A DNA stretch of 64,000 nucleotides from Nageia nagi (taxonomy: Eukaryota; Plantae; Pinophyta), in the NCBI GenBank assembly GCA_050084985.1, contig JBITNC010000001.1, positions 150,598,001-150,662,000 of the forward strand, given 5' to 3'. Made by a program: the position numbers and the translations under genes. This document shows positions 1 to 64,000 of the stretch, in pieces. Under the pieces are notes generated by a model. The model did no database searches. It was given only the letters and a program-made list of their open reading frames with translations, and had not been told where the DNA came from. Every line of letters starts with the position of its first letter. Position 1 is the first letter of the stretch.

Positions 1-237
1 ATTCAGTGACAGTTGGGCAACGTGTCAACATTAACTTTTGACTAAGCTGAATTAAAATTGACAACTAAGCAGTACACTAACATTAACTCCTAATAATACT
101 GAATTAAATTTGATCATTAAAGACTTTACTTTTTCGAAAACTGTGCAATAATAATTAATTAATTAATTATTATTATTTTTTTTGAAATAAACATTTACAA
201 TATTTATACTATACAATGTCTTGCGGGGAATGCAAGT

Positions 238-1417
238 TTATCTCATCATCCGGTAATGTTTTAAATAGATCTCGTTGATGGGAATAGGTAATTCTCGGGA
301 TCTGGTAACATCTTGTAACTTGAACTCATTATTTTGCATGGCCTGGGTAATGATGTAAGGCCCGTTCCAAAGAGAGTCAAATTTTTGGTGTCTTCTAGGT
401 CTTGCTTTCCTCATCCCATTTGAAGACAATATCACCCGATTCGAACTTCACCCGGGAAGACTTTTTCTTATCAAACCACCTCTTGACGATGTGCTGGTGA
501 TGCTGGAATGATTCATATGCTTTGTTGCGATCTTCTTCCAATTTTAGGAGTTGATTATATCTGGACTGCAATGGCTCAAAGCCATCGTCTTCCATTTCTT
601 GTAAGATTTTTAAAGCTGGTAACTCCATGTGTATTGGCAACACTAGTCTTTTGCCATATACCAATGCATATGGGGATGTCTTTATTGCTGGTTTTATACT
701 AATTCTATCAGCCCATAATGCATAGTCCAACTGTGTATACCACTGTCTGGGATTCTCTTCAATTGTTCTCTTGATGATCCGAGTCAGATTTTTGTTAGTT
801 GATTCAGCTAACCCATTACCCTGTGGGTAATAGTTTGAAGAGAATAACCAGTAGATTCCATATTGAGCTACAAAGCTTGACAGATTGCCTCCGGTAAATG
901 CCGGACCATTATTTGACACTATGGTTTGTGGGATTCCAAAGCGGGTGATTATCTTTTTAATCATTTCTATCACAGCTTCATGATTTGCATATTTGCATGG
1001 CATAGACTCTGACCATCTAGTGAAGTAGTCTGTTGTAGTCAAAATAAATTTGTGGCCTGCTGAGGAATTGGGGTTTATTACACCAATAAAGTCCATACTC
1101 CACTGTTGAAAAGGCTCTTCGACTATCGCATGTTTGAGAGGCATGGCAGCTTGTCTTCTTTTTCCCACAAATCTGTTGCACTTATCACATTCCCGTGCAA
1201 TCTTAAATGAATCTTGAAATATAGTGGGCCAATAACGTCCTGCTTGTAACACCTTTGCTGCTGTAGTTGGTCCACTATAATGCCCGCCAGAGAATTCGTA
1301 ATGAAAGTCATGCAATATCCTTTGGGATTTATCTTCAATCACACATCTGAGAAGTGTTTGATCAAAATTTTTTCTATACAAGCGGTCATCTATCATAACA
1401 AATTTAAGGGCATGCAA
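238..1417 (-). pseudogene. Gypsy integrase, frameshifted near the C-terminus
   Basis: ORFs 395..1417 and 238..435 carry the zinc-binding HHCC, the rve core and a GPY/F motif. Confidence 0.92.
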
Positions 1418-3304
1418 CTTGAACCTCCTTTTTTGGAATCTATCTAGAGCTTCAGGGCACTTACCCGTTTGAAAATAAACAATAATTTGCTTAATCCAAT
1501 CACTTTTCTTATTAAGTTGCTATTCATCCTCCAGAAGAGCAATCATATGTGAAGCTTCGCCCATAGTCTCACAGAGAGCCCTGCCTTTGATCAACTTGGT
1601 TGGCTTGATCTTTATATCATATTCCATTATTTTAGTAATACAACCAGCTTTTCTTTCACCTAGATCTCCTTGTATAATATAATTTTTTACATCTGGATGA
1701 ATAGTATATACAAGGATTCTATTGTGTGAGACATAATGCTTGAACTTTTTAAGTTCTTTCATAATAGAAAACAGTTGCTTTTCAATAAATGAGTACCTTT
1801 GTTGGTGTTGATGCAGTGTCTGACTATGAAAGGCAATTGGGTGTTACTCATTATTATCATCCTTTTGTGCAAGAATTGCAGCAATACTCCTATTCGCTTC
1901 ATATGCATACATGATAGAATCTTTTGACATATCAGGGTTTTTAAGCACAAGAGCTTTTGTTATAGTTTTTTTTATCTCTTTGAAGGCTACTTTTGCTTCA
2001 CAAAACCAGGAAAATACATCTTTTTTTAGCATTGAAATGATTGGAGACAATTTCTGAAAAATTATTAATAAATTTCCTAACAAAATTGATCTGACCAAGG
2101 AATGATTGTTAGGCCTTCTTGTTAGAGGGGAGTGGCAATGCCTCTATAGCTTTTACTCTATTTGGATCAATTGCTAACCCTTCTTTTGAGACAATGTGGC
2201 CAAGTAACTTTCCTTGGTTAACCATAAAAGCTAAGTTTTTTGGGTTGATTAAAATGCCAAACTTCATGCATTTTTCAAAGACTAATCTCAAATGTTTCAA
2301 ATGATCACTTCTACTTCTGGAGAAGATATTAATATCATCTAGATAAATCAATATGATCTTGTTTATTAGCTCACCAAATGCATGATCCATGGCTCTTTGA
2401 AAAGTAGCTTCTGCATTAGAAAGACCAAATGGCATCCTTTGAAAAGCAAATGTGCCCCATTTAGTCGTAAATGCTATCTTGAACTGATCTTCATCCTTCA
2501 CCCAAATCTAATTAAATTCTGAGTAACCATCTATTATTGAAAAACAACAAGCTCCGGCTATTGTGTGCAAGATCTGTTCCATAGGTGGGAGACAATAATT
2601 ATCTTTCAGGGGCACTTTTCAAATTTCTGAAATCAACGTAGAGTCTGATTTCTCCATTTTTCTTTCTTATAGGAACTAAATTTGCAACCCAAGAAGAATG
2701 CTTAATAGGATAAATTATTTTTGAATCAAGGAGTTTGATTAACTCTTGTTTCATAGCTTCTTTTATTTTTGGATTTACAGGTCTCTACTTTTGCCTGTAT
2801 GGTTTAGCATCTGACTCAAGTTCAACCGTGTGTTGGATGACGTCTTTGTCATATGTCTTAAGATCATCGTAAGTCCAAGCAATCACTTGGGAAAACTCAT
2901 GATAAATCTGAGACATAGCAGCCTTTTCTTCACCAGAACATTCTGAACCAACTTTTATGAATTTACCGAGCTCTACCTCCAGCTCAACATAATTCTCCTT
3001 CAAGATGATCGAAGACTTGGCCTTTAGGACATCTTCTGAATCAAATAGTCTTTCAAAAGAGAGCAGTCCTTTTGGTACTACATTGTTTTTAAGTTGAATT
3101 AAGTCTAATTCTTGGAAACAATTAGACATTTCCTAACTACCAAAAGTGTGAGCCACTGCTTCATCTATAAGGAAATTGACAATATGCTCATCGGAGTCAA
3201 ATACCTGCTAGAAGTTTCCAACATCGGGTACTGAAGGCCTACACTGAACTTTGACTCCAAGAGCTCCTCTTTTATGTTGAGCAGGGTTATAATGTGCTTT
3301 TCTT

Positions 3305-3670
3305 CCAGCAAGTGCATCAACTATTTGGTTGTGCTTTCTGGGGACATACAAAATTGATAGCCAGAAATGACTCCAATAAATCCCACACTCTGTTCCTGTA
3401 GTTCTTCAGATAATGGTGTTTTGCATTGATCTGATTTCTGATTTGCTTGATGACTAACTCAGAATCACCATGGACAATCAAACATCTAATACCTAAACTA
3501 ATTGCTTTAGATAACCCTAAACAAAGGGCTTCATATTCAACAACATTGTTTGTATAGGTCCATGTGAATTGGAAGGAGAATCTTTTGGTAGTCCCCTTTG
3601 GAGATTTGAAGACAACTCCAGCTCCACATTCATGTCTGCATCAGGAACCATCAAAATACATCATCCATAC
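3305..3670 (-). pseudogene. Additional archaeal-type RNase H (aRH) domain between PR and RT
   Basis: Manual translation: VWMMYFDGS*CRHECGAGVVF...TNNVVEYEALCLGL..A...GI..L.VHGDSELVIKQ...NQIVDALA. Confidence 0.88.
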
Positions 3671-5760
3671 CTCATGTTCTTTATCAGTAGTAATTGAAAT
3701 CGGCTGAACTTTCTCATATATACAATAATTGCCCATGCCAACATCTGTGACCTGATAATTCAGATCATTGGTTGATAGAACTTCGGTTGTCAGTAGTGAT
3801 TCCCTTAATTTGTCACTTTCAAATATTTCCGCTGGTTATGGATCATTTATACAATTTACTTCATTAATCCTCTTGAGATAGACAGTTCTAGTGCCCTCAT
3901 TTAGAATCTTCACCTGTTTGTTTTGGAAAGAAAGCAGAAGATGACTATAATTTAAGGCCAGGTACCCTCCCAATTTAGCAGTAAATTCTTTGGAAAGACA
4001 AATTCTGAATAGAGGTGAAAGATCAACTACAATAATGTCTGGACAACACGAATATCAGGGAAGGCATTCAAGCTTATTTGAACACCTTTAACACTACCAA
4101 CAACATCTACTGAGGAAGAATCTAACTGTATGACACCATCAATGCATCTTGTAATGCATAATTTCATTTCGTTTGCAACAGTTTTAGGGATAACAGTTAT
4201 AGCAGCTCCAGTATCAATCATACAATTGCTTACTACCCAACCTTCTAATCTCAGGGATAAATAGAAAGGTGGAGGTCTTGTTACACCTATTGGAGCTGGC
4301 GGGACAACTTCAGACATAACATAGACAAGATTTTCTTCAATTGTCCTTGTTTTACTATTTTTTAATTTTAAAGCTTCTTGCAGAAGATCTAATTGATCTG
4401 GAATCTTTAATGCATCAAACATTGTCATCTTAGAAGGAGTTTTCTTCAATTCTTCCACAATATTATACGGAGCATATGGAATGGACTTACTTAGTTTTGC
4501 TTGTTGATGTGTTTTGAAATATTGGGTAGCCTTTTTTTTTATGATAATCAATGATGAAAGGATATCTCAACGCACTGGGTCTTTCTTTCTTCGGAACTTC
4601 TTTTCTTGTTGGAGCGAGGTTTGTTTCACCTGGGGCACTAGTACCCGGGTTTGATGGAATAGCACTTGGACTTGTCGGAATAGTATCCTGGTTAAACGGA
4701 ATTTGATGACGTTGGTTCTGAGGCTGAGCTAAGGGAGTCTTAGTTTTCTTGGGTTCAGGTTGGGCTTGAGTGGGAGATTGATACTGTTGAGTGGCTTGAG
4801 GCTGTCGTGGGGTTGCTGAAGAAGTTGCTCTGGTTTGAACACAATTTGTTTATTCTTTAGCAAATCCCGGAACCCAAAAGTTAACCATTGTGAGGTTAGC
4901 AGCAGGATCTGAAGCAGGTTCTACCATCTGGTTAGAATGTAACCCCAAATATTGATGTTGATACACTGCACATGAATCTGGAAAATGAGGAGCTGAACAT
5001 GGCGGACATCATTCCGCAATGCCCGAAGTAGCACTATATGCAGAACTGGTCATAACAACATTCTCAATTGTTTTAGGAGGATTAGATTGTTCTGGCTGAT
5101 TGACTTTAGGTTGGAATCTTGGTTGATACTGATTATCGTATCTTCTATAGTTAAAACCATGATTCTGCCTTTTTAGCAGAGTGAGCTTGTTGGTTAGATT
5201 TCTTATAGTTATCTCCAATTGCCTTATTCTCTCCTCTTCTTGAGATTTAGGTTCAATACCAGCGCTTGTGGATGCAAGAGTAGGCAATGTTGGTAGGTGA
5301 TTTTGAATAGTAGGTTTGGGAGGAGGTGGTAAGGTTAGAACTCCAAGGTGATCTATTTGTGGAGTTTGTTTAGGAGGTAAAGTTGGAAATGCAGGCATAA
5401 TTGTTCTTGGCTGCATTTTACCAGAGGACACCAAGGTATGTTTTGCAATTTTGCTGTCTGGTAAACATCTGGGAATTTAACTCCTGACATAATAATAAGC
5501 ATATTGAGGTCAGGAAGAAAAGCTTTTCGGTAATATACCAGAGCTTGAGCATTCGTTGGTCTTATCCTTGCTGGTATAGATTTCCATGTTCTTTCAAATT
5601 TGATATTAAAATCATCAATAGATTCATGCGAATGTCTTTTGATACATGCTATGAGGCTAAGGAACGTGCTATCATCGCCACTTGCAGAAAATCTTTTAAT
5701 GAGGGCTTGACACAACTCTCCTCATGAATTTATAGATTGGGGGGTGAGAGTTCTGAACCA

Positions 5761-5842
5761 TTCTTTAAAAAGCTTCAAAAATGCCCTAATTCTTTAAAAA
5801 GCTTCAAAAATGCCCTAATTCTTTAAAAAGCTTCAAAAATGC
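5761..5842. repeat. 29-bp tandem repeat (~2.8 copies) at the gag/LTR deletion junction
   Basis: TTCTTTAAAAAGCTTCAAAAATGCCCTAA starts at 5761, 5790 and 5819. The homologous LTR has a single copy at ~60670. Confidence 0.9.
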
Positions 5843-6299
5843 TAATTTGAATGCTAAATTGAGATTACAATATCGTTTTAGTGGGAGAACAGTTTCATCT
5901 CACTAAAATATGCTAAAAATAAAATATTTACAAAAATCAATACCCTTTGGCACCCATTTTGAAGTGTTTTGCATCAATTTGGCAAAATTTGGAGCTTCAA
6001 ATGTTCGTTTTGGATCTTTCTGAGAGTCTTTTGAGCTCCTTCTATCTTTGAACTTGGATTTGCCTATGATATGATCATTGTGGCAAAAATTTCAAGGGAT
6101 TCTAAGAGGATTTTTTGAAAAAGTGGATTTTTTGGTCTATTTTCCAAAAAAGATGTGGGGGGGGGTCTGAAATTTGGAAAAAATTTAAAAAGTGGATTTG
6201 AGCTCATGGATGGATGGAAGATGGGATCATAAGGTACTTGGCTAGTTTTGAGAGGTTTTGGAGCTTTTTAGGAGATTTATGAAGGATTTGAGATTTTGG

Positions 6300-7650
6300 C
6301 AAATTTTTCCATTTTCATGTCAATGGATTTCATTTGGTAGAAAAAGTGAAATTTCCATAGAAATGAAAAATGCCTCCTAGATTTTTGAGCCCTTTAACTT
6401 GCTCATATCCAAAAGTTTAAAAGTGCTTAGAATGTCATCTTCCATGCAATGAAACCATAAAATTTGACTTTTGGGCAAAATTTGTTATTCCTCCTCAAGT
6501 TAGGTGCCATTTTTCATGCCATTGGATTTGGAAAAATTAGCAAACCTGCGCCTAGGAATTTGGGGCACTTTCCTTGCTCAAAATAAAAAAATTGCAAGTT
6601 TAAATATGCTTAGAATCATGTTTTCCATGCAATTGACCCCTAAAACTCGAGTTTTGAGGCAAATTTTTGAATCTTCTTCATGCTAGGCGCTAGAATTCAC
6701 TCCATTGGATTTCCAATGGCATGAAAACCTGCACCTACCTTTTGGGTGCCTTTTTGTTGCTCAAAATTGAAATTTTGCAAGTCTAAATGTGCTAGAAATC
6801 ACCTTTTTCACTTAATGGACACCTCAAAACCAATTTTTGTTGAGTTTTGCACTTATCCCTCCAAGTTAGGTGCCACTTTTCACCTCTATGGATTTCGAAA
6901 TATATGGAAAACTGCGCCTTGCATTTTGGTCCCAAAACTTGCTCAAATTTGAGATTTCCAAGACCTAAATGTGCTCAAAATGCCATTTTGCATGCATTTG
7001 ACTCTTGAAACTTGTGTTTTCACCAAAATTTATCAATTTTTTTTAATTCTAGGCACCATTTTGCACTTCATTGGAATTCCATAGCCTTGAAAACCTGTGC
7101 CTAGCCTTTAGATTGCCTAAAAGTGTTCAAAATTGAAAATTCTGAGTATTAAATGTGCTTGAAATGGTCTTTTCCTTGTTCCCAAGCATCTAAACCTGTG
7201 TTTTGAGCAAAAAGCACTTCATCTTGTCCATCTAGGCATCAAAAATCAGCCCATTGGATTTGGAATCATTTGGAAACTTGTGCCTAGGAATTTGGGGGTC
7301 AAAACTTGCTCAAACTCGAAAAATTGAAGATCTAAAGTGCCTTAGAATCACCTCTTCCATCTATCTATGCATTTACATTTGAATTCCGATGCATTTCCAC
7401 TTTTCCTCCACAATCTAGGCTCCAAAAATAATCTCTGTGGTTTTTCCATAGTCTTGAAAAACTGCACCTAGGATTTGAGTGCCTTATACTTGGTCAAAAT
7501 TGAAAATTTCAAGTCTCAAATATGATAGAATTCACCTTATCTCTCCAATGAGGCTCTTGGAATTGAAATCTGATGCCATTTGCATTTATCTTTGAAAAGC
7601 ATGCACCATTTTCCCTCATTTGGGTCTTCAATACCTTGGGAAAACATGTC
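6300..7650. repeat. Degenerate tandem array of ~183-bp hairpin-containing units
   Basis: A TG(C/T)(G/A)CCT motif recurs at ~6547, 6730, 6913, 7097, 7280 and 7463. Confidence 0.85.
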
Positions 7651-7890
7651 TAGGGCTAGGGGTACTCAAACTCTCATTTCTGACCCATTCTAGACTCAAT
7701 CTATGCATTTTTGGCCATTCCTGGTGTTTCCATGCTCAAACTTGACCAAAACACCTCTTTCGATGCCTTCGACCTCAAACTTTGCATTTTCAATGATTTT
7801 CGAACTCAAACGATGCAAGAACGACCATTTCTGCCTTTCCGAGCTCAAACTTGTCATTTTTCATCATTTCCGGCACTTCTAGGCTTAAAG

Positions 7891-7990
7891 TATTCATTTC
7901 TATCCATTTCCAGCATTTTTGGGCTTAAATTATTCATTTCTATCCATTTCCAGCATTTTTGGGCTTAAATTATTCATTTCTATCCATTTC
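7891..7990. repeat. 40-bp perfect tandem repeat (2.5 copies) within a wider degenerate ~40-bp repeat zone
   Basis: TATTCATTTCTATCCATTTC... starts at 7891, 7931 and 7971. Confidence 0.9.
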
Positions 7991-8618
7991 GGGCATTTCC
8001 AAGCCTTAAGTGTGAAAAAACGACCAATTCTGGCATTTTAAAGCATTTTTGGCCATTTTGAGCTCAGCTTTGCATTTTTGACCATTTCCGAGCCTTTTGG
8101 GCTCTAATGGTGCCAAAACGCATATCTTTACTATATTGACTACTTCCGGACTCAAAATCGACCAAAACGCGCCTTTTCGTGACAATGACCATTTTTGAGA
8201 TTTTGGGTTCATACTTGACAAAAACGCTCATTTTTTGTCATCTTAGCTACATCTATTGCTCCCGGACTTAAATTTGAGAAAAACTCTAATTTTTGTCATA
8301 CTTGCCACTTGTGAGCTTAAAACTCTGCAAAACCGATCCCATATGCATTGATTGCACTCTAGACTCAAAAATTCGTTCTTTGATGCTGTCTCTCAGATCT
8401 TGGCTCTGTGGCTCCAAAACTAGTGATTGGATACTCTGATACTCTTCGGGGTCTTTGTGGCAAGATCTCCTTGAATTGCTCCTTGATATTATGTTTGCAC
8501 TCTTCAGAATGAACTATCTGTTGCCAAAAGCCAATCTCAAGGCAATGCACCTCAGTGCCTTTGCAAAAATAGGGTCCCCAAAATCTTGTATTTTGGGGTG
8601 TATTGTGCGCGCACAACA

Positions 8619-10617
8619 GAGACATGGTGTATTTGAGGTTGCAACTCTATAAGCAATCCACTCTCAAGATGAGGGGGCAGAGAAACTACAACCAAGGTTC
8701 TTTGAGGTTGCATGATTGGTCATATTCTTCCAAGATTTCCCTTAAGTCAGATTCGTAATTATTGAAGTAGAATTTCACTAGACAACTCCAAATCATGTAG
8801 AGAGTCGCAAGCACATCAATCAAAGGTTTTTGTGCCCCAAAAATCCACGTCTCAGAATGTGAGTGTTCTTTACTTTGTGTCCTGAAAATCTATTCGCTAC
8901 AAATTGCTAGGACTTACCCTCCAAGATCACAAGCTGTCCATTAGCCTATGTTCAATTTTTCAATTCTAGATAAGTCTTCTCTGAATCTCCTTTTGTGAAA
9001 TTTGCATGATCCTCATTGCTAGATCATATACTGCATATTGTTATTAATCTATTTTCATTTTGTAGACATAATACATTGTAAAATCCCCAAATTAAAATAT
9101 TCAGAGCCTAGTTGAAATATTATGAATCTATCCAATAAAAATTCTGATATATGCAATTAAAATTCTGATCTATCAATTAACCTAGAAAATTACACAAAAC
9201 CCACAAAATGGCATAGATCTAGCCATGTAAATTTTATTAAATTCTGCTCAAATACAAATGGACAGATGAGGCAAAACCCATCACAAATCAACCTCTAAAG
9301 TGCATAATAACAAATCCCCAGCCTGGATGCCCTCCTCTAGGAGGTAGATCACACCACAAACATTGCAAAATCCACTCCAAAACCCTACTGCAAACTGAAC
9401 TGCTGAAATTTGAAGCACAAGTGTAGATCTTGAAGTAGATCTGTCAATTTCCAACCAGGAGCAAGGGCACGTCTCCTTAGCAACAAGATTGGCTAGATTT
9501 GAAGAGCAAGGGCACATCACCTTGTCATTGCAGAACGTGGGTAAGGGGTGTGCTCAACCTCAACCTGAAAATGATAATAATCAAATGACATAAAGATGCC
9601 CCAAATGCGAATGCTCCTAGCATTTAAATACATAGTAATTCTAATTTCTCATTATGTGGCCCCCACAACTTAAAGCTACATTATGTTATCTCCTAACATT
9701 ACTATTATCCCCTAACATTACAATTTTAATACTTAAAACACTCCTAACACTACAAAAAGGGGCGTCCCACTTCTTAGCCCATATTGACCCCTTTAACTTA
9801 GCCAATTTTGACATGACACAACATTAAATTAGTGGGACCCACATGGTGTACCTTTCTAGGGTTTATCCAATTTAGCATTCAATTCCACTTTAATTCTTGA
9901 ATTAGGGCATTAATGAACATGCTCATAAATCATACAAAACATGTGCTCAAACTGGAATGTAACAACAGTAGCTAAATCTGATATAAAATGCTCATAACAT
10001 GTGGACGACCAAAACTAGGGCACAAATCAGATCTGTAATATAACAGAAATATAGCTTCAAAAGTACTCAATTCGCATTCATTCCCATGCACAATGAAGAT
10101 AGAAGCATAGCAGAAATATGTAGCAACACTCACTCACATTCGAGACGCAATATGAGAGCCAATATAATCAATAATGAACCAATAATAAAAATAGGGCTGT
10201 AACAAGCCTATAACAAGTTCTAAGGCAAATCACAAGACTCAAGAATACTCAAACTAGGCTTCTCAAGACTTACGCAAGTTCCAAGTAGGCTCCCAAGATA
10301 GGTGCAAGTCACAAGATGTCTCCAAATGGTTGGCGCAAGCTCCCCAAATGGCAATAATAATAGGCGCAAGCTCTCCAAGAGGTGTAGAAGTGTAGATGAG
10401 CCATTTCTAGGCTTGGGAGTAGTTCTAAGGCCTAGAAGGTAGATAAACACTAAGGATGCCCTTAGCTTGGGTGCATGCCTGTTAGGCACAAATATGAATA
10501 AAATGATAATAAAATACTCCTAAGCTAAGTGCTAGAGATCACAATGAATAGGTATGAGGGGAAGATGTCTAAATATCCCAAATTGGGGATATTACACTTC
10601 AAAAATGAGACATTACA
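8619..10617 (-). mobile_element. Stacked LTR remnants, including an LTR (9847-10596) related to the LTR at 45463-46418
   Basis: 9847-10440 is clearly homologous to 45468-46070. LTR-type termini GATATTACA (ends 10596) and GACATTACA (ends 10617). Confidence 0.7.
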
Positions 10618-12916
10618 TACATTGTTTATATTTCAATACATTGTTCTCATTTTTTGTGTTTGCAGCCTCTGATCTTCCAAAGCCTGAAGAAAATTGGTAA
10701 TGTTGTAAATTTATAATGCTTGTCTCTAAACAAAAAGGTAGAAAGGGTGACCTTGTATATCAAAAAATAGAGGATCTACCTTGTATATTTGAGAAAAAGA
10801 GGATGGGAGTATGCTGATATCTGGATCTATCATCGATTGTGTGTCCATATCATGCTTAATTAAAGGAGATAATTAATGTTGTATTACTACGGAAGCCACA
10901 TTATACCGATTCCCAATAGTTGATGCTTCTTGAAGGTGAAGAGGCAAACATTTATTGTTTGAATGATGGTAAAGAAATATCAAAATTATTTTGGACAGTT
11001 TGATTTAGGAGAAATGACAAGAGATACAGAATTGATCCAAAAATGGGAAAATAATATTATTAAATGCTTAGCATGACGTTGCTATGATGTATTACTTAGT
11101 CAACAAAACTAGCTTATTTGTCATGTTTGAAATTTTTTTTGTCTGGCTAAATGACTGCAACTGAGTAGTATTTGCTTGTGCGAGTGCTTTCGTCTGCATG
11201 AGAATGTTAGCAACACTATTATCTTTATCTGAAATGTATTTTCTTAAGTACATACTTTACTTTAGATAAGCATTCGATCTCTATTTGCTACGGAGAAATT
11301 GTTAAAGTATGTGAATTCACAGCTTCAACAATGAAGTGCTTGCTGTTAGAACATTTAAAAAGAAAAGCAAGCCCAAAGATCAACAATCCCTATACACAAT
11401 CTTTTTATTCATCCTAATATCAAAATACAATCGCAATCATCCATAATTAAATAAAGTAAAAACAAAAATTCTGTTCTTAATTTGTAATAACTAATAAGTG
11501 TTATTCTAGTTTTAAAATACAAGATGCTGAAGTAAAATGCTACTTTTCAGGAATGTCTCTGAAAGATGATTGGGTGCCACTACTCAAGCAGATAACGACC
11601 AAGTATAAGTGGAATGTGAAATAGAGCAAATATTTGAGTTCTGCAAGATAGAGCCACAATATAACTAAACTAGAGTTGTGTTTATTTCTCCAATTAGTCA
11701 ATGTATATGGTACAAATGAAGTAGAATGGCTCCAAATGTCAATCAGGATGTCACAATGCTACAAGAGAGTTCTTGCCATATTTATGATTCCTCTAAATTA
11801 CAATCTTCAAAAAATGGGACCGGATACTAGTGGTAAAATAGTTCTTATGAAGTCATGAAGGCCATATGATTTTCAGAAATGCTTCCAATTTGCCCACTTT
11901 ACATTTACTTGTGACTTCGTTTCTACAAGCTCTAAAGAAATCGCTCTTTAAACTGAGTACGTATTTGGCCATTTCTTAAACTTTATGTTTGGGCTTTGTG
12001 TCATCAGAATAATTTATGTTGATTCCTTGTGGTTGTGACCAGCTCGCTGGATATGGTTTATCTGGGCCTTAGAACTGGTAGTTTTTTGCCATATGATTTT
12101 GGGATTTATTCCACATATTAAGCAATCATTACTGTGCAATATAATATCATTTACTGTGTCCCACAATGTAGTTAAGGTGAAACGACGAGAAGGAAACATA
12201 ATATCTACAAGAATATTTGTTAATATGAAGCTCTCAAACAATTGAAAGGATGTTTTGACTTCTCATATAAGAATGCATATTTGTTATAGCTAAGTACAAG
12301 ATTTTGAGAATTGATAATTGTAGAATCATTCTCATCCATGGTAGTTATACTAAGATTGATGGAACCAAAGTGAACTCTTCTTTTAGGTGTGAGGTAGCTA
12401 CTGCACCTATGCTCTAACTTGGGTACCTCTACAAACATTTAATGCTCATATACAAAAATTGTTGGTGACTCCATCATTTTTTTGAGCCTGGAAGGATAGT
12501 TTCTTCCCTTGCTAAATTGAAAATTGGGATGAATGCATAATTCCTGTGTATTTTTCTTGGGATTTGAGAAGGCTCTACTACACTATGCAAGTTTCCAAAA
12601 TGTAAGCTTTATCACTCTTTTCTAGTCTGCTACGACCTCCTTCCATGTTAACTTTCCCTCGATATGTTTGTTTGTCATTGCTTGGGTTAAAATAGTATGA
12701 ATAAATGTCAAGACAAATTTATTGCATCATATTATTTGGTTAGTTTTTTTTACTTTTTGCAGGAATATTTTTTTTCTCGTGTATGCTATTCCATGGGTCA
12801 TTTCCTTCTCTGTATATTCTCTTATAATACAACTCCAATAATAATAATCTTGCAATTGACAATTATCAATAATGATTGTTTAATAGAATCTGATTATATG
12901 TTATCACTTGTTTCAG

Positions 12917-13005
12917 GAAAAAGTACAACAGCTGCAATGATTGCGTTTGTGCTGCAAAGCTTAGGATATGATATCACAGCTATAGTAGGAGCAAATGTGC
13001 CGCAA
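12917..13005 (+). CDS. murC: MurC internal exon A (P-loop): (G)KSTTAAMIAFVLQSLGYDITAIVGANVPQ
   Basis: Acceptor tttcAG at 12915-16 and donor GTaata at 13006. The phase-1 start completes the Mur-ligase G-x-H-G-K-S/T-T-T P-loop. The following helix and D.TAIVG match MurC. Confidence 0.9.
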
Positions 13006-13458
13006 GTAATAACCTTGAATCATGATTAGTTTTTGATTGGTTTCTGGAGTATTACATAAAAGTGCGTGATTTTCCTAAATTATTTCATTTTTAAAATTAT
13101 ACAAATTAATATTTTAAAATATAAGATTAAGTAAAATGCTTTTTAGCTGTTAGCAAGCTAATTTCTATGATTATCAACATAGGGAATTCAGTGGAACCCT
13201 TTAGTCTTGGATCCAAACATAACTTTAAACTCTGTATTCTTGTACTTTCTCTTGTTGTTAGCACCCCTTTCAGACTAATACAATGTTTAGACTCTGTTTA
13301 TGTTCCACTTCTTTTAGAGTCATGTTGACTTTTTTTTGTCATCTATGGACATTAATAAAATTTCTTTCCTCCTTTATTTCTTGAAGTGAGGCACTTCTTG
13401 GGGGCTTATTGTTATCTGTGAGTTAGAAGTCTGAGTGGGTAATAGTTTGTATGGCTTC

Positions 13459-14870
13459 TATAGAAACTTAGATTTGCATTTTGGCTATTTAAAATGAGTT
13501 ATTTAGATGTTTTATTTGATCATGTGGAGTGTTAATTTTTGATCCACTTGAGTTACTTTGAAGTAACTTAACTGATATAGCATTATATTAATGCACATAG
13601 TTCTAAATGGGTCCACCTAGGTGAACTCAAAATCAAATTTGTGAATCCTTTAAAGCACTCCCAAGTGCTTATTTTAAAGATGGAAGAGTTGTGAGCAGTC
13701 ATAATCACGATTATCATAAAAAGAGAGCAATCATGCAAGTTTATCTTTTATCATCACGATAATATCATCAAGATTATCCAAGTAATGAAGGGGCAAAGCA
13801 TAGGTTGAACAGGCATCTAGGCCAAAACACCCATGTTTTGACACCCAAACCTAGAATGTCCAACGCTTTTGCACCTAGGCCTAGAATGCTCAATGCTTTA
13901 GCATTGCAAGCCCAAAATACAAACATTCTAATTGTTCGCCAACAAGCTTCCAATCCCGATCATCTAAATAAGTTATTTGTATCTCCTCCAATCAATTTAC
14001 AAAATCCTAGTTGCTAGATTTGTTTACTACATATAGCCATTAATCCAATTTCATTTAGTAGATGTAAATAATTTTATTTGTTTCAATAGATTGATCTTTA
14101 TTTTGTGTCTACGATTTGATGAATCCGATTATTTTTTTGAAAACCTTAGGTGTTCGGTGATAGAAATGATGAACTATGTTTAGCCAAAACCCTAGAATTT
14201 GTCAATACTTTGCTTGGATCCAATGAACCCTACCCAGCTTGAAATCTTTGCCCAAACCCTAGGTTTTTGTTGAGATTAGTATTTTGGAAAAGCTCTTATG
14301 AAAATTACTAAAAAATCTACAAAAGCCTACGTAATCTAAAGCCTTGTTCAAACCTTAGATTTGAAATTAGGGCATCATGGCTTCATATTTATTATTACAA
14401 TAGTCCGAATCTGATCCAACAAATTTTCCTAGAAAATGGTATGGAAGAGGAATATCAACAAGAGGAATATCAAATCCTCTTGCAACACAAATAGAATACT
14501 CTAAACAATAAAAATATACAAAATAATCAAATAGTCAAAATGTTCATTGTCCAACTCTAACAACACAAGTATGATTAGAAACAGTATAATTGAGGAAACT
14601 ATTGGATCATGAAATCTATGAAATTAGTAACAAAAATCTCAACCAAAGTCATCTTTCTTTGGAAATTCAAAATGCTTATCTTTCTCAAGATTACAAAATC
14701 TCCAACTTTTAAAATATTTAATGGAGAAGGATATCTAAGACAATATCTATCATTATTTCAAAAAGAATGTAGTTTGAAATTTGGCTATGATGACAACATA
14801 ATGGCTATATTCTTCTCTATGTGTCTTGAAGGTGAAAGATTTGATTGGTTTTACAAACATTCTCTAGTAT
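13459..14870 (+). mobile_element. Old gypsy 5' fragment: LTR (~13459-14377), PBS-like TGGCTTCA, degenerate gag N-terminus
   Basis: The start is homologous to LTR ends at 34698 and 43246(-). CA|TGG at 14376-14380. ORF 14609..14872 resembles retrotransposon gag (F..F.G.G...YL..F...C...FF...L.G....WF). Confidence 0.6.
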
Positions 14871-17573
14871 GAGGAGCCTGGATTGCGCCACAATTGAGAG
14901 GATCCTAGTTGGCACATTGTCCCACTCCATTCGGAGCAAGAGGATCAACCCATGCCACATCATGTTGGCTAAGTTTGGCTGCCAACAAGTGTTGTCCCTT
15001 GTAGCGTTGGTTTTTTTCCTTTGTCGTCATCACAACCTTGCATCCATTGGAGAAGGCGATCAACTCCCCCTTAGAGCTTTGGCATTGTCGATGGATTTGG
15101 TAGCACAAGGATTTTGCTATGTTGTTATGTAATGTTACATAAAATAATATACTAGAAGCAAAAAAGTAAGCACAAAATGTACACCTGCAGCCCCATGACA
15201 AGTCCACCACTTAATCGGGGTCATGGTGGTCCTCTCCTCCAAAGCTGATATGTCTCCGAATTCCTCCAATTCAGCAGCAAAAGCTGCAAATTCATTTCTC
15301 AATTCAGTTTGTAGAGGAGCTGGAAACAGCCTTTGGAAGGCTTTTTTCACTCCACTTGCCACCTCCTTGTTTTTGTGTGGGGCCTTCCTCTTCCCATTGC
15401 TTTTAGCAATGAGTTCTTCATCATAAAAGTGTGGCGTGAGAGCATGTGCCAACATGTGCAATGGAGTGTTAAATCCATTCCACCTTGTAACAATGATGGT
15501 GCTCACCTGCATCAAATTTTAAAAAATTGTCAACACATTTAAATTTTACATTTTAAATTTTTAAGCAAATATTGATATAATGCATTATTGAAACATTGAT
15601 GGTCATGGACTCACCTGGTTTACAAAATCAAAATCAACAAAGACAAGCATGGGAGCCTCCTATGTGATAATTTCCAGAGTTTTCTCAATCATGGTATCCA
15701 TGTCATCATAAACCTCTCCCAAGAAAGGTTTATCTGTGTCTGCTTTTCAAAGAAGCTCAAATGCAGGTGATGTGAATTTCAGCAAGAAATCCACCTTCAT
15801 CCGCCAATCCTCATCAATCAACACCCTTCGCACCACATTTCCCCTTTCTGAATTTGATTGTCTCCACTCAGCCCATGTAGGACCCATACCATACCTAACA
15901 ATGCTGATTTCACTTGAACTAGCCGCCTCAACATGATGAAGTTTGAGGCATATCTTGTCTCAGCAACTCGAAAAATTGCTTGAGATAGGTGGGTTGCTGA
16001 TAGATTTTATGATATCTCTTGCTTGCCCTATGACCTCCTTAATCCAATAAGTTTTATTCTCTATATCCTCTTAGATCAAATTTAAATTATGGACAAAGCA
16101 AGGAGTTCAAAAAATATGATAATTATGATTGTACCTACTCTCAGCAATCATTCTAGCTGCTTTGCAAACAAGTGCATTATCTGTTATAACTTGCACCACT
16201 CTATTTGGGCCTACTTGCTCAATAACAGCAATTAAAATGTTAGCAATAAAGTTCATGTCTTTTACCTCTCTAGAACAATCTTCAGCTTTCAAAAACATTG
16301 CTCCAGCAGGTGATGATGCAACGACATTGATCAATAGCCTATTTTTATCTAAAATGATAGACACCCCTGAGCTGCTCCATGAGTTTTGAATAGGTTTTAA
16401 AACATCATCAATAAGGTTCTTCTCTTTAGCCAGCAAAGTAGTTCCAACTTTTTCATAGTTTGGCCCTTTAAAACGTCTAGGGGCTGTGTTAATTGCCCTC
16501 ACCATATCTTGCCAGTATGGAGACCGAAGCACATTAAAGGAGATGCCACAAGCATAGAGGGCCCTTGCCACTCTAGTTTCTGCTTCCTCTCTCTCTTGAG
16601 TTTTGAACATTTTCAACAATCTGCTTTCATTTTGTGAATCAGGATTGGCCATCTCATTTTCAGTAGTTGTTGCCCTCTTCCTTGCTTCATGGACAATCCT
16701 TAGCTCAGCACTAGCAACCAAACGAGTATTTGAACTTTGACCAATTTTGCTTCTTTGATCTTTCGACCTTTGAGCATCATCATTGTCACTTTGGAACTTT
16801 GCCCTCACTTTTGTTTTTTTTGTATGTGGATAGCCATTAATCCCCTTTCCTTCCTGCAAAATGTGAGCCTTGACTCTTTTGTAAGAGCCCTTGTAGGGCC
16901 TCACATTTTGACATAGATTGCACCTTCATTCCCATGAACCCCACCAGACTTTTTTTTTTTATCTTAGTCACATACTGCCAAAGGGGATAATATTCTTCCT
17001 GTTTGTTTGATTGAGGTGTTCTTGGGGTTGGAGAGTGACCACTCTCAAAACCAGAAGCCATCTGGCCTTTGCTGTTGGTGGAAGAAAAAAAATAGTAAAA
17101 AACAGTAATAATAGAAGAAAAATATTAAAAAAAATGGCAATATCAGTAAAATACTGAAAACACAGCCCACACCTTTGTTGTTGTTGCCCATAAGTCTATC
17201 CTCTTTGTTGGGAATGCTCCAATGCTTTGTGAGGAATAAATGAATGAAGTGTTTTCTATGTTCTTATAGTTGCTTTTAGGGTTTCATATTTTACTTATTT
17301 TTTATTCTAATGACTTAAAAGTGGTACCCACGAACTTGTATGGAGTAAAAATGCAAAAAAATGTGTCATTTTAACTTGCATTCATCGAAAACGCATTGGA
17401 AACGCCAGTCCAGAATCGGAAATGCGTTTCCAAGTCGGGAAACGTTTTGGAAACTTTTCCGACTTCGCAAACGTCCTGGGAAATGCGTTTCCTCTTGTTT
17501 CGTCCCTGTGTCCGCGTTTCCTCAAGTTTCTGGTACGGGTGCGAGGCTTGGGATAGAGTTTCCTGCAACTTAG
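14870..17573 (-). mobile_element. hAT DNA transposon, left end deleted; pseudogenised intron-containing transposase
   Basis: BED-type GSYKRVKAH, DDE core (ORF 16107..16904), PLHMLAHALTP and WW..HG (ORF 15135..15515). GGAAAC/GTTTCC subterminal repeats at 17380-17565; terminus CCTGCAACTTAG at 17573. Confidence 0.88.
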
Positions 17574-20001
17574 CTCCATAGGCTTGAAAATTAGTGCCTA
17601 ACTTTTGGAGGCACCTTCTTTGGTCAAAATTGAAAAATTCAAAGTTTAAACATTGTTATTTTCTCCTTCACCCAATCAAGTGCAAAGAATCGAATTTTGG
17701 TGGATTTTGGGGCTCTCTTCTTGCATCTACCATTTTTCATTTTTTTGAAGTTTCCAATGGCTTGCAAACCAGTGCCTGACTTTTTGGGGCATTTCTAGTG
17801 CTCAAATTCGAATTTTTGCTAATCTAAACATGCTTAGAATCCCGTTTTCCATGCAACCATGTGAAAAAATTCGAATTTTTGCAAAATTTTTCATTCCTCT
17901 TCATGCTAGGCGCCAATTTTCACCCCTATGGATTTGGAAAATTTGGCAACTAGTGCCTAGGATTTTGGGCCGCTTCCCTTGCTCAATTTCGAAAAAATGC
18001 AAGTTTAAATGTTATTATTTTCATGTTTTCCATGCATTTGACCCCTTAGGTTCGGATTTTGAGGCAAACTTTTGCATATTCTTGTTCCTAGGCGCTAGAT
18101 TTCACTCCATTGGATTTCCAATGGTATGAAAAACTGCGCCTACCTTTTTGGTGCCGTAAAATTGTCCAAAATCCAAATTTTGCAAGTTTAAACGTGCTAG
18201 AATCGAGGTTTTTCACGCAATGAACACCCTAGGATCGATTTTTAATGCATTTTGCACTTATCCCTCCAAGTTAGGTGCTAGAAATCACTCCTATGGATTT
18301 AGAAATATTAGCAAACCTGCACCTAGTATTTGGAGGTCAAAACTTGCTCAATTTCAAATTTTTCAAGGCCTAAATGTGCTAGAAATCACATTTTACACCT
18401 TGTAGACCCCTCAAACTTGAATTTGACCAAACTTTGTTAAATTTTATGATTCTAGGCACTAGATTTCATCCTATTGGATTTCCATAGCCTTGGAAACTTG
18501 CGCCTAGCCTTTAGGATGCCCAAATGTGCTCAAAATTAAAAATTGTGAGACTTAAATGTGTTTGCAATCTTGTTTTCCTTGGTCCCAAGCACTTAAACTT
18601 GATTTTGGTCAAAAAACATTCCATCTTGTCAATCTAGGCGCCATTTTTCATGCCAATGGATTTGGAAAAATCTAGAAACTTGCGCCTAGCGTTTTGGGGG
18701 TCTTTACTTGCTCAAAACCAAAAATTTCGAGACTTAATGTGGCTTAGAACCACCATTTCCACTCATCCATGCATTTAGATTTCATTTATGATGCATTTCC
18801 ACTTTTCCACTACTATCTAGGCACCAAAATGCATCTCTATGGATTTCCCATAGGCTTGAAAAACTGTGCCTAGTCTTTGATTGTCATAGACTTGGTTAAA
18901 CTCGTAAATTTCAAGTCTTAATTGTGATAGAATTCACCTTATCTCTCCAAATACACTCTTAGACTCGAATTCCGATACCATTTGCATTTATCTTTGAGAA
19001 ACGTGCACCATTTTTCCCTTGGGTTTTCAACACCTTGGGAAAATGTGCTTGTGGCTAAGGGTACTCAAACTTACACTTTCGATCCATTTCGAACTCAATT
19101 TGTGCATTTCCGGCCACTCCCGGTGTTTCCGAGCTCAAACTCGATCAAAACGCCCTATTTGGCACATTCAAGTTCAAACTTTGCATTTTTTGATGATTTC
19201 TGAGGTCAAACGATGCAAAAATGACCATTCCCGCCTTTCCAGGCTCAAAGTTGTCATTTCTCGTCATTTCCAGCATTTTCGGGCTCAAAGTATTCAATTT
19301 CGCCCAATTTTAGCATTTCCAAGTCCTTAGTGTGAAAAAAACTACCTTTTCCGGTATTTCCGACATTTTCGAGCATTTCTAGCCATTCTGGGCTCAACTC
19401 ATCGCTTTTGGTCATTTTCGAGCTTTCCGGACTCAAATTGTGAAAAAACGCACATTCACCATACTTACCATTTTCGGGCTCAAATGTGACCAAAACATGC
19501 CTTTCTACCTTACTTGCCCTTTTCCAGCTCTTCGGGGTCAACTTTGACAAAAACCTCAATTTATGCTATCCTTGTCATTTTCAAGGTACCCGGACTTGAA
19601 ACTGACAAAAAATGCACATTTTTACACCTATGCACCTATGAGCTCTGCAAAAATGTGCTTTTTCTATCAACTTGACACTCTTACATTGAAATGCTTCAAA
19701 AACGCGCCTTTTTCCGCTCTGTTGGCCACTTGGTGAAAAACTCCCTTCTTGGTCGCTGCCATGATCCAAAATTGCATCCTGCTTGATGTTGTTTGAAATT
19801 GGGCCATGAATGGCCGCTGGACACGCCGAATTGCCTTGGTGCCTCTGGAGGTACTTTTGTGCACTGCTTCATCACTTGGCCATTCTGACTCTGCATTCTG
19901 GTCGTCGTTTAGTCATCTTCAAGCAATGTTGTCCATTGCCTTCAAAAAAAAATTGGGTGCCCAAAATGCTGCATCTTAGGGTGTGTTGTGCGGGCACAAC
20001 A
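17574..20001 (-). mobile_element. U3 portion of a long LTR (hairpin-array family, copy 2)
   Basis: About eight ~182-bp units (17595-18870), then a ~40-bp repeat zone, then terminal TGTTGTGCGGGCACAACA at 19984-20001. Confidence 0.85.
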
Positions 20002-23000
20002 CCTCCCAAGTACCCAACGTGGGGTGTCTCATCTCTCTGAAGCTCCTCGTATGATGGTAAGCCTTCTTCCAAATGCTCAACGTGGGATTTCTAGCTCTCT
20101 TTGAGTCTAACGTGGGATGTCCAACCTCCTCAAGGCTCAACGTCAATGGGATCAAGCTTCTTGGTATCTAGCTTTAGGTGGAAATCCTCTCTAAGTTTCA
20201 ACGTGGGATGCTAGACTTCCCCAAACCCCAACGTAGCCCTTCCAAGCTCCTCGGGCTACAATGTGAGGCACAAAACCTCACTCCTTTTGACACCATTTGA
20301 TCACCTCTAGCCTCTTATTGTCCACCTGTGGACAATCATCTCTAATCCCCTCCAGGGTGTGAGTCTTCCCATTGATTTCGAAATTCATAGTGAGTTTTTG
20401 ATAGTTGGTGTGGATATCCCCTAGGTCAAACAACCATTGTACTCCCAAGATGATGTGAGGATGTCCCTTCAAGGGATAAATGTAGAAATCTTCTCTCATT
20501 GTACAACTCTGCAATCTCACACCAAACCCCTCAATGATGTGGTCTACCAATGTGAGCTTCCCTTTGGCGTTGGAAACCCTAAATCCCTCAAACCCCTTAG
20601 TCTTAGGTTCTTCTTAGCAAAGCTTGCATCAATGAAGTTGTGGGACGCTCCTGGATCAATCAAAACCATCACATCTTGTCCTCCTGATTGCACCACAATC
20701 TTCAATGTAAGATACTTCTTTACCCAATGCAGTGAAGCGGTCATGCTCCTTAATGTGCCCTTAGCCCGAGGTGATACCTGATCTAGGGTGTCTACCCCAA
20801 TCTCCAAATCTAAATCATCTGACTCATCCTCCGAAAACACCTCAATGTAATGCACCTTTCCTTTACCTTGATAATGGTGCCTTGGCTCCCAAGTCTTCTT
20901 GCAGTAGAAGCATTTGCCCTCTTCTAGCAGTTTCCTCTATGTGGCTGCATCTAGCTCGTTCGTTCTAAGCGGAGGGATGGGTTTTGCCTTGCTGGCCCCT
21001 TCCTTGTCAACAAACGGCTTTCGGGTGGCTGGCCCTCTATACGTCTTCACTCCCTCAAGGGATTTCACCATGGGCTGAAGGTCATATGCTACTGAGATTG
21101 TGTCATCAAGGCTCCTAGGAGAGGATACCTTGACCATCCCTTGCAATGGCTCCATCGAACCCTCAATGAAGAGGAATGTTAACCTCTCTTTAGGAATATG
21201 GTGAATCATGATGACAATTCTCTAAAACTCTACCACATAATCATCCATTGCTCCTTGTTGTCTTAGTGTTGTTAGATCCTGGAAGTAATCATTTTCTTTC
21301 TTCCGATCGAACCGCTTGACCAACCGTCTGGCGAACTGATCAAAAGAGGTGATGAGAGAATACTCTTGGCTGATCACCCCATGTTGCCACCACTCCAAGG
21401 CATCTTCCTCAAAATGCAATGATGCGAAATGAATCGCATCCTCCTCCACCATGTTAGGGCTTAGGGTGAAATAGGTTTGCAATTGATGTAACCATGCCCT
21501 AGCCATCATCTTCTTCCCATCGAACATTTGTACTTGCATTTTATTGATTTTGTGCTGCAGGTCCTTCTCATCCCATAAATTGCTGGAAGTGTGTGGCCCA
21601 TGCGGATTGCTTCCCTTCAACCCCAAAAGCTATAGGTAGCCGTTGAAATTGACGTCTCTCATCAACCCTAGATCCAACATAGAATAATCCTTGAGAATCT
21701 GACTCAATTCCAATGGGCGAGGAACTTGACTCTTCGGCTCCTCGTTGACCTTCTTTGAGAACATAGGCTTGGACGGTTTTTGGGATAACAAGCTACTCCT
21801 CCATCCTACCAATGTCCTCCTCTAGGTACCTTCTTAGGAGAGGGTTTGTACGCCAGGTGCTCGGTGTGAGTGGGACCTCCCCATCGACCCATGGTGGGTT
21901 GATTCCCAATCCCTCAAACTCTAATATCTCCTCATGCTCAGCTTGCGATTTGTGCAATCCTCCTCAAATAACTCCTCTTTGTGATATTTGGTATGATGTG
22001 GGGTCTCTTTGTCATCCCTAGTGTGATGTGGGCCCTCTTTGTCATCCTTGGTGTAGCGTGAGGCCTCTTTGTCATCCCTGGTGTGATGTGGGGCGGTATT
22101 CTGCCTCTCCAGCTCCTCTCGAATACCCAGATGCTGGTCCAATTGCCACTTCATAGTTGTGACCATCCCAATCATGTTGTGAATGGCTGAAATGAGTTCG
22201 TCAAACTTCCGTTTAGGGGTTGATTCCCGAACCGGAGTTGTACTTCTCCTCCTGGCAGCTCTCCGTCTCTTTCTTTGTGTTTCCCCTTCATCCTTGAATG
22301 TACCCTCATTTGACACTTCGTCCATCCATGGTCTTCTATCCTCCTCATGGGCGGCGGCTCCTCCATGTGTGATCTTTTGATTTTCCTGGCGGATGCCATC
22401 TCTCTGCGAGTGTTGGATCTAGTGTAGTAATGGTGTACTCTGGGTCTCATGCACGGTTGGCCAAATCCAAGCTTTGATACAACTTATGATGATCCAAAAT
22501 TCAAATTAGAAGCAAATGAGCAAATTCAAACCAACAAACCCTGACGTCAAGCCTAAGGCATCAAACACAAGCACGTAAACCGTCAAGATGGCAATGTTAG
22601 GGTTAGGGCATCCAAACCAAGCTATCACAATGCAAATAAGCCAACGTTTGATCTAGGGTTACAATATCAAGCATTTACAACATCCAATCACCAACATTTA
22701 GCCAGAACATGCAATAAACAATAGACAATAAACAATGCTCCACAATGCCAACGTCTAGCCAATGCAAGTATACACAACAATAGTAACCCAACTCATGCAC
22801 AAGAATGATGTAGACAATACAAAATACGAGATCCAATGCCCTTGGCACTATATGGAATGTACAATGCTCAACAAATACAATACTAGGCCCATAAGGGTTG
22901 ACGATGGCCTCCAAGGAGCCAACTAGGGCATAACAATATATCTTCTCACAATTGGAACAGCCTTGGAACCATGGGACAATACGCTCCCTTAGAATGAGAA

Positions 23001-23785
23001 TCCTCTCCTCCAATGGAGCCCTCCTCAAACTTTGGATAACCATTGAAGGTAGAAGCAATACCTCGGAATACCACCAGATGGGCAAAGGTGCTACACCAGT
23101 GTCGTAGACAGACAAGATCCTTCAACCTAAATGCCCTCTAGACACTGTGCCTAGGAATGTTGCTTAGCACCGCTAAGACTTGCTATCCTCTGGACGATAT
23201 AAAAGTAATAGTAATTTTGTATATTTAGTAATGAGACTCCAAGGGTTGATATAGCCTTCCTTGGTTCGAATTACACCTCAATGTCATCACCCAATCCCCT
23301 CATGGCCCAACGTTGGCATCTAGGGATCAATCCAAGCTCAACGTGGGTGTTTGGGCCTCCCCTATGCTCCACGTGGACCTAGGAATGCATGCATGGGCCT
23401 AGCAAGCATGCGTGGGCACCTAGGGGGGCAAAGTGGGTCTCAAGGCCCAACATGGGGGTCTAGAAGCCTCCCCTGAGCTGGCCCAGGTGTCTAAATGCTC
23501 CCAATCCCAACGTTGGGGCGCTTCAGTGCTCATCTATCCATACAATGCTAAATAGACCTTGGGATTCTCACAATCATGTTTCGGGATCTCCAAGTATGAC
23601 AATGACACCTAATCTAACCTTAGGAGGGAGACGTCCCACTTGAGGCTCACAGTGGGGTCCATTGACCCATTAAGTTTCCTATCCTAAGTTACAAATATGA
23701 AGGTACAATGCATAAACAAAGTATATTACAAGAGGAACCTTTCAGACCCCACAACTAATTACAATTGGACAAGGGGGACATCACA
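20002..23785 (-). mobile_element. Ty3/gypsy 5' part: LTR 22485-23785, tRNA-Met-like PBS, gag, protease; no RT follows
   Basis: On the minus strand the LTR begins TGTGATGTCCCC and the PBS reads TTGTATCAAAGC (22471-22482). gag lies in ORFs 21222..21626 and 20937..21209; protease LIDPGASHNFID in ORF 20544..20855. Confidence 0.85.
21970..22095 (-). repeat. 30-bp (10-aa) coding tandem repeat x4 in the gag N-terminal region
   Basis: PHHTRDDKEA-SRYTKDDKEG-PHHTRDDKET-PHHTKYHKEE in ORF 21921..22325. Confidence 0.85.
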
Positions 23786-23789
23786 ATAT

Positions 23790-26719
23790 TCATGTTTGAA
23801 TTTATCATTTCTGAAATATCTTTTGAAATTAACATTTCTCCAATTATCATTTTGAAATATCTTATGAAATTATAATTTTTCTATCTTAATGCATTTTCCA
23901 AAATGATTTCTCAAACAATCATGTTTTGGGGCACATAGTTCGAGAACACCAATTCTTTGGGAGTAAGTTCATCGAGTGCCAACATTTTGGATTTGCTAAT
24001 CTTTCTTGTTACATGATTTAGAAAAATCTATAAAACATCGACAATCTATTTGAAATATGTATCTCTATTTTTCAACTATCATTTCAACAAATATCATTTT
24101 GAAATTTCTTCTAAAATTATTATGATTTCTACATTATTACTTTTAAAACTATCATAAGAAAAAGTTAAGATGAAAATAATAAATTGATTACTTTTACAAC
24201 ATTGAAGGCTCCACCTTCCTCAATAGCCTCCTTCATTAGGAGGTAGTGGTACTTGGCATCCTTTTTCTTCCTCGAGGAATCCACAATTCAAAGAAAAAAA
24301 AGGACTTGCTCTAGATGTAACAATAATATTGATGAGTGGACACTGATGAAAGTTAGTCCACCCATCCATGATGATATAACACCCAAACCTCAACCATGAC
24401 TTCGTCATATGCTCCTTAGTCAAACTGCATTTGGAATATTATTTTTCTAAGAGGGAAGTGTATAGCTTATGATATGCAAGAAATTGATACGAAGACCCTG
24501 CCTTGGAAATTTTTTTAAATGCTTCCTTAACATAAGGGGAATTTGCAAGATGAAAAGGAAGCCCATGTGCATAAAAAGAAGGTGGTGTATCTAGTATCTC
24601 TTGGTTTGACGAACTTCTTCTTTGAGAAGGATCAAAATAGGGCTAAGGAAGTGTATTGGTTGCAAATGAATATTTGCTATTCATTTGCAACTCTTTGACT
24701 TCAACAACTATATCCCTTATCTAAGCTACCTTGCCAATTTCTTTCAATGCATTGTTCAATATATGAACACAACATGGGTCCAAAAAATATGTTTATATGT
24801 GTTCTCTATTATTTGGCTCTCACGCTTGCAAATAGTGGTTGCATATGTAATCACCTGTAGCATACAACAAAACATATTTAGAATAAGTTACACAACAAAA
24901 ATGGTCTCATTTTGATTTATACAATATTATAAAATTTCATAAGAAAAAATTAAAACGAAAATAATAAATTGATTACCTGTATAACATTGGAGGCTCCAAC
25001 CTCCTTAATAGCCTCTTTCATTAGGAGGTATTGGTACTTGACATCCTTCTTCTTTCCCGAGCAATCAACAACTCTAAGAAAAAAAGGGCCTACTCTAGAT
25101 GTAACAATAATATTGATGAGTGAATGCTGATGAATGTCAATCCACCATCCATGATGATAGAACACGCAAACCTCAACTATGACTCTTTCATATGCTTCTT
25201 AGTCAAAATGCATTTGGAATATTGTTTGTCTAAGAGGGAGGTATGAAGCTTATGATATGAAGGCCTTGCCTTGAGAAAATTTTAAAATTCTTCCTTGCAA
25301 TAGGGAGAATTTTCAAGATGAAAAGGAAGCCCATGTGCATAAAACTTGTAGAAAACAACATCATCTGCAGCCACTAATGCTTGCACATTATGAATCTCAT
25401 TTGTTGTTCTTTTCTTTGAGGGCTGTAGGGAAATAGTAGAGGCTCGAGTTTGTTGTCTTTAGGAGGCTGCATGGTCAACTCTAGATGTCTGGCCAACTGA
25501 AGTGGTATACACACCTTTGGTCCCTTGCACCATCCTACTAGCTTCATTCACTTGGAGATGGTTCTTGTTTTTGCAACCTCGAACTCATGTTCTTGATTTA
25601 TCTATAAGATAGGATTCAACCCTGGTATAGCTGCCTTTAAACTGGGTTTTACAAAAAAGGCATAACCAATTTTTTGTACCTCCTGAAATTCTTTTTCCAA
25701 GATCAAGATTTATGACCAATTGCAAAAGTAGTTTTTGATGTTGTAGGGACCCTTAGCATGTTCTCTCAACATTACCGATGGACACTCATAATTAGGTGTG
25801 GCAGTGCTGCCCTCTTTGAAAGTTTCAGTTTGAGAGGGTGCTGATGGAATTTGGGAAGAATCATTTTGATGTTCTCCGTTGGATTCAAAACCTCCTTTAC
25901 TGGTGTCCATTGTTTCAAATTCAGTTTAACAATTCCTGGAAATAATCAAAAATGAATAATCGTAATGTTAATACTGCTAGGAATAAAATATAAGCACTAA
26001 GTTACTAACAGTCAAACAGTCACTAACAATAACATTATAACAGTCATGTTAGGGCTGCCAACTTAATTCATTGTTTTAACAGTTATTATTTTAAGTTTTA
26101 ACAGTCATAGGCTGCCCATACAGTCATAAGATGTGTAGTTTATTTCATTGTTAATTATGTGGATGGTAATTGGTATAAAACTGCAGTCATAAGACTCATA
26201 GAGTCATACTCATAACAGTTACAATTTACAAACACTAGAATACCTTATGAGAAATTTCAAATTTGGAATAGAAAAACAAAAACAACTACAAGAAAAACAA
26301 AACAACTACAAGCTTGGAATTGAGGACAAAATAGAAATGAAAAAAGAAAAATATACCTTGCTGCTGCTCTTCACTCTTTGTTTTCCTTCTCTTCATTGCT
26401 GCTCTTCTCTCCTTGTTTTGATAGGTAGCGCAAATGTTGAAATGCTTGCAAGGAGGGATATATAGTTTGTTTTTAGGTTTTAGGGTGGGGGGTGAAGACC
26501 TTTGTGGGACCCACCCCCCTCATGCCCCTTTAAAAAAAATTGAAAAATCATTAAGCATTTTTTGTTGAGCTCATATAGACGCCCAACCATGAGGGATGAC
26601 TAAGCGTCCGTGGGGACGATCGAGGGATGGCTAGCCGTCCCCCACCCATCCCAGCCTTGAGGATGAGGGATGACCATTTTAGGGGGGCCTTGACAACCTT
26701 GATTTCTTGGGATATTATG
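23790..26719 (-). mobile_element. Degenerate hAT element with an internally duplicated DDE segment
   Basis: BED region ~25600-25900. IIMDGW..I.Q..LINIIV-type segment occurs twice (~24150-24575 and ~24930-25345). GC-rich subterminal region and TIR-like GGGATATTATG ending at 26719. Confidence 0.75.
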
Positions 26720-27042
26720 CTATACTTGGAATCTAAATGTACATGAGTGTCAATGTCATTTCTCAATAGCCATTGCTCATGCACATTGTGGTATGGGGCC
26801 TATAAGCATGTTAATATTGGAGGGAACGAAGATGCCAACACATCATCCTAATTTGACTCTCACCGTAAAGTCTGCTTTTGGATTGGCAAGGCAATTAGAT
26901 ATGCAATCCTATGTCTTTCATGGTTTATGGTTATACCTAAAGCAAATCTTTGGCAACTAGCCCAAAGGATGCTGAAATATGTGAAAGGAATAGTTGATTT
27001 TGGAATCTGATACAAAATTTTTTCTAGTCTTAGGTTTATTAG

Positions 27043-30000
27043 CAGTGTTCCACACGATCGAGGAACGGGGAAATGGGGGAACGAGGGAATTTGTATTTGG
27101 GAATGGGGAAAAAATAGGGTCATTTTTGGGGAACGACTAGGGAATGATAAATATAATACTAGTAAAAATTATCAAAATTTTCAGATTTTATCATTTCCAA
27201 TTCATTATTATTATGATGAATGATCATATTATTAAATTTAATCATGTATACAAATTAAAGACTGAAAGCATGGAATTGAAATTAGAAACTACGAAATTCA
27301 ACTTCAAGACAATCATAAAAAAAGGGTAAACTGTAAATGTTTAAATGATAAAATCTGAAATCATAAATTTGATAACACAATCATAATGTCATAGGTTTGA
27401 AAGACTGAATCAAATACATAGAGGGGACATTAGTATGTCGAACAAGTATCTGAATAACAAAATGAAAATGCCAAAATAACCACTATAGTCTATGCCCTAT
27501 GGCTCTATGAGTCTATAGTCTCATGTGCTAATGGTTGTGTATCCATATCCTCCTCATCTGTTGAGCTCTCATCATCCAAATGAAGAGTATGCAATGGCAA
27601 TCCAAACATCGACTCATTAGCCTTATCATCATCAACCTCAAGTTGGCCTGCCTCCACTGGATCAATGTCCCAACGTGCAGCTGGACTAGCCCTATACTCT
27701 GGTGTAACTCTCTCGCAAAGGCAAAGAGAGCTATGCACTGCAACTAACTTCTTTGCTCTACAAGAAGTAAGTCTATTCCTCCGCAAACTATGGATGAAGC
27801 CATAGGTAGACCAATTTCTCCCGCAGCAGATGAACTACCAATCTACAAACAATCATTTAAATTAGATTTCTCATTTTTGATTATGTAAGAAATAGAAATT
27901 TAAGATCTCAAACAATCATTCAAATTGAAAAATAGACTATAATTATAAGTCTATAATCAATAGACAATAGTACAATACTTAATGGCATGCCAGTGGCATC
28001 TACTAACATGGGAAAGAAGCTTAATCGCAAGATGCTTCAAGTGTGGAGCATCATCTCCATATAGCTCCCACCATCCAATGGGATCAGTTTGGGCAATGGT
28101 AGCCCTATCCTCCTTGCACTTTGGCTTGCTGAAATGAGGACTCGTAAGTCTCACAAATTTTACAAACTCCTCTTTAACTATACGACCATCCTCTCTTGAA
28201 AACATCTTGGCAAGGAAGTTCATAAACCCATCTTTCAACTCAATATCATCATTAGGTGCCATTTTTCCAATCTTTGGTGCATACCATTTTGGGTTCAACA
28301 CATGGGCAGCCATATGGAGAGTATTTATCTTATTCCACCTATAAAAAATTAATAAACTTAAAAACTAAAGTTAACAAACCAAATTGAAACTAAAGTCAAC
28401 AATCAACATTTATTACCTCTTCTCTATGATGGGTCTAATATGGCCTTCATAAAAAGAAGGATCTTTGTCATAAATTATTATTTTTATTTTCCCAAGCATG
28501 CTATTGAAGGTCTCATATATTTCTTCTAAATTAGGAGAATTTGTATCGGCATACTTTATCACTTCAAAAATTGGGGAAATAAAAGATACAATGTACCTAC
28601 ATTCAATAAAAAAAAGAGTGAAAAATCTTAGAACTAATTGAACAATTAGTCATTAGTCGTTACCTAGTGACCAATCCAACTTGAAATTCAAACTACAATA
28701 GTAAAACTTTTAAACTTTATTACCTGGCTTCAGCCACCTTTTCCATTCTACACAAAGTACCATGGATTGTAGTGCCTTCTGCACTTCAATCATCCTTTGC
28801 AATAGGATGAAATAAGTGGCATATCTCGTATTTGCATGTTTAAGGAATTCCTTCTTTGAGAAGGAGCGAAAGAGCGCCAATGAGGTATGATGGTTTCAAA
28901 TAAACATTTGCAAGTCTTTCGCTTTTGCATCCACATTCTTCACCCAATCTATTTTCCCAATGTCCTTCAATGCATTATTCAATGCATGAATGCAACATGG
29001 GGTCTAAAAAATGTGCCTATAAGTGCCCTCTATTAATTTTCCTGCACGCTTGCAAATAAGGGCTGCATCTGTAATTATCTGTACATAAAAAAATTAAAAC
29101 ATTAAAATTTGGCATATGCACAACAAAAAATAAATTTGAAAACTAAAAGTAAACTTAGTAAAGTGATTACTTGGACAACATTGGAGGATCCCACCTCCTC
29201 AATAGCCTCCTTCAACAAGAGGAACTGGAATTCTGCATCCTTTTTCTCTGAGCAATCAATAGCTTGAAGAAAATAAGGATCCTCTGAACATGACACCATT
29301 ATATTGATGAGTGGACGTTGACAAATGTCAGTCCATCCATCCATAATAATGGAACATCCACTACGCACCCATGTAGCCTTCAACTCTTGCATCATCAAAC
29401 TGCATCTAGTATACTGCTTCTCCAAAAGAGAAGTATGAAGTCTAGTCTCGCTAGGTAGTACATATGAAGGCCCAGCCAACCTTACTTCCTCAAATGCTGC
29501 CCTCAAGTAAGGTGAGTGTGCAAGATGAAAAGGCAAGGCATGTGCATAAAATAATTTTCCCACTGCATCATCAACCCTCTCTTTCTGCTGCAAGTTTAAT
29601 GCTTCAGCTATATTCCTCTTTTTTTGGAAGGGAATGTAGGACTTGGCAAGCTAGAAGAGAGTGCAATTTCTTTTTCTCTAGCTGATGAAAAGGAGGATAC
29701 ATGGGAGGATTGGATACATTTAAGAATGGGCAGCCCACTATTCTTAAGATAAGCCTCTTGTACAAGCCTACTAGCTTCTGCAAACATAAATCTGTTCATT
29801 TGTTTACAAACCCTCACCCTGTCCCATGTTTATCAGTCAAATGTGATTCAACCCTGGTATAACTCCCTTTAAATGGAGTGTTACAAAAGTGACATTTATA
29901 AGTTTTTGCTCCCCTTTCAATTTTTTTTCCAGCATCTAGGTTTGTGACAAATTGCATCAAAGGTTTTTTAGGATTAAATGGCCCTTTAGCAAAACCTTTT

Positions 30001-30776
30001 AACATTATGGATGGGCAATCAAAAATTGATGTGTTTTCTTGCTCATTTTCAGCTCTCATTTTTGTTTCTACCTCATAGCTTTGATTTTCTTCCCCAATCT
30101 CACTACTCATCTTGTTTTTTTTAAGAAAACAACAAGTAAACTTATAAAGTTTAACTTTCAAGTTTAAAGTTTTAAACTAAACTACAAACAAGTAGAAATT
30201 GAGAAACAAAAAAACCTTGGATTGTGTTAGGTAACTTTCTTCTCCTCCTTGGCTTTTGTTCTCTACACTATTGTGTTTCTCTTTCTCTTCACTGCTGTGT
30301 TTTTCTTCTACTGCTGTGTTTTTCTTCCTCCTCTTTCTCCTCTACATAATGACAAGTGATTACAAAATCACTTTGTCTTTTAGGGCACCTTTTTAGGGTT
30401 AGAAGGCATGCAAACATGGTGGGGTCCATCAAAAAACACTTTAAGTGTTTTTTTTTTCAAGTCAAAAGCTTTTATTTATTTTTTTTAAATCCCAGTCTTA
30501 CTAGGTTTGGCCGTAGGGGGGACCCGGGAACACGGGGACGACGTCGGAAACGACTAGCGGTCCTCGGGAACGGTCGAGAAATGGCTAGCTGTTCCCGATG
30601 GGAGGGACGATTGGGGAACGTTCCCCCCATCTTGGGAGACATCCCGGGGATGTCACCCAACTATCCCCCAAAAAGGGAATGGTTGGGAAATGTTTCCTTA
30701 GGCGTTCCCAAGTTCCCAAAACGTGGGAATGCCAAGAACGGCTCCTCCAGGGGGAACGCGTCCCCGTGGAACATTG
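27043..30776 (-). mobile_element. Full-length hAT transposon with a multi-exon, disabled transposase
   Basis: TIRs CAGTGTTCCAC / GTGGAACATTG (10/11 match) and 8-bp TSD TTTATTAG / TTTATTAA. BED finger (29814..30161), IIMDGWTD (29102..29593), dimerisation domain (27505..28313). In-frame stop HIF*TPC and frameshifts. Confidence 0.93.
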
Positions 30777-30878
30777 TTTATTAAACATTCATATTCAGAT
30801 TGGTTAGATTCTATAGCTGACAGAAAGGCAAGAACAAGCTATGTTTTAGCTCTTGGTTTAGGGGCAGTTACATAGCAG

Positions 30879-31483
30879 CATAGTTGTAAAACTTGGATCA
30901 GAATCCTATTAAATCACCAAAAATCGGAATCGGGCAAGGAAACGATTCGATTCTTATTGGATCCGATTTTTTTGCAGAAAGATTTTTCCCGATTCCGATT
31001 TCGATTTTTTGTCTTTAAAATTGTAATTTTTTAGGCAAAAATTGGCCAACAATTTTTTAGGATTTTTTAGTAGCAGCACTAGATGAATGTTTTGATTCAA
31101 ATTTTTGTTATTTTTTTAGGATATTTTAGTAGTAGCACTAGATGAATGTTTTGAATCTTTTGATTTAGATTTTGTTATGTCACATTAGTAACCTTTAATG
31201 TTTTTTGGTCTTTGACACTTGGACATTCGATATGTAATACAAAACTTTACAATTTCTCTAATATGCAATGTTGGATATTTTATGTGTTATTCTATATGGA
31301 ATGTTGTCTATTTAATATGCGATGTTGAGATATAGCTAAAACTGATTTGTTTCAATGTCAAATAGGAGAGATTCGTTCATTTTTCTCTATGCCTGTTTTT
31401 TGCCGATTTTATTTCCGATTTTTCAAAAAATCTGAATCTCGCAGCCAAACGATTCCAATCCAATTCCGATTTTTACAACTATG
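30879..31483. mobile_element. hAT-type MITE (605 bp)
   Basis: Perfect 13-bp TIR CATAGTTGTAAAA and perfect 8-bp TSD CATAGCAG (30871-78, 31484-91). CCGATT/AATCGG subterminal motifs; internal ~50-bp direct repeat. Confidence 0.95.
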
Positions 31484-32308
31484 CATAGCAGAACAAAACC
31501 CATAACCCATAATAACAAAAGTGTCTTAATAACAGTTTTTTTTGTTGTTTTCTGAAAATTGGAAAACAAATAGTTACATGTTCATTTGCAGGAGTTAGAC
31601 CATCAAAAAATCACTTGTAATTCTTTGTATTGAAGTCCATGAGGAAGAGCAGATCATCCCTATGAGTTTCCCACTCTTCCAAGTTCTCCCTTGTAAATCT
31701 TCAACACCTAGTGGTTTTCCATTCTTAATGCTATATTTGTAACATGTTTTATTGTTTGTGTTTTGGAGGCTGCAATCGCTTAGGATTCTTCTTCCCCATC
31801 TCCATTTTTTTGTTAGAAATTTGGATGCACTTTGCAGTTTTCCATGAAAACAATCTGTCTTTTATCAAAACTTGGTATAGAAAGGATTGTCTGTGGTTAC
31901 ATGAAATCTCAGATGTGGCCAGTGTTGTGTAAAATTCCTTTTAGTACCTTTCCAGTAGCCAAGTAAAATCAATGGAACAATTAATTGAGGTTTGCCTTGT
32001 AGAAAGTAATCAATACATGACAAAAAGTGCAATCTTTCTTATTGGAGTTCATTGCGTGTATATATCTTGAGAATGTTCCTTTCATGGAGTGTTTGGGAAT
32101 CTTCCCTTAATTTTAAAAATATTCAAAATGTTACTCAACAACAGAAAATATTCAATTACATTGCACAGTATTTATAATTTCTAAGTTGAGCAAAGAACAA
32201 CTTTATAGTCATGTGATACAACACAAGGAAATCTTCTTATGTCTTTCTCAGCTTGTTACTAATATTAAGTTTTGACAAGTTCATGACAATTAGTTTACTG
32301 TCTTGTAG

Positions 32309-32362
32309 TTCCCTGAAGGTGGAAATGCAATTGCTGGACAGGGACCTTGTTTCGTTTTGGAG
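32309..32362 (+). CDS. murC: MurC internal exon B: FPEGGNAIAGQGPCFVLE
   Basis: ttgtAG acceptor and GTgatc donor; 54 nt, phase 0-0. Matches the MurC GNA..G.G..FV.E segment and joins exon C to form EADE. Confidence 0.88.
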
Positions 32363-32649
32363 GTGATCATTACTTTCTCTTTGTCATTTCAAGGTTTATG
32401 CAAATGATTTGCCTACGCTGAGGCATCAGATCTTGGAAATGATTCATGCAGTCTTTGTTATTGTTTGCAAATAAAAATGCTTCACCAACTAAATAAGTAT
32501 GCATTGCCTTTTTGGCTAGTAAAATGCTTCTTCTTTATATAAAAATCAGAGAATTTATTTTTATGTATGCTTTTTGAATAAATGCATCAGACTTTGAACT
32601 TTCTAAGATTGCAAAAGTAGGCATTTAACAGTCAATCTTTTTTTCCAAG

Positions 32650-34438
32650 CGCTTGAGAGAGTAAGAAAGGAAGATCATATCATATGCACAAAGCATATTG
32701 CAATTAGGATGCAAGATACACTGATTATGATGGGTAAACAGTGTCAAAACAACACATATCTCTTTGCCAATCACAAACATAAATGTGGTGTGGGACGAAC
32801 CATTGCTAATATATCTATCCTTCAATTCAAATTATAACTACAACTGCAATTAAAAAGTAAACTCAAAAAGAGAAATCAAATAAGAAATCAACCCACATAT
32901 CTTACTCAGTATTGCACATTGGGAACCCCTTTTGGTTGAAGGACCACTGGAAGAAGAGCATTAGCAGTATTTCATTATACTGGAATGAGTACAGGATTGC
33001 TTATGGAGATCCAAAACAGTGATATAAGTACCTGAAGCCTCTAATAGCTACCTCTTCTGCTACTTTTGAGCACTAACATCTGAAATGAGTACAGGGCTGC
33101 TAAGGCAACATGCACAAGGTTTTGCAGCGCCAACATCATGATATAAGAAACCAATGATGAGTAATTTATTGTATTCCAAATTCCCCCAGGGCTGTCACTA
33201 CCCTCCCTCCTAGTGAACCTCTTACCTATTATTGTGAAAGGACTAGTTAGCTCGAAGAGCTGGCACTCCAACACTTAGGACAGATTTAGTTTCCCTTCAC
33301 TAGTTTTGAAAGACAATATCTGACTCGATTTAATTAATCAAATCTGGGCGGTGTTCTAAGGTTGTATGCTATTGAGCTCAATTCTCTCAGTTGTATATAC
33401 TTCAAGCAAAATTGCAGAAAGCAAACAAACAGAAATGAAAGTTGCAGAATTGAAATTGCAAGAATCTTAAATGCTGAAGAGATAGAAACTTGAAATCACC
33501 ACACTGGAAGTAAACTCACACCTGAACTGAAAAGTACAGTAAAATAAGCGAGTCTTCTACCATTTGGAGTGGGCCCTTGCTCCTCTTAGTGGAAGACTGA
33601 AAGAACTCAGTACTTGAAACTCTTCAAAATATTACTTTATTACTGCATGCAAATCATCTCACACAGGAAGTGCTTGTTGGATCCAATACAAAGCTTATTC
33701 TCACAGAATAATAGTCTATTCACACAATAATTTCCTAACCCCCTCTATTATCAACAACTGAGGTATAAATATCCTCCATTGTTTAACAATAGTTCGGCTA
33801 AGAATAACAGTGATCTGAACTACCTTCTATTATAGAAACAAAATCTCTTATTCCTATCATCAAAGCTAACTAATACTCAAATTAACATACTAAATCGTGC
33901 ACACTCTTATTTAAGGAGAGCTACAATCCCTTAAGAAAAGGGTGGCTCATCCTAATGAGCTGGCACTACCCTAACTAAGACATAAATGGTTCAACGTATC
34001 TAATTTGGAGTCAAATATACTCCACAAATTAAGAACTGACTCTGATAATATTAGTATGTTTGGAGCCATGCTTCTACAGACTAAATCTGGAGTAGCTCTA
34101 ATTACACAAATGTTGGAATTATACAAAGCTGGAGTAGAGCTGTCAATAAAGTCAACTGTGATGGTCAACTTTTTGAACTTGAGTTTGGAGCGGATGCTTC
34201 GGACGAGTTTGGAGTGGAAGCTCTAGATGATTTTGAAACAAAAGCTTCGAACGTGTCTGTAGCGAAGCTCCAAACGAGTCCAAAGACACCAAGCGGAGCG
34301 CCAAATGTGTCTAGAGCCAATGCAGAATTCATTTGGAAGTCTTTCTAACAATGCTTGTGAACCATCCATGTTATCAATTATCGTTCCAAGGAGCAGAATG
34401 AAGCATTTTGACTCAAAATAAACACACAAACATCATCA
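32650..34438 (-). mobile_element. Probable solo or partial LTR; left boundary uncertain
   Basis: The minus strand starts TGATGATGTTTGTG at 34438, followed by U3-like short direct/inverted repeats (34180-34290). No coding domains seen. Confidence 0.45.
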
Positions 34439-34697
34439 GTATGCACAAAGTACCAACATAAGAAAAGTATGCATTTTACCATGCATTAAGCAAATAAGTA
34501 GTTTAGCAGTTATAATTAATCAGTCCATAGTGTCCAAATATACAAAATGAACTATAGAACTGTGCCAAAAACAGGTGATTTCTGAGACTCATCAACTAAT
34601 GCATCAAGTAGCTAGCTCTTGTGTTACTCTGAACACTATTATGTCTCTGTTTTGCTTCAGTATAGCAATCTTGGCTCACCAAGCTGCTATTGATCTC

Positions 34698-35800
34698 TGT
34701 AGCTACTTACAATTGCATTTTAATGATCAAAAAATGATTTTATTTAAATGATTTACTTTATTTATTTAAGATGCCAATTTGGACCCGTTTTTGTGTAATT
34801 CAAGTAATTAAAGTGAATATCTTTAAATTAGAGTTACCTTCTATGCACATTGTTCTAAGTAAATCCACCAAGGTGAACTCAAAATTAAATTTGCAAAACC
34901 TTTATAAAGCACTTCCAAGTGCTCTTTTCACATATGGGCAAGTTTGAGAATGATCATCATCATGTAATATTCCGAGCCAAGGAACACATGATTTATAACA
35001 AATATGCAAATTTCAATTTAAATCTTATTACTCTAAACTTAAGCAAATTAGCAAAATTACCAAATTATGCCAAATGATGCCCTAGATTTGTGCAAAATAT
35101 TTATTTACTCAAATAAATTGCCAGATTATACCAAAACTAGGACGATCTCATACAATTGTTCAATTACTGAAAATTAGGGCAATTTACTCAAGCAACTAAG
35201 CATGCACAAATTGAGGGGAAATAATTGAGAGAAAAATATGTAATAAATACCAATAATTCCGAAAATATCCAATGAACCAAGAATGGGACCTCAAAGAGAT
35301 CAAAATGTCTCCAAGGAGGTGATGTCTCACCAGGGAGCCAAGAACACCACAATGAAGATGCCAAATTCTCACCAAACTATCTCCTTGATCTAGATGTCTC
35401 ACTCCTAGGGCAAGGATGGATTCCAAGATCTGCTCTTAACCTTCAAAGCTGAACAACTAAGGTAGATCTTTACTCAAATCACTTCAGGTCTATTCGATGC
35501 TAATTTTCTGAATAAGTGTGGTGCTAGTGCCTAGTTGCCAACTTGCGGGTTTTCGTTTACAAGATGGGGTTTCATTGTAGGGGTTTCATCCTTTGAGAGG
35601 GAGAGAAGCATGCGTTCCAAAAAAGGGGGTTTAAAGATATTATAACATGCTTTCAAGTGAGGTGTTCATTCCCCTTTTATAGTGCTCTTTGGAAAAGCCT
35701 TTTTCTAATTTGTGGTTGGCTGACCCAACCAAGACTTAAAATCACTCCTAATTAATAAATAGACCTTCCTAAATTGGGCATCCACCTTTGAGGAGTAAAC
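34698..35800. mobile_element. LTR fragments (a TGTAGCTACTTAC-type end plus further LTR pieces)
   Basis: 34698-34930 is homologous to 13459-13680 and to the reverse complement of 43020-43246. Confidence 0.55.
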
Positions 35801-36704
35801 AAGGTCCTCAAATTACAACTAAGCAAGATTTTCCAAAATTTGGTGGTGATGATCCAATCAATTGGATCTATAGGGCAGAACAATATTTCTCATTCAACTA
35901 GATTCCTAAGGCGGAGAAGGTCAAAATTGCATCATTTGGTCCAAGTGATTTTGAAGACTTTGCAGGGGCTATAAAAAAATTGCACCAAACTACATCAATA
36001 AAGGAATATTAGACTTAGTTTGAGAACCTTGCAAATCGCATAGACAGGTTACATGAATCCATTTTCAAAAGTAGTATCATTAGTGGGTTGAAGGATGACA
36101 TTAGGTTGGAAGTGAAGATGTTCAATCCAACACCATGATAGAGGCCATTGGGTCAACTAAATTAGTTGAAGATAAGGTCAATGCTCAATGTCGATAGGGG
36201 AAGCAACCATATGGGAGATCACAAAATCCTCAATTTGCTCCAAAACCTAATCGCCCCTTCCAAGTTAAGCGACTTAGTCTAGAGGGAATGAAGGAGTGAA
36301 GGGATAAGGGTCTTTGCTAAAGCTATGATTGAAAATATGGGCCAAATCATAGATGCACCACACAAAAGTTGTATTTGTTAAATGTCGATGTTCCTAAGGA
36401 TTCAGTAGCTAAGGAGGATGAGGTTGTAGCAGATGAAGTGGCGAACAAACTTAATAACACCATTGAAGATACTCCTGAAATTTCTTGCAATTCCCTTTTC
36501 TAGATTTTCTTCTCTACAAACTATGAAATGTCAGACACTTCAAGCGACGTAATCTCACTATGCTTATTGATTTAGGGAGTATACACAGTTTCATTGATCC
36601 AAGGGTTGCAAAAAAGGCCAATTGCTATATACAACCTTAAAATAGCTTTGAAGTGATGATCGTAATGGAGGCAAGATTGCTTGTAAAAGGAAATGTTGCA
36701 CTGT

Positions 36705-37889
36705 TGTAATGTCCCAAATTAGCAAAAATAATTCTTTACTGAAAAATACAAATTCCAAACCTCAACAAATTTGTTTGAGCCAAAATAAATTAGATCTAGA
36801 ATTAATTACAATTTTGAAACCAAATACAATGCTCAAATTCGTCCAAGAAATGCCCTAGGGTTGGACATCACACCCCCAATCCATAGACGGTTGGATCTGG
36901 CACACTAAAAATGCTCACAAAGCTTCCTAGGATTGGACCAACCACTGCAAGGCTGAGAAACACCCAAGAATGGCCCTCAAGGTTGGATGCACGACTCTCA
37001 CAAGCTGGATGAACCTCCTCAAACCGGATGAATCTTCCAATAGGTTTAAGTGATTGGATTTGAAGGATGGATATGATCTCTAGAACACAATTGCTTTGGA
37101 GCATCCCGTGAATCTTGTGAGGGATCCACTCCTATGAACACAAGGGTTTTTGTCCTTGGTTCACCAAAGCTCCTTGAGGGTTTTCGTCCATAGGAAGGGA
37201 AGAAACTAGCTTGGCGGTTGAGTCTCACGATGATGATGATAGATAGCAAAAGATGTCCTTCAAATGATGCGCTACACCGTCATATAACTAGACGTCGCAA
37301 ATGGGGGCTAGATCTCACCTTGAAATCATGCACTATTGGACACGACACCTAGAATCTCACAATGCCACTTAGGAAGAGAAAAAATCACACATAAAGAGCT
37401 ACGCTACAAGATTGCAAGTGCGAGCATAAATTAATGCCTAAAAATTACCAAAACACTCCTAGATATGGGATGTCCCATTTAGAGATGGCTAATTTCTCTT
37501 TTGGGCTCACAATAAACAAGAAGTCCCATTATTAATTTAAAAATATAAATCATGCCCAAGTACAATGAAACACTCCAAAATATCATAAGAAATAATCACG
37601 TATCCCTAGGAGAGGGATGTCCCACCCTTTGTGGCCAAATATGACATAACAAAGCAACCAAGTGGAGTGCTCAATGTGTGCATAGCTAGGCGATCCTCCA
37701 CAAGTCTCCAAATTCCTCCTGGACACGAACTGCCAAATAAGCTCCAACATGTCCTTACTCATCCTTGAAACACCAAATCTCCACTAATCAAGACACATCA
37801 CTCTTGGATGTTGAATGAACTCCTATAAATAGGCCATATCATCTTCAAAACACCTTTTATGAGATAGGTACAAAAATTGGGACATTACA
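36705..37889. mobile_element. Solo LTR (1185 bp) inserted in the protease of the chromovirus
   Basis: Termini TGTAATGTCCCAA...TTGGGACATTACA; decayed 5-bp TSD ACTGT / AAGGT. The host reading frame resumes on the far side. Confidence 0.88.
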
Positions 37890-39289
37890 AAGGTCAAAAT
37901 CACCATGGGAGAATATAATTTACAGAGTGACATGTATGGGCTTCCATTGGGGGAATTTGATGTGGTCCTTGGAGCTCAATGGTTGCGGACATTGGATCTA
38001 TATTATGGGATTTTTCTGATTTATTGATGCATTTCACAGTTGACAGATAGAAATATACCCTCAAGGGAGTACACTCAGGCCCCTCATAGATAATTAGTTC
38101 ACACAATATGGAGAAGCTTCTTTGGAAGGGAGTAAAAGGGATGGTTGCATAATTATTTTCACTCCAACCAATCGAGAAGGTACTACTTTTCTTGGAAGTC
38201 AACCACCAAAGATTCAACCTTATCTCTATCCTTGTTTGTTGAAGAATGAAATTGAGAAATTGGGTCATGAAATGTTGGAAGTGGAAATTATTTGACCCAG
38301 TGTAAGTCCTAACTCTTCCCCAATTTTGTTCGTTTGAAAAAGGGATGGGTCATGGTGTATGCGCATCGAATTTCAAGCTCTCAAAAAATCGCAATAAAGG
38401 ATAACTTTCCCATTCTTGTCATTGATGAACTACATAGGGCTCAATACCTTTCCAAACTGGATCTGTTGTCATAGTATCATCAAATTAGGCTTCTACAAGA
38501 AATATTTCTAAAACAACTTTTCGCACACATGAAGGCCACTATGAATTTTTGGTAATGCCATTTGGTCTTTACCAATGCTTCTTCCACTTTTCAAAGTTTG
38601 ATGAATTAGGTATTTCATCCTTACTTTAAAAAATTTATTTTGGTTTTTGTTGATGATGTTTTGATCTATTGCAAGAAGTGGGAGGACCATTTGGCCCACT
38701 TAGATTAGACCTTACAAATTCTCCAAGACAACGAATTATATGCCAAGTGTTCAAAATGTTCTTTTGGGTGGGGAAAGATTAAGTATCTAGGGTACATTTT
38801 TTCAAAAGAGGGCATCAAATTAAATCCTTACAAAATTGTAGATATAAAGGGTTCACTTCGATTATGGAAAGATTGTAGCTCCATTAATATCCTTAGTAAA
38901 AAGGAATGCTTTTATTTGGTCGCCCATTGTTGAAGAATCTTTTCATAGATTGAAGGACGCTGTGTTCTACTATAGTTTTGGCCGTGCTTGATTTTTCTAG
39001 AACCTTTATCATTGAGAGTGATGCTTGAGAAGTTGGAATTGGAGCAATCTTGATGCAAAAAGATAGACCCGAGGCTTTTACTAGCAAGGCATTATTGGGA
39101 AGAAACTTGGCAAAATCCACATATGAGAAAGAAATGCTAGCAATCATTCATGCTATTCAATGATGATGGCCATATCTCATTGGTTGACATTTTCTTGTTC
39201 GTACAAATCATCATAGTCCGAAGCATTTTATGGAACAACGAATCTCCACTCCTGAGCAACAAAAGTGGGTTACTATGTTGTTGGGGTAT

Positions 39290-41300
39290 GCGGTGAGCAA
39301 GGTGTTGTCATTGTTGTTAGCACACTCAATTTGACTTGATTGGCGCAATGGTAAGTTTTTGGAGCTTGTACAAAGATGTTTGATACTTATAAGGATGTGT
39401 TCAATGTTCGGGTGAAGGTGTTGCAAGTTGTTTGTGCAAAATTGGCAAAATTGTAAACATTGTGAAAAAGTTGCAAACGTTATTAGAAAGTTGTTCGGAG
39501 CCTATTTGGAGATGTTCGATGCTTGTGTGGATGTGTTCGGTGCTTGGGTGAAGTTGTTGCAGGCTGTTATTGAAAAATTTCAAAAGTTGTCAAAACATTG
39601 CAAAAGTTGTTGGAATGTTGCAAATGTTTCTCAAACGTGCCATTGGACTGTGTTTGATAGCCCGACACATTGTTTGGAGCCTTGTTTGACAGTAGTGAGT
39701 GCAGTCTCAATGTTGGTGCAGCGTTGGACGAAAGACAGTACAATGTTGGACTGCTCGACAACTTTGTTGGACAGGTGCAAAATCTGCATCGGAGGCCACT
39801 TTGTTGGAGGTATATTAAGCAATTCGTGAGGAGTTAGACTTTGAAATTTTTACTGGAGGTAGACAGATCAATCAAGATGATATGTTTCATATTTCAGCTC
39901 AAACGGAGATCTGAGGAGGAAATAGTGGTTATTGCAAAACGGCTCCATAGCACTTTTTCGAGTTTTGGCTTGTGAACTGTTTGACGAAATGCCTTTTTCA
40001 GAATTTCAATGTGAAGTTGCCCAGGTATGGCAGAGCGAATTGTTTGACAAATTGCCTCATGGAAAGGCAACAATGAAATGAAGCAAACCGGTAGAGAAGA
40101 CACACAAATTGTTTGATAAAATGCATCGTCCATTTGCAGCAATGATGTATATACAGGGAGGCAGGCAATTTGTTTGACAATATGTTTCAGTTTATTAGCA
40201 GCTCCGTATGCCCAGAATTGATATGTGAATTGCTTAACAAAATACCTCATTCTTTTTGAAAAAGCAACGTGGTACATGGGTGATGACTTGGAATATAAAT
40301 AATTAAAAACTCCTTTTTATACAATAGGGTGGCTCAACGTTTAAAATAGCTGTTTTCTTAAGTTTTGTCAGGCGTTACATTTTGGTATATTGTGGCGTTG
40401 AGAGCACTGTCCTTTTAGAGGTTGATGACATTAAAAATTGAAAGTTTTTTTTTTTTAATTGTATGCTTTGAAAAATACATACAAAAACAGGGCAGACTGG
40501 CGTGACAAATGCAAGGGGCGAATGAAAAACAAATAAAATAACCAATGTTAATAAAAGATGCAGTTTTGAAAAAGCGAATATCTCCAGCTAGTTAGCGGAT
40601 GCCTGATCAATGATACAAATAAAAATTATGTCTACCTTTTGGAAAAACTTGCGCTCCATACAAAGGTAACTCAGCTTCTATTAGAAAAATATTCAGCAAT
40701 TAAGAAGGGCAGAGCTCCTGTGATTGATTGTATTCTTTTAAAGGCTGTGAAAATCAAAACTAAGAAAAATGTGGCAAAAACTTATAACGAAAAACAGTTT
40801 TTAGAAGACAGAAAATATGAAAAGGAAATGTGTGTGAAAAATGCTAGTTCTTGGAATTGAAAATGCACAAATAGGGAATATGAAACGCTGCCAGAGTAAC
40901 AATATATGCTGTGGAGTTACAAAACAATGAATTGGCGAAGATGAAACACTCTCGTGTTCAGAATAGGTGTTGAAAGTCAGTTTTGAAGAACACATTATTG
41001 ATACTACCGAACCGATAACCGTAAGCTCCAAGAAGACCTATCAGTTTTAAACCTAGCAGTTGTGTTGTGTTGAGGAAGGGATAAATAGACAGAATTTCAA
41101 TGATACAGTTTAACAGGGGTATTGAAAAGAGTATAGAGTGAGACACCTAATTGTGTATGAGACCGAGCAGTGTGTGTGACCCTAAGTGGTCTAGCTCGCA
41201 AAACTTCTCTTTTGAATACCTCTATCAGACCCTAAGTGGTCTAGCTCACAAATCTTCTCTGCTGAATAGCTCGCAAAACTTCTCTTTTGAAAAACTTGCA
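39290..41300. mobile_element. LTR-like non-coding insert replacing the RH-INT linker; contains the PPR-fragment array
   Basis: Pol homology stops at ~39290 and resumes at ~41300. Internal direct repeats (39370-39640 and 41178-41290) and TATAAATA at ~40294. Confidence 0.55.
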
Positions 41301-42949
41301 AAAGGATGGCTAGTTCTTTTTATTGGGTTGGAATGAAATATGATATCAAGAACTTTGTTGTAGAATGTGATGTTTGTCAACGACACAAAGGTGAGACTGT
41401 AGGTACTCTAGGATTACTTCAGCCTCTTCCCATACTAATGCAAACTTGGACTGATATTTTGATGATTTCATCGAGGGCCTTCCGAAGTATTAATGGAAAT
41501 ATATTATCATGGTGGTGCTGGATAGGATGTCAAAGTACATGCAATTTTTCTCCCTAGATCACCCATACGAGGTTGTCAATGTGATTCAACTTTTCCTTGA
41601 TAACCTTTTCAATCTCCACGGTATGCCCTCCATCATAGTCAATGATCAAGACCTTGCTTTTACCAACAATTTTTGGCGAGAATTCTTCAAGCTTTAAGGA
41701 ACTTGGCTCAATGTGAGTTCAATCTATCAACTCCAAATTGATGGCCAAATAGAAAATGTTAATAAGTGCTTGAAGACTTATTTGCATTGTTTTGCTTTTG
41801 CCCAACTTGTTCATTGGGTTAAATGGCTTCCTTTGGCAGAATGGTGTTATAATACTTTGTATCATAGTGCAATTAAGATGAGCCACTATGCATCAGTGTA
41901 TGGTCAAGCACCACCCATAGTGGCCTATTATGTTCTTGGTAGCACCAATGTTCAAGCAGTTGACACTTAATTAACCACTCAGGGGGATATCCTACACCTT
42001 CTTCAGGAGAATTTGCAGATTGCTCAACATCGTATGAAACAACAGGTTGATAAATAACGAATCAAACTCGAATTTTAGGAAGGGGACATGGTTTTCTTGC
42101 AGCTTCAACCATATCGCCAAAAATCTTTTAAGATAAAGGGACCCTAGAAGTTAGCTCTAAAGTTTTATGGGCTTTACAAAATTCTCCAATGCATTGGACC
42201 CATAGCATACAAGTTGGAGTTACCTGTATCCTCAAAAGTTCATCCAATATTTCATATTTCTTTTTCTCAAGAAGGTATTGGGTTCATAGGTAAAGTTTTA
42301 GACACAATTGCATGAATTCATAGAAGATGGCTTCATAATGATTGAACCTAAAGTGGTTTTGGAATGATGCACCCATTCGCTTCCTAATCACACCATTATT
42401 GAAGTTAATATTGAGTGGTGCATATTGGCACCTGAGGATGCGACTTGGGATGCACTTCATCAACTTCAACAACAATTTCCCCAATTTTTGCATTGAGGAC
42501 AAACTTCTTTTCCAAAAGGGGTGGCATATTAGGATCTCATATCGTAACATTTACTTATTCTAGTAGTTTATTTAATTATTGGCTTGTAATGTGGATCGTC
42601 ATACTTTTGTAAGGTGAATTGCCATTTTGTAATGAACCGCTAATTAGGGTTAGGATAACATGACTATAAATATATGTAAGAGGGGTAAAAATATCATCTT
42701 GGAGAATATTTGTCTTTTGAGTTGTAAGGAGGAAACCCCCTCAAAGCAAATTGTGATTCATATTGCTATTCATGCTATCTTAGTGTTATTCTAAATTGCA
42801 TTACTTGAATATATATATATGCTCTATTGCACTACAAATCTGTTGTTATTCCATATTTTCTTGCTATTTCAGCTCCCTTTTATATCTTCTAGATTCTTAA
42901 CAATTTGATTCAAGGAAATATTGAAGAATGTGATTGATCTTGCATAAGA

Positions 42950-43246
42950 GGCTAGCATTAGGGCATTGGAAGATGTTGGAGCATTACAACTTTGCATCCA
43001 AAATTTCAAGTTTTCAAAATCCTATGAGATAATGAAATGAGCTTTTGGTTTATATAGAATTTGGAAATCTAATATGGGATTCACCTAGATGGAGCTGTCT
43101 AGGATGATATTTACATAAGATAATATCAAATTAGATAATTTTACTTTAAGTTTGAATAGTCCAAAGTGCTATTTTTAAATAACTCAAGTAAATCACTTAA
43201 ATAAAGTCATTTTAAATTAGTTAAAATGCAATTGTAAGTGTTTACA
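42950..43246 (-). mobile_element. LTR-end fragment, inverted relative to the 34698 and 13459 copies
   Basis: The reverse complement begins TGTAAACACTTACAATTGCATTTTAA and aligns with 34698-34930. Confidence 0.7.
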
Positions 43247-43321
43247 ATACCGCATTTTATGAGCTACTCAAGAGAATGATTTTCATTGTACTCTTCCTGG
43301 GCTCTCATTGTGTCTTTACAG

Positions 43322-43417
43322 GCAGATGAGTATAAGGAATGCTTTTTAGGGATTTCTCCATCTTTGGCTATAATTACTAACATAGAGTGGGAGCATGTTG
43401 ATGTTTTTCAAGATGAG
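43322..43417 (+). CDS. murC: MurC internal exon C: ADEYKECFLGISPSLAIITNIEWEHVDVFQDE
   Basis: ttacAG acceptor and GTaaga donor; 96 nt. Carries the (E)ADE motif and the P..A..TNIE.(D/E)H.D motif typical of MurC. Confidence 0.93.
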
Positions 43418-43523
43418 GTAAGATGTTTTCACTCTTCATAAGTTATGCTGAGGTTTGTAATGTATCTGGTATTCGTCTGTAGTATAATGTCTTTCTGTTA
43501 TTAATTTCTTGATTTTCTAGCAG

Positions 43524-43600
43524 GCTGAAGTAAGGGAAGTTTTTAGAAAGTTTGTTATGCAAATCAAGCGAGGTGGAGTATTTATTGCTTGTGGTGACAG
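43524..43600 (+). CDS. murC: MurC internal exon D: AEVREVFRKFVMQIKRGGVFIACGD(S)
   Basis: Follows a 106-nt intron. Tandem acceptor TAG-CAG (43518-43523), donor GTgaat at 43601; ends in phase 2. Confidence 0.88.
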
Positions 43601-43780
43601 GTGAATCATCGAACCCCTCGTTTCATAACTCATAAATTATGTATGGATGAATGCAATAGTAAAACCCAGGTGATTTGTATTACATTTGTTTGAAGGATTA
43701 ACTGATCAACCATATGTTCAATGTTTTAAGGTAAAATTGAAAGATGTTAAGAAGCTAAAACTATTTTTCTACATCACATT

Positions 43781-44230
43781 TGAAAGAAAGAAGATTATAT
43801 GAAATAATATAAACACAACTTTTCTACAGTCTGGTGTTATACACACACATACACCCCTGTCTAATTTCCCCAGGATTAAATTATTGGGAAATTGTATGTT
43901 AGTAGCAAAATTCAGCAAGTTTTTAAAATACTTGCTGTTTATGGGTCTGAGTGGGCCTTGCCAAGCTGCTCAGGCACAAGTTGACAAGTTGTTATGAAAT
44001 AATATAAAATTATATGAAAGAAAGAAGATTATATGAAATAATATAAACACAACTTTTCTACAGTCTGGTGTTATACACACACATACACCCCTGTCTAATT
44101 TCCCCAGGATTAAATTATTGGGAAATTGTATGTTAGTAGCAAAATTCAGCAAGTTTTTAAAATACTTGCTGTTTATGGGTCTGAGTGGGCCATGCCAAGC
44201 TGCTCAGGCTCAAGTTGACAAGTTGTTATG
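43781..44230. repeat. Recent 216-bp tandem duplication with an 18-bp filler
   Basis: 43781-43996 and 44015-44230 differ at 2 positions by eye. Confidence 0.95.
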
Positions 44231-44814
44231 GGATTGCTGGTTTATTCTCTTACTCTAAAGTTTTCCCGAGTTAAAAAACTTTTTTGCCAAGTTGGTGAAA
44301 TACAGGAAATAGTTTCGAAACTTGCAGCTTTTTGATATTGTATACAAATCTCTAAATTGAGTCTAGTTGAATGCTTGTAGTCATCTGAACTACAAACATA
44401 TACATATGTTGATTTGGACTGAAATATTTTGCAGATTAACTTGACCACTTTTGATGTGGGTAAATATGGATTATTTTTCTCCTTAATATACTTAATCCTG
44501 ACCTATATAAATGTCTATTTCACTTTTAGAAATACAAATCTCAAGTGATCCAAGTTATTATTTAAGCAACAGTGCAAGTTTCTCAGAGCAATGATATTCA
44601 TTTGTTTACAGATAGTAGCATTTTTTTATTTTGACCAATGCCATGAAACATACATGATATCTATGAAACTTATGGGAAAAAGTTGGAATCCTGAAAGTCA
44701 AAATTATACATTTACTCGAGTTATAATGTTTTTTAAAATTATCACTTTTGAAAGTGGTAGCAAAATTATTTGAAGCATTTGGAGTGAAAACTCTAAAAAG
44801 CATTTGGTTTGCAG

Positions 44815-45010
44815 TCCAGGTGTGTGTTCCTTGTTAGAAGAAATACAACCAAAGTGGAGGGAATCTTGTGGGTTTACAAGAGACACCTCTGCACAGTGGG
44901 TGAGATTTGACTCTAGTTGTCACATAATCACGTACGGACAAGGGGAAAACAATGATTGGCGTGCTGTCTCTCTTACACCCAATGCAAATGGTGGTACAGA
45001 TTATGTAGTG
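44815..45010 (+). CDS. murC: MurC internal exon E: (S)PGVCSLLEE...HIITYGQGENNDWRAVSLTPNANGGTDYVV
   Basis: ttgcAG acceptor and GTacgt donor; phase 2 in, phase 0 out. Contains the TYG....D motif of Mur ligases and lies within ORF 44804..45085. Confidence 0.88.
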
Positions 45011-45462
45011 GTACGTTTATCTATTGCTAGTTTAATTATTTTTACTTTTAAATTTATCAATAAAATATTTCCTGGCTTTAACTAGCAATTTAATGGTCCT
45101 CTTTTAAATATATAATCTTTTCCATCTAATTTTTAAATAATCAAGAGAAGAAGTGAACATCCTTGATGTTATTTTCAAAACAGCAATGTGTCTAGAAACT
45201 TGCATAGTAGAGCTTGAGGGAACAAGTAATCAATCTTATATGTGACTGGTAGGGTTCAACAGAATATTGGAGTTATTATCAGGTCATGGAAGGGAGCTAC
45301 TAATTTTATTTGAAGATTCAGGATCCTAGGGAGCCTTTTTCCCATTAGGCTCAATATTTAGAACCTCTCAAACTTCAAAGTTCAAACAGAGAGTTTTCCT
45401 TAGCTGGGATGGGAGCTCTGTTACTTGATGTTTTTGACCTTTTTTGAAACCAAGGGTTTCAA

Positions 45463-48400
45463 TGTAATGTACCTTTCTAGGGTTTATCCATTTCAGCATT
45501 CAATTCCGCTTTCATTCACAAATTAGGGCATCAATCAACATGCTCATTAATCATACAAAACATGCATTCAAGCTGAATTATAACAGCGGTAGCCAAATCT
45601 GATATAAAACACTCATAACATGTGAACATGACCAAAACTAGGGCACAAATCAGATCTGTTACATAACAGAAATATAGCTCCAAAAGTACTCAATTCGCAT
45701 ACATTCCCATGCCCAAAGAAGATAGTAGCATAGCAGAAATATATAGGAACAATCATTAACATTTGAGATACAATATGAGAGCCAAGGCCCAAAATCATCA
45801 ATAATCAATAAAGAATAAATGTAGGGCTGTAACAAGCTTGTAACAAATTCTAGGGCAAAGCCCAAGACTCCAAAATGCTCAAATTGGACTCCTCAAGGTT
45901 GGCACAAGTCCCAAGGCAGCTCTCAAGCTTGGCGCTAGTCTCAAGATGACTCTTAATGGTTGGCGCAAGCTCCCAAATGGCAAGATAGATAGGTGCAAGC
46001 TCTCGAAGAGGTGTATAAGTGTAGATGAGCCACTTCTAGGCTAGGGAGTGGCCCTAAGCCCTAGAATGTAGAGAAGGGAAACATCCCTAAACTCCGAATG
46101 ATCCAAGATCGAATGCACAAGATGATGCTTTCAAGTGATCACTTTCCTTGCTTATGTAGATGTCCAAACTTGCAATTAGTGTCTCCCAAGGGCAGCTGAC
46201 TAGGCGGGCAGAATATAACATCATTAAGTGGCCCATAAACCCCCACGTTGGGTGTAGAGGCCCAAAATCATATTAAAATAGCTCTATTATAAATTTATCT
46301 CATCGTCCCTTATGGAATGCTCCCCAAGGGAGTACAAATATCGTTAAATACGTGAAATAAATTACTAAACTCCTACACTAATGATCAAAGTGAATAAGAT
46401 GAATATGGGGACATTACAAGTCCACCCTCCCTAAATTGCTTGCTCTCAAGCAATTCAAGGATGCATGCTCTCAAATGTGATCTCCTTCCCATGTAGCATC
46501 TTCAATTGGAAGTCCTTTCCACTTAATCAAATGCTCTTTGATGATCTTGTTCCTTAGTTTCCTTTCCCTCATTTCCAAGATAGTCTTTGGTTCCAAAATC
46601 AGCTTTCCTTCATCATCCAAAGGTGGCAACTCCATGGAAGGAGTATTGTGCTGTCCTAGTGCCTTTTTGAGGCATGAGACATGGAAGACATTATGGATCT
46701 TAATGCTGTTCGGTAACTTGAGTTCATAAGCAACATTTCCTATCTTCTTTGTGATTGGATATGGGCCATAAAACCGTGGTTTGAGTTTCTCCTTTCCATT
46801 CTTTTTCAAGGTGGACTGCTTGTGAGATTGTAATTTAACATAAACCATGTCTCCTACTTCAAAGTGCCTCTCAACTCTTCACTGGTTTTTATACTTTTTC
46901 TGATGTTCTTATGCTAATTGAATTTTGTTTTTTAGTGACTTCATGATGTCTTGGCTTTCTTGTACAAAATGTTGAGCTTTGGGTACACGGTTGTCATCAA
47001 TAAGCAAATCCATGAAAATTGGGGCATCATAACCATCTAATGCTTTGAATGGTGTCATCTTGATAGAGAGATGATGTGTTGTATTGTAACAAAACTCCCC
47101 TAAGTGCAACCAATTTATCCATGCTTTCTGCTGCTCTGAAACATAGTTTCTCAAATACTCCTCTATCCATTTGTTTACAATCTCTGTATGGCCATCAATT
47201 TTAGGGTGACAGCTTGTACTTGGGGTCAAAATAGTCCCACATAATCTTAATAATTCTTGGCAAAACATACTCATGAATAGGTTGTCCTTATCACTTATGA
47301 TGTTATGTGGTAACTGATAAAGTCTAAATATCTCTTTAAAAAATAACTCGGCGATTTGGGTAGCAGTGAAGGAGACTGAAATAGCAAAGAAATGAGCATA
47401 CTTTGTTAATTGATCTACTACCACATAATTGCAATCTTTTCCTTGTACCTTGGGATGCTGGATATGAAATCCATAAATATGCTTTCCCATTTTCGTTGTG
47501 GAGTGGGTAGGGGCTGAAGTAACTCGACTGGGAACACCTTTTCACCCTTGTTTTCTTGGCAAATGGCACACTCCTTGATGTGCTTAAGAATGTCATGCTT
47601 CATTCCTTTCCAAATGAAGTTTTCACGCAGTTGTTTGTAAGTCTTCATGTACCTTGGATGTCCTACTATAGGTGCGTCATACATGGCTGAAATTAACTTC
47701 ACTTTTACTCTGTATCTGAGGGAATAAAAATTCTGTTTTTACCAAAAACCAGTCCTTCTTTAATGCTGAACCTGTCATCATTTTGGCGTCCATCCAAGAG
47801 GCGGGATGTAAAATCATTCTTTGCATATTCGGTCATAACTTCTTCTTTCCAGTTGTTGATTAGAGTGGAAAGTGAGTAGAATGTGGGCACTCTTGAAAGT
47901 GCATCTGCTGCTGAGTTCCTTTTCCCCTTAATGAATTCAATATCAAAGTCATACGTTTGTAGCTTTCTCACCCACTTTTGCTGCCATCATTCAAATTTTG
48001 TTGTCCCAAGAAATGTTGTAAACTGTTGTGGTCTGTTCAGACTATGAATTTTCCACACACAAGATATTGTTGAAACTTATCCAAAGCATGCATGATAGCT
48101 AGCATTTCTTTATCATAAATGCAAAGTTTCTTTCTTGAGGTTTCAATTTTCGGCTTTCAAATGCTATGGGTTGCCTCTTTTACATGAGTACGACTCCTAT
48201 TCCCATGCCTGATGCATCACAATCAATGGTAAAAGGTGATGAGAAATCCGGTAGTACAAGCAGAGGAAAAGTGGTCATTACCTCCTTCAACTTCTCAAAA
48301 GACTTTTGGGTATCTTTGTTCCATATAAATACTCCTTTTTTTTCATTCCATCAAATAATCACTTAGGAAAACCATGCAATGAAAGTTTTCTAAGATGGAT

Positions 48401-50300
48401 GAGAAATTGACTTTGCTAGGGTTTGGGAGAATGAGTTCCAAAAGGATATTCTTTCATCATACTGCTGCAAGGTTTGGTTTTGATTTTGGCAGTAAGGAAA
48501 GTTCAGGCAAGGGTGGGGGACTAGGCTTGGTGGTAGATTGCTCCAATGGTGGGGGGGGTCTGTTGAGAGCTAAAGATGCTCTTTTGGAGAGGAGGTTTGC
48601 AGTGTGACTAATCCTTTGAGGAGCACTCTCATGATGGATCTTTTTATTTTTCCTTTATCCCTAGTGTTCGATGGTAAGGATTTTGCTCCAAAGGATGGCG
48701 TTCCTACCTCTCTCTATGGTACTTTCTGTAAGAAGGATATCGATTTTTGGTGCATGATTTATTCAATTCTTATGGTATCCCTGATCCTATCATGGTTGGT
48801 TATGATTACAACTTAGCTTCCCTTGATCCATTTGTATACGATGGAGGGAGGATGTTCTTAGATATTTCAAGGTCAGAGGAAAGGGATCTTGCAGCTTAGG
48901 AGGTGGAATTTGTGGGTGAACCTAAAGGGATCACAAAGGATGCTTGGTTGGTTAAATGATATATCTCAATGCTAGTTCCCTGCAACTTGGTTGCAGGTTT
49001 TCCCACAATGTTGGGAATTATTGAGAAGGTGGGTGACGTCTTGGATGAAAATGATATTACTGAGGTCATCATGGATCTGCTATGTTACCGATCTGGTTAT
49101 GTAGGGATGGTCTGACTATTGATTTTTGTAGGCCTATTATTTCTCTTTCATAGGATGATATCATTATTGCTTTGGGTGTAGAGGCTAGCCTTCAAGGTTG
49201 GTTCTCTAGCATAGGGTAGGCTTTAAATTTGTTAAGGCGCGTATCACTGACCTCGACCCATTAAGATTTGGTTAGTGCTCTAATGCTTCTTCCTATGAGG
49301 GATATGGTCTATTTTGAGGTGTCGCTTGGGTTGCAATATGCATGATGGGTCTCGTGGATTGATCAAGATCTTGAAGGGCTCTTGTAGGAGCTTGGTGATC
49401 CTTTATTTCCTTGGGCGAGGTTGTGCTCATCCTTGTCGAAGGTGTTATCTCCTCAAGGCCTCTCATTGTCATTCGGATATACTTTCCTTTCCTTCTGGGA
49501 TGTAGTCCTCAAAGGAAATATATTTTTCTGAGTGTGCTAGTTTTTTCTTCTTTTGGGTATATCTAGTTAGAAGAGGGTCTGCATTGAAAGGGTCCTCTCT
49601 TCTTTGCCCTTCTTTAGGGGAGGATTTTATGGGGATTTTTTTAAATATGTTTTTTTATGATAATTATTCCATGCTTCGAACTTTTTTTGTTCACAAATTC
49701 TAGGTTGAGGGACTCTATCTATAAGGATTTTTTATGCCCTAGTTAGGTTGAGGGATAGTTTCGAAGCTTCTTTCTGAATCAAATATGAATATGGGCTTTT
49801 TGTTAACTCTGTGAGAGGAGCGGTCAAGGCTGAAAACCCTTTGATGAATCTTCTATAATATGTACATAGTCCCAAGAATCCCCTCAAATGGGTGAGGATG
49901 GTTGGTGTAGGCCAATCCTGAATTGTTTTGATCTTCTCTTGATCCACTTGGACTCCTTTGTAACTGATGATGTGACCCAAGTATAATATTTCGGTCATCC
50001 CAAATTCACATTTGGACTCTTTTGCATAGAATTCTTGTTCTTCCAAAATGCTCATACTATGTCAAGGTGTTTTTGGTGATCTTCCCATGACTTGCTATAT
50101 ATAAAGATGTCACCTAAAAGGCATTACCAAAAATTCAAAGTGACCATAGTGACATCTAAAAGCTGTTTTGTGAACATCTTCTTCTCTAATCCTTATTTGG
50201 TGATATCCGGATCGTAGGTGAATTTTGGAGAAGTACTTGGCTTCATGTAACTCATCAAAAAGCTCATCAACACTAGGTATTGGATATCTATTTTTGATGG
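45463..50300 (-). mobile_element. 5'-truncated chromovirus: RT-RH-INT-chromodomain, PPT, 3' LTR 45463-46418
   Basis: LTR TGTAATGTACC...GGGACATTACA; PPT GGGAGGGTGGACT (46419-46431, minus). Chromodomain LIKWKGLPIEDATWE (ORF 46471..46848), INT 46909-47702, RT 49732-50300. Confidence 0.92.
48341..49795 (-). mobile_element. Retroposed-type insertion at the RT/RH junction of the chromovirus
   Basis: Host codons LTK|KGVF are interrupted. CTTTTT occurs on both sides (48335-40, 49796-801) with an extended T-run at the left end. No RT or endonuclease recognised. Confidence 0.55.
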
Positions 50301-50923
50301 TAGAAAAGAGCAGCAAATATAATCTCAGCAGTAGAAAAGATCTTTCTAAACCTTTTTAATGAAATATCTGAAGAAGACCATCTCTGATAGACTTAAGTCT
50401 TTAAAATCAGCATTGGCAACGAGAGAAAATGGAAAAATAATTAGAAACTTTAGGTTTTACATTTCTTTTCTTCTGCAAATTTAATGATGGAATAGAGTGG
50501 AGATATGGTTCAGCTGTACGTGAGGTTTGTTGTAGGAGATGTTTTTTTTCTTCACTTTGTGGGGTACCTGGCTGTTCAGAATTACCTGAAAATATTGACA
50601 TCTTTCTGAAACTACATGAATGTTTCTGGGGCAGCAGAAATGTCCAAGAATTTAGAAGCATTTCAGAAATGTTTCCAGGCAGTTTTCACTATATAGAACA
50701 CTTGAAATGGTAAATGAGTATACTTTAGACAGTTTGGTTCATTGCGGAGTTTATGTAATGTTATTATTTCTTTCAACCGTAACGTGTACATACTTTCTTT
50801 TTCAATCCAGACATCGACTGTTGGAGTGGTGAAAAAATATTAATTGTTGTATAGCTTCTGTTCTTTATGTTTATGATAGTAATTTACTGTTGCATTTTAT
50901 TTAGTTGATTGTGTGGTTTCTAG

Positions 50924-50998
50924 TTGCATGCAGGAATACCCATGTCAAAAATAAGCTTGAAATTAGCAGGAGCTCATAATGTTATGAATTCTTTGGCG
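50924..50998 (+). CDS. murC: MurC internal exon F: LHAGIPMSKISLKLAGAHNVMNSLA
   Basis: ttctAG acceptor and GTatgt donor; 75 nt. Contains the G.HN..N.LA adenine-binding motif of Mur ligases. Confidence 0.9.
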
Positions 50999-52469
50999 GT
51001 ATGTGATATTTAATGTTTTTTTCATTTAATTAGAATGGTATGTAGATGAAATAGACATGATAGTTTGATTTTTAAAGATATTTATTTCTAAGAATGTATT
51101 ACTTTCTGTCTTTCCTTTGGGATTGATATGGGAATAATATGCGATGCTATCAAATATCTTTGGGAACATGTTCTTTCAGAACACAAATATTAAGGAATAT
51201 CATACATTTAAAAAGGTACTATATTTGAACTTTTTTTTTTTGATATGGTAAAAGTTGGGAGGGGTTTTTTTATAAAGGCACCCAAAATTTGTATTTACAA
51301 AATTTTCCCAGATTACTATTGCATTTTAGTAACCTGTATAATTCCAATAAATTACAGAATGCTATATGTTGGTAGTACACTATTGTGCTAACTCTCCATC
51401 TAGACCATCTCCTATAGCTTGTTTGCCATTCCTTTAGCTCTGACTTCTGCATTGGCTACTAATGAGCTAGTTGTGGTACCTATCATTGATTCATTGGAGC
51501 CCTATGACTTCCTTTTGTTCTTTTCCTTGTGATGGCCATAATGCATTATATCTTTGACTCTTCGTTTCTTAGTCTGAACTGGGGTAGAGGAAACAATTGG
51601 GTGTGTTGTCATCTCTTGGCTTAGAGACTGAGTTGGGGATAGGTTAATGCCACTCGAAATATTTACAATCTCCTTTGGAGTTGCCATTATTTCTTGATGT
51701 CCTGACTATGAGGGAAGCTCCATTGCAGTGTACATCATCGAAGCCCAAGGTAGCATGTAGTGTGGGGATCGACATTTTGATGTTTGGGCTTTGCCTTTGA
51801 ATATCTCATTTGCTTGTTCCCAAAATTCAATGAGTTTTTCTTCTCTCAAAATGTTCAAGTTATTCAATCTATCAACAAAAGAAACATTTTGGACTCTAAC
51901 TACCAAGGTAGCCATTTGCATTGCCATGGGAGGTTGTCATTTCGATGGCTACTTCCATTTTTTGGCCAAATTTGTTCGCACAACTTGGATTGATTATAGC
52001 TGGTCTATAGAAAAACCCAAATGGATACCGGTCCCAACCTTCTTTTTCTTAGGAGTAGGGGTTCCCATGTGAATCCTATCATTGATGTAAGCCCTTCTTT
52101 TCTCCATATACCAAGTGAAATATTTTAGGGATGACATCATCTTCACTTGATAGCAAAGGGGTTTCCAGAGATTGACATGATTGTTGTTTTTCTTAAAACA
52201 TTGGTCTTGGATTTTGATGAAGGTTCAAAGCACTACCTAGGGATCATAGGTGGAGTTTATTCGATTTGGGTTGAAAAAGGGGTAGAGGAAAGCAAATGAC
52301 ATTCTCTTTCTTGAAGATTGGTCCTTAATAAATACTCAAAAGATTGTGAGGTTTGATGCTCTTTTGAAAATGAATTACTTGAAAACCCTCTTATCACTTT
52401 TTTTTTGGTGTTTGTAGTAAGTTTTTGTTGTACTTAAGGTTGTTGCCCTTGTTTAATTTTATATTGTAC

Positions 52470-54680
52470 CATAGTTCTCAGAATCAGAATCGGCAAAATA
52501 TTGTTTGGCTAGATGAGTAAGGTTAATCAAGAATTGGTAAATAAGAAAAAATGAGGACTTTCCCTATTTGGACATTTAAATAAATCACTTTTAGCTATCT
52601 CTCAACATTCCATATCAAATAACACATTACACAAGTGATATTATAATGTAACATTGGAAATTATAGAGTTTTGTATGAAATATTAAATGTCCATGCACCA
52701 AAATACATCAAAGATTTCCATTTTGACAAAACAAAATCTGAACCTAAACATTTATCTTCTTTGGCTTTCTTTCCCCTTTCTCTGTCTCTCTTTTGTAGTT
52801 GTTGCTCTTGTTGGTCCTAGTTCTACTTCTTCTCCTTATGATGTAGATGGACCCCCTTCTTGTGCTTGTGACTCTAATCTTGCTGCTCTGGTCATCCTTT
52901 CCTCTTCCTACGCCATTGCAATAGGTTCTTGTTTGAACCTTCCAACATCCTCAAAGTTGAAATCAAAATTCTGAACTTGTAAATGCCCATCAAAAGTCAA
53001 TATATTCAAATTCAATAGCTTAAGTTGAAAATTTATATTAAAATTCCTAAAGTTGAAACTTAAAATCAAAATTTTTAACTTGTTTTGGCACATCCCTCAG
53101 CCATGAAGCCCATGGGTCGCTTGGATCAATTTCATCCAACTCTATCACCTCATGACTAGTTCCTTCAATCTATCTATGACGTAGGCGAAGGTTGTAATGC
53201 ACTAATGCACAAAAACTAGATCATTCAAGCGCTCCTAGGTGAGCCTATTGCGCTTCTTTGAAAAATATAACCAATTTACCCCCTAAACACCATAGACAAA
53301 CTAGAAAAAAACAGAAAAAACTAGGGTTATGTAGGAAAGAAATAAAGTATATTATTGTCCTTGGGTGACCAAAAAGCGATCAATGTGACTAATAAGTACA
53401 ATCATGCTTGTGAAGCTAGCAAAGCCCCTACTGGGGAACATCTAAAGAAAGGAAAGCATAAAGAATAAAAAGGTGGTATTATAAAAAACATTTGTACAAA
53501 AGGTCCAAACCCTAAAGTAAGGGAGGAGCAAAAATCATAGTCCACTAGCTAGCCCTCTCCAGAGGGAAGCCAGAGTCATGCTTGCTACCTAAGGGAAGGA
53601 TCTTATTGGTCTCTGGGAGATGTGTCTGTGGTATAGTTGTTGGACGAAAAAAAGGATGTGATCTGATGAGTCCTCAATGTAGACTGGTGGTCTTGAATGC
53701 GTCTTCTAGTCTGACGAAGGGGGGGCGATTGCTCATCTTGACGTCTCCTATGAACTATCTCATGAAAATGAAAAAAGGATGTAATATGTTAATCCTTTAT
53801 CAACTACTGAGTTTGGGCTAGAAGGTGCTTTCGAAGAAGGAAAGCCTCTCGAAAGTATAGTGCTAAGCAACGCTGATTAGGGTAAATGAGGAATGAAGCT
53901 AATGAAGTGTGCAAATCTCGGAAGAGACAATAGTATTGACCATAAATCTCGTGGTAAGCCAAGCACTGAAAGACAATCTTTCCCCACCTTGGAGAAGTCG
54001 TTCCTGGTAACTTGGGAACATTGTGGGGAATGCCTCGAACCGTTCCCCTTGGCTATGGGCAACCAAAATTAAAAAAAAAAGAAAAGAAAAGAAAAAGAAA
54101 AGTGCAAAATAGATTGGGGGTGGAAGCCACCAATTTTCTCATGTACTCCAAATTGTGAAATGTATTATATATCATTCCAAAGAAAAAATAAAAATATGAT
54201 AATCCTAAGAATTTTTACTAGTATTATACTTGTTCCCTTGTTGTACCCAAGGGGTTACCCAAAAATGACCTCCACCATTCCCTAGTCCTTGGAATGCATT
54301 CCCTTTTTCCTAGGGCCTAGTGGAAACTTGAGAAAAACAACTTACTTGGATGTGTGGAAATCTCGATGAAAAATTGAAGTAGAGGTGAAAAATGTTGTTT
54401 CCAATTTTACCCTAGCTCCTCTTAGCTGCTAGTCAAATGCCAAAGTAAGAAAATGAATGAAATTTTTGTTTTTATGTCGACTATTGCACTTGTGTATCCC
54501 CAATTGATTTTGTCCTTGAGATTGGTAGTTAATCTCAATTTTTTTGATTAATTTAATCATCAAAAATCGGACATCTCATCAAAAAAGAATTATTTGAATC
54601 ATCCAACAATTAATTGTTTGCTTTGAATTGTCAATTTGATTCATTATTAATTTCCAAATCGGCCGATTTTGATAGCAAGG
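52470..54680 (-). mobile_element. Non-autonomous hAT derivative with only the dimerisation-domain remnant and internal nested pieces
   Basis: Perfect 8-bp TSD TATTGTAC (52462-69, 54681-88). Decayed TIRs CATAGTTCTCAGAATC / GATTTTGATAGCAAGG. KKRNRLT*ERLNDLVFVH at ~53205-53260. Confidence 0.8.
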
Positions 54681-55248
54681 TATTGTACCATTATTTGGAG
54701 GCTTTAGCCAATTTGGTTTTTGCAGCTTCATATTCTAAATCCACAGGCTTTCAAATTTGCCCAACTGCTCATACTTAGTTTAAATTAGGCCTTGGCCCCA
54801 GTTTGTCACTAAGGTGGAGGCTTTTGTTTTCACGAGATAAGCATTGACATGTGACATTACAAGATTGACCATGGAAATATAGGGTTTGACATGTACTTTG
54901 TGTTAGAATGTTCTCTTGCTTACTCTTGATTTCATTGTCTTCTACGGTTGGCTAGTTGTATGTTTTGCAACTACACTTAACCTTGTTATTTTGCATTTTC
55001 TGAAATTGCAAAGGCGTGAGCTAAATGGTTGAGGCAAGCTTTGATGACCTTAATTGACTTCCAAGACAAAAGTTAATTGACATCTAGTGGAGAAAACTGC
55101 CTCTATTTATTTTAATGGGCCATAAAAAGGACAAACTCTCTTGTTCTGCAAATGTCATCACAATCACATGGAGGTGTTGGTTGTTTTTTCTTTCCTATTT
55201 CGTTGGTGGAGTCAAGAAGAAAGGATCCCAACATTTTAGGTGAGACAA

Positions 55249-58200
55249 TGTGACCTATCCCCACTTGAAAGGACTTTCATCCCAAGGTTATTTCCAACTT
55301 GATATCACAAGTAACCTATATGCAATGTAGTGTGTAGTGATTTTGTGGTGATCTAGGATAGCTACAATGGAAGATGGAGATAGTGTAAATTGTTACCCAC
55401 ATTTTTTATAGGCATCTAGAGTATGTTTCTAGTTGCTCAAAAGATTGCTTATTCCTGCTGAGACTCTTTAAAGATTGAGTTGTTGTTAGGATTTAAGGAG
55501 CAACAAACGGAATGGGAAATGGAGTTGTTTAAAAAGGAAAACAAAGAAAATAAAATAAATAAAAATAAAAAGTTGGGGAGGAAACAAAAGTCTTGGCTAA
55601 GCCCAAAGTAAAACATTCATCACCAGTGGTGCATTGTCTAGATTTTTCCTTTTAATTAGGAGCTTCACATTCATTCATCAAGTATTTGTGTCAAACAACA
55701 TAGTCCGACTTGAATGCAAACATGAGCAAGAAGCAGGAGCGATGGATGAAGATATAAAGATGAATTGCGAAATATTTTGAATATAAGTTTCCAACCTAAT
55801 GACATATAAATAAATCATCTATAGTACAACCACTTTAGCATGCAAATTGCAAAAGATATAATCAAGCAACAATTCTCACACTTCATAAGATACACAATTA
55901 GCTTTTTCCTAGAACTCTAAGTATAAGAATTACAACAAGAAAATATCGAATTCAAGCATTCACATCTACAATTCCATAAGAATGATGAATTTCACTTCTT
56001 CTCAAATTACGCCACTTCATTCCAAAAGAGAGAGTTTACAATCTTCTCAAGCTTTACCCTCCTTTGGTGAAACTAGTTCATCCTCCCCCTCACAAATGAC
56101 CCTCAAAGGGGTACTCATAGTTTTGGTAGGCACAAACAACAATGTAGGTTTTGCCCTAACCCTAACCATAATGAAAATAAAATTAATGGAAATAAAGTTA
56201 TATTACATTCCAAAATGTGAGGAGCAAAAACTCTTCCTCACCTAAATAATATACTTAAATAAGTCTTGTAAAACAAATAATTAAAGATCTTCGACCATGT
56301 CTTTAAGTTTTATGCCTTGGGAAGCATGTTTCTCTCGTTTAGAGAGTAGATGTTTCATCCTCAAGATTCTTCTTCTTTTGACTCTCCTCCATCTCTTTGC
56401 CAATCCTTTTGAGTTGACCAATCCATTTTACACCTGTTGTCTTTACTTTGCCTATTTCCATCTTTTGAGTATGGGCCTCTATGTCTTGACATTCTTTAGG
56501 ATTCTTATTCAGAAGGACCTTGGTGATTGACAATGTATTATTGACTTTGAAGTTGGAATTTTCCACATAATGAGTCTATGTTATCTTGTCTCGCACCCTT
56601 TGGCTTGGATCTTCATGCGAAACTCGGATTAAGTATGCTAGGTCAAGATTGAACTTCTTTGATGAAATGCCCTTAGTGGCCACCACATTATTTGGCTTGA
56701 TTTCCTTCCCTTTCATTTTGGAGTTTATCTTCGCCATCTTGATCTTGCAAATGAAATGGTACCTATTGCAAAAGATAAATGTTAGTGAAAACCTAGTTTT
56801 AGATGGTTGTTTCGACTAGAAAGTGGCGAAATGGGACAATGGTATATGGCTAGGAGTAATTGTGCAGGTTTTTAGGATGAAAATGAGCTCAATTTGATAA
56901 GGAATGGGCAATTTGACTCAAGCTCATGAAAATGGAGGATTAGGACTTTTAAATCTTCGAAATGAGGAGATTGGATGGTGGAGGGTGCCCAGAAATGATG
57001 GTGCAAGCACTTTGGGGTGAAAATTGGTCAAGTGAAAGGTGGAACAAACACTCTTTAAGGTAAGTGCATGGAAATAGAATCTTAAAAATTTTAAGGGCTT
57101 GGAATAATGCACTTAGGCATTCTGGCTCTTTCTAACCTTTCAAACTTGCAATGTGGATGCCCTAGAAAGCTTGTGCAAGAATTTTGGGTCATACAATTTT
57201 TAATCATTCAAAATAATGCACCTAAGGAGAGGGATGAGAGGTGTCTGGAAAAATGGAGTGCTTGTACCACTTTTAAACCTCTCAAACCTAGCTTTGAATA
57301 CTTGGCAAGCACCTATTGGATGGAATATTGGCTTTATACTTCACAACTAGTGCAAATTAGGTTAGGCGCATGAAAATAAGGTCTTAAACCTCTTAAGCCT
57401 GAAATGATGCACAAGGGCAATTTTGATCCTTTTGACCTCTTAAATATGCAATTTTGGGGCTATGGGAGCTTCATGCAAGGATTTGGAGTCTTAGGATTTG
57501 TAAGGCTCCAAAATGATGCGCTTGGAGAGAGATCGAAGAGATGTAGTGTAAAATGAAGTGTTTATCTCCCTTTTATAGCTTTTTCTAGGGTCAAATTGGG
57601 CATGTGTTGGCTTCAAACTTGCAATTTTAACCCTTCTTGATGTGTGCCTAGGAGAATGAGCCATTCTCAAATGAGTTGGATCATTTCAACACATGAAATC
57701 CACCTCTTAACACTTTTAAGTCTCCATTTTGATGCACAAGGGGTTTTGGGCTTCTTAGAGCATGTTAGGCACATGATTTTGAAGTATTAGAACTTTTAAG
57801 ACCTTGATTCCATGTGCCAACCTCCTATAGTGTTTTTACTTGCTAAAATCGGTGGGGCCCCTTGTCTTGGGCGCATATAAATGGTTTCTTGCAAGTTTTA
57901 ATTTCTCTCTTCCTTGCACTCACCCCTTTGGCTTTTTTCTTGCTCAACCCAATGCATGATTTCCACCTCTTAACAATCTTAAGACTTGCTTTTCATGCAC
58001 CAAGGGTTTTTCGCTCCTTCTAGTCCATCTTAGGCACATGGGAATTGCTTCTTAAGATCTTTAAGATCCTAAAATGATGCACCAACCTTCTTAGGGGTGT
58101 TTTTGGGCTATTTTAACATCATGTTGCCCCTTTTAAGGCTCCTAAGGCATGCACATGGGTCTTGGGGGTCATTTTATGCACTAAAATATTAAAACTTTGA

Positions 58201-58939
58201 TTTTTTGACCTTTCAAAATCCCCTTCTAAGTGTCATTTCGCACCTTTTTACCTCCTTGAGCATTTTGAGACCCTTTTTGCATGTGCCTAAGCGATTTGGT
58301 CCCCTTTTACACATTTTGGGGTTTTTAAGACCTATTTTTTATGCGCTCAAGGTATTTTCTCTTATTTTGATATTTCAACCCCTTTAACACCTTGATATCA
58401 TGCACTTAAAAGGATTTCGCATCTTTTTACATCCTTAGGCATCTTAAGAGCCTCTTTTGATGCGCCTCACCCCCCTTTTGGCCAATTTTTGCAATTTCCA
58501 CATTCTTAAGGTTCTAATTTGATGCACCTAGGGGTTTTTCGTTCCTTTTTCACCCTTTAGCACCCATAGCATCTTCATTTTGCATTTTTCACCATTTGAG
58601 ACCCTGTCTAGGTGCTCTTTAGCCATTTTCACCATTTGCCATCTTGATTTAGTCTAGAATCCTCTTTGCAAACCCTTTGAAGTCCCTAGATGATATAGAT
58701 CTATTCTTTAACCCCCAGGGTAGTCCTAACATAGGTTTAGCATTTTCTCTTCTCAACGTCTGTTTTCCTGACTAAAGACGCCACCATAATAGTCAAATAT
58801 GAACTTATGAGTATAAATAAAGAAATGGCAAAGAGTCTTTCTTCATCCTGTGCCTTCTAAGGTAATTCTTTTCATTGCTCTGGCCAAAGAAGTGCCACCA
58901 AAATTGCTAGATTTAGGGATGTGTTGTGCGGGCACAACA
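55249..58939 (-). mobile_element. LTR-derived block; its right part is a diverged relative of the hairpin-array LTR family with a ~60-bp periodic array
   Basis: Ends in TGTTGTGCGGGCACAACA (58922-58939). An ATG(C/T)(A/G)C-type motif recurs at 58281, 58341, 58400, 58460 and 58522. Left boundary approximate. Confidence 0.6.
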
Positions 58940-59378
58940 GGAGGTTCATGGTAGGTTGCTAAAAATTGTACTGACAAGCATCTTTGCTAATTTTTCCAAT
59001 TGGCATCAGATTTAAATTTGAAGGGGCACCCATGTGTGCTTTGATATATCAAGGAAAAGTTTATGCTTTATAAAATTTTTGACCTTGTTTGACCTGGTGG
59101 GAAATGCCAAACTTTGATGACATCACATTTATGTGATAGTTGGGTTCTCTTGATAGGATGCAAAAAAATAGATGGAATTTTTCCTATTTTAGAATTGTTT
59201 CCACCCATATATGATTCTTGCATGCGTACATGGACAATTTTGGCTATATCTTTCAACACTATGTGAGTGTAAATTTGCATCCCATCTAAGGAAAAATGGC
59301 CTCTGCAATTGCCACCCCCTTGACCCAAACTATGAATTCTGAAGGCAAAACAATAATGGATGGGTGGTAATTGCACTG

Positions 59379-62300
59379 TGTAGACAAAGGTTAACCTACA
59401 TGGTAGCTGAGGTGGCTAAAATTTTACTTGCTTATTTGGACATGCAACTTGAATAAAAAGGATAAGGTTGTTACCATCTATATTTGCAATGAGGGGAGAT
59501 TGTCACATAATAATACAAGAGCATTGAGCACATGGTTGGCTATATGGGTGAGGGAATTCCTTCGAAATGTGGAGAGGCTTCCTCTACTAAGAAATACTAG
59601 GAGGTATGTGTTGGGATGCTTTTCTTTCCTGCGTGGGATACTCTAAATATCACGAGTGGAACTTACGAGATCCCAAGCAACATAGTTGGGAATGCGTTAT
59701 CAATTCCCCCGTTTGAAAAGCACTGGGTACCTCCAAGGCTCTTGTCGAAACACCTACTGAATGACTCAACGTTTTGTCGTTGTAGGTATGCTTGCCAAGC
59801 GAGATCTCGTGCTTGGGCAAGTGTTTCTGGTCTAGGGATAGATGAAAGAAAGTGCGGTATCCCTCTTTCGAATCAGCCTCAATGGAATGGAATGAGAGAT
59901 AACGGCCTATTAACCAACGTTGTTTTATTTGATATATAGAGTTTATTCAAAATATCTGTGTGGACTTAACAATTGTATTTGGTTTTGAAAGCATAAAGAA
60001 AGCGTAAAGAAAGCATAAATAAAATACTGTAAAGTGAGAGACTACAATTGTGAAACGAAAACGGATACTTGGTCAGATACCAAACAAGTCACCATGATGA
60101 AGCATTGTCTAAAAAGTTAATCCTTTTCGGATTAGTTTAGGGATTTCATCCAACTTTGCGAACAAACAACTATGTTCGAGTTGTTCCAAAGAGTAGCGGG
60201 GAGGAATGCCGATTGCAAGCAATCAAATGGACGTGGTGGAAGAATGTGGGAAGAACAAGAGTTTGGATGTAAACCTCTAGTTTGATGTCATAAAACAAGA
60301 AACAAATTCAGAATACCTCATCTACATGCATGTTGTGAACCAAGCAACTATCAAAGATTGATTTCCAACACTTTAAAGAATAAACCAATGATACATTCCC
60401 TAAAACTCGCGAGTTTTCAAACGAAGGATGCAAAAGTGTCAAACGAGCAATGATAATCCTTAAGAAACAATTCACAACACCATAAATGGAAAAACAGGTT
60501 CGATCTTTGCTTTAACCACTCTATATTAACTTGTAAAAGAGTTGTGCAAGGATACATCAATTTGCTCCTCTTCTACAAAAGTTTCACTTTTTTCACAAAT
60601 GAGCTCTAGTGAAAATGAGACCCCATGCCACTTATTTATAGCAAAATTAGGTCAAATTCTCAAGTGTTGCCCTAATTTCTAAAAAAGCTTTAAAATGCTA
60701 ATTTGAATGCTAAATTGAGATTACAATATCGTTTTAGTGGGAGAACAGTCTCATCCCACTAAATATGCTAGAAATAAAATATTTACAAAAATTGATGCCC
60801 TCTAGCATGCATTTTGAGGTGTTTTGCATCAATTTGGCAAAAATTGGAGCTTCAAATCCTTGTTCTGGATCCTTCTGATAGCCTTTTGAGCTCTTTCTTT
60901 TTCTAAATTTGGATTTGCCTTTGATGTGATCATTGTGGCAAATTTTCAACAGATTCTGAGAGAATTTTTCGAAAAAGTGGATTTTTTTTTTTGGTCTATT
61001 TTCGAAAAAAGATGGGTGGGTCCGAAATTTGGAAAATTTTTAAAAAGTGGGTTTGACCCCATGGATGGATGAAGGATGGGATTTCAAGGTCATTGGCAAG
61101 TTTTGAGAGGTTTTGGGGCTTTTAGGAGGTTTTGGGAAAGATTTGAAGTTTTTGGCAAAATTTTCAATTTTCATGTCTATGGATTTTTTTGATAGAAAAA
61201 AGTGAAAATTTCCATAGGAATGAAAAATGCCTCCTAGATTTTTGAGCATTTTAACTTGCTCAAATTTGAAAACTTGCAAGTTTAAAGTTGCTTGGAATTC
61301 CATTTTCCATGCAATGAAGGCAAATTTTTTGAATTTTGAGCAAAATTTGTAAATCCTCCTCAAGTTAGGTGCTAGTTTTCATCTCATTGGAATTCCATAC
61401 ACTTGGAAAACTGCATCTAGCCTTTTGGTGCCTTTAATTTGCTCAAAATTGAAAATTTGAAGTATTAAATGTGCTTGGAATGTCTTTCTCCATGCAATGA
61501 AGGGGTCCAACTTGACTTTTGAGTGAATTTGCACTTACCTCTCCATCTTAGGCGCTGATTTGCAATTCTATGGATTTGTAATGAGATGAAAACCTGCGCC
61601 TAGCTGCTAGAGGCATTAAATGAGCTCAAAATCACTTTTTTGTAGACCTAAATGTGTTTTAAATGGCATTTTGCATGCAATGAAGTGCTCACATATGACT
61701 TTTGGACAAAATTTGCGAATTCTTGGCAACTTAGGAACTAGATTTCAGTCCTATGTATCTTCAAACAGCCTCAAACCTGCGCCTAGATATTTATGCTCCC
61801 AAACTTGTTGAAAAATGGAAATTTTCTAGTTTAAATGTGCTTAGAATGGGGTGTTTTACCCATTTATGCCTTCAAATTTGGTTTTTGGTGAAAAATCCAT
61901 CTTCCTTCTTGATTTAGGTGCCAAAAAACACTCCATTGGAATTCCATTGGTATGAAAACATGTGCCTATGCTTTTGGGTCATTTCTCTTGCTTAAAAGTG
62001 AAATTTTGTAGACCTAAACCTTCTTGAAATGCCCTTTTCTTTGCTCACAAACCTTCAAACTTGAGTTTTGGACAAAATTTACCTTTTTTCCTCATGCTAG
62101 GCACCAAAATTCATCCTATTGGATTTCCATAGCCTTGCAAATCTGCGCCTAGGAATTTGGGCCATTTTCCTTGCTTAAAAGTGATAAATTGCAAGTTTAA
62201 ATGTGCTAAAAATGATGTTTTTCACCCAATGGACACCTTGGAATCAATTTTTAATGAGTTTTGCACTTATCCCTCAAACTTAGGTGCCATTTTTCACCTC

Positions 62301-63898
62301 TATGGATTTCGAAAAATATGGAAAACTGCGACTAGCATCTTGGTGCCCAAAACTTGCTCAATTTCAAAATTTTCAAAACCTAAATGTGCTAGAAATCACA
62401 TTTTACACCCAATGGACACCTTAAACTTGAGTTTTGACCAAAATTTATCAAATTTTTTGATTCTAGGCACTATTTTTCATCCCATTGGATTTCCATAGCT
62501 CTCAAAACCTGCACCTAGCCTTTAGAGTGCTCAAATGTGCTCAAATCGAAAATTTTGAGACCTAAATGTGCTGACAATCATGTTTTCCTTGGTCCCAAGC
62601 ACTTAAACTTAAACTTGATTTTTGGTCAAAAAACATTCCATCTTGTCATCCTAGGTGTCATTTTTCATTCCATTGGAATTGGAAAACTCTAGAAACTTGC
62701 GCCTAGCATTTTGGGGGTCTTTACTTGCTCAAAATCAAAAATTTTGAGACCTAGTGTGTCTCAGAATCACCTCTTCCATCCATCTATGCATTTACATTTG
62801 AAAACTAATGCATTTCCACTTTTCTTCCACAACCTAGGCGCCAAAAATCATCTCTATGGTTTTCCCATAGGCTTGAAAAACTGTGCCTAGCCTTTGAGTA
62901 CCTTAGACTTGGTCAAAATCGAAAATTTCGAGCCCTAATTGTGATAGAATTCACCTTATCTCTCCGAATATGCTCTTAGGCTTGAATTCCAATAACATGT
63001 GCATTTATCTAGTGAGAAATGTGCACCATTTTCCCCCGCTTGGGTTTTCAATACCTTGGGAAAATGTGCCTTAAGCTAAGGGTACTCAATCTTGCACTTT
63101 CGATCCATCTCGGACTCAATCTGTGCATTTTTGGCCATTCCCAATGTTTCTGAGCTCAAACTTGACCAAAACACCCTTTCCGGCACGTTCGAGCTCAAAC
63201 TCTGCATTTTCGATGATTTCTAAGCTCAAATGATGCAAAAACGACCATTTCTGCCTTTTCGGGCTCAAAGTTGTCATTTTCCATCATTTCCAGGTTCAAA
63301 GTATTCAATTCTGCCCATTTCCGGGCATTTCTGGTCATTCTAGGCTCAACTCGTCACTTTTGGTCATTTTCGAGCTTTTCGGAATCAAATCGTGCAAAAA
63401 TGCACATTTTCACCATACTAACCATTTCCAAGCTCAAAAGTGACCAAAATGCACTTTTCTACCTTACTTTCCCTTTTCCAACTCGCCAGGATCAACTTTT
63501 GCAAAAATGTCATTTTTTGCCATCCATGTCATTTTCAAGGCACCCGGACTTAAACTCTACAAAAATGCTCATTTTCGTCATATTTGGCATTTATGAACTT
63601 ACCACTCTGAAAGATGACCCCATCTCTACTGACTGCACTCTAGATCCAAAAATCCATGCTCTGATGCTCTCTCAGATCCTGCTTCCTTGGCTCCAAAACT
63701 GGTGACTAGATACTTTGATACTCTTCGGGGTCTTCATTGCGAAATCTCCTTGAAGTACTCCCTGATATCATGTTTGCACTCTTCAGAGTGAACTATCCGT
63801 CGCCCAAAAGCCAATCTCAAGGCAATGCACCTCATTGCCTTTGCAAAAATAGGGTCCCGAAAATACTGCATCCTGAGGTGTGTTGCGCGGGCAAAACA
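59379..63898 (-). mobile_element. Apparently complete ~4.5-kb LTR (hairpin-array family, copy 3), probably the 3' LTR of an element extending past the window
   Basis: The minus strand runs TGTTTTGCCCGCGCAACA...GTCTACA, with TATAAATA at ~60633-60640 and 183-bp units at 61400-62900. It is preceded on the minus strand by a weak PPT-like CATGGAGACATAC. Confidence 0.75.
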
Positions 63899-64000
63899 GT
63901 ATGTCTCCATGCAAAAGATATGTTCATTTGCAATTTTCAGGCCTTTTTTAAGGTACAAAATTTGCCAATTATAAGTACTTCTTTCTGTTAAACAATTCTA

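Follow-up and report, generated by a model that had tools for sequence, protein, structure and literature searches.

Does a window of 64,000 nt (the whole stretch of DNA that was analysed) carry part of a live plant gene for the peptidoglycan ligase MurC, and what would such a gene say about the plastids of its host? We consider it probable (about 0.82) that the window holds six exons for the middle domain of a plant-type MurC (UDP-N-acetylmuramate:L-alanine ligase), and that they belong to a live nuclear gene of a large-genome gymnosperm from a lineage apart from those conifer families that databases name. Each exon was compared separately, or reference proteins were searched against the window by tblastn; P0072, a 567-aa transcript product, is the nearest full-length relative.

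Exon-intron structure of the MurC locus

The six exons described in an earlier note on this sequence were all found at the positions given there, on the + strand and summing to 587 nt. All six have an AG acceptor and a GT donor, the spliceosomal introns of the gene are GT-AG at all ten exon boundaries, the phases are compatible, and the 587 nt together with one base from an upstream exon give 196 codons without a stop. The exons are colinear and gap-free with residues 182-378 of plant MurCs (P0072, and those of Taxus and Cryptomeria too), a span that is the Mur ligase middle domain (Pfam Mur_ligase_M lies at 177-381 of P0072). Single-exon tblastn comparisons with P0072 gave E-values from 2e-6 to 8e-28, and by these values and the colinear, gap-free order the exon matches are far beyond what chance would be expected to produce.

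The first exon (E1, 12917-13005, 89 nt; acceptor tttcag/GA, donor CAA/gtaata) contains the P-loop (G)KSTT and the helix after it, equivalent to residues 130-157 of E. coli MurC. Its acceptor is in phase 1, so the codon of the P-loop glycine is split as G/GA. When plant MurCs were searched against the window by tblastn, E1 was 83-90% identical to gymnosperm MurCs. A longer E1 taking in a loosely MurC-like, in-frame stretch upstream was rejected, since part of the P-loop would then be lost and since the stretch is AT-rich and reads as a polypyrimidine tract with a terminal CAG. The second exon (E2, 32309-32362, 54 nt, 18 aa; acceptor tgtag/TTC, donor GAG/gtgatc) is identical to P0072 at 17 of its 18 residues (tblastn, E 2e-6), and its C-terminal FVLE gives the glutamate of the E/ADE motif (E. 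coli E174), which spans the E2/E3 junction. The third (E3, 43322-43417, 96 nt, 32 aa; acceptor ttacag/GCA, donor GAG/gtaaga) encodes ADEY...TNIEWEHVD, the histidine of which aligns with E. coli H199.

The fourth exon (E4, 43524-43600, 77 nt; acceptor tagcag/GCT, donor CAG/gtgaat) is 85% identical to P0072 by tblastn and ends in phase 2, its last 2 nt forming a partial codon that the first T of the next exon completes to AGT (Ser); its acceptor is a tandem tagcag, the second AG of which is used in transcripts. The fifth (E5, 44815-45010, 196 nt; acceptor tgcag/T, donor GTG/gtacgt) is 75% identical to P0072 (tblastn, E 8e-28) and carries a plant-specific insertion of ~23 aa that E. coli MurC lacks, as well as an NDWRA...GGTDY stretch. 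The sixth (E6, 50924-50998, 75 nt, 25 aa; acceptor ttctag/TTG, donor GCG/gtatgt) is 88% identical to P0072 by tblastn and encodes GAHNVMNSLA, which lies where the middle domain ends and is the counterpart of E. coli G290, H292, N293 and N296.

The introns, all on the + strand, differ greatly in length. Intron 1 (13006-32308) is 19,303 nt long and full of transposable-element fragments, among them short minus-strand ORFs that match DUF659 (hAT-like) and Ty3 gag. The minus-strand ORFs of intron 5 (45011-50923; 5,913 nt) are fragmentary and resemble retrotransposons, and two of its ORFs, at 46909-47490 and 49732-50055, had no Pfam match. A tandem duplication of 234 nt, at 43778-44230, lies within intron 4. 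Across introns and flanks alike the ORFs derived from transposable elements are no more than short fragments (Ty3/gypsy rve, RVT_1 and gag; hAT-like DUF659), which at the level of ORFs is consistent with the earlier description of the surrounding elements as decayed. That the ORF list displays only two of the exons is likewise correct, E1 and E5 being the ones that lie within ORFs of at least 60 aa.

Conserved residues and predicted function

The motifs GKSTT, EADE, TNIE.EH.D and G.HN..N, which had been described as kept, were all located in the exons: (G)KSTT at 12916-12930, E/ADE across E2 and E3, TNIEWEHVD at 43376-43402 and GAHNVMN at 50969-50989. From the P-loop pattern G-x-x-G-K-(T/S)-T, E1 supplies KSTT, and the first glycine would sit in an upstream exon beyond the window. 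Alignment with E. coli MurC shows that K130, E174, H199, G290, H292, N293 and N296 are all conserved in the window exons. What we take to be the metal/acyl-phosphate residues of MurC are a glutamate (in E-ADE), a histidine (in E/D-H-x-D) and the segment G-x-H-N-x-x-N.

Conservation was also assessed over columns that are at least 95% conserved across 124 plant MurCs. There are 38 such columns, and 36 are kept; the two changes are Leu to Ile, and Asp to Lys in ADEYK, the latter common to the gymnosperm sequences compared. Differences between the window and P0072 tend to spare these columns, occurring at 1 of the 38 conserved ones and at 32 of the 156 others (Fisher p 0.007). Judged from its sequence, the segment is the ATP-binding middle domain, with KSTT in the P-loop, glutamate in E-ADE, histidine in EH.D and the G.HN..N segment. 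If the protein resembles the rest of its family, the full product would also have a transit peptide and a UDP-MurNAc-binding N-terminal domain (PF01225) and an amino-acid-binding C-terminal domain (PF02875, with a DDYAHHP motif), encoded beyond the window, and would be imported into plastids. There it would use ATP and Mg2+ to activate the carboxylate of UDP-MurNAc as an acyl phosphate and then add L-Ala, which would be the first peptide step in the synthesis of plastid peptidoglycan precursors.

The suggestion that this plant may have a working plastid pathway, or a repurposed one, seems a reasonable reading of the presence of the gene. Under repurposing, a protein with the MurC fold would be expressed but would have a structural or regulatory role in the plastid, with no peptidoglycan precursors involved. 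The MurE proteins of angiosperms and Larix are precedents, the angiosperm MurE being kept for a non-peptidoglycan role in the PEP transcription complex (PMC12681378), and many angiosperms without a bifunctional PBP retain MurC. Such MurC-like genes (Vitis, Citrus, Solanum, Theobroma, Musa) carry the annotation UDP-N-acetylmuramate--L-alanine ligase and share all three Pfam domains, whereas they are only ~50% identical to the window exons and belong to plants that lack the bifunctional PBP (PMC12681378). We nevertheless consider repurposing unlikely for the window gene, as the ATP- and Mg-binding motifs of its middle domain are all kept and as Picea and Thuja retain the full set of Mur genes. 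Picea abies has a complete, expressed set of Mur cDNAs and an active MurE, PaMurE, which is catalytically conventional (PMC12681378, Sugita et al. 2025), and full Mur gene sets are reported for Thuja, Asparagus and Citrus (bioRxiv 10.1101/2023.05.02.539068).

Transcription and extent of the gene

Four independent studies of a single organism yielded transcript contigs that agree with the window at every base, bearing out the view that the MurC gene is live. The four contigs are 1357-2073 nt long, cover E3, E4 and E5 without mismatch and extend ~775 nt before E3 and ~927 nt past E5. They are spliced exactly at 43417/43524 (E3/E4) and 43600/44815 (E4/E5), so that intron 3 (43418-43523; 106 nt) and intron 4 (43601-44814; 1,214 nt), both with GT..AG ends, are absent from all four; since introns are removed exactly, the contigs probably represent RNA. 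In each of the four, the overhang before E3 corresponds to 32331-32360, at the 3' end of E2, and the overhang after 45010 corresponds to 50924-50953, the first 30 nt of E6, both unique in the window. These overhangs join E2 to E3 over intron 2 (32363-43321; 10,959 nt) and E5 to E6 over intron 5. The earlier note had proposed checking the splicing across five junctions; four of them (E2/E3, E3/E4, E4/E5 and E5/E6) are directly shown by the contigs, and the mRNA, of ~2 kb, is spliced as predicted over this range.

The description of the gene as intact holds for the middle domain, which has no stop and canonical splicing, and does not extend to the whole gene, the termini of which are encoded beyond the window. 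The window contains ~35% of the MurC coding sequence (196 of ~567 residues), ~181 N-terminal and ~189 C-terminal residues being encoded outside it, and tblastn with plant MurCs found no N- or C-terminal exons in 1-12916 or 50999-64000. Intactness of the whole gene rests only on the ~2-kb transcript length.

Two candidates for terminal exons were rejected. The region 61106-61231, considered as a C-terminal exon (RRFEF..G..DVY), is a low-complexity repeat without exon-like boundaries; it is in the right order but ~41% identical, compared with ~83% for the real exons. The region 20959-21033, considered as an N-terminal GIGG exon, lies after E1, which is the wrong order, and inside a retrotransposon gag region.

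The flanking exons are absent from the window, and a search of the protein collection with P0072 for the full-length protein of the host returned nothing nearer than P0072; both might be read as pointing to a transcribed pseudogene whose middle domain is sound and whose N- and C-terminal exons, outside the window, are truncated or disrupted. The transcripts and the exons themselves make this highly improbable: contigs of ~2.0-2.07 kb fit a 567-aa coding sequence with short UTRs, their assembly in four studies implies a stable transcript, the 196 codons have neither stop nor frameshift, the splice sites are all canonical and the conserved columns are kept.

Assignment to MurC and relation to known enzymes

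The identification of this ligase as MurC, in preference to Mpl or MurD/E/F, is supported. P0072 scores 387.5 bits on the NCBIfam model for murC (TIGR01082), above the cut-off of 335.1, and 171 bits on that for mpl (TIGR01081), below the cut-off of 388.7. The exons favor the same model, E1 alone scoring 22.1 bits (7e-5) on murC and 11.6 bits (0.1) on mpl, and E3 alone 29.5 bits (3.9e-7) on murC with no match to mpl. When E. coli MurC, MurD, MurE and MurF were compared with the window by tblastn, MurC was the sole significant match (E 8e-5) and the other three gave noise only. Among the 14 solved structures that match P0072 best, nearly all are MurC, and the lowest-ranking one is an Mpl.

The raw ORFs that include E1 and E5 gave nothing significant as homology evidence against PDB sequences and Pfam, which we attribute to exons that are too short and padded by translated intron. 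These blank searches, and the P-loop and G.HN..N-type motifs common to all Mur ligases, might be taken to point to another member of the family (Mpl, MurD/E/F or a FolC-like enzyme), to bacterial contamination or to recent transfer, but with single exons scoring best on murC, only E. coli MurC rising above noise, spliceosomal introns of up to 19 kb filled with plant transposable elements, and identities that track plant phylogeny (70-83% for gymnosperms against ~50% for angiosperms), the chance of any of these is negligible.

Over the 194 residues compared, the window exons are 83% identical to P0072, 75% to Taxus and 72% to Cryptomeria; moss and lycophyte MurCs are at 55-57%, and angiosperms such as Vitis are at ~50%. 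The gymnosperm MurCs (Cryptomeria japonica LOC131051716, Taxus chinensis KI387_036182 and the Picea abies cDNA of PMC12681378) belong to the same family and have a colinear middle domain, and those of Taxus and Cryptomeria share with the window gene the ADEYKE variant of EADE and the plant-specific insertion in E5. The window gene nevertheless comes from another lineage, being nearer to P0072 (83%) than to the conifers (70-75%). MurC of Physcomitrium patens is in the same plant clade, nuclear and intron-bearing, and ~55% identical in the middle domain; for the moss, experiments back both the pathway and its part in dividing plastids (PMC9434261), whereas the case for the window consists of a gene and its mRNA.

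Bacterial MurC (E. coli, PDB 2f00; Haemophilus influenzae, 1gqq/1p3d) shares its fold and catalytic motifs with the plant protein, and P0072 matches chains of 2f00 and 1gqq/1p3d at E-values of 1e-51 to 1e-71. In contrast to its bacterial counterparts, the plant gene is nuclear and has very long introns and the ~23-aa insertion in the middle domain. P0072 further differs from bacterial MurC in a Ser-rich N-terminal extension of ~66 aa, presumably a transit peptide.

MurC in seed plants

The earlier note had overstated the rarity of MurC in seed plants. MurC is annotated in public protein sets of Cryptomeria, Taxus and >100 angiosperms (genera with a named MurC include Vitis, Solanum, Theobroma, Prunus, Citrus, Musa and Phoenix), and full Mur sets have been published. 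Since MurC is already known in conifers and many flowering plants, the gene call is sound and holds no surprise; Mur genes in gymnosperms and some angiosperms are already in the literature, enzymology exists for Picea abies MurE, and no new question is opened.

The locus adds one more gymnosperm lineage that still transcribes MurC, which bears on the retention of a peptidoglycan layer in seed-plant plastids. The gymnosperm Mur literature cited here makes no mention of non-conifer lineages (Ginkgo, cycads). Tentatively, and at slightly less than even odds, a gymnosperm lineage beyond the conifers studied may have a complete, working plastid peptidoglycan pathway, the layer being ancestral and retained across most gymnosperm lineages and not in conifers only.

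What the window provides, from a giant genome, is a well-supported model of the middle-domain exons for one step in making plastid peptidoglycan. It also illustrates how easily small exons are lost in annotation, the 54-nt E2 having a 19-kb intron on one side and an 11-kb intron on the other.

A MurC gene represented by six exons

The window carries six plus-strand exons (E1 to E6) of a gene for MurC, the UDP-N-acetylmuramate:L-alanine ligase; the gene call is correct and well supported, and the gene is of a kind already known. Plant MurC queries, gathered by a search of protein representatives with E3 and by two homologue searches, gave six colinear tblastn matches in the window and nothing else notable. 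Reading base by base set the exon boundaries at 12917-13005 (E1), 32309-32362 (E2), 43322-43417 (E3), 43524-43600 (E4), 44815-45010 (E5) and 50924-50998 (E6), separated by introns of 19,303, 10,959, 106, 1,214 and 5,913 nt. All acceptors are AG, each behind a pyrimidine-rich tract, all donors start with GT, and the phases form a consistent chain (1 to 0, 0 to 0, 0 to 0, 0 to 2, 2 to 0 and 0 to 0). The exons total 587 nt; adding the single base supplied by the upstream exon gives 196 codons, none of them a stop. The four Mur ligase motifs named in the earlier note all lay on the plus strand in a six-frame motif scan of the window. Tblastn, motif scan and boundary reading thus reproduce the coordinates, exon count, length and motifs first read from the sequence, and the remark that an ORF track shows two of the six exons also holds, as ORFs of at least 60 aa contain only E1 and E5.

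The best full-length match was P0072, a protein of 567 aa translated from a transcript assembly 1.9 kb in length; E1-E6 align with its residues 182-378 without gaps, at 83% identity. Identity over the exons was 75% to Taxus chinensis, 72% to Cryptomeria japonica, 70-73% to two further transcript products, 55-57% to moss and lycophyte, and about 50% to Vitis. The identity to P0072 is close to that between Taxus and Cryptomeria (82%), and the distance from the window to conifers resembles the distance between conifer families. These identities point to a gymnosperm host, of a lineage without a named entry in the databases covered.

The proposal that this is MurC rather than Mpl (UDP-MurNAc:tripeptide ligase) or MurD/E/F was borne out by profile models, structures and E. 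coli queries. P0072 scored 387.5 bits on the NCBIfam MurC equivalog model (TIGR01082; cut-off 335.1) and 171 bits on the Mpl model (TIGR01081), below its cut-off of 388.7, and the MurC model was also the best for E1 and for E3, each searched singly. [quoted passage not shown] The Pfam Mur ligase middle domain spans P0072 residues 177-381, the part covered by E1-E6.

Sequence constraint and proposed function

Each of the six exon peptides was aligned as its own fragment with 124 plant MurCs and E. coli MurC. Of the 38 columns conserved at 95% or more the peptides keep 36, and of the 80 conserved at 80% or more they keep 73. The two exceptions in the former set are Leu to Ile and, in ADEYK, Asp to Lys, the latter common to P0072, Taxus and Cryptomeria. 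Differences from P0072 spare conserved columns (1/38 versus 32/156 elsewhere; Fisher p 0.007). The residues aligned with E. coli K130, E174, H199, G290, H292, N293 and N296, which we take to have the catalytic roles described in MurC structure papers, are all kept.

By homology, the product would be the ligase that attaches the first amino acid in peptidoglycan precursor synthesis, with a middle domain, encoded by E1-E6, predicted to bind ATP and Mg2+; the UDP-MurNAc carboxylate would be phosphorylated and then attacked by L-Ala. Plant MurC is a nuclear-encoded enzyme that acts in the plastid. Presumably this product is imported into plastids and enzymatically active, in a plant that may have the remaining pathway.

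Transcription and splicing

We looked up the 2-kb stretch containing E3-E5 in public runs. The best-matching runs contained about 12% of its sampled words, near the expectation for exon-only runs, since words lying wholly within the three exons make up about 14% by count. We aligned to this stretch one contig from each of four runs, representing one organism and four studies (2073, 2051, 1978 and 1357 nt). All four had zero mismatches to the window and an identical structure, joining E3 to E4 at 43417|43524 and E4 to E5 at 43600|44815 and skipping introns 3 and 4, both with GT..AG ends. In each contig the overhang before E3 is the 3' end of E2 (32331-32360) and that after E5 the start of E6 (50924-50953), both unique in the window. 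These joints and overhangs confirm four of the five predicted junctions; the E1/E2 junction and the E1 acceptor are predicted. The second AG of tagcag is the acceptor used at E4, and tag the one used at E6. Only a guess labels these runs as RNA, and we infer that they are RNA from the exact removal of introns and from their make-up (140,000-280,000 contigs, 33-64 Mb in total).

Completeness of the gene

The earlier note called the gene intact, which the window shows for the middle domain; the terminal exons lie outside the window. Even at very lax thresholds, we found no exons for the approximately 181 N-terminal and 189 C-terminal residues in 1-12916 or 50999-64000, which puts the flanking introns at no less than 12.9 kb and 13.0 kb. 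E3 starts near position 778 of the longest contig (2073 nt) and E5 ends at 1146; judging from these lengths, a protein of P0072 size would leave space for the missing coding parts and for 5' and 3' untranslated ends of roughly 90 nt and 280 nt.

Two weak candidate matches to terminal exons were inspected and rejected. One of them, at 61106-61231, was a spurious MurC match caused by a low-complexity repeat family (17360-18400, 30356-30810 and 61000-61300), in which both strands translate, overlapping, into recurring 'FPKR/GNAF/FGKF'-type peptides.

MurC in other seed plants

Among seed plants, MurC is no rarity. Entries of that name in the two homologue searches come from Cryptomeria, from Taxus and from well above one hundred angiosperms, and full toolkits have been published for Thuja, Asparagus and Citrus (MacLeod et al., bioRxiv 10.1101/2023.05.02.539068). 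Sugita et al. (2025; PMC12681378) isolated a full set of Mur cDNAs from Picea abies, whose PaMurE is plastid-targeted and catalytically conventional. They also note that in the assemblies of Pinus lambertiana and Abies alba every gene but MurC was found, in keeping with the earlier suggestion that annotation could miss a gene of this sort, as can readily happen in a giant genome. Plant MurC and the cyanobacterial sequences do not cluster together (Berckx et al., 2020; PMC7231273).

Models from Cryptomeria japonica (LOC131051716 isoform X2) and Sphagnum fallax (BDL97_05G088700) run from ...VPQ directly into ADEY..., without the 18 residues of E2 that include the Glu of E-ADE. In the organism of the window, each of the four transcripts includes E2. 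The gap is either a skipped in-frame 54-nt exon or a micro-exon missed by annotation. A 100-aa plant product carries an E3-like peptide twice in tandem, the one copy decayed and the other good, which suggests an exon-3 duplication or a pseudo-exon at another plant's MurC locus.

Repeats and transposable elements around the exons

The flanks and long introns hold short, broken ORFs, derived in part from transposable elements. Pfam matches at 395-2501 and 21222-21626 are to the integrase, reverse transcriptase and gag of Ty3/gypsy elements. The longest transposon ORFs in the window lie on the minus strand between 395 and 5715, within the intron upstream of E1; they are a 340-aa integrase ORF (rve and H2C2 zinc domain) and a 130-aa piece of reverse transcriptase of a Ty3/gypsy element. 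Intron 1 contains several decayed hAT-like transposase copies, all opposite to the gene's strand: two match DUF659 (16107-16904 and 29102-29593; Pfam E 8e-26 and 5e-30), and pieces at about 24220-24423 and 24950-25165 resemble them. Two other minus-strand ORFs, in intron 5, had no Pfam match. Intron 4 carries a 234-nt tandem duplication (43778-44230). Its two copies, each 219 nt or longer, are 99% identical, and it is recent compared with the remainder of the intron.
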